The notes beneath the pieces were generated by a model. It was not told where the DNA came from. It saw only the letters and a list, made by a program, of their open reading frames with translations, and made no database searches. 51,398 bases of DNA from Cyanophora paradoxa CCMP329 (lineage: Eukaryota; Plantae; Glaucophyta). Position numbers and translations under genes: made by a program. Every line of letters starts with the position of its first letter. Position 1 is the stretch's first letter. Below are positions 1-51,398 of this stretch, one piece after another. Where the stretch lies: contig QPMI01000669.1 of the NCBI GenBank assembly GCA_004431415.1, positions 1 to 51,398 of the forward strand, written 5' to 3'.

Positions 1-336
1 GGGAGCCACCCGTAGACCATGCCTGCAGGGCGGTCAGCGGCAGAAGCGCACCGCGGAGAGCGCGCCCGCCTTCGGCCGCCCGGGGAAGCGCACCTTCGAC
101 AAATCGCCTTGATGCAGCAGAGCCGAGCTTTCGGAACCGACGGAGCTGCCCGGTCAAGAGTTCCTCCCAAGCGGTCCGACGGTCTGCTGGCAGCTCGCCC
201 GCTGCACGATACACGAAAGTGAGCTGCGAGCGAGCGAGAGGCGGGCGATGGCAGCAGCGATGCCAGAAAACCGCCGGCTGCGCACCTGCATGCGGATGCT
301 AAACCAGCGCGATGGGCACGGTACCCCCCTCAACAT
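1..336 (-). CDS. 5' part of an LRR-protein paralog (continues off the left edge)
   Basis: Exons 336-286, 223-94 and 22-1 join in frame via GT-AG introns: MLRGVPCPSRWFSIRMQ|LTFVYRAAGELPADRRTAWEELLTGQLRRFRKLGSAASRRFVE-G|MVYGWLP. The last exon matches the MGRGWIP start and the ctgaccgcc..cag acceptor of the LRR genes at 3776 and 30172. Confidence 0.6.
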
Positions 337-2236
337 AGCGCACCGCTATTTAGCACCGCTTATAGCGCGGCATGGGCACGGTATTTAGCGCATGTAGCGC
401 GCATGTACCGCGTCTAGTGCGTTCATCATCGTGCGTACGCGTGATCATTTTCTCAGTGCTTGTACGAATTATCCTTGCACGCGTGCGTGAGCGCCGCCGC
501 CAGAGGCATCGCTTGATCGATTCTACCCACTCCAGTCTCGGGAGGTTCAATCTCGGCCGGGGTGCGCTCCGCGGTACGGTGGGAGGCTGAGTCTCGGCCG
601 CGGCCGGGATGCGTGACGCAGCCCGCAGACGCGTGACGGCGCGTGACGGCCCTCGCGTGACAGCGTGCTCGAGCTCGGGCCGGCGGGCAGCCGCGGGGCG
701 GAAGCCCGTCCCCCGGCTCGAGCCTCGGAGGGCCCCCGCTCGCCCCACGGCCGCCCCGCCTCGCTTTCCGCGCGTACCCCGCGTCGGGGGCGGGCCCCGC
801 CCTCCTCGACCATCGCGAGCCCGGCGCCCCCCCAAGCCCGCCTCCCGCCGGCGCGGCCCTCACTGAGTCAGTCGAGCCGCCGGCGCTGCCGGAGCGGCCC
901 GCGAACTGCGGTGGGGCGCGCCGTCGGCCGCGGCGCCGGCGCCGGCGCCCCTCTCCGCCTCCCCGCGCCCCTCGCGCCCGCCCGCCCCGCCCGGGCCCGC
1001 CCCCGTCGCCGCCACGGCGCGGGTCGCGGCCGGCTCGCCCCCGGCGCCGCCCTGGCGGGGCGCGCCGCGGGGGGGCGGAGCAGCCCCGGAGCCGCTGCCC
1101 CCGCGGGCGGGGCGAGGAGGCCGCCCGCACCGCACCGCTCCTCGCGAGAAGCCGCCCGCCCTCTCCCCCCGCCCGCTCGCCCTCTCCCCGCCCCCCCCCC
1201 CCCCCCCCCCCCCCCCGCCCGCTTCGCCGGCGCGGTCCGTACCCCTCGCTCACCTTCGCCCCGCAGGCGCCAGCCCGAGCTTCCAGGCGCCAGCCGCCCG
1301 CCCTCGGGTTCACAGGCTGGAGGCCCGAGGCTGGACGGCCGCCGGCGGGGCGAGGGGACTCCGCCCGAGCCGCGCGCCCCTCGATCGAGCCGCCGAGCGT
1401 CCGCACCCGTAGGCCTCGTACCCCTTCCCTGCCCCCTCCCTCCCCTCTCTCTTCTGCCCGGAGGGAGCCTCGAGCTCCTCCGAGGCTCGAGCGCCCATAT
1501 ATACCCCCGCCCTTCCCTCCTCCTCTACCAGGCCGCGAGCCCCCCCCCCCCCCCTCCCCCCCCCCTCAGCCGCCTCGTCTGCAGCTGCCGGCTCGCCCCG
1601 CCGCCGCGCAGGCCCCGCCGTCCTCCGAGGCTCCTCAGCCTCCCTGGGCCCTCGCTGTAGGCCTCCCTAAGTCCCCGGGCGTGCGGTCGCCCCCGGCCCT
1701 GGCCACCCGGTCCACTGAGCCGCGCGCCCCGCGGGGCCCGGGTCGGGCCTCCCGGACCTCCTCGCGGGCCCCCGCCGCTCCGGGCGGCCGCCCCCTCGCG
1801 CTTCTCATCACACAGCTTTCTACCTCCTCCATCCCGGAGTCCGTTTCCTTAGCAGTCCATCGGAGTCCTCCTCCTCCTCCTCCCACCCCCCTCCTTCCCT
1901 CGATCGCGATAACATTCAGGAGGCTGGCCATGGATGCATTGATAACATTCAGGGGGCTGGACTGCAACAGAAATCAAAATTAAAAGACTTCGAAAATTCA
2001 TGATCAGCAGTAACACACAGTAGACATCAACGTACAGAAACAACTTCGTGCATCGAGGCTCGGAGGCGCTAGGGAGTCTATATCGAAGGCGGTCATCTGG
2101 GCGGCAGGGCGCCCTGCGTGGGCCAGGGAGCCTGCGAGGGCGCCGGGAGAAGCTAGGCGCCGGGAGGAGCTTCGAAGCTCGGGACGCCCCCGCTATAGAA
2201 CTAGCTAGCTATGACTATAGCGGGGCGCGGTCAAGC

Positions 2237-3776
2237 TCAGTCGTAGATGGGGACGGACCCCCCGAAGCGCTCGCGGCAAATGGGGCACTTTCCGTCCCCG
2301 CTGGCGATAGGTTGGACGCAGGCCGCGCAGACGACGTGCCCGCAGGGGTGCAGGAGCCGCCGCTCGCCCCGCTCCTTCTCCTCCAAGCATATCTGCCGGC
2401 CCAGCATCAAGCGGACCGGCGGCGGCTGGCTCAGACTGCAGCCCGCGCGGCAGCGCACCGGGCACTCGAATCGGTTGAGCGCGGCGGCCCGCGCAGCGAT
2501 CCGCAGCTCTTCCACGCGCGCCAGGGCCGCCTTCAGCCGCTCGGCTGCCGCGGCGAGCTCCGCCTCGCCCCAGGGCCGGCCACCTGGCGCCGCCGCGGCG
2601 CTGCCGCCCTCGTACAGCGACAGCCGCTCCCGGAGCCCCGCCGCCTCCGCCGCTGCCTCCGCCGCGGCCTCTGCGGCAACCGCCTGAGCCTGCTCCCTCG
2701 CGAGGGCCTCTGCCCGCTCTTGCGAGGCGCGTTGCGCCGCAGCCTCCGCCTGCGCCTGCACCGCCCGCTCCTCGGCCGGAGACGCGCAGCCTCCGCCTCC
2801 GCCAGCCGCCCGCGGAGCTCCGCCGCCTCCGCCGCCGCCCGCCGCTCGCGCTGCGCAGCGGCCTCGAGCTCCGCCCGCGCCTCCGCCGCCTCGGTCCGCG
2901 CCTCCGTCAGCGCTGCCTCCCGCTCCCTCGCGAGGCCCTCGGCCCGCTCCTCGGCGAGGGCCGCCGCCCGCGCCTCGGCCCGTAGCCCCTCCCCGGAGGC
3001 CTTCATCCGCTCGGCCGCCGCCTCGAGCTGCTCGGCCGCCGCCTCCAGCTGCAGGCGAGGGCCGGGCCCCGCTGCAGGACGCGCTCGCGTAAGATGGCCG
3101 GAAAGAGAACCGGCGAGCAAGGGCAGCGCGGACCAGGGGCCGGGGCAGTCAAGGTGGAGGGAGGATGGGGTGCGGGCGGGGCGGCGGGGGCGGGCTGCGG
3201 CGGGGGGTGAGGGGCGGGGCGCGGGGGCGGGGCGGCGGGGCGCACCGCGGGGGCGGGGGCGAGGAGGGAGCGGAGGTGGGGCATGACGGCGGCGCACTGG
3301 GCTGTACCGTAATCCTTGTTGTGGTTGACAGCGCGGCGGACGGGCTCGGGCCAGGAGTCCACGACGGGATTTTTGTGCACGTACAGCGTCTGCAGGGCGG
3401 AGAGGCGGCCGATCTCGGGCGGTAGTGACGTCAGCAGGTTGTCGCTCACATCCAGCCACTGCAGGATGGCGAGGCGGCCGATCTCCGGCGGCAGCGCCGT
3501 CAGCTTGTTCATGCACACGCGCAGGTACTGCAGGGCAGCAAGGCGGCCGATCTCCGGCGGCAGCATCGTCAGGTGGTTGCTCCACAGCAGCAGCATCTCC
3601 AGGTTCGTCAGCTTGGCGAGCTCGGCCCCCGGGATGTGCGTGAGCCAATTGCCGACGAGGTCGAGCACGCGGATGTTCTCGGGCCCCGCCGCCGCGATCT
3701 CCGCCGCCGGCCACTCCGCCCGCCTCTCGTTCAATAGCTCCAGCTTCCCCTCCGCCGGGATCCAACCCCTGCCCAT
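2237..3776 (-). CDS. LRR + coiled-coil + C3HC4 RING E3 ubiquitin ligase (LRSAM1-like architecture)
   Basis: Exon 3776-3246 has 23-aa LRRs (LTxLPPEIGRLxxLQxLxVxxN). Intron 3245-3049 is followed by an Ala/Glu coiled coil with a 1-nt frameshift near 2775. Intron 2458-2393 joins FECP|ICLEE...CGHVVCAAC...CPICR, a complete RING. Confidence 0.85.
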
Positions 3777-5651
3777 GCCTGCGGGGCGGTCAGCGGCAGA
3801 AGCACGCCGCTGGGAGCCGCCCCGCCCGCGCTGAATTCGAACCGAGAGCGAATTAAGCGATTCGTAGGTTCTAGACCGGGATCCGCCCAGCGGAGGATCG
3901 CCTTGCCGCAGCAGAGCCAAGCTTTCGGAACCGACGGAGCTGCCCGGTCAAGAGTTCCTCCCACGCGGTCCGACGGTCTGCTGACCGCTCGCCCGCTGCA
4001 CGGCCTGCACGGTACACGAAGCTACGAATGAGCTGCGAGCGAGGGCCGGCTGCGCATCTGCAGCTGCCTAAATCAGCGCGATGGGCACGGTACCCCCCTC
4101 AACAGAGCGCGGTCTGAGCGCCGCTCTGAGCGCGGCGTATTAGCGCATGTAGCGCGCGTAACAGGCCCTCAGCGCGTTGTCGCTGAGTACGCTGCTCCCT
4201 GTAGATGTCGACCTCCCCAAGCGCCCAGCCCGGGCGTGGCTAAGCCGGCGCGCTGCTGCAGGCGCTGCTGCCGACTCGAGGGCCCTCCCGCAAGCTGCGC
4301 CGCCGCGCCCGCCCCGCGGCAGCCCCGCCTCGCGCATCGCGCGCTTTCCACGCGTACCCCGCGCGCGCGCGGCGGGCCCCGCCCTCGGGGCCGGGGCGGG
4401 CCCGGTCCTCCTCGGCCATCGCGAGCCTCCTCCGCCCCCCTCCCGCCCCCTCCCGATCCCGATCGCGCCCTCGCGCTCACGTGCGCGCCGGGCCGGGACG
4501 GGCCCACCGCGCGCCTCAGGCGAGCCGCCGCGCCGGCGCTGCCCGAGCGCCCCGCGGCGGGGCGCGCCGTCGGTCGCGGCGCCTGTGCCGGCACCGCCGC
4601 CCCAGGAGCTCGCGCCGGCGCCGCCCGCCCGCCCCGGGCCCGCCCCAGCGCCGCCCGGCGCGGGGCGCGGCCGGCAGGGGGCGGAGCAGCCCCGGGGCCC
4701 CGCGCCCGCCCCGCGGGGCGGGGCGCGGAGGGCCGTCCGCCCTCGCCGCTCCTCGCTAGAAGCCGCCGGCCCCCTCCCCCGCACCCCCCACCGCCCCCGC
4801 CGGCCCGCCGGCGCAGCCCGTACCCCTCGCTCACCCCGCCCCGCAGGCGCCAGCCCGCGCTCCCGGGCGCCAGCTGCCTGCCCTCGGGTTCACAGGCTGG
4901 AGGCCCGAGGCTGGAAGGCCGCCGGCCGGGCGAGGGGACTCCACCTGAGCCGCGCCTCCTCGGATCCAGCCGCCGAGCGCCCGTACCCCTGTTCTGCAGG
5001 CCTCGTACCCCCCTTCCCTCCCCCCTTCCGCCCGTACCCCAACCCTTCCTCCTCCTCTCCCCGGGCCTCGAGTTCCTCGAGCTCCTCTCCCGGCCCGGCG
5101 CCCCCGCCGTCCTCGAGCGCCCCCCCCCCCCCCCCCCCAATCCCCAATCCCCCCTCCCCCTCCCCAGCGGCCTCCGCTCCCCGGCCCCTCCGGCCCCGCC
5201 GCCTCGCCTGCTGCAGCCGGATCGCCCCGCCGTCCTCCTCGAACTCCTGAGCGCTCCCTTAGCCGCTGAGCCCGCGGCCGGGCGTGCGGTCTCCCCCGGC
5301 GTCGTCCATCCGATCCGCTGAGCCGCGCCCCCCCCCCCCCCCCCCCCCCCCCTCTTCCCTGCCCTCCTCTCGAGCTTCGTCTTCCCCCCCCTCCCCCCCT
5401 CCCCCCCCTCCCCCCCCCCCCGCGGCCCCCCCCCCCCCCCCCCCCCCCGCGGCCCCCGCGGGCCTTCTCCTCCTTCACCTCCACCCTCTCCCCCTCTCCT
5501 CTCGGGCCCCCAGCGCCCCCGCCGGCCCCGGCCCGCCGCCCCCTGGCCATCCGATCCGCTGAGCCGAGCGCCTCGTCCCCACGTGCACCGCCTCCGCCTC
5601 CTCTGCATATTGATCCTCTCGGCGCCGGGCCAGCAAGTCTAGTACTACTCG

Positions 5652-5766
5652 CTCAGTGATATGGATTTCTCCCCTATGGGAGAAGCTCCCCCCTCCCCCC
5701 CCGCGCCCCCTTCCGCCTCCCCGGCCTCAGTGATATGGATTTCGAGTGGCTCAGTGATATGGATTT
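5652..5766 (+). repeat. Three copies of CTCAGTGATATGGATTT
   Basis: Exact 17-mer at 5652, 5726 and 5750, downstream of the kinase stop. Confidence 0.8.
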
Positions 5767-5865
5767 CCGAAAAGTTCGAGTACTTGGTTCATTCAGGTTT
5801 ATAGAAGTGGGATCCTGCCTACAGCACGTCTCGAGCTCTGTACAGGGGCGCGGCGGCTGCTCCAA

Positions 5866-8800
5866 TCACGACTGGATCCGGAAGAACTGCTTCAGGCGGT
5901 GCTTGAAGCCGTGCTGCTTCTTCGAAGGTGGGCGCTCGCGATCGGCCCCCGCGCACGGCGTCTGCGGCTCCGCCTCCGGATCCGCGACCGCCCCCACGAC
6001 CGTGCGCGGCGTCTCCAGCGGCGAGGGGCCGGCGGCGGCGCCCTTGGCCGTGGGCGGCGTGGCGGGCGACTCGAAGCCGGAGGTGAGGGCGGCCGGGGGC
6101 GAGGAGCCTTTCTTCCCGCTGGATGCCGCGGATCCGGAGCCGGAGCCGGCGGCGGAGGGCGGCGGGCCGAGGCGGCGGGGCGTCTGGGCGGGCGTGTCCG
6201 TGCCCGACGAGCTGATCTCGATGAGGGCCGGCAGGCCGGCGTACGAGACGGCGGTCGGGACCAGGTTCGCGCGGGAGGCCGGCGGCGTGAGCGCGAGTGC
6301 CAGCGCGGCGGGGTTGACGCTGGACATGGCCGCCGGCTGCTGCAGCTTCTTGCCTGCTCGTGCGAGTGAGCAGAGCGTTTCTTGCGGTCTCTGCAAAAGA
6401 TTTTCGCGGGGCTCACCCTTCTTCGGCGGGGTCAGGAAGGTGCGCTTCTTAACCTTCCCCACTGCGGAGGCAGCGTTAGAGCCGCGAGCGAAAATTTCCA
6501 GCTGCGAAATTCAGGGGAAAGCAGAGGGGCGGACTCGGCAGGATCTCGAAGGGGTCGAACTTGCCCATCTGCGAAAATATTATTAGTGAATCGACGTCAG
6601 CGCGAAACATGTAGCCGCTGAGATCATCGACGCAGGGTTTAATTTTCGCGCCTTGAACGGGGAGCGCTTCGGGGTGGCCGGCGTCTGGACGGCGGGGTGG
6701 GGCGCGCCGGCCCCGGCGTGGGTGGAGGCGCCCGCCGCCGCGGGGCCGCCGCCGGCGCCGCCGCTCGCGGCCTTGCCTCCCGGGGCGACGGGGACCGGGA
6801 TCGGCTCGAGCGGGCCTGCCACGTGCACGGATCAAATAACGTCGTAATAATCAATTTTATCTATAGATCTGGATTGATCTGGAGCTTGATATTGAAGCCA
6901 GCCATATGCATGATTATTTTAGACTTGCGCATGCGGCGTATACGTACCGACTTCCCAGGAGTCCTCGGGGAAGGCTTAACAGAAGGCTTAATAGAGGTTT
7001 AATAACAGATCTAGATTTGATCTCGAGGTTGATATTGAAGCCAGCCATGCATATGATTATTCTAGACCTAATTATAACGCGTACCGACGTCCCAGGAGTC
7101 CTCGGGGAAAGCGTGGTGCGGGATGATCGGCGGCCGCTGGTTGCGCACCAGCGCCCACTTGACGGACCTGCGCGTGCGCGAGTGAGAGGCAACGGAGCGA
7201 TCACGAGAGAATTTCAAGTGGCCCTGAAGACGGACTTGAACCAGGGGTGGCCCTTGATCTCGATCGCGTCGTTCGAGTAGCTGATCACGAGAAGGAAGAG
7301 AAAGAGGATCAGGGAAACGACTTCGACAAGCCAGCAGCAAAATTAGACGAAGAATATTTCATCGCACCCGAGGCGCTCCTTCGGGTCGAGGCGCAGGAGC
7401 CGCGTGATGAGGTCGCGGCAGTCCTCGCTCACCTGAGCGCAGAAATTAGATTCGGAAGAAAGAGAGGAGAAAGATGAAATTTAAAGAAAGAAAGGAAGAA
7501 GAAAGTGCGCACGGAGGGAATGTCCGGCATGACGAGCTCCTGCTGGAGGATGTTCGAGCACTTCTCCTTCAGCGAGGTGCCCCCGAAGGGCGGGAAGCCG
7601 AACTGCGAGGGGCCGGGGCGGCGTCGATTTCGCGAAGGAAGAGAGAAGCTTGAAAAATTTAGTAGAAGAGATGGAAAGGGTTCGCACCACCATCTCGTAG
7701 ATGAGAATGCCGAGGGACCACCAGTCGACGCTCACGTCGTGGCCCGAACCCTTGATCACCTCTGCGCGGGCGCGCGAAATTTAAATATACATTCACGGTG
7801 CCTATAGATTGCGAAAGCGATACGATTGCGAGCGCAAAAACGGAGCGGACCCGGCGCGAGGTAGTCGGGGGTCCTGAAGAGGGGATCAAATTTAAATCGA
7901 GATCAAATTTTACAATATCAGGAGATAATTAAGAGGGGCGGACCCGACGAAGGAGTGGGAGTTCTCGACGATGCGCTCGGCCTTTTCCATCGGCGAGCGC
8001 GAGAAGGAGCCCGTCGAGTTGCGGCGGCGCTCCCGCCGCGTCGCGCAGCCGAGCTGCGCGGCGAGGGGATCTCATGATCAGGATGCGCGAATATTTGGAC
8101 AGCGAAGGAAAGGAGAAGCTTAAGGAGAAAAGGAAAGGAGAACGAAAGGAGGGCGCACGACCTCCTTGACGTGGGCCGCGAGGACGCGGGGCGCGAGCTT
8201 GGGGCTCTCCTTGCTCAGGTCAAAGTCCTGCAGAAGACCGCTCGAAAGAAAGAAACATAAGAGAGAAACACCGAAAAATGCGCACGGTGAGCATGATGTG
8301 GCCGCTCTCTGCGAACGAAAACGGCCTCGAACAAAACCGAATTTGATTAGAGAAAAGAGAAATTAAAGCAAACCGTGGACGAGGATGTTCTCGGGCTTGA
8401 GGTCTGATCGTCCAAAAGCGCCGATCAGAAAAAGCGGAAAGGAGGAAGCGCGTGACGAGAACGCGTGCGAACCGCGGTACATGAAGCCGAGAATGTGGAG
8501 GAACTCGAGCGCGAGCACCACCTGCGCGCCTTGCCGCCCCGCCGCGATAAGGAGACCGCTCGAGCATATTCTGAGCGGCGAAAGAAACGCGGTCGCCTCC
8601 GACGCGTAGAAGCGGGCAGTGGACTCCGGGAAGCGGCGCGTGGGCTGCTTCTGCAACGACCCGTAAGTCAGCGCAGTGCTTGCAGCTGGCGCATGCGCAC
8701 TTCAACAGTAAGCTCAAAACAAGCGCTGGCTCACCTGCAGGAGTTTGAACAGGTCGCCGCCAGCGCCTGCGGAATGGGGTTCAACTGAAGATGCGGGGCG

Positions 8801-9650
8801 AGGCGGTGAGCTCAAGCTTGAGGGCCAGATTTCGCACAGTACTCGAGCAGGAAGTAGATCTGATCGCAGCGAGCCGCGTAAGAGAAGGAAGCCGCAGACA
8901 AAATCGAGATCAAATGCCGCAGCGCGTACTTTCTGCTTTGACTGGAAGGAGCCGTACAGGCGAGCGATGAACGGGTGATCGGCCGCTGCAAGGATGTCCC
9001 GCTCGACCATGACGCGCTTCAGCTGCGCGAAAAGCGTCACTTTCGATTGCAAAGACGTCCGGCGCGCCCACGTGCACCCCGCACCTTCGAGCGCTTGAGC
9101 TGTTGAAATGCGCAAAAGAGATCACGTCAGAAAGTGCGGAACGCGAAAATTCGAATTTGAATTCGAAGTTTGCGGCCGCTGCCCCAGACCCCGCGCTGCT
9201 CCCGGGCGAAGCGCACCATCTCCGACTTGTCCAATACCTTCATGGCGTAGAGCTTGCTCGTTCCTACCGCGCTGCGCGTCAGCTTTTGCGCCAGGGGGCG
9301 AAAGAACGGGTCGGATTCAAAAGATGCGAGCCGCACCTTTTAGGCTCACAAGATAGACCTTTCCGACGTCTGCAAGCCCAAGCAAGCACGCGAATGCAAA
9401 TAAGTGGGGCGATTTCGCGCCCCAAATCCGCGGTGCGCGGCATAAAAACTCCGATGGGCGCCGGCGATGGGCGAAGCGGGAATGCTCTCCCGGGCGCCGC
9501 ACGCGCACCTCCCTGCCCGAGAAGGCGAAGGCGAGTGAAGTTGTCGGACCGCAGGTGCTTGTTTTCATCGATGCTGAAGCGCGCCTTCTTCTTTCGAGCG
9601 CTGAGGGCGCGAGGAAGCCCCTCGCCGGGATCGCGGCTGAGGCTCGTCAT
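5866..9650 (-). CDS. AGC Ser/Thr kinase, phototropin-kinase/PVPK/FPK1(KIN82)-like, multi-exon, with a low-complexity C-tail
   Basis: Spliced motifs: RLLGQG-DVGKVYLV, YAMKVLDK, ERDILAAADHPFIARLY, ARFYASE-VVLALEFLH, YR-DLKPENIL, GHIMLT-DFDLS (DFD instead of DFG), HSFVG-TPDYLAP, VDWWSLGILIYEM, EIKGHPWF, WALVRNQRPPIIP. No LOV domains seen. Confidence 0.9.
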
Positions 9651-9817
9651 TCTACGGGGACCCGACCGGTCCTGCTACGGTTTCTAGGAGCGGCTGGTTC
9701 GGGTTGCGCTTTTCGCGCTTCGCTTTCCGGGTACAGAATGCGAGGGGGGGGGAGCTCCGACTTCAACTGGCGCAAAATGCTCGGCAATCAATTTCGCGAA
9801 TGTCATATGCATGCGAA

Positions 9818-10040
9818 GCGCGCCCGCTTGCCCGAGGCGCAAGCGCCCGCTAGAATATGAGACATCGGGCTCCCGAGGCGCAAGCGCCCGCTAGATATAG
9901 AATATGAGACATCTGTCCAAGCTTTAAATAATTTGTCAAGGCAGGCGCGGGGCAACAGCGGGCAAGCTTTGGCCAAGGCAGGCGCGGGGCAACAGCGGGC
10001 AAGCTTTGCCAAGTTGGCCAAGGCAGTCGCGGGGCAACCG
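9818..10040. repeat. Short tandem repeats upstream of the kinase
   Basis: cccgaggcgcaagcgcccgctaga and aatatgagacatc each occur twice. caaggcaggcgcggggcaacagcgggcaagctttg occurs twice plus a degenerate third copy. Confidence 0.75.
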
Positions 10041-10826
10041 CGGGTCTGGCCCGGAGGCCCGCGAGCGGGGGGCGCCGGCCGCGGCGCTGCTAGTGCTGCG
10101 GCTGGCCATGGAGTCGGGGAGCGATCAAATCGGGGGCCGGCGCGCGCGGCACAGAGGTGAATGGGTAGTGAAGTAAATTTACTGAGGTTAGCCGCTGAGC
10201 GAGCCGGCTGGTCTAGCCCCGATTTTAATTTGCCGTCGAACTTCAAATTTAGAATTCGCACTGCGGCATGCAATGATGCGCGATTTAATTTCGCAAACAA
10301 GCGCGGTGCCCGATCGCGAGCCGCCTCATTTCGCGCACAGCCACGTGCACTACCACACTGCGTGTCAGATGACCCGGCCCTGAAAACAGTAGCAATTCAT
10401 GATCAATGATTTGCAAGCGCCTCGCACCTTGCCGCGCAACTCGCGCCACCACGTTCATGCCTGTCAGCAGCACCAGTAGCTATAGCCGCACAAAACACTC
10501 CCTTGGCACCTTCTGCGCGTGTCCAGCGGGGCTCTAGATCTCGTGCAGCACGCGTTCGCTTTGCAGGCATCGAGAGCCCCGGCCCGTCCGACGCGTACTA
10601 CGGTACGTATACGGTCCCAGGCAGCCGGCCAACTTGGCAAGCGAATTGGAAACTTTCGCGCCAGCGGCTGCGATCAGCCCCATCATGGCATGGCCAGCCG
10701 ATTCAAAGACGTTCCAGCGCCTCGAGCTCGACCAGTTCACCCGTGCGATTGAAAGTAAAACCTGGAGTTCCGCTTCAAAAATTCATGATCAGTGCATCGC
10801 CGGCGGCCCCCACGGCCGCTAGCGCC

Positions 10827-10933
10827 CCCGCCGCGAAAATTGATCGCAAGCGCGGCTCCACCTTAAGCTTCGAGACTTCCCCCGCCGCGAAAATTGATCG
10901 CAAGCGCGGCTCCACCTTAAGCTTCGAGACTTC
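10827..10933. repeat. ~54-bp tandem duplication
   Basis: cccgccgcgaaaattgatcgcaagcgcggctccaccttaagcttcgagacttc is present twice. Confidence 0.9.
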
Positions 10934-12210
10934 GAATTCCCCAGGCCCCTCGGCGCCCCAGGCACGAAGCTCTCCGCTCGCCTTGTCAGCGGCGAGTACA
11001 TCGACCTCCTTCCCCACGTTTTAAATTTCCGCCCCGCTTTCTAGATCTCCTCCCAACCGGTCGACATGCAATTGCAAGCCCGCCTCCGTCGACCCCACCA
11101 TCTCTGCTATCCTTTCCGCGGCCGGCCTCCGCACTGCCTCGCTTTGCGTCGCGTCCTCGCGATCGCGTCCCGCCCACGGGCGATCTGATGAAAAGCGTGA
11201 TCCTAGCTATAGTCTCGCGCTTTAAGGCCCTAGGCCTGAGGCTTTGTGTCATTCGTGTCATTCACGCCGCTGCAGAGGGCTACCCGCAGCACCGGTACCC
11301 CGCGCACGTCCTCTTGCAATATATATCCGCCGCCGCAGCAGCCCGCGGCCGGGTACGGCCAGCCGCAGATGCCGTAACTATGTAAGGGCAGCCGCCGATG
11401 GACCAGGTGCCGTACGGCCAGCTTATATATATGGGGCAGTTTGGCTCGCTTCGAATTCTGGCCCCCTCTGTTCTCTCGCCTTCGCTCCTCTGACCGCCCT
11501 GCAGCCCTATATATAATAATTATGTGCCCAACAGCTATGAGGCAGCCGCTGAGCTGCAGGTACCCGCGGCCGACGCCCCGCGTCCCCGCGAAATCCCTTA
11601 CGTATATACCTCTCGGCCCCTCTGAGCGCTCGGCTAACCGATGATGGGCGGCGCCTAGGCCGTAATTATATAACCCGGCCCGCCGCACCTTGTCCCTCTC
11701 CACTCCACCCGGCCTCTGTCAAATTGCCCAGTACAATATTAATAGCTCCACCCTTTCCGGTTTCTGATGGCTAGCTTTTCGCCTTACACGCGTAATATAA
11801 CAGCTTGTGTTCCCACATGTACTGTACATGCCGCAGTGCGGTTTGAGACGGCCGGAGGCTCTAAATGCCTAATGTACATGTTAACCGAGGCTCAGCCGGT
11901 CGTGTAAACCGATTTAATCCGCAAGTGTCGACGTCCCGGAGTCCGCTGGTTTCCTAATTTTATAAGTTGTAAATTGTGACTTCGTATATTGCCGCTGTGC
12001 AGCTGCAGGCATACGCATTAATGGAAATCGAAAGAGTATTTACATGCAAGGCACGCGCACGTGCCACCGTACCGTGGAATACTTCCAATGATGCGTACAT
12101 CTAGTGCGCATGCATGTTCATGGCGAGGCTGACAGAGACGATGCATATGATCGAGAGCAACAGCCCAATCTAGTGGCATCGTGATCAATCACAAATTGAA
12201 ATCAATCACA

Positions 12211-13395
12211 TTACATCGCGCGCGCGCACCGGCGAGAGCACAGCTGTATACGTAGCGCCGCTCCAGTAAGGGATGGATGGGACACTCCCAGCGGCGACGG
12301 GGTACCAAGCAAAGACCTGGCAGCACCAAAGTTATACGCATAATGATACGAAGCCGGATTTGCGCGCACCCCGCCGATCACGAAGGGCGTGAAGGAATTT
12401 GCGGCGTCGGCGGGGGCAATGCGAAGGTCGTATCCCTTGTTGACTACAAACTGAAGAATTTTGCGTCCGAAGTTCGCGCACGAGCTGGCAGCAGAGATTG
12501 ACGGGATATCTGCCCATGCCCGGTTATCCTCAGACCATGACATCAATTGCAATGTACATGTGCAATTGCATTGCAAGCGCTAGCCCTAGTTGCTGATCAT
12601 GATCATGAGTAACGGATCATCGGATCCTTGGACTATATTTAATATTTCATGAACATGATCAAGTGCTAGCGCACCGAACTGAATGAAGTCGGTCGCAAGG
12701 ACAGGATTGCTTGTTTCAATCGAGCAAGGCGGAGTCACGTCGTAGTTCACGATTTGAATTTTGATCTTGGCGCCGGCCTACGCAATGGCAAGAAAAGAGA
12801 CCAAATTAAAAAACTTTTATACGTTCTGGCTAAAGGGTATGAAATGGGGGTCCATTGGAAATTAAAAAGCACTCACGGGAATGTTGAAGCCCGAGATTTG
12901 TAGTTTGATCGTCTGACCCCCGCTCTGCGTGCGCGTGCCGAATTCAACGTCAATGGATTCGGAAATGCATATGGAATTCGAAATCCAGGCTTTGCATGAT
13001 TATTCGAATCAAAGAGCTGGGGACGATGAAGACCTGAGGCGCGGAAAGTAGGGTCGGTCCAGCGATCGTGAACTTGATTGATCCGTCCTTGAGATACGTG
13101 GTGTTGGTGATGGAGAACTGACAGGCAAAATCGATATCAATTTTGTCCGTGTCAGTGATTACGTACACAAATCGCACGATTTAAGCTCGCAATTGCGATT
13201 CAGGCAGCTCACCGACTTCGATCCGATTGTAACCGTCTGGATGACGACGTGTGCTGCCGGCGCCGATGGCGACGGGGCGGGAGACGGGGGGGTATCGCTT
13301 AAGATCGGCGCCGTGCTAGCTGTAGGTGATGGACTGGGTGCCAAGGGGCTCGGCGACGGGCTCGAGCTTGGGGACGGGCCCGGCGACGGGCTCAA

Positions 13396-13437
<42 letters not shown>

Positions 13438-15054
13438 GCTTGGAGATGGCGTGGCCGACGGGCCCGGGAGGCAGTCCACTTCGGAGAAAGTCAAGTCGGC
13501 AAGATCAAACCATCATGGCATAATGCGAGGACGCACTTGCGACCGAGGCGTTGAAGCCATCAGCGATTCCCTCGTTGTCGGCTATGAACACCATGACGAT
13601 CTTTGCCGAGGTGCCCCTCGCAGAGAATGCGGGCAGAGTACTGACATTGACGGTCCCGGGAGAGTCAACGGTTCCGTACGGGGGTGCATTGCCGATACCC
13701 TCGATGGCGGTCAAATTGGTAAAACGGGATGCTGTTTCGACGAAGGAATATATCTGGAGAGCAGAAGTCCGAAGCGCGATCAGCTACGCACACAGCTGAT
13801 CGTGATTATGACTTTTAAATTTTCACAAGTTGAAGTGGCAAGGGACCGCATGCGCACATTTACAGAGTCGCAGGGCGCCGGTGCAAACGTGCAATCTTCG
13901 GTCGAAAAAGCTGTCATCGAAAGTGAGATTTCCGCGGTGTTCGGAGCAGAGCAGTTCAAATTCTCAAAAACCCTGTTGCGCAAAACTTCCAGTTAGAAGG
14001 AAATTTGAATATCTGTGCAAAGCTTAAGGCCCAGGTCGCTATATAGCTATGTGCATATCCTCATGATCATGCCAATATGTAAAAACAATGCGCATGCATA
14101 GTAACGTTTAAAAACGCGCATGCAATTGCAACATGGCATGATGCGTACCAGATGCCAAAGGAGCTGGCCACGTAGGGTCCATAGCTGATTGCAGTCGATG
14201 AGTTGTATCTAAAAGAGTCGAAACTCGCGACTGCGTTGAAGGCTGAGCCTGGTTGAGGTACGTCGAATGCAGAGACGGTTGAAGGCGTCGCTGACAGATT
14301 CGCGCGTCAATCAAATTTTGAAGACGACACAGCTGCGCATGCAGATCTAGATCTAGATCTAGATATTCGATTGCAAGGCGCATGCGCACTTCCAGTCTTG
14401 GCAGCGCTCCAGTAGCGAGCGCTTATATTGTTGCTACGCCACGCGTGCCAGAAAACCAGAATGACTTGAGATGAAGACGACGTAACTATATCGCCGTTCT
14501 GAACGCTGCTGCCTATTCCGAGCAATTGTGGAGGATTGGAACCGATGTCAACGATCTAAGGTTTGGAAAAGTCAACGTTGACGTCGTTCATACGTATATA
14601 TATACGTGCACTGTGCACGTGGCACGCAATAGCAAATTTAAAGCGAGCGAGCTCGATGGCACAAGCTAGGAGCAGCGCGCGAACCCGCATGCCGCTGCCG
14701 GTGAGCGCGTCGCTGGGGAAGCCTTGATTCACAATCTCAATGCGAATGACCTGATCCGCCCCGGCAAGTATGGCCCTGCGCAGTGATCTCACGCGTGCGT
14801 CTAGATTGAGAGCTCGAGATTTGCGACTCCCGCGTTTACCACGAGGTCGTTCCAGCGGGGGCTTTTGCCGCTTGACCTGGGATAATACTGTTCACGTTGG
14901 CGGTGGCGTTGAGCCAAGTGGGCGTCGAGGACGCAACAAGCGCTCCCGGGGGGGTGCTGTAGGTGAAATAGGACGGGTTGACAGCAGTCACAACCGGGAT
15001 GAGGAGACACGCGATCAGGCAGAGGCGCTCCAACCGGAAGCGCGCCAGATGCAT
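12211..15054 (-). CDS. Secreted/surface CUB-domain protein with Pro-Ser stalk (multi-exon; 3' end uncertain)
   Basis: Signal peptide (MHLARFRLERLCLIACLLIPVVTA). CUB-like motifs IRIEIVNQ.., ISLSMTAFSTEDC..CDSVN|IYS, IVMVFIADNEGIADGFNAS and TSSSSQVILVF. (PS)n linker at ~13320-13460, then beta-rich C-terminal exons. Confidence 0.7.
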
Positions 15055-15960
15055 TGGAATTTCGTATGTGATCATGAGCTCCGGCTCCTATGAATATTCG
15101 GCGAGGCCTCGGAGGCGCCGCGTGCGGCTGCAGCTGCAGCTGGGTGATGGACGCTCTAGATCGATATCTACGAATATGTCGCGTATAGTGAGTCTAACGG
15201 TTACTAAGTTAGTACGCCTTGCTCTAGTACCGTAGTAGTACGTAAACGTACGTACTGCGGACAGTCTGCGGTACCGTAGTACACTAGCCTTAGTAGCAAT
15301 CATTGAATATTAATAACACTGTCTGGCCCCCGCGGCCGTGTCTGCGCTAATGGTAACAGTGCTAGTGGTAAGCAGTGGTAACACGCTATAGCTAACACGC
15401 CGCGGCGCGTACGCTTACGTTTACGGCCGCGGCGCACTGCGGCACTGCGGCAGTCACTGAGTGATCATGAGCCTCGGAGCGCGCACGTGCGGGGCACGGC
15501 CCACGGTGCGGCACTGCAGCTGCGGCAATGTGCAACCGTTGAACCGTTGAACTGCCGCAGTGCATACTCATGATCAGCGACTGTATGTGCCACGTGCACG
15601 TATACCGTAGCTCGCTCGCTGGGCCACTGATATACGACGAACTATACCACTGGGCCACGCCGAGTCGTCGGCGACTCGTCGCCGACGTCGACGCGGCGTC
15701 GACGGATCTGGATTCTGAATCGGACTCCGGATCCCCCGAGTCCGATGATCCGGATCCGGAGTCCCTTTTCATTGTTTTCAAGCCCCCGTGAGTGGGCCGT
15801 CACATTGATTACGTATTCCGTTACTACCGTACGCGTATACCCAGTACGGTATATGTACGTATACCGTAAACTGGTCAGTCGACTGTCGGACCGTCGGACG
15901 CCCCTTTTCAAACCCCCGATCGCGACCCCTATTCGCCCCACCGTAGTCTCTCAAAAAAAG

Positions 15961-16241
15961 CACTTAATTACCGCGGAAAAAAATTACCGCGTCGAGAATT
16001 TGTTAAATCGCGGTAATTTGTTTTTTTTAAAGATCTACGGTGGGCGTACCCACTCGTAGTACACAACGAGGATACAAGTCACGGTATCGGGAAACAGCAG
16101 GAACCGAACCCGGAAATCCGGGAGGTCGAAGCACGACCTTGTACCACTACGCTAAAGCGCGGGTAATTTGGTACCGCGGTATTTTGGCCACCCTCGGGCT
16201 GGAGTTTCTAACGCGGTAATTTCTGCCGCGGTAATTTAGTG
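15961..16241. mobile_element. Putative non-autonomous TIR element (MITE) with CACT-type ends
   Basis: Left end CACTTAATTACCGCGG and right end CCGCGGTAATTTAGTG form a 15/16 inverted match. Further subterminal AATTACCGCG/CGCGGTAATT copies lie at both ends. No clear TSD. Confidence 0.5.
16088..16161 (-). other. tRNA-derived sequence (SINE head or tRNA pseudogene)
   Basis: A box TAGCGTAGTGG and B-box-like GGTTCGGTTCC sit at tRNA spacing, but the acceptor and anticodon stems do not pair canonically. Confidence 0.45.
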
Positions 16242-17738
16242 CCACACGGTAGTAGCTCCCGGGTAGGGCTGGGCACAGTCGACCTGAACCCCCACCCGGT
16301 CGGTGGGCCCGCTGACTGTTACCCGCCAGTGGCGGTCGGTAGAGGCGGGGTACTTGCTGCAGTGCGTGAAAATTGGCAGGAAATACGCTTAATTCCGCAC
16401 AGCTTCAAGGCGCTACGCGCCTACTCTGTTCCCAGCTGTCTAAAGCAAGTGCTTTAAATTTGGGGCGAGTTCAAGCCAGTTGTGGGGGATCCGGAGGCCG
16501 GGGTGGTTGATGCTCAGGAGGGGTACGGGATATCGCGATCGATGGCGTCAGCTCCCTTGGGCTCCGTCGGATTGAAGAGCACAGGAGCGCAGGAGAGCAG
16601 GAAGATGAACTACTAGGGCTAAGCAGGACTTTCCTGGCCTGGGTGCACGGAATATGTAACTTTCGCGCGCGAGAATATGAAATTTTCGCGAGCCTACCCC
16701 CCCTAGAATTTTTATTTGTATGGTACCGGGCGTTGTATGGCGGTGGGCCAGACTTTCCACCCGGTCGGTCGGTGGGAGGCCGCCAGGGCTGCATATTTAT
16801 AGTACTAAAAGTTTTTGGGCGATCTACTAAATATTTCCCGCCTGCTAAAGTCGAGAATTTGTAGGGGTAGTCCCGTCTCCGCCATACAAAAGTCCTGCGA
16901 AGGCGGACCTACTAAAAATTTACCAGCTGCTAAAGTGGCAGTTTTGGCGAAGTACTAATTATTTTCCTGTACTAAATTAACCAGTTCTGCAGTGGTCTAC
17001 TATCAGTACCGTGACAGTACGTACTGGAGAGCTGTAAAACACATATTTAGTACTACCCGCGGTACCGCCAGTACGTACTGGAGAGGGCCGGTACGTACTG
17101 GAGAGCTATGGGCTAGGGGTGCGGCCGCCGGGCTTGACGCCCAAAAAGTCGGCTTCAGTCATGATCAAACCAACTTGCAATTGGCAAGCCCGGGGCGCTC
17201 GCGGCCAAGCCAAGCCAAGACTCCCAAGAGGCCCAAGACGGGCCTTGGACGGTCGGCCGGCGCCGGCGGCCGGCCCGGATCGGACAAGGGCTTGGCCACG
17301 TGCACTTGCAACTAAAAAAGTTGCAAGTTGCAAACTTAAGCTTGCAATTGGCCGGGTTATGCGCTCGCCGCTCATGATCAGCGGCTTGCCAAGTTGCCAC
17401 AAGTTGGCCCTTTTCGCGCGTAAAAGTGGGTCCTACCGGTACCGCCGGCTACCGGCTGGCCGGTCTGAGAACTGGCCCGTCGGACGTCTGGCCGGCCAGG
17501 CGAACGTTCGCGTCCGGCCCGGCCCGGCGGGAGGCGCCCGGCCCGCCTAGAATCGCAGACTGCTCGGGCACCGGGCCCGGCAGGGGGGGGGGGGGGGGTG
17601 TCGCCCGGGTCGGTCATAGTGGGGCCCGTCTGAAGGCCAGCAGTTTAACCCATGGAGTGGGCATGAAAGCCGGCATGAGGCCTAGGCAAGTTGCTGCCAG
17701 GCTGCAATGAACTGCCTCTCAAATTAAACCGCTACTGG

Positions 17739-18888
17739 CTACAGCTTCGCTCTCCTTGGCTGGTTCTTGTCCGCGACGAACAGCTGCAACGGGGGGGGGG
17801 GGAGGAGGGGGGTAGTCACAGTCGGGGGTACGTATGCAGGGGTACAGGCACACTGGCGGGGGGCGGAGGGGGCGTACCGCAGTCGCCTCGGAGAAGGCGT
17901 CACCGGTCACGCCGTCGCTAAGACTCGCGGCCGCGTTGATCCTGCGACGGCTTAAGAGGGGGGTACCCTGGGCCTGCAGCTGGCCCGGGGGTACGACGGG
18001 GGCGCACTTGCGGCCGGAGCTGCCGGTAACCCTCGCGTCCACGCGTACCCAGGTCTCAAGGGGGAGTCGACGCTTGAGGCTCACGTGCAGCTGTCCGGTG
18101 ACTGCGTTCCACCCGTCGTTCCATACCACGGACCCCAGCGTGTCTGCGCGCGGCCGCGGGCGGCGCCGGGCCGCGGGCGGTCCCGAGCGGCTCCGATCAG
18201 CGCGAGGCTGCGGGGTTCGAGCGGCGCGCGGCGCGTGCTTCGTTCGCACCGTCGAGTACTGCCGACTGCGCGCCGCCGTGCGCGTGGCCCGGAGGTCCCC
18301 CGGCCCTGCAGAATGCGCGCGCGGATCAGCGCCTGCAGCTGCGGGGCCGAGATGGCCGCGGCGCCGCTGCAGCCGGCCGCACCCGTGCGCAAACAGCACG
18401 CCGCCTACAATCTTGCCCGTCGCCTTATCGTACCACGTCTCTACAAGCTGCGGGCGCGGCGGCACGCGTCAGCGGCCGCGGAGCGCGGCAAAAGCGAGCT
18501 GTCGGCATCGGGAGCAGGTGCGCGGACCAGGCGCCTGTCGCTAAGGATGTACTGCTCCTCCGGGCTGCGACCACATCGCGCGTCAGCACGAGAGCGCAAC
18601 CGCGGAGCCTCGGGGCGCTGGCATGGAGTACTGGCGCCAGCGCACTTGAAGCCCGGCACGAACGCCACCAGATCGGATACGGGGCCCACTCTGGGCCTGC
18701 TTGGACCCGCCTCGTCATGATCACGTGTGTGCGTCTTGCAGATGAGGACCTTGCGCGTGCTGCCTCGCTGGCTCGCCTCGGATCGGAGCTGCTCGAGCCA
18801 CGCTGGCGCCTCGGCAACCTGCGGCGGTGCGCGCGTCACGAAGGCACCTCACTCGCTCGCTGCTCCTCGGGCTCACCGCTTGCGCCAT
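17739..18888 (-). CDS. Hotdog-fold acyl-CoA thioesterase (THEM4/PaaI-like), peroxisomal
   Basis: Spliced: MAQA|VAEAPAWL...GKIVGGVLFAHGC..GPG..HGGAVGS..DTLGSVVW..AVTGQLHVSLKRRLPLETWVRVDARV..SGRK..AAASLSD..FSEATA|LFVADKNQPRRAKL*. The C-terminal AKL is a PTS1. Confidence 0.8.
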
Positions 18889-19036
18889 TCAGCCCGGCAA
18901 CGCTGCGCGCACCTCCGAGATCACCCGAGCAGTACCGCGTGCGCTTTCTGTCTGCAGGAGAAACCTCCGATCGCCGCCTGGGGCGCGATGGCGGGACTTC
19001 GGGTTCGGTCAACGGGTACAGGCACAAAAGCGCGAA
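18889..19036. promoter_or_regulatory. Probable bidirectional promoter
   Basis: Only 148 bp separate the divergent ATGs of the thioesterase (18888) and the AAA ATPase (19037). Confidence 0.5.
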
Positions 19037-22000
19037 ATGCTCGCACAGGCGCTCCGGCGCCTCCGGCCTCCTCCAGTCGCGCGCGTGGCGTGCGTGGTCG
19101 CGCCCGCGCCACGCTCAGCGCGCTGGAGGGAGCGCACGCACAATTGGCGGAGCGCCGGAGCGCGGCCCTCGAGCGTCGGATCTTGTTCAGCGCTTTTGCT
19201 CGTGGGAGGCGCGGCTGTGGTGGTTTTCGGGGCGACGTGTGCGGCGGAGCCTGACCGCGGGCAGCCGGGCGCCGACCCGGACCGCGAACTTTCGATCGGC
19301 GAGGTCAGGCGAAGGCTCAAGCTGCACCGCGAGGCTGTCGCCGGCGAACGAATCTCCCGTGCGTAGCTTCTGCCGCGCGTTCGCTTTGGAGCGGCCGTGC
19401 TTGACGCGCGAGCGTCCGCGGGCGCGGGAGCAGAAAGCGCGGAGCCCATCCGTGTGGAGGAGATCCGCGGCGGCGGCGGCGGCCCCGCCGTCCGCGTGAG
19501 CTTCAGCTGCCCGCGCGACGCCGACGTCACGCGCGTCCTCGGGCAGGCGATGCTGGCCGCTGGTCACCTCGGCCACGGCCCCGCCGCCGTATCAAGTGCG
19601 CGTACGTATGCTCGCGGTCGATTAGGGCCGAACGCTGCGCGCGCGCAGTGTCGGACGGCTTCGGGACGGCATCCGTGCAGCTCACGTTCGGCGGGGGCGA
19701 GGGCGGCGGTGGCGGCGAGGGCGCCACGCGCGAGTGTCGCGTCTCCATCCGCAGGGACGCGCTGGGCGGCGCCGTCGAGCAGCGGCCGCAGGGGTCCACC
19801 GTCTCCGTCGAGCTCTACGCGGGTGCGCGCGGGCGGCGCCCCCTCCCTATTAGAGAGCGCTAGAGACTTCTATTAGCTTCCATTAGCTTCTGTTATCTTC
19901 TGTTAGCTTCGCTCTTTAAGCTTCCATTAGCTTCTATCAGCTCCTGTTAGCTTCTGTTAGCTTCTACCGTTCGTACCGAAGCTCTACGCAAGTGCGCAGG
20001 GCGCGCCCTCCCTCACCTAAGAACAGTTCAAATGCATCGCAAAGCTTAAGCGATCCGAGGCCGCCCGCGCCTCCGCCTCCGCCTCCGCCTCCGCCCACCG
20101 CGCGCCCTCCCTCGCCTAAGAGTAGTACGGAAGCATCGCGAAGCTTAAGCGATCCGAGGCCGCCCGCGCCTCCGCCTCCGCCTCCGCCTCCGCCCACCGC
20201 GCGCCCTCCCTCGCCTAAGAGTAGTACGGAAGCATCGCGAAGCTTAAGCGATCCGAGGCCGCCCGCGCCTCCGCCTCCGCCTCCGCCTCCGCCCACCGCG
20301 CGCCCTCCCTCGCCTAAGAGTAGTACGGAAGCATCGCGAAGCTTAAGCGATCCGAGGCCGCCGCGCCTCCCTCCCCTCACCCACCCACCCATCCATCCAC
20401 GCCCCCGCCCCCGCCTCCGCCCACCGCGCGCCTCTAAGGGCGACCGCTCCCCCGCGCCTCCGCCTCCATGACCCGAGGCCTCAATCCCTTTCACTTCTCT
20501 GACGTGAATCCTTGGAGCACTAGCCTTCACCTCAATCCCTTTCTCTTCTCTTCTCTGACGCCCTGGGCCTATGCCCTCGCCTCCATGATCCTAGGCCTCA
20601 ATCCCTTGGGCGGCTCGCTTCTATTAGCTTCTATTATCTTCTATTAGGTTCTATTAGCCCTCTTTCCCTTTCACTTCTTCACTTCTCTTCTCTTCTCTGA
20701 CACCGACGCCCTCGGCGCCCGGCAGAGGGCGGGTCGCTGACGGGGCGGGAGCTCGGCCTGCTCGAGTCCCTCTACGACGCCGCCCACGGCCTCCGCGTGC
20801 GCCGCACTAGTAGAGAACTCTAGAGACTTCTATTCAGCTTCTGTTAGCTTCTGTTAGCTTCTATTGGCTTCTTATAGCTTCTATTATCTTCTAATAGCTT
20901 CACGCCCTCGTAATGCCGCGCACGGGCTCCGGGATGCCGCCCTCCTGGCCGCCCGGCCGCCCGCCTCTGGCCGGCCTCGCCGAGTCGGGGCTTCTCTGCC
21001 CTCCTCTTCTTCTGTCGTTCAGCCTCCTCCTCCTAACTGTACTCCTCCTCTCGCCTTCTGTACTCCTAACTTCTCCCGCCTGCCTTCTGTACTCCTCCCG
21101 CCCTCGTACGTACGTCCTGACTCCTGATCGCGACTCGCAGGGCCGGGGGCGCCTGGGGGGCGGCGGGGCCGACCCGGCGGACTTTTGGAACGGGGTCGCG
21201 TGGGACCTCGGCCGCTCCCTCGCAGAGGACGTCTTCGGCCGCGACGGCTTCGGTGGGCGCTTTGAATTTGATCCGGTGAACCGGACGGACATATCTTGAA
21301 CCGGTACCCGCAGACGTCTTCCGGCGGGCGCTGGACGAGGTGTTCCCGTTCCCCCCGATCGTGCGCTGCGCCCCCGATCGAAGCTGTACTGTACCCCCAT
21401 CCCGCTTCGTACCCCTGACCCCGCGGGACGGCCCGGTAGCACGAAGGGGACGGTACCCCCCGCCTCCACACGCCGGAGCAACGGCAGCGCGCGGCCGCCG
21501 CGTCCCGCCGCCGCTCCGGGGAGGGGTACGGCGAATCCGCCGAGGCGGAGGCGCATCTCGAGGCGATGGGGCTCACGGTGCGCGTACCCCCCGTGGACGG
21601 CTTGGCCCCGAATCGAATTGGGGTACAGGTGTTCAGGAGGCCGGAGCCAGCGGAGGGGGGCGAGGGGCCCTCTACCTCCCCGGCGGGCCTGGACTGGGCG
21701 AGCCTGGCGGGGTACGAGCGCATCAAAAAGGTACGAGGCGTCGCTGGCCCCGTGCGATCCCGTACCCCCGCCCTCAACCCGTCGCCCCCCCGGCAGGAGG
21801 TGGAGGACGCAGTGGTCCTGTCTTTCCGGTACCCCTCCGTCTTCGAGGCCGTGCGCCGTACCCCGCACTTTCCTTCCCTTCCCACTCCTAACGATGTACC
21901 CCGCCAGATCGCGAAGGGTACGCGGCAGCGACCCGACCGGAGCGTACCCCGCGCTGTTCTTTTCGAGGGGCCGCCTGGTACCCCCCCCCCTTTGTGTCCT

Positions 22001-24732
22001 GTACCCAATTTCTTCCTGAGGTCCCGCAGGTACGGGCAAGACCACCACTGCGCGCATTCTCGCCGCCCAGTGCGACGTGCGATCCCGTACCCCCTTCCCC
22101 TTCTCCCCTTTTCCCGGGGCGGTACCCCGGTGGATCTCACGTCCCATCCAGGCGCCGCTCGTCTACCTTCCGCTCGAATCGATCCTTAGCAAGTGGTGAG
22201 GATACCCTGGTACCCTCCCCTGGCTAGGCCCCTCCCATTCCAAAAATTCTATTTTTAGGTACGGGGAGAGCGAGCAGCACCTCGCGCGCGTCTTCTCCCT
22301 CTGCCGAAAGGTGCGAACGGGCCGTACCCCTCCCTTCGATTGCTGTACCCTCCACTTTCCGACGCTCTTCCGGGGGTACCGCAGCTCGCGCCGGGGGTAC
22401 TGCTCTTCGTGGACGAGGTGGACGCGCTGGCGCCCTCGCGGGACGCCCCCGGGCCCGAGGGGGGTACGCGAACCTACCTCCTTCCCTCTCTACCCCCCCT
22501 ACCCCCGTCCCTCACCCGCGGCAGGCCTGCACGAGGCGTCGCGGCGGATGATGTCCATACTCCTCCGCCACGTTGACGGCTTCGGTGCGGCCCCCGCGCC
22601 CGCGCGCCCCGCCCCGCCCCCGCCCCCCGGGCCCGACCGCCTCTAGGGCCTCTAGGACCGCCTCTAGCGGCTCCGGGGGCCGCCCCCTGCTAGGACCCAG
22701 ATCTAGGGCACAATCTCGGGCCTCCGCAACCGCGCCCCGCCCCCGGGGTCCGATCGCTGTGCCCTCCCCTTGCTTTCTTTGCTAGGACCCAGATCTAGAT
22801 CCCTCGACCCGCTTCGAAGTCGTTTGCCTACGCTCCTGCCACTGCTGCCTTAGACTTCGTGCTTTGCTGACGAACGTTCCTCGCCTGCAGAGTCCGAGGG
22901 CGGCGCGACTCCGGCCCCCGGCGGGCCCGGCAGTCCCGCCGAAGCCTCGGGTTCGAATCCGGGCCCGGAGATTCGCGACGACTCGCAGCGGAGCAGGCGA
23001 GCGGGCCGCACCCCCCGCGCCCTCCTCCCGTACCCCCCTTAACATTCCCCCCCCCCCAGGGTGGTGCTGGTGGGGGCGACGAACCGGCGAAAGGACCTCG
23101 ACGCCGCGCTCCTCAGGTGAGAGCGCGGGGGCCGGGGGAGGGAGAGCGCGCTCACCTGAGGTCGGCGCCGTGGCGCCGGCTGGGGCATGAGAATCGGCCG
23201 CCCCATGCAGATCCAGAGCCGAATTTCATGCCGCCTTTAGACGCTCACATAGTTGTCCGGATCAGCGCTCTGGAGGGGCTGCCGCGCCTCCTTTAGCAGC
23301 CCCTCACCCCGCCCCTCGCAGCCGGTTCGACCTGGTGGTGCACTTCGGCCTGCCCGACGCCGCCGGCCGCGCCGCGATCTTCGGCGCCTACGCCCGCCAG
23401 GCCCGCCCCGCCCCGCCCCGCCCCGCACCCGCCCCGCCCGCCTCTAGATCTAGATAAATTAATATCTAAAAAACAATTAAACGAAGACTCAAGTCAAGAA
23501 GCGAGCGCCGACGATCCCCGCCCCGCCCCGCAGCTGCCTGCCCGGAACCGCCCCTTGAGGTCTAGATCTAGGACGCCGGCAGTTCCGGTCCCCATGATTG
23601 TCGACCCCCCGCCCCGCCCCGCCCCGTCCCACGCCATGAAGACCCCGACGCCCGCGGCCGCCCGCGTCTGACACCCGGGCGGCGGCGCAGCTGTCGGCGG
23701 GGGAGCGGGCGGCGCTGGCGGCCGCCTCGGAGGGCTTCGCCGGCCGCGACATCCGCGACGGTGCGCCGCCCCGCCCGGCCCCGGGCCACGAACACAAGAG
23801 CAGTCTTTCGTAGAAAATAAGAAGTGTCTTATGTCTTAGAAGCCTAGGTCTTTAGCTTCTTTAGAGGGCTTCGCAGGCCGCGACATCCGCGACGGTGCGC
23901 GCCTTTATAGCCTTTAGCGTAGGCTCCTTTTAGCGTAGGCTCCTCTTATAGCCTGTAGAACATTAGAAGTTTTATTAGGACATTAGAGGCCTGTAGACGT
24001 CCGCGTCGGTGCGCCGCCCCCTGAAGTCCCTCTCCCTTCTATCTTCAGCATCAGCATCTATCTACAGCCTTCTATCATAGTATACTCCTTAGAAGCCTTA
24101 GAAACTCGTTAGCCGCCCTCGGAACTCGCTTTCCCTCGAAAATTAAAGTTTCACGAGAGAGCCCCGAGCTTAGGCCTTCAGCCCCCCCCTTCCCCCCCCC
24201 CCGCTTCCCCCCCCTCAGGGCCCCCTCTTCTAAATCTGTCTCTGTCTTAGGTCCAGAAAACCTCGAGCCCAGATATATCCCGCGCCTGATCCGGACCCTC
24301 GCCTGCGGCCGCCCGCGCAGCGTGCGTGGCGGCGGAGCGCGCCTTCGCGAGCGGCCTCATCCGCCGGGCCGCCGCCGAGGGGCGCAGCCCTGCCCAGGCG
24401 ATCAAGGGGCCCGGGGGCGCGCCCCTCCCCGGCCTCCAGGTGCCTGCGGCTCTGCTGTTAACCTTAATTAGAGCACCGGGCCTTAACGTTAATCACATTT
24501 ACATTTAAGAATGGACCGGCGATTAATCCAAGTAAATAGCTAGGGCATCTATATAGTTAGGACCGGCCCGGGGCCTCCTCCCTGGCCTCCAGGTGCCGGC
24601 GGCTCCGCTCATTCGAATGCGCGTACGCGTCGGGCCGCGCATTGACTTTCGGCGCAGGAGTACCTGGAGGCGGTGCGGCAGCGAAAGGAGGGCGCCGGCG
24701 CCGGTGCGGGCGACGCGTGGCGCGGGGCGTAA
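19037..24732 (+). CDS. Single-domain classic AAA ATPase (CDC48/spastin-related clade), likely organelle-targeted, many exons
   Basis: LDWASLAGYERIKK|EVEDAVVL..YPSVF, PRAVLFEGPPG|TGKT (Walker A), ILSKW|YGESEQ, LLFVDEVDAL (Walker B), SILLRHVDGF, LVGATNRRKDLDAALL|SRFD (second region of homology), GFAGRDIRD. N-terminus MLAQALRRLR plus a hydrophobic segment. Confidence 0.9.
19980..20370 (+). repeat. Intronic 108-bp tandem repeat (~3.5 units)
   Basis: Unit cgcgccctccctcgcctaagagtagtacggaagcatcgcgaagcttaagcgatccgaggccgcc...(gcctcc)n is repeated almost perfectly. Confidence 0.95.
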
Positions 24733-25170
24733 CAGAATTCGAGGCGTTCTGGGTCCCTGTTCATTTATAATATATTCCAGCTTCGTTCCTGGCTTCGAAT
24801 TCTGATCATGAGATCGTTCTTTGAATCCCCGCGATCGCTTCGCGAGATGGGGCGGGGGCAGGGCGGCTGCGGGGGCCGCCCTGTCGTCCAATTGCGCATG
24901 CAAACTCTAAGAGCTCATGATCAACGACGTCGACAAACGGATGCATCTGACGGGGGCGGCCTTAAGCTTCGAATTCACACATTCAGGCCCCGGGGCTATA
25001 GCGCTCTCGCCCCACTCTCGCATCCAAGTATACGTAGCGAGGCATATGCATGCGCATATGCATCGATATCAAGCTTAAGGAAGAATATTCAGTGACACAC
25101 ATCATGCACATAAATATATATAACGCGTACGCAATGTGACTTTGCCGCGCGCAGTGCGAATTGATTGCAA

Positions 25171-25236
25171 GGGGGGAAAGAAGACCGAAGGTCTTCCCCC
25201 CTTGAGGGGGGAAAGAAGACCGAAGGTCTTCCCCCC
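25171..25236. repeat. Two direct copies of a self-complementary unit GGGGGAAAGAAGACCGAAGGTCTTCCCCC
   Basis: Seen at 25172 and 25207. Each unit can fold as GAAGACC/GGTCTTC with outer G5/C5 pairing. Confidence 0.8.
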
Positions 25237-25465
25237 TTGCTTCCCGTTCCCTCGCTTCAGCCACAATTTCTTCTATGAGGCCGTTTTCGAGGTCCAGTTT
25301 GCAACGCGGGAAAAAAATGGGCCGAAATTCGGTTGCAGCGACATGTGTTTAATTTGTCGCTGCGGCCGTCCATGCAAAAAAAGGTTTTCGAGGGCGAAGA
25401 CCAGTTTTCCTCGACTTGAAGCCTGGAAACCAACTTCTCTCTCATTCCGGTCTTCGAATTCCTTC

Positions 25466-25720
25466 CGCGGTTCTGCATGGAACCAGTTCTCCCTATAGGT
25501 AGCTGTCTCCTGTAGATTTCGGCTTCCTCGCAGTGCGTCGCGTACGCCTTGCTCTTCGTTGCGCGGTTCTGCATGGAACCACTTCTCCCTAGATGTCTTG
25601 CTCGATCTCCTCTAGATTTCCACTTCCTCGCACTGCGCCGGAATTACTTAGAAATTCTCCCTAGCTGTCTTGCTCGATCTCCTCGAGCTCTAGATTTCCA
25701 CTTCCTCGCAGTGCGCCGCG
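25466..25720 (+). repeat. Degenerate tandem repeat
   Basis: cgcggttctgcatggaacca x2, tgtcttgctcgatctcctc x2, tagatttccacttcctcgca x2 plus a diverged copy. Confidence 0.75.
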
Positions 25721-26571
25721 TACGCCGCACGGTACCCGTGCCGCCTGGACTACTTTTGACTGCATCAATTGCAAGCTTGCACCGCAGCACGTGCACCGAA
25801 GCACGTGCAGCCCGTGGGCCGGATTGGCCCGTACCGCGTACTACGGTAGCTTTTCCTCGCGATCCAGCCTCTGCTCGCAGCCGCATCGCTGCGCCGACCT
25901 CGTTGGCGCCCCGGCCGCTGTCCCTTCGCGCCGGGCGGTCTTGCGAGCTGATCATGACCAGCTCTTGCGAACGCATCAGCGGCAAACCGATCGCGAGCGT
26001 TCGAGTTGCGAATAACAAAGAGCGGCGCGTGTGCAGCTGCAGCGCGTGAACAGTGAGTAAGCGAGATCATTGCATGCACGAGAATCCGGGCGTGAACTGA
26101 GCTTCGGCACTGAGCTTAAGCAAGAGAAAGCGCCTCAGCAGCCAACAAGAGAAAGCTAACATGCGACGAGGGCGCAAAGCTGCTGCAGTTTCAACCTGCC
26201 GCGCGCGCTGGGCCGGGGTCGATCTACATCTGCCCCGTGCATGTTCGTGCCACTACTACTCTTTCATTAGATCCCGATTCCCCCCTTGCACCCCCGGCGC
26301 GCCAAACGCGGCCGGGCCCCTAGTATCTATATCACATCTAAAACTAAGAAATCCACGTATACGTACATCTTTAGCTACGCATGCGCACGCATCGCCACGC
26401 CATTTAAATTCATGAGCAGGCCGCCGGGCCGGGCCCTGTGAAATTCGCACTCTGGGATTGGCCAGCTCGGGCCAGCGGCGCGCGGCCGGCTGGGGTGGAG
26501 GGGGACGGCCAAGGGCTTCAAAAAGCTTCAAAAAGGGGCGGTGCCAGCGATCGCGGGTCAAGCAAACTCTG

Positions 26572-29500
26572 CTAGAGGCTGGCGTCGAAGGTGCCATTTC
26601 GGACCGTGGGAAATTTACGATTGCCATCCGGATCCTCGTCGCCGGCTCTGCGTGGGGTCGAGACCTTCCAGCTCGAGGCGGCGAAGCCGTCGCGGAGCAG
26701 CGCAAGCGTCGAGGTCCATAGGCGATCGAAAGACTCCAGGCTCAGTTTCTTGAACAGGTCGACGGATAGGTCCAGCCGCAGGCGGGGGCCCAGCGGCGCC
26801 AGCAGCGCAAGCGCCTCCAAGTCTGCATCGCAGTGGACAAGGGAGCTGAGGATCAGCTTACCGGCGTCCCTGAGGGCGCCGGCGAGCGCCCGCATGGCGC
26901 CGAGGCGATCGTCTGAGGTCGTGTGGCCGAGGTTCGTCTGGACAGTCAGTCCCGTCCAGGGCTCCAGATCGGTCAGCGCTTGGAGGCCGAAGTCGTCACT
27001 TGCCTGCAGGCAGAACGAGTCTTGATGAGAGCGATAGATTGATCAAAAATAGATTGATTGAGAGCGAGTCTAGCGGACCGTTTGATCAAAATAGATTTTG
27101 CAGCTGTGGAGCTTCCGCCGCAGGCTCGCCGCAAATTTAACTGCATGCACATCGCCGTGTACCTGTACATGTGCCCGAGATGCATTAATTTATGAGCTTG
27201 AAGGTTACGAAGGTTACAGACTTTTATGTCGATCTTAGTGTGCTTCGGAAGAGCGTTCAGAGCGTCTGCGAGGGGCTTCGCTTCCAGCTCGAGCCCCGCA
27301 ACTATCCTGTGGATGCTGCGCAAATATCCATTACGAATAAATTGCCGAACTTGAGCTTTGAGTTCGAGGTTTATAATTATTCCCATGGACGTACTAGAGG
27401 GATACTTCCTTAAGGCTTGAGATCCGTGCAAGCGGTGCGGCGTGCTTCGCGATCCCCCTGTTGTCATCCCAACCAGTGAAGAAGATCTGGTCACGATGCC
27501 GACCGCGGATCACGCAAACGCAGAAGAAGCTTTTGCTCTCGGATGATCACCTTGAGTGGTGACAGGAGACGCTGCAGACCCGAGAGCCGTGCCAGCGCAT
27601 TGAAGAAGCGCTCGCCCGTCTCGGGCGTGTACGAAATCTCTTCCATCACTTCATCCGAGATTTCAAGGTCCTTGATGACCTGAGCGCATGCGCAGCAGAA
27701 ATGAGTTTTAAGATCTAGAGTGGGCACAGCTAGGTTTATTACATAATCACTGGTCGAAACCGCACTCCAGACACGAATTTGGATGCAAATGAACGAAACA
27801 AGGTTGCACCTGTGCTGCACGGGAAGTACCAGCGAGGACTTCAATGGCTTCCACTGGGCCGATGTCGTCCTCTTCCTTGTACGAGCCGGTATCACCTCTC
27901 TTGAGAAGCCGGTAGTACTGCATTGCAATTGCAATCAGTTGTATTGGCGCCACAATAGCACGTATACATACATGTACATGTTTTAGAAATTAGTGGCAAA
28001 TGCACATGTACCGGGCAGTACAAAAGATATATGCATGTATTAGAAATTCTATTGACTGTCGCCGGATTAATGTTCATATTAAAAACTTCGTGGAAAATTA
28101 AAAATTCGGATCATGATCAAGCTTATAATTAAGGGCAAGGGGCGTCGCATCAAGCGCACGATAGATAGGCTTGCGCACCGACTCTACAATGCGAAGCTTG
28201 ACGCTGTCAAGACGGGGATCCGAGAGGAAAGGCACCGCCAGGCGGAGCTGAGTGTATGGCACGCTGATATCGACCGAGCGGAGGGCGGGGAGGACGCGGA
28301 GGAGGATCCGAATGTATTCGGCGCCAAGGGGGAAGGGGAGGCTGAGGTGCTGGAGCAATCTGAAGGGCGACAGAACAGTTGAGGCCAGGCGCTGGTTTTT
28401 GTGAATGTCAATGAATTCGTTCCACGCGAAGAACCCGCCACTCTCCTCCACATCTCTGCCCAACTCGAGCTGCAATCGAGCGGAGTGCACGTGCGAGTCA
28501 GAGCGAGTCAAGATCTTAACCTAGATCGGGAAGTCGCAATCGGCGCACCCGAGACAAATTCGGCATCGCGCCGAGCGCTAGCAGAAGAGCCTTGATGCGC
28601 GGCCACCTCGAATCGCGCGGGTGCCCATGATCAAAGATCTTGTCCGTGCGCTCCGACTCGTCCTCCCAAAAAGTTTGCCCACGGAACTCGACGCGCACAG
28701 TGCCTATCGTCGGTGAGGCGCGCGCGAGGTTCCTGACGACCTCTACCGTCTTGCGGGCCTCCTCGATCTCGTCAGCAGCGTCGTTCTCTTCGCTGGGCTC
28801 TTCTGAATCAACGTTAACGCTGCAGATGCTGCTGAAGCGGAGGCGCAGGGCCCGCGCGCTGCCCCACGCCGCGAAGCGAGCCTTGCGGTGCAGCGACGCC
28901 AGCATCCGCTTGAGCCGCTGCATGTGGCTCGCGTTGAACTGGGCACATGCGTTTGCAATTGCGTCACTGCAGTCGAACGACTTCAGTGCTTCCTTCACCG
29001 CCCGAATCTCCGCCTCGGGGGGCGCGAGGTCGAGCTCGTCCCACACGATGGTCCGCAGGACGCCGCGCAGCCGCCGGCAGACCTGGTAGGGCCGGCACTG
29101 CGCATCGAGGTCGTCCGGAACGCGCGTCAGAAGAGGCCGCGGCCGCGCGCGGATTTGATTCGATGTCGGACGGGAGCGGGCGCGGGGCGCACGAGGAGGA
29201 CGTCTCGGAGGCCGATGGAGCGGACGATGTGCACGAGCAGCTCGTCCGGGAGCGCGTCCAGCCGCGGCTCGACGCCGGCGGAGCTCGCACCGCCGTCCGC
29301 GGCGGCGGAGGAGCTCGAGCTCGCGCTGCAGCTGCCAACGTCGACGGAGCTCGAGCTCGCGGGGCCGGGGCCGGAACGCGCCCGCTTGCTCGTCCGCGGC
29401 CGCTCGTCATCCTTTTGCATCTGCGAAGAGCCGAGTCACCCCGAAGTCCGACCCGCATGCATATGCGCACTAAGGCCTAGGTTCGGCCGCGCGCACGGGC

Positions 29501-29700
29501 TCCGGAGCGGTGCTCAACAGCAACGCGACGACGCCGGCGAGAGTATTCCCACTCCTCTCCGCATACTCCTCGAGCCGCGTGTACAAGTCTGCGCGTTCGA
29601 GGCCCAAGGTCAGCGCGCGATGCCGCGTTCTCCCTTCGCTGCCATTTGCGGACCGATCGGCAGCTCCAGGGATTTCGTCTCCATCTCGATAGCTCTGCAC
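26572..29700 (-). CDS. F-box protein with Leu-rich C-terminal region and an RHH-like N-terminal exon
   Basis: F-box motif LDALPDELLVHIVRSIGLRDVLL..VCRRLRGVLRTIVWDELDL. Later exons at ~29070-28550, 28470-28145, 27950-27810, 27680-27170 and 27020-26572 (internal boundaries approximate). Exon 29700-29497 splices in phase 0 to ATG 29420. Confidence 0.7.
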
Positions 29701-30171
29701 GAGGCCGAGCTCCGGGTTCCAGCCGCCGTGTGAACGGCAAGACCGGCGGCTATGCTGCTCCTAGGCTGCCTGCAATGTCTGCGGCTGCTTTCGATAGCAT
29801 GGAAGCTGCTCGATTTGACCTCTAGACGCCAGGTGCGCCTCGAGACCGCCTCGCCACAGCTGCCACTCGTACCCTGCCCCTTCGTTCGCGCACTATCGGC
29901 GATCTAGTGTGCGGACTCAGCGCGAGGCGCAGATGTCCCAGCGTCGAGACCGCTCGCTCTCCGCTCGTTAGAAGCTCCTTGTAGCTCGTCTTGGCATCAG
30001 CACGCAGCGCAGCTCCTTGCTCTCTGCAGCTCCCATCGCCATCAGCACGCCCGCCGGTGAGCAACTTTTAGCATCGCCCGCTACTCGCCTGCACACCGCT
30101 CGCTCGTTCCGGCGCACATGTACAGCTCCCCGCGGGCGCGCTTCTGCCGCTGACCGCCCCGGCCCGCAGGC

Positions 30172-30996
30172 ATGGGCAGAGGGTGGATCCCGGGGCAGGG
30201 GAAGCTGGGCCTGTCGTACGAGTGCCGGGCGGAGTGGCCGGCGGCGGAAATCGCGGCGGCGGGCCCCGAGAACATCCGCGTGCTCGAGCTCGGCGGCAAC
30301 AGGCTCACGAGCATCCAGGGGGCCGAGCTCGCTAAGCTGACGAACCTGGAGGTGCTGTGGTTGCACGACAACCTGCTGACGGCGCTGCCGCCGGAGATCG
30401 GCCGCCTCGCCGCCCTGCAAAAGCTGGCCGTGGAAGGCAACAGGCTGACGGCGCTGCCGCCGGAGATCGGCCGCCTCGCCGCCCTGCGGGGGCTGCGGCT
30501 GGGCCAGCTGACGGCACTCCCGCCGGAGATCGGCTGCCTCGCCGCCCTCAAATGGCTGTACGTCGGCGGCAGCCATGGCCAGCTGACGGCGCTCCCCCCG
30601 GAGATCGGGCGCCTCGCTGCATTGGAGACGCTCTGGTTCGGCTCGCAGCAGCTGACGGCGCTGCCGCCGGAGATCGGCCGCCTTGTGTCCCTGCGGCAGC
30701 TGCGCGTGCACAACAATCAGCTGACGGCGCTGCCTCCCGAGATCGGCCGCCTCGCAGCCTTGCAGACGTTGGACGTGAGCCACAACCAGCTTACGGCGCT
30801 GCCGCCGGAGATCGGCGGCCTTGCCGCCCTACGGTACCTCTACGCCCACGGCAACCCCGTCGTGGACTCGTGGCCCGAGCCCGTCCGCCATACCGTCAAC
30901 CAGAATGACGGGGAGTTCAAGAAGCAGGGGAGTGCTCAGTGCGCCGCCGTCGTTCTGTTCCTGCGCTCCCTCCCCGTACCCGTCTCCGCCGCCGCG
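30172..30996 (+). CDS. LRR protein, paralog of 2237-3776 (LRR exon; downstream exons uncertain)
   Basis: Same N-cap (MGRGWIP..RAEWPAAEIAAAGPENIRVL) and C-cap (NPVVDSWPEPVR) but more LRR units. Same phase-0 gtgcgccc donor at 30997. Confidence 0.9.
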
Positions 30997-31782
30997 GTGC
31001 GCCCCGCAGCCCCGCGCCGCCTCTGTGCCGCGCCCTCAAGCCCCTCACTCCCCTCCGCAGCCGTCCGTCGCCCCGCCCGCCCCGCGCCCTCCCGCCACCC
31101 TGGTCGCCCCGGCCCCGGGTCCGCCGCCCCTCGAGCTCTCCCCCGCGCGCTCGAACGAACGTCCCGCCCTGAACTCCGCCCCCCCCCCCCCCCCCCCCCT
31201 TTCAGTCCCCCCTTTCGGTCCCCCCCACTGAAGCCGACAGGAAAGCGTGGGGCTGCGCCGTGAGGTGCTGGACCCTCCTCCCGCCCCCGCCCCCGTCCCC
31301 GCCCCGCCCCCGCCCCGCCCCCGCCCCGCCCCCGCCCCGCCCCCGCCCGCCCCCGCCCCGCCCCCGCCCCGCCCCCGCCTCCCGCCTCCCGCCTCCTGTC
31401 GCCGGTGCTCGTCTCACGCCTTCGCGGCGCAGTTAGGCGTGGACGCCGCGGCGCTCGCCCTCCGCTACGGCGGCGCCCTCGTGGCCGACCGGCCTCGCTC
31501 CTGCCCTCTCCTCTGCCGCCAAGATCGGGGTATGCTCGCCTCTGGTGCCTGTCGATCTGGTCCGCCCCTTTCCTCTTCTCTCCCCCGCCGCCCCCACCCG
31601 CCGCTGATGGGCCGCGAGCTCAAGTCCAAGATCGGGGTACGCTCGCCTCTGGCCCTGCCCCGCCTCCCCCCCCCTTCTCTCCCCCCCTCCGAACCAACCT
31701 TACGGGGCGGGGCGGGCGTGGCGCGCGCAGGAGGGGATGCAGCGCTGCCGGACCTTTCTCTGCTTCCACTTCCACAACTATC

Positions 31783-31950
31783 GGGGGAGGGGTACGGCGA
31801 ATCCGCCGAGGCAGAGTCGCAGCTCGAGGCGACGACGCTCATGGTTCGCGTACCCCCCCCCGCGGACGGCGCGGGCCCAAATCGAAGTCGGGGTACAGAG
31901 TTTCAGGAGGCCCGAGCGAACGGAGGGGGGCGAGGGGCCGTCTACCCCCC
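31783..31950 (+). pseudogene. Diverged fragment copied from the AAA ATPase gene (exon-intron-exon)
   Basis: ggggaggggtacggcgaatccgccgaggc...ggaggggggcgaggggcc.tctacc matches ~21518-21680, including the intron. Confidence 0.8.
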
Positions 31951-33259
31951 CGCGCGACACCAGAGGTAAGGCAGGCTCGTTGTAAGGCCGCGGCGGCGGG
32001 CGCGGCGGGCTGGCCGCGCTGCCGGTCGGCTTAGCAACGGGGCACGCTCGCACCCGCGTCCGCCGCCGTCCCCGCGCACTGGATGGTGAACTGGGGACGG
32101 CCGCGGCTGCCGCGGCGGCCTGCGCCGGTGATCGCGATCTGCGACTCCCTGCGGCTCGGGCGCACCGGCTCCCGTCTGGTCCCCGATCGACGCGGGGCGG
32201 CCTCCTCCTCCCCCTCCCCCCCCCCCCCCCCCCCCGCGCCCCCCGCAGCGGGACGGGATCCGGACGGGTGCCCTGCGCGCGGGTGCCCGAATTTGGACCA
32301 TATGCGGGCATACGTATACGTATACGTAGGACCCGTAGGGAGAGTTTATTTTTACGTAGTTTCTTTTTTTTCGCTTTGCAATATTAATTGTCTTATAATT
32401 ACATTTCTCACCAATTGCACGCTATAGCTAGTTTTCAAGTTAAACATCGCAGGGGTAGTCAGCCCCGACGCGGGCCCTATCAAATGAAACGATCGATCGC
32501 ACTTGAGCTCGAGAGAACTGCGGGGCCGGCCCTGCGAGGCTGGCCGTGCTATTTACTGCGCTATCTATATATGTACATGTCTAGTCGACGTCATCAAAGA
32601 GCAGATATCCGATGGTCTCAAAAATCGATAATCGGGTAACGCTATAAATACATAATCCCGAATTTAAGTTCCGCAACGGGATCTGGCAGTACTAGAAACG
32701 AAACTGGGATCCCTAGTGGCCCTCGAATCGAAATAAAACAGCCGCCTTCGGCCTCTAAATAAAAACGATCGCGAGCTAACTAGCATGAAACCGGTACCAT
32801 CAAACTGCACTTGACTGTCTGTCTCTTCTCAAAGGGCCGGGGGCGCCCCTACAACTCACCAATGCAACTACAGTACAATCGCTGATCGCCCCGTTCGCTG
32901 ACTGAGAATCCCAATAAGAGTATATATGTGGGCCTTTGTGAAGCGTTGAGCTCTCGAGCTTGCCCCTTCGCTGTCAATGCATTGTTAACCCTCGGAGGTT
33001 GCATGAGTCACGCGTCGCGGAGGTTTGGGTGTTATATTGCGATCAGGTACACGCTGCACTAACAGGGGGGCTAGCACTAACCGACGCGGGGAGTAACAGC
33101 CGGTGTACCCCTCGGGGGGCCTCCCGGCCTCTAACGATGCTCAGGCTCTAACTGAATGCTGTACCCCCCGCTGTTACTGCCCGAACCTTCCGAACTTGCG
33201 TAATTCGGCCTCGCCCTGTACCCAGTGGCTGGTGTCGTCCATCCATTCGCGTACCTCCC

Positions 33260-34641
33260 TCTGACGCTTGAGTGACTCACGCTGCTCGGGGGTAGGGGAG
33301 GGGGGCCTTCGAGGCGGGGTGGGGAAGGGGGTACGGTGGCAAAATTCAGCCACTCGGGGGTATGCCGAATTCGCCGTGAACGATCCTCTGCGGTGTGAAA
33401 TACCGGTCGCTGCTCACGGCCAAGTGGAAGAACGCGCTCCTGAGCCCGGAGAGGAAGCGTGGTTGCATGAATGGCTGCTGGAGGGACTCGTCGCGCCAGG
33501 GGGCTACGAAATCAATGATACGCTGCTGTACCTGCGCGGGCAGGGCAAGGATCTGGCTCTTGCGGTTCGCAAAGGCCGTCCACAGCGCTTGCAGGTCGGC
33601 CCAATCGCCGTTCAGATCCCTGCGTTCGCGCCTCAGGTACGATCTCGGGTTCTCTGTCATACCCATCAAGCCCGCGGCCCTGATCATCTCCCTGTCCGGG
33701 AGCTCTCGCTCGTCGTGGAATTCGTCTCTAATCCAGCGCACAAGGTAGAGCACGCGCTCCATGAAGTTCTCCGCCGGCGAGCCGCCCCTGAGGACGTGCG
33801 CCTCCCCTCCAGCACTGCGTTCGCATCCTCCAAGTCCACGTTCCGCTGTCGAATCTCCCGTCCAGGTCGCCGTTGTTGTACAGCACGTCGGACTCGCGTG
33901 TTCGCGCCATGCTCGCGGCTCGGTGAGAATTTATACCTGTACCCCTACTCGCGGTCGGGGTACCTGTCGCCGGGCATCAGCCTCGCGCGCTTCCGCATCT
34001 CCGCCTCCCCGGGTAGCCAGTTCTTCGGGTCGTTGCTCCACTCCTCCCATTCGCGTATGTCCCGTCTGACGTCACGCGGGGCGGGGGCGTTTATCGTGGG
34101 CGGGCGGGGCTGGCAGGGCCTGGCGCGGGGGGTTGAGGCCCCTGTTCCACGAGTACTCGGGGTACTCTTCCCATCCCAGGGGTACCAGATTCATCGGAAT
34201 TGGCTCAACTTCGAATTGGGGCTTTTTGACGTGATAATCATAGTTTGTGACATACGCCGTCACAGCCGAGCGCAAGCGCGAGAGGTCGCGCAAATTTACG
34301 TCGTCCCATTGCGAGTCCCTTGCCTTCGCGTACCACTCGAGGATTTGCATGCGAATGTGGTCCGGGAGGGTCGAGAGTATGCTGAGCTTGGAGCCCAGGG
34401 CGAACCAGATGCGCTTGAACTCGTCGATAATCCTGCCCTCGTCGTGGCTCCGAACGTAATGGGCCCCGCCAGCGTTGTGATGCGAATCGAGCCACCCTGC
34501 CTGGGCCAGCTCTAGCACCGGCCAGGGTTGGCGCTGTCGATTCGGTCGCGAGGCCCGCTCAACCACCCAGCGTCTAAGGTCCTTGACCTGATCTATGAAC
34601 TGTGCGATCACGTCCTTGGGCGCTTCCTCTGCATCCGACAT
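33260..34641 (-). pseudogene. Hypothetical Trp/Arg-rich protein, disrupted, divergent from YqaJ
   Basis: MSDAEEAPKD.. (34641-34072) continues via frameshifts (DIREWEEWSNDPKNW.., one in-frame TAG ~33945) into ENFMERVLYLVRWIRDEF.. (33762-33346). Possible short GT-AG introns at the 3' end. Confidence 0.5.
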
Positions 34642-34691
34642 TTGTAATTGCACACATCAAGAAATTCTAAACGCTACTGCGAGGCTAAGCT

Positions 34692-35381
34692 ATGCATACC
34701 GATACAGATTGCGAGACTTTGCAACAGGGGAGCGCGGCGTGGCACGCGGCGCGCCGTGAAAAACTAACTGCATCTAATTTTGCGGCTGCGTGCGGCATAA
34801 ACCCCTGGAAATCCAGGGCCCGCCTGTGGGCGGAGCTAAGCGGGATAGCGGAGGAAAACAACTTTGACAACCCTGCCCTAACCTACGGGCACGACTACGA
34901 GCCCTTCGCGGTCTCTATCTACAAGGCACTGAACGATAACGTTGACATTAAACATACTGGACTGCACGAACATAAAGAAATGCCGTTCCTCGCCGGTAGC
35001 CCCGACGGACTTATAGGAAATGATAGAATTTTAGAGGTGAAATGCCCGTACAAGGGCGAACTTTATGATAGAGTTCCTACTTATTACATGCCGCAGTTAC
35101 AAGGACTTCTGGACATAACGGGCCGCGAGTGGGCCGAACTTTTTTGCTTCACTCCTCTGCGCGTGCAAACGTGGTACGTCAGGCGCGACGAGAGGTACAT
35201 CGAGCTCATGAGGAAGTGCTTACATCTATTTTGGATGCACGTCAAGGAGGGCACGCCGCCCGAGCCCTACAGCGATCGAATGAAGTTAGAGAACCTCAGC
35301 GAGGAGCAGGCGGCGCTGCGCGAGTTTAAGTCGTACGCCCTCCTCTCAGAGTCTAGGCAGACTACTTCTGTCCCAGGCTAG
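34692..35381 (+). CDS. YqaJ-like viral recombinase / lambda-type exonuclease (PD-(D/E)XK)
   Basis: QGSAAWHAARREKLTASNF, YGHDYEP, FLAGSPDGL, ILEVKCPY, YYMPQLQGLL, FW; intron-less. Confidence 0.95.
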   Translation: MHTDTDCETLQQGSAAWHAARREKLTASNFAAACGINPWKSRARLWAELSGIAEENNFDNPALTYGHDYEPFAVSIYKALNDNVDIKHTGLHEHKEMPFLAGSPDGLIGNDRILEVKCPYKGELYDRVPTYYMPQLQGLLDITGREWAELFCFTPLRVQTWYVRRDERYIELMRKCLHLFWMHVKEGTPPEPYSDRMKLENLSEEQAALREFKSYALLSESRQTTSVPG

Positions 35382-35890
35382 GTCTTTGGAATCTTAATAT
35401 AAATTTTCCGGGGACCCGGGACAGGCCTTGTCGGACATGGCAATGTCAGAACCTTCCCGATCATCTAGATCTATAATGATTCTAGGGAGGGTCCAGACAC
35501 ATCTCTTGTGCGGACCACTTCTGTCCCAGGTCTTTGGAATCTTAATATAAATTTTCCAGGGACCCGGACAGGCCTCGTCGAACAAACCTCTTCATGGGCC
35601 AAGATTTCGTGCATGCATCGGCCGCAGCTCATGCGAAAAATCATGTCTGATCCGATCCTGATCATGACGTCCTGCAAATTGAAGAATCGTCTGACCGGGA
35701 GTGTCCCGGGTCCCTGGAAATTTTATATTAAGATTCCAGAGACCCGGGACAGATCTACCTAGAGGGAACATCCAAAATGCTGTACCCCTCCCACCCCGTG
35801 ATCTTTCGAATTCAATCTGATGGGCCGACCTGAGTGACGGTGTCCTGGGTCCCGGAAAGTTTATATTAAGATTCCAAGGACCTGGGACAA
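35364..35890. repeat. Four 50-bp palindromic units (two forward, two inverted): putative replication origin
   Basis: TGTCCCAGGTCTTTGGAA-TCTTAATATAAATT-TTCCAGGGACCCGGGACA at ~35369(+, 5-nt insertion), 35522(+), 35702(-) and 35841(-). Confidence 0.9.
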
Positions 35891-35955
35891 GAGCAATGCA
35901 TTTTCGCACGACGTTGACATAGCCTGATCACGAGAGAAAAATGTACCCCGATCTA

Positions 35956-38900
35956 TCAAATCCGCCGATGGAGCAGCGAGTAGCAGTCGCAGAACAGATC
36001 TTTCACCTCCAAGTAATCCGGCCCCACGCCAGCCCAGCGCTGCCTTGCTTGGCGCTCTGCAACATCTTCGAGAGTGTCTTCCTTGACCCACGTGATGCAC
36101 TTGCGCTTGCGAGAGCCGGCGCCCTCCTGCCCTTCTCGGGTCCGTTTTTCCCCGGACCGGGCCCGTCTCACCCCCATGTACTTTTCGAGCAGGTACTGAA
36201 TCACCCGCCACGACTGCTGCGCAAGCTTGGCCTTCTCATTGTCCGATGCATCGAGTTTAGGGGCCCGCTCGTCCAGACTCTGCAGCACCGCGTAAGCCTC
36301 CCGGCCCTCCGGTGATGCGAGCGCCGCGTAGGCTTCGTCCGACCAAAGCATACAGCTGTCGCCGGCCAGCTTCTCGTACCCCGGCCCAAAAAGTCGCTTG
36401 AAAAGCTCCGCAACCTTCGAGACCCTGTGGTACTCAGTAGACGAGGCGATCTCGGCCATGTCGCCGCCGCGCTTCAGCACAAGGATGATCCGCGACATCA
36501 GCGGGATCGAGTAGAATGACTTCCACAGCCAGGCCACGTCGCTCTCGGTCAGCGCGCTTGCGTCCTTGGCCAGGAACGCAGCGGTCGCTAGGCGCGCGAG
36601 TGCAGCAACCTTCTCCACGTCGACCTTAGCAAGCGAATCGCGCGAATGCCACCAGGAGTCCAGCAGCATGTACAGTTCGGTGATGTCCAGGGGCGGAGAC
36701 TCGAGTACGTACTTGATCTCGCGCTGCCGCTGCTCCTTCTCCTCTTTCGGCCCCTTGTTTCCCTGATCCTCCGTGACCCGCACGTTCATCACGGCGCAGG
36801 TCGACAGCAGCCGCAGCCGCGCGGCCACGGCGAGGCGCCGCGTCGGCATGCCGGCCCGCCGACTCCCGTGATGGCTCGCCTTCAAGTCCAGATAGCGCTG
36901 CGTGTCTGCAGTGCTAGCTCTCTCATCATCGCTCTCACGCCAGTGCGCGGTCGCCTCGCCCACGCTGACGGAGGGCGCGGACGCGCGGCTCTTGCGCACG
37001 GCGACGAGCAGGTGCTCTCCGCCGGGCGGCTCGCCGCGCCTGCGCAGCTTTCTCACTCGGAACAGCAGCTGCACGATGTCGTCGGCCTCTAGCTGCGCGG
37101 GTTCGGCCTGGAAAACGCCGTAGATCTTGTCAAAGTGCGCTTCCGGAAAGTCCACGCCCGCCCCGAGCGCGGACGTCGCGATGAGCACGTCGCAGGCCTT
37201 GTACGCGCCCTCCTCCGAGACGTCGATCGACACTACGCGGACCGGGCCCTCGTTCGTGAAGCGCACGCTCTTCTCCTTCGCCTGCCCAACGATGAGCCAA
37301 TTGTGAACGGTGCGCCGCTGCCGTCCTCGGCCCTGCCTCGAGCTGAGTCACGTACTGAGCGCCGCCCAGGCTGAGCTGCTCCAGCGCCTGCTTCGAAATC
37401 TTGTCTGCTAGCTCATTCGCCTTGGCCGGCGTCTCCGCGATGATCATGGCCCGCGAGCGCCCAGGTCGGCACTGCACCATGATGTCCTTCTCGACGTGCG
37501 CCGGGCTGTCTGACACGCGCATCTTCCAGTCGCAGGTCCGGCGCGAGTTGTGCAGGAGCCCAAGGCGCGCCCCGCGCTCCAGCGCGGACTCCGCGAGGTA
37601 CGCGAGATCGACCGGCCGGACGAAGCCGTCCATCGCCACGATGCGCGAGGCCTTCATCACGTTTCGCATTAGCTGCACGCAGCGCGCGTTTCGGGCATTG
37701 ACCGCACGCCCATGTGCAGGCCGGCGGGTTCGAGGGTGCCGCTCGAAGTGAGGTGCTTCGTGAGGGAGGAGAGCTCGTCCAGCACGATCATCAGCGGCGC
37801 AGTCGACCAGCCCGCCCAGTCCTCAAGTACCTTGTGCAGCGAGTCGATCGTGATGACGACGCACCTGCACTTCGGATGGCGGTAGCCCCACTTGCCGTGC
37901 GTCCCATTTGAGCTCTCCGGCGGCTTCTGAATGTCCATGTACAGCACGGCGTCCTCAGGCAGGCCCACGTCATCCAGGCGGCGCTTCAGGTCGCGGGAGA
38001 AGGCGCGGCGGCAGGTCAAGAGGATCACGCGCCAGCCCCCCTCGAGGGCTGGCTTCAGGTACGTCTCGATGAGGGCCTGCGTCTTCCCCGTGTTGAGGCC
38101 CGAGCAGATGACGTCGACCTGGGCGGCCCCCGGCTCCAGCGGACCGAACGTGGAGGTGAGCAGCCCTGGATCGCGCGTCAGGTAGTCCGTATCCACGACC
38201 TTCACGCAGTGCGGTGTCAGGCCCGTCGATTCGAGTGCGATCAGGAGCGACGGGAGGGCCACGTCGAGCGCCACGGGCTGGGACGGGTCCGTCACGTAAG
38301 ACGCCGCCGTCTCGCTGCAGCTCCCGTCTCCAGCTCCCCCTCCTGCTCCACCTCGACACCGTGCGCCCGAATCGCGATTCTGAGGGCCGGCGATCCTGGC
38401 TGATCGCTCATCTTCAGGGTGATTGTTCCGTCGGGCTCGACTGCAATGTCTTGAACGCGGCGGGGGTCATTCAGGCTGATCTCAGTGCGCAACGCCGCCC
38501 CGCCCGCCAGATCTCGTCCCTCACCAGCTTGTTCTCGCGCAGGAGGCTCAGGAACCGATCGAAGTCCGGGAGCGGAGCCTGGGCGTCGCCCGTCAAGCTC
38601 AGCGGGGGTGGGGCGGCTCCTTGCGGGGGAGGAGCTCCTGGCGCCGCAGTCCCGAGCAAGCCCCCGAGCTGCGGCGCCCTGCGGCCCTGCGCCACCCCCT
38701 GCGCCGATCCCTGCGTCGGCCCCTGCAGGACGTAGGCTCCTGTGTCGTCCCCCCCGAGCTCCAGGCCGCTAGATGTCCCCAGCAGCCAGGTCGCAAAGGC
38801 GCAGGCCTCCGGGCTCTGCAGGACGTAGGCAGCCTTGAGCCCGTTGTGCGATGTTCGAGAGAAAGTGAGGCCTCCGAAGCTCTCCGCGCATGCACGGGCG

Positions 38901-39120
38901 GCCGCGGTGCTCGTCTCGTCTTCCGCGTCGGAGAAGTGCTTGGACATGATGTGCGGCGGGTGAAAGATACAGAAGACCATTCCGAGATCAGCGCTGCAGA
39001 CCTTCTGGACGCAGACGAGGGGGAAGCGAGTGAAGAAAAGCTCTTCTTGCGGGCTCAGGTCCACGGGAGTTACCCCGGCAGACGGGAGAGTAGACTGTCG
39101 GAGCACGTCGAGGTGGCCAT
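35956..39120 (-). CDS. Herpes UL9-like origin-binding SF2 helicase (~1050 aa, several frameshifts)
   Basis: Ordered motifs SGLNTGKT, LLTCRRAF, VVITIDSLHKV, IVLDELSSLTKHL, RIVAMDG, LIATSALGAGVDF..HFDKIYG and IVQLLFRVR parallel recalled UL9/Herpes_ori_bp motifs (PMGSGKT, VSCRRSF, VQVESLHRV, VLDEV, IIAMDA, VGLSFD..HFD, YQSLGRVR). Spread over ORFs 38471-39106, 38292-38492, 37669-38295, 37130-37678 and 35956-37266. Confidence 0.85.
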
Positions 39121-39299
39121 GCTCTCGGGTTAGGCCTGCTGTTTCGTGTTAGGCTTGGAAAATTTTCAGTGGCACCGGCCGGAAACTGCACACCTTGAGA
39201 ACTCGAACTCGAACTCCAAGGCTCGGTGAATTGGCGCTAGCTGCACTGTCGACGTCGACTGTCGGACCGTCGACGTCGGACTTCGGATGTCTCGTCTTC

Positions 39300-39349
39300 T
39301 GTCCCAGGTCTTTGGAATCTTAATATAAATTTTCCAGGGACCCGGGACA
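39300..39349 (+). repeat. Fifth copy of the 50-bp palindromic unit, upstream of the helicase
   Basis: tgtcccaggtctttggaatcttaatataaattttccagggacccgggaca. Confidence 0.95.
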
Positions 39350-39609
39350 CTCTGGTCTGACGACGCTGCAGCTCGAAGCGCTCAACTGGGTCCGGTTGAC
39401 GGCACACAGGCTATCAGGGTGCCAGGCCTAGCCTAGTACGTAGGCTGACCGTCGGACCAGTACTGGCGGTTCAGTTGAAGCCGAGTACTACTAGCGCTAG
39501 CTATAGCGCCAGCGCTAGCTGTAGGCTAGTACTAGTACTAGATCGAGAGACGGTACGGCGCGCCACAGCTAGCGAGCTCGCGCTCGCTCGCCTTTGCGCT
39601 GAAGCTTAG

Positions 39610-41344
39610 AAAATTTTGGGCTCACGCGGTCGTTCCACGTGTTCTGTCCGGACAACCTGTACCCCAGCTGTCCAGCCAAGTAGTCAGAGCTCTCCAATCC
39701 TGCGGCGCTTGGGCCCGTGCTTCTCAGAGCACTTGATGGAGGCCAGCGTGTGCGTTCTGTGCTCTCGGGGAGCCGCCGCTTCGTTCCCGCCGATGCAGAA
39801 GTGCGTCTCGGTCGGCGACCCCTCTCTCCGCGGAGCGGCTAGCTGGAGAGCTCTCCCGATGCCGCGCGCTTACACTGCGGTGCGCAGGCTCGGTTGCTGT
39901 GGCCGGCAACCTTCGAGAGCTCGATGGCACCCAAGCTGAACCACCTCGCCGCATCGCGGAGGTGCTGGCTCCCTCTTTCGCAGCTCTTTCGCTTACACTT
40001 ACACTTTCGCTAGACCGTGCCGCACAGCCTCGCGCTCATTTCCCCCACGTTCGCAGAACTTCGGCGTCGGCGCAGGTTCCGGGATCTGCGACCGCGCCTC
40101 CCGCAGCTCGAGCCGGCGTCTGCGGCGACCCGCGCATGCATCTAGATCCTATTCTGAAACCCGTGCGTCGATCCGGGTCCCGGGCTCGCGTTCCTGCGCC
40201 TCCCGGACCCTCACACTGCTCCTGTTTGCATCCTAGCTAAGACCTTCCTCGCCCGCAGCCGGTCTCGTCCTCGGCACATTGTGAGCGGCATCAGTGGAGC
40301 TGGAGTTCCGCACTTTATGCAGGCCCGTGCGCCCTTTCCCGCCCCGCCCCGCCCAGCCCCGCCCCGCCTCGCGTGCGCTATAGCTAGCTAACCCTGTCGC
40401 GCGCGCCGCAGAGGGTTCGTAGCCGGAGGGCTCGCAGGCCGCGGCCCGGACACCTCCGCCGCCGTCGGCGCCGACATCGAGAACGGCCGGCTGGACGAGA
40501 CCCTCGCCGGCTTCGGCTCCTGGTGCCGCCCCTACTCCTACAAGCTCGGCGGCGTCTGGCAGACCTACATCCGCGGCATCGTCCCCAAGGCCCCGCTCTC
40601 CCTCGGCGAGAGCCAGCCGGCGCTGGAGGCGATCGCGATCCCCGTCGCCCAGTTCAAGGACCCGGCGCCCGACGTCGGGCCCTTCCTCGTCAAGCCCCAC
40701 ACCAAGGGCAAGGGCAAGCGCACCCGCAACTCGGCGCCGGCCTTCCTCCCGCCCCAGCCCCCCGCCACGGCCCCCCAGCAGCGCCCCGGCCAGCAGCGCA
40801 TCGACGAGATGCTGCCGCGCCAGGTCCGGCCCCGCGTACCCCCCGCCTTCCCTGTACCTCCCTCCCCCTCGCCCCGTTCCTGATCCAAGGGCAGGGTACC
40901 TCGGCCTCCCCCGCGAGCGCCGACGGCCCCAGCCCCGTCCCCGGCCCCGGCCACGTCCTCTCCGCGATCCAGGGCTTCGGGGCCCAGCAGGAGGCCGAGC
41001 GGCAGGCGCTGGCGGCGCGCCAGGCGCGCGAGGCGGAGGCGCGGCGCCAGGGCCGCCGGGCCCAGCGCCTCCAGCGCACCCTCGCCTTCCGCGCCGAGCT
41101 GGAGGCGGGCTTCCGCGCGGATCAGATCGCCGGCGCGGAGGCCTCGGAGCGCTGGCGGGCGTTCGAGGCGGAGACGGCGGGGCTGGCGAAGGGCCTCGGC
41201 TACAGCTACCGGCGCGTGCCCGTGCCCAAGGACTACGCGTCGGCCGCGGCGCTGGAGGCCTCGCGGGCGGAGATCGACGCGGCGGAGGACGTGGTGGCGG
41301 AGACGGAGGCCCACGCCGAGACCTTCCGCCACCTCCACCACTGA
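39610..41344 (+). CDS. Intron-containing hypothetical gene inside the element (5' part degenerate)
   Basis: Exon ~40411-40823 (ADIENGRLDETLAGFGSWCRPYSYKLGGVWQTYIRG..), intron 40824-40894, exon 40895-41344 (coiled coil). Upstream exon-like blocks carry gtgcg donors and a TAG. Confidence 0.5.
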
Positions 41345-41393
41345 GCTCTCCGAGGCGGTATTTTTTCTCAACCCCTTCCAATTCGGTCCCGCG

Positions 41394-41585
41394 ATGGCCT
41401 TCGCTGACAGCTACCCACAGCACTACACCCTTGGAGCCCTCGCCGCGACCCTCACCTGGCTCCTCGGCGGCACCCCCACCGCCTCGGCCGTCATCGGCGT
41501 GGGCTTCGGCTACGCCGCCAAGACCCTCTACGCCCCCGGCTCCGTCTCGATGGCGACGGCCGGCATGCGCCCCGCCGGGCGTTAA
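41394..41585 (+). CDS. Small membrane protein (63 aa)
   Basis: ATG ORF with two short hydrophobic Gly/Ala helices and an upstream TTTTCT motif. Confidence 0.65.
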   Translation: MAFADSYPQHYTLGALAATLTWLLGGTPTASAVIGVGFGYAAKTLYAPGSVSMATAGMRPAGR

Positions 41586-41692
41586 CTCTCCCTTTTCAAA
41601 GTTCCATTCCCCCCTTTCCCTTTTCAAAGTTGCGACGTCCTTTTGAGTCCGTTGGCATTTAAATTTTCTTCATCGTCTGTACACGTCTAAAC

Positions 41693-42186
41693 ATGCCCAA
41701 CGCCGTAGAGAAGCTGTTGTGTACGGTGTTCAAATCGGACTCGCGCTGCAGCAAGATCGGCGAGGCTGCCAAGGGCGGGGCGGGGCGAAGGCCGGCGGCG
41801 GGGCGGAGGGGCCTAAGATAAGGGGCGCGGACCCGGCGCCGCCGGCGCTAAAGTCGATTAAGGCTGCGGGCAAGGGCCGCGGCGTCGGGCCCCTGCCCCT
41901 CGTGGCGATCGCCCGGGCCAGCGCGAGGCGGCGCACGCGGCGACGGCGGCGCTGGCCTCGCAGCAGCAGAGGGAGGGGCGCCGCGCCTGAGCGCCGGCCT
42001 CTGGTCGCAGCCTGCGCCCGCGCGCGAGTACGGCGTCAGCGCTTACTTCGACGGCGCGAACGAGCTGAGCCGCCAGGAGATCTGGGCCTGGAGGCGCGGC
42101 GCGCGGTCGACGGGCACCTGCCGTTGCTCGTGGCGCTCGGCGGCTCGCTCCTCATGGTCTGGTACCTGCGCGGCTTCGCGATTTAG
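41693..42186 (+). CDS. Small protein with C-terminal transmembrane helix (frameshifted)
   Basis: MPNAVEKLLCTVFKSDSRCSKIG...CAREYGVSAYFDGANELSRQEIWAWEARRAVDGHLPLLVALGGSLLMVWYLRGFAI, reconstructed using both duplicate copies. Confidence 0.6.
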
Positions 42187-42215
42187 ATAGATTTTCGAAG
42201 CGCTAGCTAGTAGAG

Positions 42216-42542
42216 ATGAGCTGGCTCGACGCGCTGCTCACCAAGACCTTTGGGCCCAAGGGCGCGCCGCGGCTGCAGTTCGGTGAGCTCAACGCCGCGA
42301 TCGGCGCCACAGTCGAGATGAAGAACCGCGAGAACGTGCTGCGCGGCGACGGAGGCGCGTGGCGGACATTGCGGCGGGCGCGCTGGGCTCCGCACTCACC
42401 GCACCGGGCAAGGCGGGCCGCGCGCTCACGGACGTGGCCGAGCGCTTCTGGCACTGGCTCAAGGTTGCCGTGGTCATCGCCGCAGCGGTTGTGGCGGGTC
42501 TCCTGGTGCTCGAGGCTCGCGCGCTATTTTCTAAACGCTAGG
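42216..42542 (+). CDS. Small membrane protein (108 aa; intact copy at 45579-45905)
   Basis: MSWLDALLTKTF...WHWLKVAVVIAAAVVAGLLVLEAR; copy 1 has a 1-nt deletion. Confidence 0.7.
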
Positions 42543-42557
42543 TAAAGCGAGCGAACC

Positions 42558-42960
42558 ATGCCCCGCGGCGGCTCTTCCCCCGTGTCTCCTTCGCTGAGAA
42601 CGAAGTCGCCGCTACCCCCTGGAGCCCGGCGTCAAGCTGGAGCGCGCGAACGCAGTCTCCGTCAAGAAGGCCAAGCGCGCGCTGGTTCTAGAAGTCCCCA
42701 AGACCGCCTCGCAGTTCCTTCCCACGTCCGAGTACGACGGCACGGAAGATACGGAGAAGGTTGCATTCAACAAGCGCAAGACGTACAAGGCGATACGCGA
42801 GGGCCAGCTGCTGCCCACGGACGCGGTTCCCGGGCTGCCGGGCACCACGGCCGGCGAGCTGCTCGTGCGCAACCTGCGCCTGCAGTACGTCTCCCGCCTC
42901 CGCCGCTCCAAGGCCAAGAAGGCGCGCCTGGACTCGGGCGATAGCAGCTCTAGCTCGTAG
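42558..42960 (+). CDS. Basic hypothetical protein (copy at 45922-46325; frameshifted near the start)
   Basis: Strong GC3 frame VSFAENEV..VKLERANAVSVKKAKRALVLEVPKT..LVRNLRLQYVSRLRRSKAKK, with ATTTTCTA upstream. Confidence 0.6.
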
Positions 42961-42976
42961 GGCTCTGTACTCAATA

Positions 42977-43261
42977 CTACCAGTTCCTGTTCCTATCCCA
43001 GAGCACGACTCGGGTAAAGGGCACGGTCATAGCGAACATGAACTCGGCAAACTTGGAGAAGTTCATGAGGGTCCCTAGGCGCGGGTCCTCCCAGTAGATA
43101 GCTTCGCGCAGGGACTCGTAGATGCGCATGAGGGAGCGCTCGTTCTCGGTCGCGAAGGCGTCGGAGGGCTCGTCGGGATCCGGATCCGAGAGCTCCGAGT
43201 ACTCGTCCGAGCTGCCAGCGCTCTCGACGCCTGCGGCCGGGTCGGGCGAGGGGTCAGCCAT
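42977..43261 (-). CDS. Small acidic protein resembling a small giant-virus protein family (copy at ~46342-46624)
   Basis: Acidic N-terminus, then SLMRIYESLREAIYWEDPRLGTLMNFSKFAEFMF. Family resemblance is from memory only. Confidence 0.6.
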   Translation of the reverse strand: MADPSPDPAAGVESAGSSDEYSELSDPDPDEPSDAFATENERSLMRIYESLREAIYWEDPRLGTLMNFSKFAEFMFAMTVPFTRVVLWDRNRNW

Positions 43262-43287
43262 TCTTTGCTGGTAGAAGGGCTAGAAAA

Positions 43288-43625
43288 TCACGGGCGCCGG
43301 TACTCCATCGAGTCGCCGCGCCAGTACTTGTTGCCGGAGGCGAGCAGCTTCATCGGCTCGCCCGTCGAGTCGTGCGTCCAGGCCTCGCCCGTCCAGACGG
43401 CCGTGCCGCGTCCTCTAGCTTGAGGCGGTGGCCCGCCTCGAGCCGATCGCCGTTGAGCATGCGCCGGCCATGAGCGCCAGGTCCCACTCGGTGAGGCCGC
43501 GCTGCTCTTCGGGGTGAGGCCGCGCTCGACGCGCTCGGGCTGGCGCGCCTCGCGCTCCATGCGGCTGAGGCCCACAGGAAGAAGATCGGCAGCGCAAAGG
43601 CCATGAGATCTAGCAGGGCCTCCAT
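43288..43625 (-). CDS. Small protein with N-terminal membrane anchor (copy at 46651-46988; frameshifted)
   Basis: MEALLDLMAFALPIFFLVGLSRM...GHRLKLEDGGTAVWTGEAWTHDSTGEP, reconstructed from both copies. Confidence 0.6.
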
Positions 43626-43635
43626 TGGGCAAGAC

Positions 43636-43925
43636 TTAGAAAAGGTTCCGGGCCAGGCCCGAGAGCTGCGGGCCCAGGCGCCGGGCGGCGTAGTAGAGCG
43701 CGGCGGCCGCGGCGGCCAGGATCAGAAGGCGCGGCGGGCCGCGCGCGGGCTCCTCCAGGGTCAAGTCCACGGTCTCTGGCTCGCGGCCGGCGTCGCCAGG
43801 ATCTCGGGCTCGGAGCTAAGGACTTGGGCCCGCGGCGGCGGCGCTGCTTGGGGCGGAGGCGCGGCGGCGGCGGAGAGAAGGTCCTCGGGCTCCTGCTTGA
43901 TACCTGCGCAGTCAGTAAAGTCCAT
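43636..43925 (-). CDS. Small protein with C-terminal transmembrane helix (copy at ~46999-47289)
   Basis: MDFTDCAGIKQEPED...DLTLEEPA..LLILAAAAAALYYAARRLGPQLSGLARNLF*; frameshifted. Confidence 0.55.
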
Positions 43926-43991
43926 GCTTGCTGGGTACCTCGGAAAATTGTGGGAGGTGCCCGGCGGCTGCGAACGTAGGATGGGGGAGAA

Positions 43992-44556
43992 GTGACGCGG
44001 ACGCGAATACGTCATAGTCGAATACGTCATAGTCCAAAACCTGGACTCGGGACTCGGCCCGGGCCCTGGGGAGGGGTACATGTTATGTCCAAATGTCCAA
44101 ATGTCCAAATGTCCAAATGTCCAATTGAAAGGTTGCGGAGGTTGCGGACGCGTCACAAATACGTCATAGTCGAATACGTCATAGTCCAAAACCTGGACTT
44201 GGGACCTGGGCCAGACTCTCGCCAAGTTTCAAATAATAATACTGTACCCCTGTTATCTGCAAGCTTATCTTATCGTTATCGTGTCACCTATCCTATCCCG
44301 ATCCTATCGCTATCCTTTCGCGATCGCTTGACTACACTATTGCATTCATTGCTTTTGAATGTAGTTAATGTCATAGCAACTTGAACATGATGTCATGATG
44401 ATTTCAAGTTAAATACCGGGGTACGGTGTTTTTGTTCAAGTCTCTTTTTTTTACCGGCAGGGCCCGGCCGAGTCCCGAGTCCAGGTTTTGGACTATGACG
44501 TATTCGACTATGACGTATTTGTGACGCGTCCGCAACCTCCGCAACCTTTCAGTTAA
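43992..44556. repeat. Inverted-repeat regulatory/origin-like region (copy at 47358-47925; single arm at ~48712-48788)
   Basis: Unit (AATACGTCATAGTC)x2-CAAAACCTGGACTYGGGAC at 44006(+), 44158(+) and 44472-44520(-). (TGTCCAAA)x5 at 44086-44125. An AT-rich ~230-bp centre lies between the long inverted arms. Confidence 0.9.
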
Positions 44557-47500
44557 TTAATTAAGCACTGGGCTAGCGCTAGGCTAGCTAGATATCGATA
44601 CCAGCTAGCTAGCTCAGCTCTACCCTGCCCAAGTTGATGGTATCTAGCAGCGCCTGCTCCTCTAAGTCTGCACCGCCTCCTCCTAGCGCTAGCGCTAGCT
44701 CGATACCGCCTCCAGACTTGATCTCCCTTGGCTTCAGCCACCGAAGGGGCTCAGGCCACCTCCTCCTGGTGAAGCCGGTATCGTTGCGCTTGTCCAGCTT
44801 GAGGTAGCGGTAGGGCGCCGGCGCCGGCCAGTCGGGCCTGTGGCTGCTGGCCTCCTTGGCTATGTCCTTGGGCCTACGCGGAAGCAGGTCGGCCTTGGCC
44901 TTGGCCTTCTGCAGAGGGCCCAGCGCCTTGAACTTCGGTGCCTTCGTCGCCGGCAGGGCCTTCGGCTGAGGCTTCGGTGCCTTCTGCGCCTTCGTCTTCG
45001 GCTGCGGCTGCGGCTTTAGCTGCTTCGATTTCGGCATACTTCTTGCTCATAAATGAGAAAAGCGCCTCGAAGTCGGCTTTTATCTCCTCCTTGGTCCAGG
45101 AGGACTCGCGCTGCAGCAAGATCGGCGAGGCTGCCAAGGGCGGGGGCGGGGCGAAGGCCGGCGGCGGGGCGGAGGGCCTAAGATAAGGGCGCGACCCGGC
45201 GCCGCCGGCGCTAAAGTCGATTAAGGCTGCGGGCAAGGGCCGCGGCGTCGGGCCCTGCCCCTCGTGGCGATCGCCCCGGCCAGCGCGAGGCGGCGCACGC
45301 GGCGACGGCGGCGCTGGCCTCGCAGCAGCAGAGGGAGGGGCGCCGCGCCTGAGCGCCGGCCTCTGGTCGCAGCCTGCGCCCGCGCGCGAGTACGGCGTCA
45401 GCGCTTACTTCGACGGCGCGAACGAGCTGAGCCGCCAGGAGATCTGGGCCTGGGAGGCGCGGCGCGCGGTCGACGGGCACCTGCCGTTGCTCGTGGCGCT
45501 CGGCGGCTCGCTCCTCATGGTCTGGTACCTGCGCGGCTTCGCGATTTAGATAGATTTTCGAAGCGCTAGCTAGTAGAGATGAGCTGGCTCGACGCGCTGC
45601 TCACCAAGACCTTTTGGCCCAAGGGCGCGCCGCGGCTGCAGTTCGGTGAGCTCAACGCCGCGATCGGCGCCACAGTCGAGATGAAGAACCGCGAGAACGT
45701 GCTGCGCGGCGACGGAGGCGCGTGGGCGGACATTGCGGCGGGCGCGCTGGGCTCCGCACTCACCGCACCGGGCAAGGCGGGCCGCGCGCTCACGGACGTG
45801 GCCGAGCGCTTCTGGCACTGGCTCAAGGTTGCCGTGGTCATCGCCGCAGCGGTTGTGGCGGGTCTCCTGGTGCTCGAGGCTCGCGCGCTATTTTCTAAAC
45901 GCTAGGTAAAGCGAGCGAACCATGCCCCGCGGCGGCTCTTCCCCCGTGTCTCCTTCGCTGAGAACGAAGTCGCCGCTACCCCCCTGGAGCCCGGCGTCAA
46001 GCTGGAGCGCGCGAACGCAGTCTCCGTCAAGAAGGCCAAGCGCGCGCTGGTTCTAGAAGTCCCCAAGACCGCCTCGCAGTTCCTTCCCACGTCCGAGTAC
46101 GACGGCACGGAAGATACGGAGAAGGTTGCATTCAACAAGCGCAAGACGTACAAGGCGATACGCGAGGGCCAGCTGCTGCCCACGGACGCGGTTCCCGGGC
46201 TGCCGGGCACCACGGCCGGCGAGCTGCTCGTGCGCAACCTGCGCCTGCAGTACGTCTCCCGCCTCCGCCGCTCCAAGGCCAAGAAGGCGCGCCTGGACTC
46301 GGGCGATAGCAGCTCTAGCTCGTAGGGCTCTGTACTCAATACTACCAGTTCCTGTTCCTATCCCAGAGCACGACTCGGGTAAAGGGCACGGTCATAGCGA
46401 ACATGAACTCGGCAAACTTGGAGAAGTTCATGAGGGTCCCTAGGCGCGGGTCCTCCCAGTAGATAGCTTCGCGCAGGGACTCGTAGATGCGCATGAGGAG
46501 CGCTCGTTCTCGGTCGCGAAGGCGTCGGAGGGCTCGTCGGGATCCGGATCCGAGAGCTCCGAGTACTCGTCCGAGCTGCCAGCGCTCTCGACGCCTGCGG
46601 CCGGGTCGGGCGAGGGTCAGCCATTCTTTGCTGGTAGAAGGGCTAGAAAATCACGGGCGCCGGTACTCCATCGAGTCGCCGCGCCAGTACTTGTTGCCGG
46701 AGGCGAGCAGCTTCATCGGCTCGCCCGTCGAGTCGTGCGTCCAGGCCTCGCCCGTCCAGACGGCCGTGCCGCCGTCCTCTAGCTTGAGGCGGTGGCCCGC
46801 CTCGAGCGATCGCCGTTGAGCATGCGGCCGGCCATGAGCGCCAGGTCCCACTCGTGAGGCCGCGCTGCTCTTCGGGGTGAGGCCGCGCTCGACGCGCTCG
46901 GCTGGCGCGCCTCGCGCTCCATGCGGCTGAGGCCCACCAGGAAGAAGATCGGCAGCGCAAAGGCCATGAGATCTAGCAGGGCCTCCATTGGGCAAGACTT
47001 AGAAAAGGTTCCGGGCCAGGCCGAGAGCTGCGGCCCAGGCGCCGGGCGGCGTAGTAGAGCGCGGCGGCCGCGGCGGCCAGGATCAGAAGGCGCGGCGGCC
47101 GCGCGCGGGCTCCTCCAGGGTCAAGTCCACGGTCTCTGGCTCGCGGGCCGGCGTCGCCAGGATCTCGGGCTCGGAGCTAAGGGACTTGGGCCCGCGGCGG
47201 CGGCGCTGCTTGGGGGCGGAGGCGGCGGCGGCGGCGGAGAGAAGGTCCTCGGGCTCCTGCTTGATACCTGCGCAGTCAGTAAAGTCCATGCTTGCTGGGT
47301 ACCTCGGAAAATTGTGGGAGGTGCCCGGCGGCTGCGAACGTAGGATGGGGGGAGAAGTGACGCGGACGCGAATACGTCATAGTCGAATACGTCATAGTCC
47401 AAAACCTGGACTCGGGACTCGGCCCGGGCCCTGGGGAGGGGGGTACATGTTATGTCCAAATGTCCAAATGTCCAAATGTCCAAATGTCCAATTGAAAGGT

Positions 47501-47929
47501 TGCGGAGGTTGCGGACGCGTCACAAATACGTCATAGTCGAATACGTCATAGTCCAAAACCTGGACTTGGGACCTGGGCCCAGACTCTCGCCAAGTTTCAA
47601 ATAATAATACTGTACCCCTGTTATCTGCAAGCTTATCTTATCGTTATCGTGTCACCTATCCTATCCCGATCCTATCGCTATCCTTTCGCGATCGCTTGAC
47701 TACACTATTGCATTCATTGCTTTTGAATGTAGTTAATGTCATAGCAACTTGAACATGATGTCATGATGATTTCAAGTTAAATTACCGGGTACGGTGTTTT
47801 TGTTCAAGTCTCTTTTTTTTACCGGCAGGGCCCGGGCCGAGTCCCGAGTCCAGGTTTTGGACTATGACGTATTCGACTATGACGTATTTGTGACGCGTCC
47901 GCAACCTCCGCAACCTTTCAGTTAATTAA

Positions 47930-48642
47930 TTAAGCACTGGGCTAGCGCTAGGCTAGCTAGATATTCGATACCAGCTAGCTAGCTCAGCTCTACCCTGCCC
48001 AAGTTGATGGTATCTAGCAGCGCCTGCTCCTCTAAGTCTGCACCGCCTCCTCCTAGCGCTAGCGCTAGCTCGATACCGCCTCCAGACTTGATCTCCCTTG
48101 CTTCAGCCACCGAAGGGCTCAGGCCACCTCCTCCTGGTGAAGCCGGTATCGTTGCGCTTGTCCAGCTTGAGGTAGCGGTAGGGCGCCGGCGCCGGCCAGT
48201 CGGGCCTGTGGCTGCTGGCCTCCTTGGCTATGTCCTTGGGCCTACGCGGAAGCAGGTCGGCCTTGGCCTTGGCCTTCTGCAGAGGGCCCAGCGCCTTGAA
48301 CTTCGGTGCCTTCGTCGCCGCAGGGCCTTCGGCTGAGGCTTCGGTGCCTTCTGCGCCTTCGTCTTCGGCTGCGGCTGCGGCTTTAGCTGCTTCGATTTCG
48401 GCATACTTCTTGCTCATAAATGAGAAAAGCGCCTCGAAGTCGGCTTTTATCTCCTCCTTGGTCCAGGATGTCATCTGAGTCGGGTCACCTGAGAACGGCG
48501 CATCGAACGCCACGTGGAGCGATTTGCAGGCCTGAGCTATCATTGGCTCCGGCCAGGCCAGCTCGATCAGCTGAAGGTAGATACTGAGGGCCTTGTCGAG
48601 CTTGGCGCCCTGGGAGACTAGCTGGGAGATGGCGGGCTCCAT
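47930..48642 (-). CDS. Hypothetical protein (5'-truncated copy at 44561-45101); 3' end carries TAG hypermutation
   Basis: MEPAISQLVSQGAKLDKALSIYLQLIELAWPE...RYLKLDKRNDTGFTRRRWPEP.. Confidence 0.65.
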
Positions 48643-48877
48643 GGTACTGGATTAAGCAGCTAGCCGGGGTTCAGAAAATGGCGCCAAGTCGAGCTTATTT
48701 TTTACCGGCGGGGCCTGGGCCGAGTCCCGAGTCCAGGTTTTGGACTATGACGTATTCGACTATGACGTATTCGCGTCCGCGTCACTTCCCCCCCCTCTTC
48801 AGGTGAGCGCTCACCTGACCCTCACCTGAACGGCCTCAAAACCGCAGCCGCGCCGCGCCCTCGCTCACACTTCACAG

Positions 48878-49150
48878 CCAAGAGAAATCAAGAATGTGCG
48901 CCCCAAGTACGAGACCTGCTGCCTGACCTTCGGCATCTTCGAGTACGAGGCCATGGACGAGGATCTCGACGAGAACGGCGAGATCTGCTTCAACTACTGC
49001 AGGCTGCTGCGCAACATCTCGCTGGAGTGCCGCAAGGGCGACTGCTTCCAGCACATCATGCTCAATCCCGCAAGAACGAGATCACCCTGTACGCCTCGCC
49101 AGCCCCAGCGCCAGATTTAGACTCTCGATATTCGCGTAGCCGTGATTGAG
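48878..49150 (+). CDS. Small Cys-containing beta-rich hypothetical protein, possibly with a spliced 5' end
   Basis: EIKNVRPKYETCCLTFGIFEYEAMDEDLDENGEICFNYCRLLRNISLECRKGDCFQHIML..EITLY. No in-frame ATG at the start, but a candidate intron 48803-48877 (gtgagc..ctcac..cag). Confidence 0.55.
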
Positions 49151-49290
49151 GCTCCCCCTCCCCAGTGAGACGAATGAACACGTGTTTTACCTGAATCACC
49201 TGAGCGCTCACCCGAGGTCAGCCTGAAGTCAGGTGGGGCGGCCTTAAATATTTTCTAGCGCTAGGCTGATCGCACACTAAGCTCAGACAC

Positions 49291-50065
49291 ATGCCACCGT
49301 CCGCAACGCCACCGAGATCGACCCCGCCAAGCTCGCCTTCGAAATGATGCCAACGCCGCATCAAGGCCAAGTACGACGGCCTGCAGGGCCTCATGATGTA
49401 CGCGCGCCATGTCACGATCAACCCGTGCATCACACCGAGCAAGGCAAGGCGTGAGCGACGAGAAAAGGCCTTCGTCATGGAAGAAAACGGCGGATTTTAC
49501 ACGCTGGACTCACCGATCTCAGCGCCGTCGACGGCCAGACGAACCCAGCCGCGGACGAGTTCCTCAAGCTGCTGGAGGCCCTGGACGCGAAATTCTGCGA
49601 GTTCGTGCAGCAGAACCAGGCCAAGCTCAAGGTCTCGCCGGGCGCGCCCTCTCCAAGGATCAGATCTCGGTGCTGCAGACGCCCAGCGTGCGCATCAAGG
49701 TCGACAAGGAGTCGGGCCAGGCCTTCTACAAGTACTCAACATGCGCATCCGCACGCAGACGATGGCGGGCAAGCGCAAGACGATCCCAGTCGTCGACATG
49801 TCCAACTACCTCATCACGAGCGCGCCACCATCGCACCGGAGACCTGGTGGCGGCCCTCGTTAAATCGACACCGCCTACGCCATCCCGAGGGCAAGTTCGC
49901 TCAAGTGGTCCTTCCTCGCCGTGCAGCAGTGCAAGGTCGGCGCCTTTCGCTTCGCCGCGCACGCCCGAGCTGGCCTTCAAGCCCTACGACAACGAGGCCG
50001 ATTTCGAGCCCTACCTAAACCCCGAGTCTATGTACACCACCCCATGCAGTAGTTTAGACGAATAA
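49291..50065 (+). CDS. T7 gp2.5-like / NCLDV-type OB-fold ssDNA-binding protein (many frameshifts)
   Basis: Reconstructed: EIDPAKLAFE..EFLKLLEALDAKFCEFVQQN..LSKDQISVLQTPSVR..LNMRI..IPVVD..GDLVAALVKID.AY..KF.LKWSFLAVQ, with an acidic tail. Confidence 0.65.
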
Positions 50066-50104
50066 ATGAAATTCTCTGGTGCAATTGATTACAAGCGTTT
50101 ACAA

Positions 50105-50906
50105 TCAGAGGCCGTTGAACTTGCCGCCCACCGCCCTGGGCTCCGCCGCCGTCGAGGCCGCCGCCTCCGTCACCTCCTTCATCATCTCCGGGTTCGCGTT
50201 GGCCGCGTGCACCGCCAGCACCGTCTGCACCAGGGCCATCCCCAGGCGCGCCTCGGGCCCCAGGGTCACGTAGCGCGAGTACTTAATCACCAGCTCCTCT
50301 AAGATCGGCTGCACCTGGTCCATGGAAGAGAGCGTCGCCTGCCCGAGCCCGTCTAACTTCAGGCCGATCGGATCGTACGCTTTGTTAAGGTGCTCCAGCG
50401 AGTGCATGCCCGCGATCAGAAAGAGGCGCGCCGCCTCCAGCGAACCCCGCGTGCTCAGCTCGCGCTGAATTTCCTCGTACTCTTCCTTCAGCTCGTCCAG
50501 CGGCGTGGCGAGGCTCAGCTTCTTCGTGGACGTCAGCTCGCCCCCGAACGAGCGCCTGTACTGCGCGATCTGCCGCAGAACCTGCTTCTTCTCGTCCACG
50601 TCCACCTGCGCCTCGTCGCGCGGCCTCTCCTGCAGGTCGATCCCCAGCGCCTTTTCACGCTCTGCTCCTTCTTCTTCGTCATTTCGATGTGCTCCTGCAC
50701 GCTGAAGCTCGCGCCCTTGCTCGGCGCCGTCGGCGGCACCGTGGGCCCGTCGCCCGGTAGCGACGTCTGTCGGCCTTCGGCGCCTTCTCGCCCTTTTCCT
50801 TGCCTTCCTTCGCGGGGCGGCCCTTCTTCCGAGGCTGCGGGATCCCCACCGGGTTCGGCCCGTCCACGGCCAGCGCGTCGAAGCCCAGCATCGCCGAGGG
50901 GTCCAT
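50105..50906 (-). CDS. Conserved Nucleocytoviricota helical protein (recalled as DUF5767-like), frameshifted N-terminal half
   Basis: LDELKEEYEEI..FLIAGMHSLEHLNKAYDPIGLKLDGLGQ..LEELVIKY..LGPEARLGMAL..HAAN matches the recalled pattern 'IEFLN..FDPF.IKLDGWSE...FEEL.EKY...PE.KL...H..N'. Confidence 0.75.
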
Positions 50907-50941
50907 GGTTACGCTTGCCCCTTAGAAATTTCCTCGGATTT

Positions 50942-51271
50942 TTACTCCGACGTCAGCTCGACGAAGAGCTCGATGTAAAGCCACAGTTTCTCGCGCAGCT
51001 CGGGCCCGCTCCCGTAGAAGAGCGAGCGCACGGCCGAGGCGTACTCCTGCGGCAGCTTCTCGAAAACTCCGTCGTCCCGCGCCTTAATTAATTCGGCCTC
51101 CGCGTTGATGTGCCTCCTAAAGAGAACGATGACCGCCGTGGCGCCTATGCCGCGCAGCGACTGGATCTGCGCCCGCACCCCCGGCTCCTTGGCCTCCGGC
51201 TCCAGCAGGTCGAGGAAGCGGCCCCAGCGCGCCTCGATCTGCTCGCCCAGCGTCGCCTCCGTCGCTGCCAT
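50942..51271 (-). CDS. Small helical protein of a giant-virus-type family
   Basis: RFLDLL..LFRRHI..LIKARDDGVF..LREKLWLYIELFVEL follows the recalled 'I..RD..FF...K.IW.Y...L..L' pattern; intact 109-aa ORF. Confidence 0.7.
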   Translation of the reverse strand: MAATEATLGEQIEARWGRFLDLLEPEAKEPGVRAQIQSLRGIGATAVIVLFRRHINAEAELIKARDDGVFEKLPQEYASAVRSLFYGSGPELREKLWLYIELFVELTSE

Positions 51272-51293
51272 GTCGCTAAGGGGGCTTTAGAAA

Positions 51294-51398
51294 TTAGCGG
51301 GCCAGGGATGCCGCCGCCTTTTGGTACATTTCCGCCATGCGTGCGTTGGTTTCCCGTCGGATGTTCTTCTGTCTGTCCTGAGTCTCCACGACCATGGC
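51294..51398 (-). CDS. 3' end of a further element gene (partial)
   Basis: ..VVETQDRQKNIRRETNARMAEMYQKAAASLAR*; the stop overlaps the ATTTCTAA motif of the next gene. Confidence 0.5.
   Translation of the reverse strand, partial: AMVVETQDRQKNIRRETNARMAEMYQKAAASLAR

Follow-up and report, generated by a model that had tools for sequence, protein, structure and literature searches.

Here we analyse a window of 51,398 nucleotides from the alga Cyanophora paradoxa CCMP329, the whole stretch of DNA examined, and conclude that it probably carries, beside genes of this GC-rich host, the leftmost 15 kb of a single copy of a high-copy endogenous virus of mriyavirus grade. Mriyaviruses, which have been suggested to look like giant-virus ancestors, are known almost only from metagenomes. 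If our reading is correct, they would gain a host in a cultured alga, in which their replication, integration and latency become testable, and for which public DNA, RNA and methylation data could serve the study of the family.

Boundary and composition of the element

The element spans from about position 32,925 to the end of the window and contains some 18 distinct, tightly packed genes (Table 1), in keeping with the at least 15 short, packed genes of the first-pass annotation. The 18 gene spans, hand-chosen from ORF calls several of which are broken up by indels, cover 72% of 15.1 kb when a tandem duplicate is counted once. Its GC content (0.62-0.63, against 0.64 for bases 1-32920) is host-like, as previously noted. 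The left edge, earlier placed at 33200, probably lies at 32921-32928, as indicated by the ends of short-read contigs. A contig of run X1 (32251-32950, depth 96.6) continues without mismatch out of the flank for 23-29 letters into the element and stops in the junction region, an X15 contig begins at 32950, and an X18 contig departs from the window at 32927, leaving 238 letters unaligned. Summed X1 depth climbs from 156 to 6647 across the junction, while contig depths in X14 are 4.7 and 17.9 for the flank contigs, 90-101 over the helicase variant present here and 640-1013 over the shared genes.

Family matches identify LRR genes and a kinase fragment in the flank. Together with the copies on other contigs, this joining to host genes supports the earlier proposal of an endogenous virus in an algal host, across a junction that short-read contigs cover in part; among those listed none has 31 letters on each side, and the junction is not formally bridged. 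The same gap, an error-rich window and a probably mis-assembled tandem duplicate would be compatible with a free or episomal virus of the culture that an assembly chimera has joined to host DNA. We regard this as very improbable given the many diverged variants on 24 contigs, the mismatch-free passage of the X1 contig from flank into element, and 14 DNA runs of the one organism, from separate studies, that each contain the same share (73-76%) of words.

No capsid, ATPase, VLTF, RuvC, HUH or integrase gene was found within the window (32 element frames scanned). Pfam searches of these frames likewise returned no DNA polymerase, integrase or RNA polymerase family, in agreement with the first-pass statement that pPolB, RVE integrase and RNA polymerase are not visible, a negative of little weight, as indels interrupt the frames. 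No PolB, RNA polymerase or further giant-virus core gene appears in the 15 kb of the element or in the 89 flank frames scanned out of 117.

Table 1. Features of the element, with positions counted from the first letter of the window
Feature	Position	Strand	Basis
Probable left junction, TA-rich	32921..32928		lower-copy flank to multi-copy element; short-read contig ends
Orphan gene in pieces of 60 + 138 aa, probably frameshifted	33346..33910	-	ORF; no significant family
Candidate viral promoter motif WTTTCT/WWTTCT, 10-45 nt 5' of gene starts	33910..51295		motif counts
Orphan gene, 189 aa	34072..34641	-	ORF; family searches
YqaJ/lambda-type exonuclease, 229 aa	34692..35381	+	Pfam E 2.6e-28
Four 50-nt imperfect palindromes with AT-rich centre, the first two forward and the last two reverse	35378..35889		repeat family D1
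UL9/CyRepA-like SF2 origin-binding helicase, ~1000 codons, frameshifted, start uncertain	35956..38949	-	Herpes_ori_bp, CyRepA1
Six GT-AG introns, 48-61 nt, of RNA antisense to helicase	37012..38542	+	short-read contig joints
Antisense introns 1 and 2	37012-37065, 37135-37195	+	GT-AG
Antisense introns 3 and 4	37897-37944, 38059-38107	+	GT-AG
Antisense introns 5 and 6	38361-38417, 38485-38542	+	GT-AG
Fifth palindrome copy	39298..39352		repeat family D1; z -4.4
One or two orphan ORFs	40392..41344	+	ORF
Four small genes: one of 63 aa, weakly hydrophobic; 41694 gene with C-terminal membrane helix; 108 aa with membrane helix; ~135 aa, basic	41394..42960	+	ORF and hydrophobicity
Three small genes: 94 aa, acidic; membrane protein starting 43625; short ORF starting 43925	42977..43925	-	ORF and hydrophobicity
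Tandem duplicate of 41737-45101	45102..48468		self-comparison
Second repeat family, nested inverted repeats of 85-90 nt, 94-98%	47347..48795		self-comparison
Small Cys-rich acidic orphan, frameshifted	48894..49149	+	ORF, short-read contigs
Putative OB-fold single-strand DNA-binding protein, across three frames	49298..50065	+	motifs by eye
DUF5767 protein, ~267 aa	50105..50908	-	Pfam E 2.8e-13
109-aa helical protein	50942..51271	-	ORF
C-terminal 34 codons of a 370-aa protein, cut by the window edge	51293..51398	-	100% match to P0032 residues 144-177

Genes of the element

Three gene assignments made at first pass, namely a YqaJ nuclease, a UL9-like helicase and a DUF5767-like protein, are upheld by Pfam. 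The YqaJ protein also matches PDB exonucleases and mimivirus R354, and relatives of the DUF5767 protein comprise 39 sequences in 14 clusters of one eukaryote gene set, with three further ENA/Logan relatives at 61-78%. The T7-like SSB, putatively encoded at 49298-50065 on motifs seen by eye, found no relevant match in Pfam, PHROGs, NCBIfam or PDB, and that label stands unconfirmed. The 'NCLDV-type' label of the second helical protein (109 aa) is likewise not sustained, there being no family match; compared with longer proteins only, it has three matches, each of them a fused model from this same genome. As for the reported set of about five small membrane proteins, the number is lower: a clear hydrophobic helix is present in three of 15 ORFs and a weak one in a further ORF. 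Splice-like signals appear to be present at 40163-40412, 5' of the orphan ORFs.

The WTTTCT/WWTTCT motif precedes 11 of 16 chosen gene starts versus 11 of 293 other ATGs, as the best of five patterns selected post hoc, and is likely to be a viral promoter on these counts.

Repeats and sequence errors

The 3.37-kb tandem duplicate, a correction to the first-pass annotation, differs from the first copy by 2 substitutions and 34 gap columns in 3383; about seven genes are therefore present twice, inflating the gene count, and two genes are cut short at the seam. It is likely to be an assembly artefact or a very recent duplication, and the short-read joints listed speak neither for nor against the seam. 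The second repeat family has a doubled 15-nt core, which forms no strong hairpin (z -1.1), encloses an AT-rich spacer and a gene at 48103-48642 (-), and partly recurs at 43980-44554. The frameshifts look like sequence errors of the window: short-read contigs have extra letters at these points, nine of which fall within the SSB-like gene and are each seen in three or more of four runs.

Helicase and flanking palindromes

The helicase carries an in-frame Herpes_ori_bp/UL9 match at 37672-38466 (-) (Pfam E 1.6e-8), which corresponds to the Mriyaviricetes trait of an SF3 or UL9-like SF2 helicase. CyRepA1 is matched by both halves of the gene, below its cut-off (E 1.5e-7 and 1.8e-6), and the four PDB rows obtained are all UL9 structures (E 0.02-0.04); no primase motif was seen by eye in the helicase region.

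Palindromes bracketing the helicase, overlooked at first pass, include a 55-nt inverted repeat (95%) formed by the fifth copy with 35699-35753, on either side of the gene. Two copies of the 35378-35889 cluster folded into hairpins with z -7.2 and -3.4, equalled by none of 200 shuffles. From its sequence, the cluster at 35378-35889 is predicted to be an origin or a promoter.

Relatives of the edge gene

The gene cut by the right edge, on a motif a candidate for Mriya_51 (the mriyavirus core genes being Mriya_1, 48, 50 and 51), links the element to a small capsid-bearing virus. Its profile identified 12 remote proteins (E 2.6e-9 to 4.4e-4), of which P0044 (1739 aa, seven short stretches) was removed before alignment A3; an alignment of four of the 12 retrieved three metagenomic contigs, L001-L003. 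These were the only contigs found with edge-gene homologues and probably represent one virus (L002 and L003 overlap by 1444 nt at 98%), and the edge gene matches the L003 homologue with a profile E of 1.8e-15. Contigs L002/L003 encode a capsid, located on L003 (Capsid_N 4.4e-8, Capsid_NCLDV 7.1e-6), YqaJ (7.3e-20), DUF5906 (5.5e-8), OTU and an SF3 helicase, with weak matches to Pox_A32 (0.0085) and RuvC (0.035). This is a mriyavirus-like gene set. HUH and VLTF3 on L001-L003 are readings by eye, and the three contigs are absent from the mriyavirus paper's tables (PMC11253617).

Apart from the edge gene, the element is linked to L002/L003 by the widespread YqaJ (E 6.5e-14 to that of L002). The DUF5767 protein does not significantly match L002:5202 (probability 0.4%), nor does the 109-aa protein match L003:1763 (E 0.6), and the promoter motif lies upstream of one of 20 L002/L003 genes. 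The earlier proposal of a small NCLDV relative, possibly of mriyavirus type, gains support from the edge gene, through a link that consists of one gene and one virus.

For the edge gene, two structure models, the first poor (pLDDT 42) and the second of pLDDT 64, share a single viral match, A0A2H4YB92 (E 5.5e-3 and 8.7e-5, respectively), and the second has no PDB match. Nothing was found in scans of viral contigs with DUF5767 (single, aligned), with the edge protein (single, aligned, remote relatives) or with the L003 capsid, nor in a metagenome scan with DUF5767 or a prokaryote-genome scan, and the ESM Atlas gave no usable match.

Copies in the genome and comparison with known viruses

Near-identical gene models occur on 24 or more contigs of a single genome, replacing the single insertion first envisaged with a multi-copy family. 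On one contig the DUF5767 and edge genes are two gene numbers apart, and fused gene models retain the same gene order. Copy number is best given as a range, dozens to hundreds.

Capsid genes of this family have probably been counted before, unnamed. In PMC10120064, Tables S2 and S4 give 366 NCLDV-like capsid genes in Cyanophora, forming two 'new' clusters of 272 and 94 (MMPC 21 and 29 by column count) with HHpred values of 92-98% to ascovirus, iridovirus and PoV capsids; they are counted among PLV-type elements, and the main text does not name the alga. These clusters share with our element the organism (by inference), hundreds of copies and NCLDV-like capsids, but there the capsid genes are simply counted and their physical link to the element is inferred; six capsid-bearing Table S2 contigs show no overlap with the 24 element contigs, both lists being representatives. 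A mostly open-access search of literature linking Cyanophora or the glaucophytes to mriyaviruses, Yaravirus, polinton-like viruses or endogenous viruses gave no description of the element.

It is unlikely that the family stems from part of a large giant-virus insertion (GEVE) whose copies arose through segmental duplication or transposition. YqaJ, the UL9-like helicase and DUF5767, the three verified genes, are also present in large giant viruses (YqaJ by its match to mimivirus R354). Such an origin is harder to reconcile with dozens of copies of constant gene order and variable helicase module, a sharp depth step at a single place, the retrieval by edge-gene homologues of a small-virus contig whose genes for capsid, ATPase and nuclease all lie within 18 kb, and the lack of any giant-virus metabolic or transcription gene in the 32 frames. 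In its favour, PMC12344493 describes viral clusters in this alga as methylated GEVEs: like our element these are clustered genes with best matches in Nucleocytoviricota, the methylated genes being mostly silent, but they are presented as giant-virus insertions, and the passages considered describe neither their structure as elements nor a family of copies.

Polinton-like viruses (PLVs), whose replication modules are freely swapped, typically show a high copy number and a discrete end. A conventional PLV, or a capsid-less helicase transposon or satellite with NCLDV-type accessory genes, with an integrase and any capsid beyond the edge, nevertheless appears quite unlikely, since pPolB, TV-Pol, SF1/SF3 helicase, methyltransferase and integrase (RVE or tyrosine recombinase) are absent from 15 kb that include one element end, and the viral neighbourhood of the edge gene is mriyavirus-like. 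PMC10120064 places the alga's capsid genes among PLV-type elements and PMC12220804 mentions a PLV of this alga, but the best scores of the capsids in PMC10120064 are to those of NCLDV. If the endogenous mriyavirus-grade reading is true, the published capsid counts and 'GEVEs' of this alga would need reinterpretation.

The closest known group is Mriyaviricetes, chiefly Yaraviridae with an SF2 helicase. According to PMC11253617, UL9-type SF2 helicases occur in eight of 60 reference mriyaviruses, four of the eight without HUH; UL9-related SF2 helicases are found in Yaraviridae and a T7-like SSB in 'Gamadviridae'. Features in common are a small dense genome (35-45 kb without DNA or RNA polymerase in mriyaviruses, none in the 15 kb here), a UL9-related helicase, a PD-(D/E)XK nuclease, a putative T7-like SSB, small membrane proteins and an edge gene shared with a mriyavirus-like contig. 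The element differs in its integration in many copies, its clear YqaJ nuclease (PMC11253617 states that YqaJ and the PDDEXK nuclease of mriyaviruses are apparently not orthologues), the lack of a visible primase motif, the palindromes around the helicase and the spliced antisense RNA; the supplement of PMC11253617 lists no glaucophyte host. A 2026 preprint states that mriyaviruses lack integration genes. The NCLDV-like PLVs Zoravirus (VC102), VC134 and VC218 (bioRxiv 10.64898/2026.06.19.733378) are PLV-sized, mriyavirus-related and able to integrate, but their markers Mriya48, HUH and RVE or tyrosine recombinase are absent from the window and no UL9-type helicase is named for them in the sections considered.

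Antisense splice joints and a possible replication cycle

Splice joints antisense to the helicase, a further feature overlooked at first pass, define the six introns of Table 1, one of which overlies the Walker A motif. Five of the six occur in both X15 and X18 (studies P15 and P16), which are RNA by the tool's guess and carry no RNA label on record, and the sixth in X18 only; DNA runs X1 and X14 have none, and contigs of these runs span four of the introns without a break. Processed DNA copies were rejected as the source of the joints because of this absence and these unbroken crossings. Introns of the helicase itself were rejected as well, because on the minus strand the ends read CT..AC, and splicing there would delete Walker A along with a second conserved motif of the helicase. 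The longest stop-free stretch on the plus strand is 206 aa spliced versus 217 aa unspliced, a comparison that window indels spoil, and an overprinted plus-strand protein is possible. The RNA may reflect the host spliceosome acting on any read-through transcript, or it may keep the virus dormant. In literature on antisense transcripts of such elements (mostly open-access, without bioRxiv supplements) the element is undescribed.

On the main reading, which we consider probable, the element belongs to a small nucleus-replicating relative of giant viruses, and the spliced RNA transcribed antisense to its helicase gene is predicted to hold it latent. Capsid, ATPase and late-factor genes would lie beyond the right edge, presumably among the 366 Cyanophora NCLDV-like capsid genes. 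In the integrated state, transcription from a promoter within 35378-35889 would enter the helicase gene at its 3' end; the antisense RNA would be processed by the host spliceosome and would suppress the initiator, either by interference or as double-stranded RNA. Once the virus is activated, the AT-centred palindromes would serve as origins that the UL9/CyRepA-like helicase binds and opens, by analogy with herpesvirus UL9, which opens oriS. Host DNA polymerase would copy the genome of what would be a nucleus-replicating virus, recombination-dependent replication would be driven by the YqaJ exonuclease and the putative SSB, and transcription of the genes from the TTTCT motif would fall to host RNA polymerase II. 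Integration could rely on an integrase beyond the edge or on recombination at a TA-rich site. A more far-reaching version, which we put forward as a tentative and rather doubtful proposal, is a mass-integrated provirus of at most about 270 copies in a glaucophyte nucleus, with palindromic UL9-bound origins and latency maintained by conserved spliced antisense RNA from those repeats.

The resemblance to UL9/oriS extends to an origin-binding SF2 helicase and AT-centred palindromes, and that to HSV LAT and HTLV-1 HBZ, both antisense latency RNAs, to a spliced RNA opposite a key viral gene; both comparisons involve unrelated virus realms and are functional analogies only. The antisense spliced RNA offers a checkable lead on how protists or proviruses silence such elements, and the latency proposal may be likened to a herpes- or HTLV-like switch in a miniature giant-virus relative.

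Copy number, gene content and likely left boundary of the element

In our judgement the element is a genuine endogenous virus, present in many copies and functioning in the manner of a mriyavirus; as the genes that define this group would fall beyond the window, we do not assign it to the group. The first-pass proposal of an endogenous, possibly mriyavirus-type virus is partly supported. We consider it fairly probable that the element is a mriyavirus-grade virus with nuclear replication and a history of many integrations. From about 32,925 to the right edge of the window, 18 gene spans (a tandem duplicate counted once) occupy 72% of 15.1 kb, with a GC content of 0.62-0.63 compared to 0.64 in bases 1-32920, bearing out the at least 15 short, tightly packed genes and host-like composition first described. 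Significant Pfam matches, found in 3 of 32 element frames, likewise confirm YqaJ (E 2.6e-28), the UL9-like helicase (Herpes_ori_bp, 1.6e-8) and DUF5767 (2.8e-13). Both helicase halves also matched the plasmid initiator CyRepA1, under its cut-off, and a PDB search with the helicase gave only four rows, all UL9 structures (E 0.02-0.04). Database searches returned no match supporting either the putative T7-like SSB or the NCLDV-type label of the second helical protein (109 aa), and the reported five or so small membrane proteins reduce to three clear membrane helices and one weak among 15 ORFs tested.

Searches with DUF5767 yielded 17 clusters; 39 member sequences of a single eukaryote gene set make up 14 of these, and the other three come from ENA/Logan at 61-78%. 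The gene interrupted by the right window edge (edge gene) yielded 14, of which 13 came from the same set (31 members) and one from Logan. Together with the 109-aa protein, these models name 24 contigs of that set, a count including one or two models identical to the window and maybe its own. The contig names follow the series under which the PMC10120064 supplement lists the glaucophyte Cyanophora paradoxa, so that this alga is the likely host. Relatives 55-78% identical (P0007, P0010, P0011, P0027) on short ENA/Logan contigs indicate that the lineage exists outside this genome. Fourteen runs presumed to be DNA, all of the same organism and drawn from 14 separate studies, contain 73-76% of the words of 32000-41700. 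Contig depth in DNA run X14 was 4.7 (31480-32060), 17.9 (32251-32840), 90-101 (35542-40329) and 640-1013 (shared genes), and in X1 96.6 (flank), 487-522 (helicase variant) and 4000-8000 (shared genes); such depth is no copy number, and the ratios to flank, 5-20x for the window's helicase variant and 60-200x for shared genes, are a rough guide. Since depth steps up near 32921-32950, and a contig of presumed RNA run X18 departs from the window at 32927, the left end likely lies in a TA-rich stretch there. None of the contigs listed formally bridges this junction, where a chimeric contig would have joined a free virus to host DNA; set beside the recurrence across 14 studies, we regard that reading as very improbable.

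Short-read depth at 35400-40330 is far below that of the element's other parts, and helicase variants that have diverged align in patches only, indicating a replication module that is not the same in all copies. Bases 48941-49175 are skipped by contigs of X1 and X14, so that the small gene at 48894 is absent or replaced in some copies. The tandem duplicate copies differ by 2 substitutions and 34 gap columns, as expected for one sequence read twice with long-read errors, and because short-read contigs have extra letters at the window's frameshifts, the broken frames are probably window errors, not decay. The flank contains two LRR genes and a kinase fragment, the latter being the one hit in a scan of 89 of 117 frames.

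Features of the window
Feature	Position	Strand	Remark
Related host LRR genes	3003-3776; 30172-31263	opposite	DNA 75-82% alike
Low-copy repeat	21515-21682; 31781-31952		84% identical; one copy ~1 kb left of junction
Putative AAA ATPase gene	near 22260-24730		intron-rich; read by eye
Likely left end	near 32921-32950
50-nt imperfect palindromes	35378-35889 (four); 39298-39352 (one)		AT-rich centre
Helicase	35956-38949	-
Spliced joints	37012-38542	+	introns 48-61 nt
Splice-like signals	40137-40412	sense	upstream of 40392 ORF
Tandem duplicate	41737-45101; 45102-48468
Tandem 8-nt unit (x5)	44084-44120; 47452-47494		between two forward repeats of second repeat family
Second repeat family	47347-48795		nested inverted repeats
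20-nt palindrome-like motif	48799-48818; 49196-49215		either side of small gene at 48894
DUF5767 gene	50105-50908	-
109-aa protein	50942-51271	-
Edge gene, C-terminal end	51293-51398	-	34 codons

The edge gene and a metagenomic virus with its homologue

Fused gene models revealed the gene beyond the right edge, the window's final frame exactly matching the last 34 residues of a 370-aa protein (P0032), by resemblance a candidate for the mriyavirus core gene Mriya_51. Across copies P0020-P0030 the central 130 residues are near-invariant and the C-terminal third is highly variable, a pattern hinting at a diversifying surface or host-interaction region. Two structure models each matched the same single viral protein, the unnamed A0A2H4YB92 (E 5.5e-3 and 8.7e-5). 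Searched against 1.84 billion proteins, the profile of the 370-aa protein detected 12 remote homologues (E 2.6e-9 to 4.4e-4), 11 of which were aligned (P0044 dropped), and alignment of four retrieved three metagenomic contigs (L001-L003). A 1444-nt overlap (98%) joins L002 to L003, and the L003 homologue matches the family profile at E 1.8e-15. Within their 18 kb (22 ORFs scanned) are Capsid_N (4.4e-8), YqaJ (7.3e-20), DUF5906 (5.5e-8) and OTU, weaker matches to Capsid_NCLDV (7.1e-6, under cut-off), Pox_A32 (0.0085) and RuvC (0.035), and, by eye, candidate HUH-like and VLTF3-like ORFs. Comparison of DUF5767 and the 109-aa protein with their look-alikes there was not significant. This gene set is that given for mriyaviruses in PMC11253617, whose mriyavirus tables do not include L002/L003; the pair represents 18 kb of an unlisted mriyavirus-like virus that has a gene for an OTU protease.

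PMC11253617 reports a UL9-related helicase in 8 of 60 mriyavirus representatives, four of them lacking HUH, and sets the mriyavirus nuclease apart from YqaJ; the 2026 preprint bioRxiv 10.64898/2026.06.19.733378 describes mriyaviruses as without integration genes, which Zora, VC134 and VC218 have. PMC12344493 reports methylated GEVEs in C. paradoxa; an amplified GEVE fragment is an improbable reading of the element. PMC12220804 mentions a PLV of this alga; a conventional PLV or a capsid-less helicase element is about equally improbable. The PMC10120064 supplement lists 366 capsid genes for C. paradoxa, about 7% of its genome. They fall into two 'new' clusters (272 and 94 genes), and HHpred matched them to capsids of ascovirus, iridovirus and PoV; Cyanophora goes unmentioned in the paper's main text. 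The element's capsid genes were probably counted there without description. Within the literature covered on Cyanophora/glaucophyte endogenous viruses or antisense transcripts, including few subscription papers, we found no published description of the element.

Antisense splicing, repeats and a promoter-like motif

Palindromes, a promoter-like motif and antisense joints were all overlooked in the first reading. Among the joints listed (15 of 76), six GT-AG joints occur in presumed RNA runs of two studies (five in both, one in X18 only) and none in two DNA runs, contigs of which cross four of the six unbroken; the introns begin GTGCG (four), GTACG or GTGCT. The helicase lies on the minus strand. 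Read in that direction the introns would have CT..AC ends and their removal would delete Walker A, so that helicase introns are rejected and the spliced RNA is antisense to the helicase. RNA pieces at 37758-38055 show no mismatch to the window's variant, and the joints at 37012 and 37135 sit in a contig that X18 yields for a diverged variant, so that splicing is common to variants. The left ends of two RNA contigs, at 35882 and 35928, adjoin the repeat cluster; as contig ends cannot show a start, this is no more than a hint of a transcript beginning there. Identical joints would arise if the host spliceosome were permissive and processed read-through RNA.

The palindromes bracket the helicase as a 55-nt inverted repeat (95%), and folding of three gave z of -7.2, -4.4 and -3.4. 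UL9 and oriS provide the model by which the helicase may bind these palindromes as origins. Host polymerases would copy and transcribe the element, YqaJ and the putative SSB may aid recombination-dependent replication, and antisense RNA from the repeat cluster is predicted to repress the initiator helicase in the integrated state.

The motif WTTTCT/WWTTCT, chosen after inspection as the best of five patterns, precedes 11 of 16 chosen starts by 10-45 nt, versus 11 of 293 other ATGs, and is present in only 1 of 20 L002/L003 genes. Upstream of the 40392 ORF, the splice-like signals match no RNA joint among those listed (15 of 76); they comprise GTGCG donors, a branch-like site and CAG acceptors, and this ORF is possibly a viral gene with introns.

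Follow-up and report, generated by a model that had tools for sequence, protein, structure and literature searches.

Genes and palindromes of the element

The window, by which we mean the whole 51,398-nucleotide stretch of DNA that was analysed, passes from host sequence into a multi-copy element that continues beyond its right end. In sequencing run X1, the host contig at 32251-32950 has a depth of 97, and the bins to its right have depths of 440-18,000. The features discussed here are as follows.

32921..32950, no strand: rough left boundary of the multi-copy element, where depth climbs from host level
34692..35381, + strand: YqaJ-like nuclease gene of the lambda-exonuclease family (Pfam YqaJ, E 2.7e-28; TIGR03033, E 2e-27)
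35369/35374-35423, + strand: palindrome P1, with 5 additional bases that break the left arm
35444-35499, no strand: Q, a degenerate palindrome of a second type, between P1 and P2
35522-35570, + strand: palindrome P2
35702-35751, - strand: palindrome P3, with the greatest symmetry among the copies
35841-35889, - strand: palindrome P4, 66 bp past the helicase stop codon
35956..39120, - strand: UL9-like SF2 helicase gene of about 1,050 codons
35959..36927, - strand: C-terminal domain of the helicase, resembling the UL9 origin-binding domain in a predicted model
38474..39120, - strand: N-terminal domain of the helicase, possibly a degenerate AEP primase (alignment by eye)
39158..39165, - strand: likely helicase promoter core (by eye)
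39300-39349, + strand: palindrome P5, 180 bp 5' of the helicase ATG at 39120
49291..50065, + strand: candidate SSB gene, heavily frameshifted (three-frame translation)
50105..50908, - strand: DUF5767 gene (Pfam, E 2.8e-13)

The initial annotation had grouped helicase, SSB and exonuclease into one replication-initiation module. Its identification of the YqaJ exonuclease is borne out by the Pfam match, and the helicase also stands, but the compactness of the module is weak because the SSB is only a candidate that lies about 10 kb away, outside the present finding. The candidate SSB has what we take to be a T7-like/NCLDV SSB look, and its fragments yielded no supporting Pfam or atlas match. DUF5767, which is presumably associated with large DNA viruses, has 22 members in a single 90% cluster, and we found no mention of it in two mriyavirus supplementary files. 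A major capsid protein, packaging ATPase and VLTF3 belonging to the mriyavirus clade were not found in the window, whose right end the element exceeds. Most element genes inspected have an ATTTTC-like motif some 15-50 bases 5' of them (by eye), and the likely core of the helicase promoter was placed at 39158..39165.

The helicase and its predicted domains

As assembled, the helicase gene is broken into four out-of-frame pieces by frameshifts near 38500, 38340, 37690 and 37330-37300, which look like assembly errors; over 37758-39325, contigs from DNA runs differ from the helicase sequence by 0 substitutions and 6 gaps. The gene contains SF2 helicase motifs, and its helicase lobes match the Pfam family Herpes_ori_bp (E 1.6e-8; 33.6 bits with a cut-off of 20; profile positions 42-160 of 820), and the only PDB sequences matched under E 0.001 are UL9 chains (E 4e-4). 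The CyRepA1 replication proteins of cyanobacterial plasmids are also related: hhalign of the element helicase against CyRepA1 gave 95% (E 2e-8), P0002, a related predicted helicase, matches the CyRepA1 model with an E of 6e-15, and the scores against this model (NCBIfam NF042913) of 55-58 bits over profile positions 3-292 of 595 are below its threshold of 200. An HMMER search with P0002 gave 5 matches in 1.84 billion sequences, which belong to this helicase family and include none of the AEP/UL9-like helicases known from other viruses, and a search for phage matches with this protein gave none.

The predicted model of the C-terminal domain (pLDDT 73) consists of a helical bundle followed by a helix and a beta-hairpin wing. 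It aligns to UL9 residues 547-825 in 9hgi_B (Z 7.3, rmsd 4.5, 184 aligned), two UL9 PDB entries score 7.3 and 6.3 with the next entry at 4.1, and a wider structure search placed the UL9 origin-binding domain at rank 1 of 48,161 (Z 5.7 versus 4.6), with Z values of 5.7-7.3 being in a range that the structure-comparison tool rates as common among helical folds. Matches of this model in BFVD include giant-virus origin-binding proteins (probability 1.0), while UL9 of HHV-6 scored only 0.2-0.3 there. Foldseek against the PDB gave nothing under E 0.001, with UL9 chains absent among the matches listed, and a profile of the C-terminal domain had 0 matches among PDB sequences. The full-length helicase model (pLDDT 41.5) was too poor and matched generic helicases only. 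The helicase is UL9-like along its whole length, the C-terminal part by virtue of its predicted fold. The earlier identification of a UL9-like protein is thus upheld by the Herpes_ori_bp and UL9 matches and by a predicted C-terminal fold that is closest to the HSV-1 origin-binding domain. The N-terminal domain, which has no match in Pfam, is possibly a degenerate AEP primase, judging from its sequence: a motif-II-like stretch can be aligned by eye, and no DxD was seen.

The palindrome array and its possible roles

Four of the five 50-bp palindromes lie 3' of the helicase stop codon in the order forward-forward-reverse-reverse and one lies 5' of the ATG, with centre-to-centre distances from P1 to P5 of 147.5, 180.5, 138.5 and 3459.5 bp. 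The initial annotation had these right: the order, the spacing of about 140-180 bp and the fifth copy 180 bp before the ATG were all recovered. It had also described 18-bp arms with 3 mismatches around a 14-bp spacer. The mismatch count is that of P5, which has 3 mismatches over 18 positions between its arms, and the symmetry is real, but the unit is better read as two GC-rich arms of 16 bp flanking an 18-bp AT core, an inverted-site layout present in all five copies. The core is A/T at 17 of 18 positions (16 of 18 in P4). Within 32930-51398, the element part of the window, no other 18-mers are as unstable as these five cores. Single-base gaps in P2 and P4 are contradicted by contigs from all three DNA runs. 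Away from these five loci, no 50-mer of the 51.4 kb comes closer than 22 mismatches; among 100 shuffles the closest had 20.

Q is a sixth, related palindrome that had been overlooked. Its 15-bp arms (12 of 15 positions paired) enclose an AT-rich spacer of 26 bp, and sister copies carry a 49-bp form of it 3' of YqaJ, as seen by eye in contig joints and loose ends. Around a different gene, the element holds another family of repeats that are likewise oriented.

The element is multi-copy. In run X1, summed depths were about 3,200-4,600 at the P1/Q-P2 positions, 3,700-4,800 at six helicase positions and 5,700-20,900 in YqaJ, with 97 on the host flank; the abundance of P-type palindromes therefore matches that of the helicase clade and not that of YqaJ, in a comparison that is rough, depth being no copy number. 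Contigs that leave the palindromes do so into few flanks, namely the flanks of P5 itself and two sister-copy contexts. These data bear on whether the 50-mer is a MITE or repeat dispersed in the host and present in the element by chance. MITEs typically bear short inverted repeats, as this explanation would have it, but no copy of the 50-mer lies in the host flank of 32.9 kb, the depths at P3, at P4 and in the spacers are those of this helicase subfamily (520-1,240 in X1), and the loose ends fall in few contexts, leaving a host repeat extremely improbable.

Sister copies also seem to differ in their gene content. From the depths, most YqaJ-bearing copies seem to carry a different helicase type (P0002 is 42-59% identical to that of the window), and P0012 is a gene model that unites a 45579-like gene with a helicase in one orientation; other copies are therefore arranged differently. 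This variation would suit palindromes that act as recombination sites or terminal inverted repeats, by which the helicase cassette inverts or is swapped between virus copies, as would the inverted placement of P3 and P5 on either side of the helicase gene (91% identity across 67 bp). Such a role can be reconciled with that of an origin. We nevertheless regard it as very unlikely in itself, considering that no recombinase gene was found in the window and that the joints listed include no inversion at the palindromes. Tyrosine-recombinase sites have a core of 6-8 bp, to which a core of 14-18 bp is unsuited.

The order of the four clustered copies follows the orientation of the convergent YqaJ and helicase genes. 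An origin needs no such order, and this counts against one. P1 overlaps the stop codon of the YqaJ gene and P4 lies just past that of the helicase, both in the sense of their own gene, and as sense-strand RNA the palindromes form stable hairpins (z -2.9 to -8.0). They could thus be oriented transcript 3'-end signals similar to the hairpin polyadenylation of mimivirus, with forward copies ending the YqaJ mRNA and reverse copies ending the helicase mRNA; hairpin termination in mimivirus is described in excerpted text of PMC4402537. A single RNA-like contig stops at 35853 within P4, although contigs cannot reveal ends. We consider this explanation rather improbable: P5 has no upstream gene in need of termination, the convergent pairs 42960/42977 and 50065/50105 have no such hairpin, and mimivirus hairpins lack sequence conservation, as opposed to the nearly identical P cores. 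RNA-like contigs from two studies, none from a run registered as RNA and none able to reveal ends or strand, contain antisense joints, GT-AG ones for the helicase gene and a CT-AC one for YqaJ, and transcripts therefore appear to come from both strands around the array. Rfam had 0 matches in 32000-51398.

Alternatively, the palindromes may serve a different protein, viral or host, either in enhancer/origin arrays like the baculovirus hrs or as stem-loops nicked by an HUH nuclease for rolling-circle replication, with the helicase merely downstream. As DNA, P3 forms a hairpin of 18 bp (z -7.8), which fits an HUH stem-loop, as does the likeness of the loop to the CRESS nonanucleotide, with two mismatches. 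The second repeat family around another element gene would likewise suit a different protein. Baculovirus hrs occur at scattered genome positions, and the protein that reads them is IE1 and no origin-binding helicase; in the source text covered, they resemble the element sites in being imperfect palindromes in intergenic arrays, and they act as origins and enhancers. All mriyaviruses studied encode an HUH nuclease, which is proposed to start their replication (PMC11253617, in part), and this counts against a helicase-based origin. On the other side, no Pfam match to an HUH gene was found among the ORFs scanned, these being frameshifted and the element passing the end of the window; a single rolling-circle origin is hard to reconcile with five nick sites that face both ways; and in the palindrome alignment, where 84% of cells are paired, double changes are not in excess of shuffles (81/500). 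In addition, the sites bracket the sole gene with an origin-binding-type domain, and their abundance is in line with that of this gene. We therefore judge a different binding protein to be unlikely.

The reading we favour is that the five palindromes and the UL9-like helicase are probably the cognate initiator-origin pair of a small endogenous DNA virus present in multiple copies. Since the C-terminal domain is predicted to have the fold of the herpes origin-binding domain, the sites are likely its docking sites and the starts of replication. In such a scheme, C-terminal domains would bind the paired GC-rich arms, the 18-bp AT core would then melt, SSB and helicase would load onto the opened strand, and host polymerases would copy the DNA. 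The cluster of four would serve as the main origin and P5 a second origin or looping partner, with helicase gene and sites travelling jointly as a replication cassette. The autoregulatory operator role that had been suggested for P5 is weak, because some 135 bp separate P5 from the probable core of the promoter. Our reading is favoured, too, by the oriS-like geometry, the agreement in depth between sites and helicase, the small number of contig flanks and the kinship with CyRepA1. Against it stand the middling Z values, the weak Foldseek and HHV-6 UL9 results, the missing RVKNL motif and HSV box, and the negative scan of pSYSA. Giant viruses share the C-terminal domain and have no known origins, which also counts against our reading.

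Comparison with known initiators and origins

The closest parallel is HSV-1. According to excerpts of PMC12543377 and PMC13261067, its UL9 (OBP) combines an SF2 helicase with a C-terminal domain, which that of the element resembles by predicted fold, and oriS has inverted GC-rich sites flanking an AT core and is present in multiple copies per genome, as are the element sites; the AT region or spacer of oriS is 18 bp (PMC13261067, in part), the length of the core found here. The differences are considerable. The C-terminal domains are about 9% identical; RVKNL has no match in that of the window or in the 30 predicted proteins P0001-P0030; no palindrome contains a GTTCGCAC box, of which there is a single 7-base partial at 35903 and 8 further partials in the host flank; and no Box 3 was seen at the element sites. 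The element helicase carries an additional N-terminal domain, its sites bracket the helicase gene itself, and neither ICP8 nor a viral polymerase was seen in the window.

Among viruses with AEP-like N-termini joined to UL9-like helicases, a combination that the element may share, are Yaraviridae (SF2_hel), mimivirus (R8), ASFV (F1055L) and SmDNAV (its primase-helicase), as described in parts of PMC11253617 and bioRxiv 10.64898/2026.08.29.747986; relative to SF2_hel, the primase motifs of the element look degenerate by eye. Mriyaviricetes/Yaraviridae share with it a small virus-like make-up and a PDDEXK/YqaJ nuclease (PMC11253617, in part), and giant-virus origin-binding proteins are matched by its predicted C-terminal domain. 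The protein is thus less novel than initially claimed, UL9-like helicases being already known; the claim that cognate sites had not been described outside herpesviruses agrees with the literature covered, in which we found none, while subscription journals and bioRxiv supplements, outside its scope, may hold one. Nor did we find anything joining giant virus, replication origin, origin-binding protein and palindrome. For Yaraviridae-type helicases, the excerpted text of the two sources above names no binding sites or origins and favours HUH rolling-circle initiation. UL9-like helicases span giant viruses, mriyaviruses and cyanobacterial plasmids, with no bound DNA site named in the literature covered, and for replication start in the polymerase-less small relatives of giant viruses there are only proposals so far. 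This locus offers a 50-bp target, a predicted binding domain and natural variants of both among sister copies.

Relatives with flanking DNA were confirmed neither in IMG/VR (helicase, DUF5767 and YqaJ queries) nor in JGI metagenomes (DUF5767 query). The palindrome patterns had 0 matches in IMG/VR and one in JGI (L001), which we treated as chance because its spacer is GC-rich and it is unlike the window DNA and predicted proteins.

In cyanobacteria, plasmid replication needs CyRepA1 (Slr7037; PMC9978351, PMC10899382 and PMC10079941, in part), with a mapped replicon of 3.6 kb (PMC9978351, in part). We found a GC-arm/AT-core palindrome in four of six CyRepA1 loci scanned, the positive loci being related Nostocales; L004 passed only under relaxed scan conditions, which give shuffles 2.8 matches on average, and pSYSA, the sole experimentally mapped CyRepA1 replicon, had 0 matches at both scan settings. 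The palindrome lies 273-275 bp ahead of the rep stop codon in four of five Nostocales loci (shuffle means 0-0.05), and in L005 a change is present on both arms (by eye). CyRepA1 and the element helicase have homologous lobes, and the Nostocales members have their palindrome near the 3' end of the gene, with GC arms and AT core as in the element. CyRepA1 differs in its DUF3854 N-terminus, in its bacterial plasmid setting and in having one site within the gene, as against five outside it. Tentatively, then, the UL9-oriS design may be a general one, in which small relatives of nucleocytoviruses, like cyanobacterial plasmids, have UL9-like initiators that recognise palindromes with GC arms and an AT core, located beside or within the initiator gene, gene and sites being exchanged as a cassette. 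If so, the element would supply such a virus with a cognate origin mapped for the first time, an alternative to HUH rolling-circle initiation, and the palindrome inside the Nostocales CyRepA1 genes would be their unmapped origin; this parallel site in culturable Nostoc plasmids makes the origin testable by mutagenesis.

The palindromes and the element that carries them

The initial annotation had placed five copies of a 50-bp palindrome around the helicase gene, and all five are there: two forward and then two reverse copies stand between YqaJ and the helicase, two genes that converge, and the fifth, forward again, precedes the helicase start codon (ATG at 39120) by 180 bp. Between copies 1 and 2 there is a degenerate palindrome of a second kind (Q), absent from that annotation.

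34692-35381 (+), YqaJ nuclease gene
35369-35423 (+), copy 1
35444-35499, Q
35522-35570 (+), copy 2
35702-35751 (-), copy 3
35841-35889 (-), copy 4
35956-39120 (-), helicase gene
39300-39349 (+), copy 5

Centres of successive copies are 147.5, 180.5, 138.5 and 3459.5 bp apart, and no other 50-mer in the window comes closer to copy 5 than 22 mismatches (best of 100 shuffles: 20). The units do consist of inverted arms around an AT spacer, but the 18-bp arms and 14-bp spacer first proposed give way to a better reading, with GC-rich arms of 16 bp and an AT core of 18 bp. Ranked by nearest-neighbour energy, no 18-mers from 32930 to the window end are less stable than these five cores. Pairing statistics across the copies did not tell hairpin from duplex recognition.

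The left 33 kb of the window look like a GC-rich eukaryote, host-flank signs being an LRR gene and, by eye, kinase-like pieces. Host LRR-repeat genes lie at 30172-31263 and about 3128-3817, one of them directly left of the element border. The stretch is present in 20 of the 24 listed sequencing runs, all with the same organism label. In one of these (X1), summed depth, which is no copy number and allows rough ratios, is 97 on the host flank contig (32251-32950), about 490-540 on contigs specific to this copy and 3,400-5,400 on sister variants; because of these steps, we place the element start near 32921-32950 and take the element to be multi-copy, with several subfamilies. It continues up to the window end. 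Among its genes is one of the DUF5767 family, in a 90% cluster of 22 members; three relatives of its product (P0021, P0024 and P0025, 65-81% identity) are on ENA and Logan contigs, and related viruses therefore exist in other samples. The Mriyaviricetes markers capsid, ATPase and VLTF3 were not found in the window, which holds only part of the element. A 3.4-kb tandem duplication (41737-45101 / 45102-48468, 98.9% identity) could be genuine or could stem from the assembly.

The element also carries a second oriented repeat family of about 85 bp with a 16-bp tandem core (GACTATGACGTATTC twice). Without the tandem duplication its order is F-F-R, the gene at 48103-48642 (-), R, so that a second element gene has a repeat family of its own on either side. 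The element holds 10 copies of the 8-mer TGTACCCC, near its left end and both repeat clusters, versus 5 in the longer host flank.

43980-44066, 44123-44214, 44447-44554, 47347-47431, 47490-47582, 47815-47923, 48698-48797, second-family repeats
33104, 33160, 33938, 35781, 35942, 39658, 44073, 44243, 47440, 47611, 8-mer TGTACCCC

The helicase protein

The helicase gene is spread over four frames, most likely through assembly errors rather than decay, since contigs from DNA runs differ from it by gaps without substitutions (0 substitutions and 6 gaps in one contig against 37758-39325, in 2/2 DNA runs) and contradict the single-base gaps of palindrome copies 2 and 4 (3/3 DNA runs). Its Walker A/B piece matches Herpes_ori_bp above the cut-off (E 1.6e-8), and UL9 chains alone match the family profile in the PDB below E 0.001. 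The family is isolated in sequence space, as HMMER found only 5 proteins for P0002, a distant relative of the window helicase, among 1.84 billion representatives, and a profile search only 12 proteins, 12/12 with EukProt ids of one style.

The C-terminal 323 residues were modelled with a pLDDT of 73. In BFVD the model matched giant-virus origin-binding proteins (probability 1.0, TM about 0.4) and, weakly, HHV-6 UL9 (0.2-0.3); against the PDB, Foldseek alone gave it no match under E 0.001. Among solved structures the C-terminal domain of HSV-1 OBP was best (UL9 547-825; Z 7.3, rmsd 4.5, 184 residues; next unrelated entry 4.1), and it ranked first of 48,161 in a wider search (Z 5.7 versus 4.6), these Z values being middling. 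The matched region includes the DNA-contacting subdomain of UL9, 745-810 (PMC12543377). The middling Z, the Foldseek result and the absence of the RVKNL motif from the helicase speak against the match. The proposed UL9-like helicase thus holds as an architecture, but not as herpesvirus UL9 itself, and the predicted protein would recognise a different sequence. Aligned by eye, the N-terminal domain is possibly an AEP primase in degenerate form.

Sites and helicase: linkage and possible roles of the sites

In X1, depth is 3,717-4,830 at six helicase positions, about 3,200-4,600 at copy 1 and Q-P2 positions (one bin with overlapping copies: 8,093), 520-1,240 at copies 3 and 4 and the spacers, and 5,666-20,943 in YqaJ. 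Because depths at copy 1/Q-P2 and the helicase agree, the window palindrome type (P) tracks the helicase clade in abundance. Several sister contigs run, by eye, from the YqaJ end into an intact 49-bp palindrome of the Q type; most YqaJ copies seem to carry such sites, together with a helicase that is presumably more distant (P0002, for example). Loose contig ends show few contexts: the flanks of copy 5 itself, one sister flank that follows a unit like copy 1, and a variant in which P is broken. Indirectly, this pattern fits a gene and site travelling as a cassette, at the level of contigs rather than complete sister copies. A dispersed host MITE unlinked to the helicase, named initially as a refuting case, is opposed by the matching depths and the few flank contexts, and we regard it as highly improbable.

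We think it probable that the palindromes work by analogy with UL9/ICP8/oriS: predicted C-terminal domains of the helicase would bind the two arms, the 18-bp AT core would melt, helicase and SSB would load, and host polymerases would copy the DNA. Beyond the C-terminal fold prediction, we infer every one of these steps. The suggested helicase-SSB-exonuclease module appears weak as a compact unit, its SSB being a candidate that lies 10 kb off.

49291-50065 (+), candidate SSB gene, identity putative

The idea that copy 5 is an autoregulatory operator appears weak, because that copy lies about 135 bp from the helicase's ATTTTC-like motif, of a kind found shortly upstream of the ATG in most element genes inspected.

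It seems doubtful that the palindromes serve some other protein, for instance as HUH stem-loops or hr-like arrays: mriyaviruses encode HUH nucleases (PMC11253617), yet none was found in the part of the element within the window. Transcript-end hairpins would suit the palindromes' orientation towards the YqaJ and helicase genes, but copy 5 has no gene to end, other convergent gene pairs show no counterpart, and RNA-like contigs of two studies have spliced joints antisense to both genes; we consider such hairpins unlikely. The joints are GT-AG on the + strand against the helicase (36705-36799, 37009-37062, 37135-37195) and CT-AC against YqaJ (35157-35223, -); they are absent from DNA runs where tabulated, and the RNAs are possibly silencing-related transcripts. 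Copies 3 and 5 flank the helicase gene in inverted orientation, as recombination ends of a helicase cassette might, but no recombinase was seen in the window, making this a very unlikely account of the palindromes.

Comparison with known initiators and origins

UL9-like primase-helicases outside herpesviruses have already been described (PMC11253617; bioRxiv 10.64898/2026.08.29.747986). A description of a binding site for such proteins was not found in the literature searched (subscription journals and preprint supplements excluded).

The helicase family has a homolog in the cyanobacterial plasmid initiator CyRepA1 (E 6e-15, hhalign 95%), although it scores 55 bits against the CyRepA1 model, below the cut-off of 200. 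Replication of the plasmid pSYSA needs the CyRepA1 protein Slr7037, in a replicon of 3,566 bp (PMC9978351). We scanned 5 of 14 plasmid matches and pSYSA for palindromes, with a scan that is not sensitive, as it recovers just 2/5 window copies. In four of the five plasmid loci, a GC-arm/AT-core palindrome lies 273-275 bp before the rep stop (shuffle means 0-0.05), with both arms changed in step, by eye, in L005. L004 shows a similar site at the loose setting only, with a mean of 2.8 hits per shuffle there; in pSYSA both settings gave no hit.

Palindromes in the 3' part of CyRepA1 genes
L002:5288-5343, palindrome scan
L003:5289-5342, palindrome scan
L005:5579-5628, palindrome scan
L006:5290-5341, palindrome scan
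L004:5263-5308, loose setting only

The loci with hits all come from related Nostocales and so amount to roughly a single observation; the conserved palindrome is a candidate plasmid origin. Separately, an unrelated metagenome contig (L001:1731-1781 and 1903-1954) holds an inverted pair of a 52-bp palindrome with arms resembling those in the window and a GC-rich spacer. The AT region of HSV-1 oriS, given as 18 bp in PMC13261067, has the length of the window cores.
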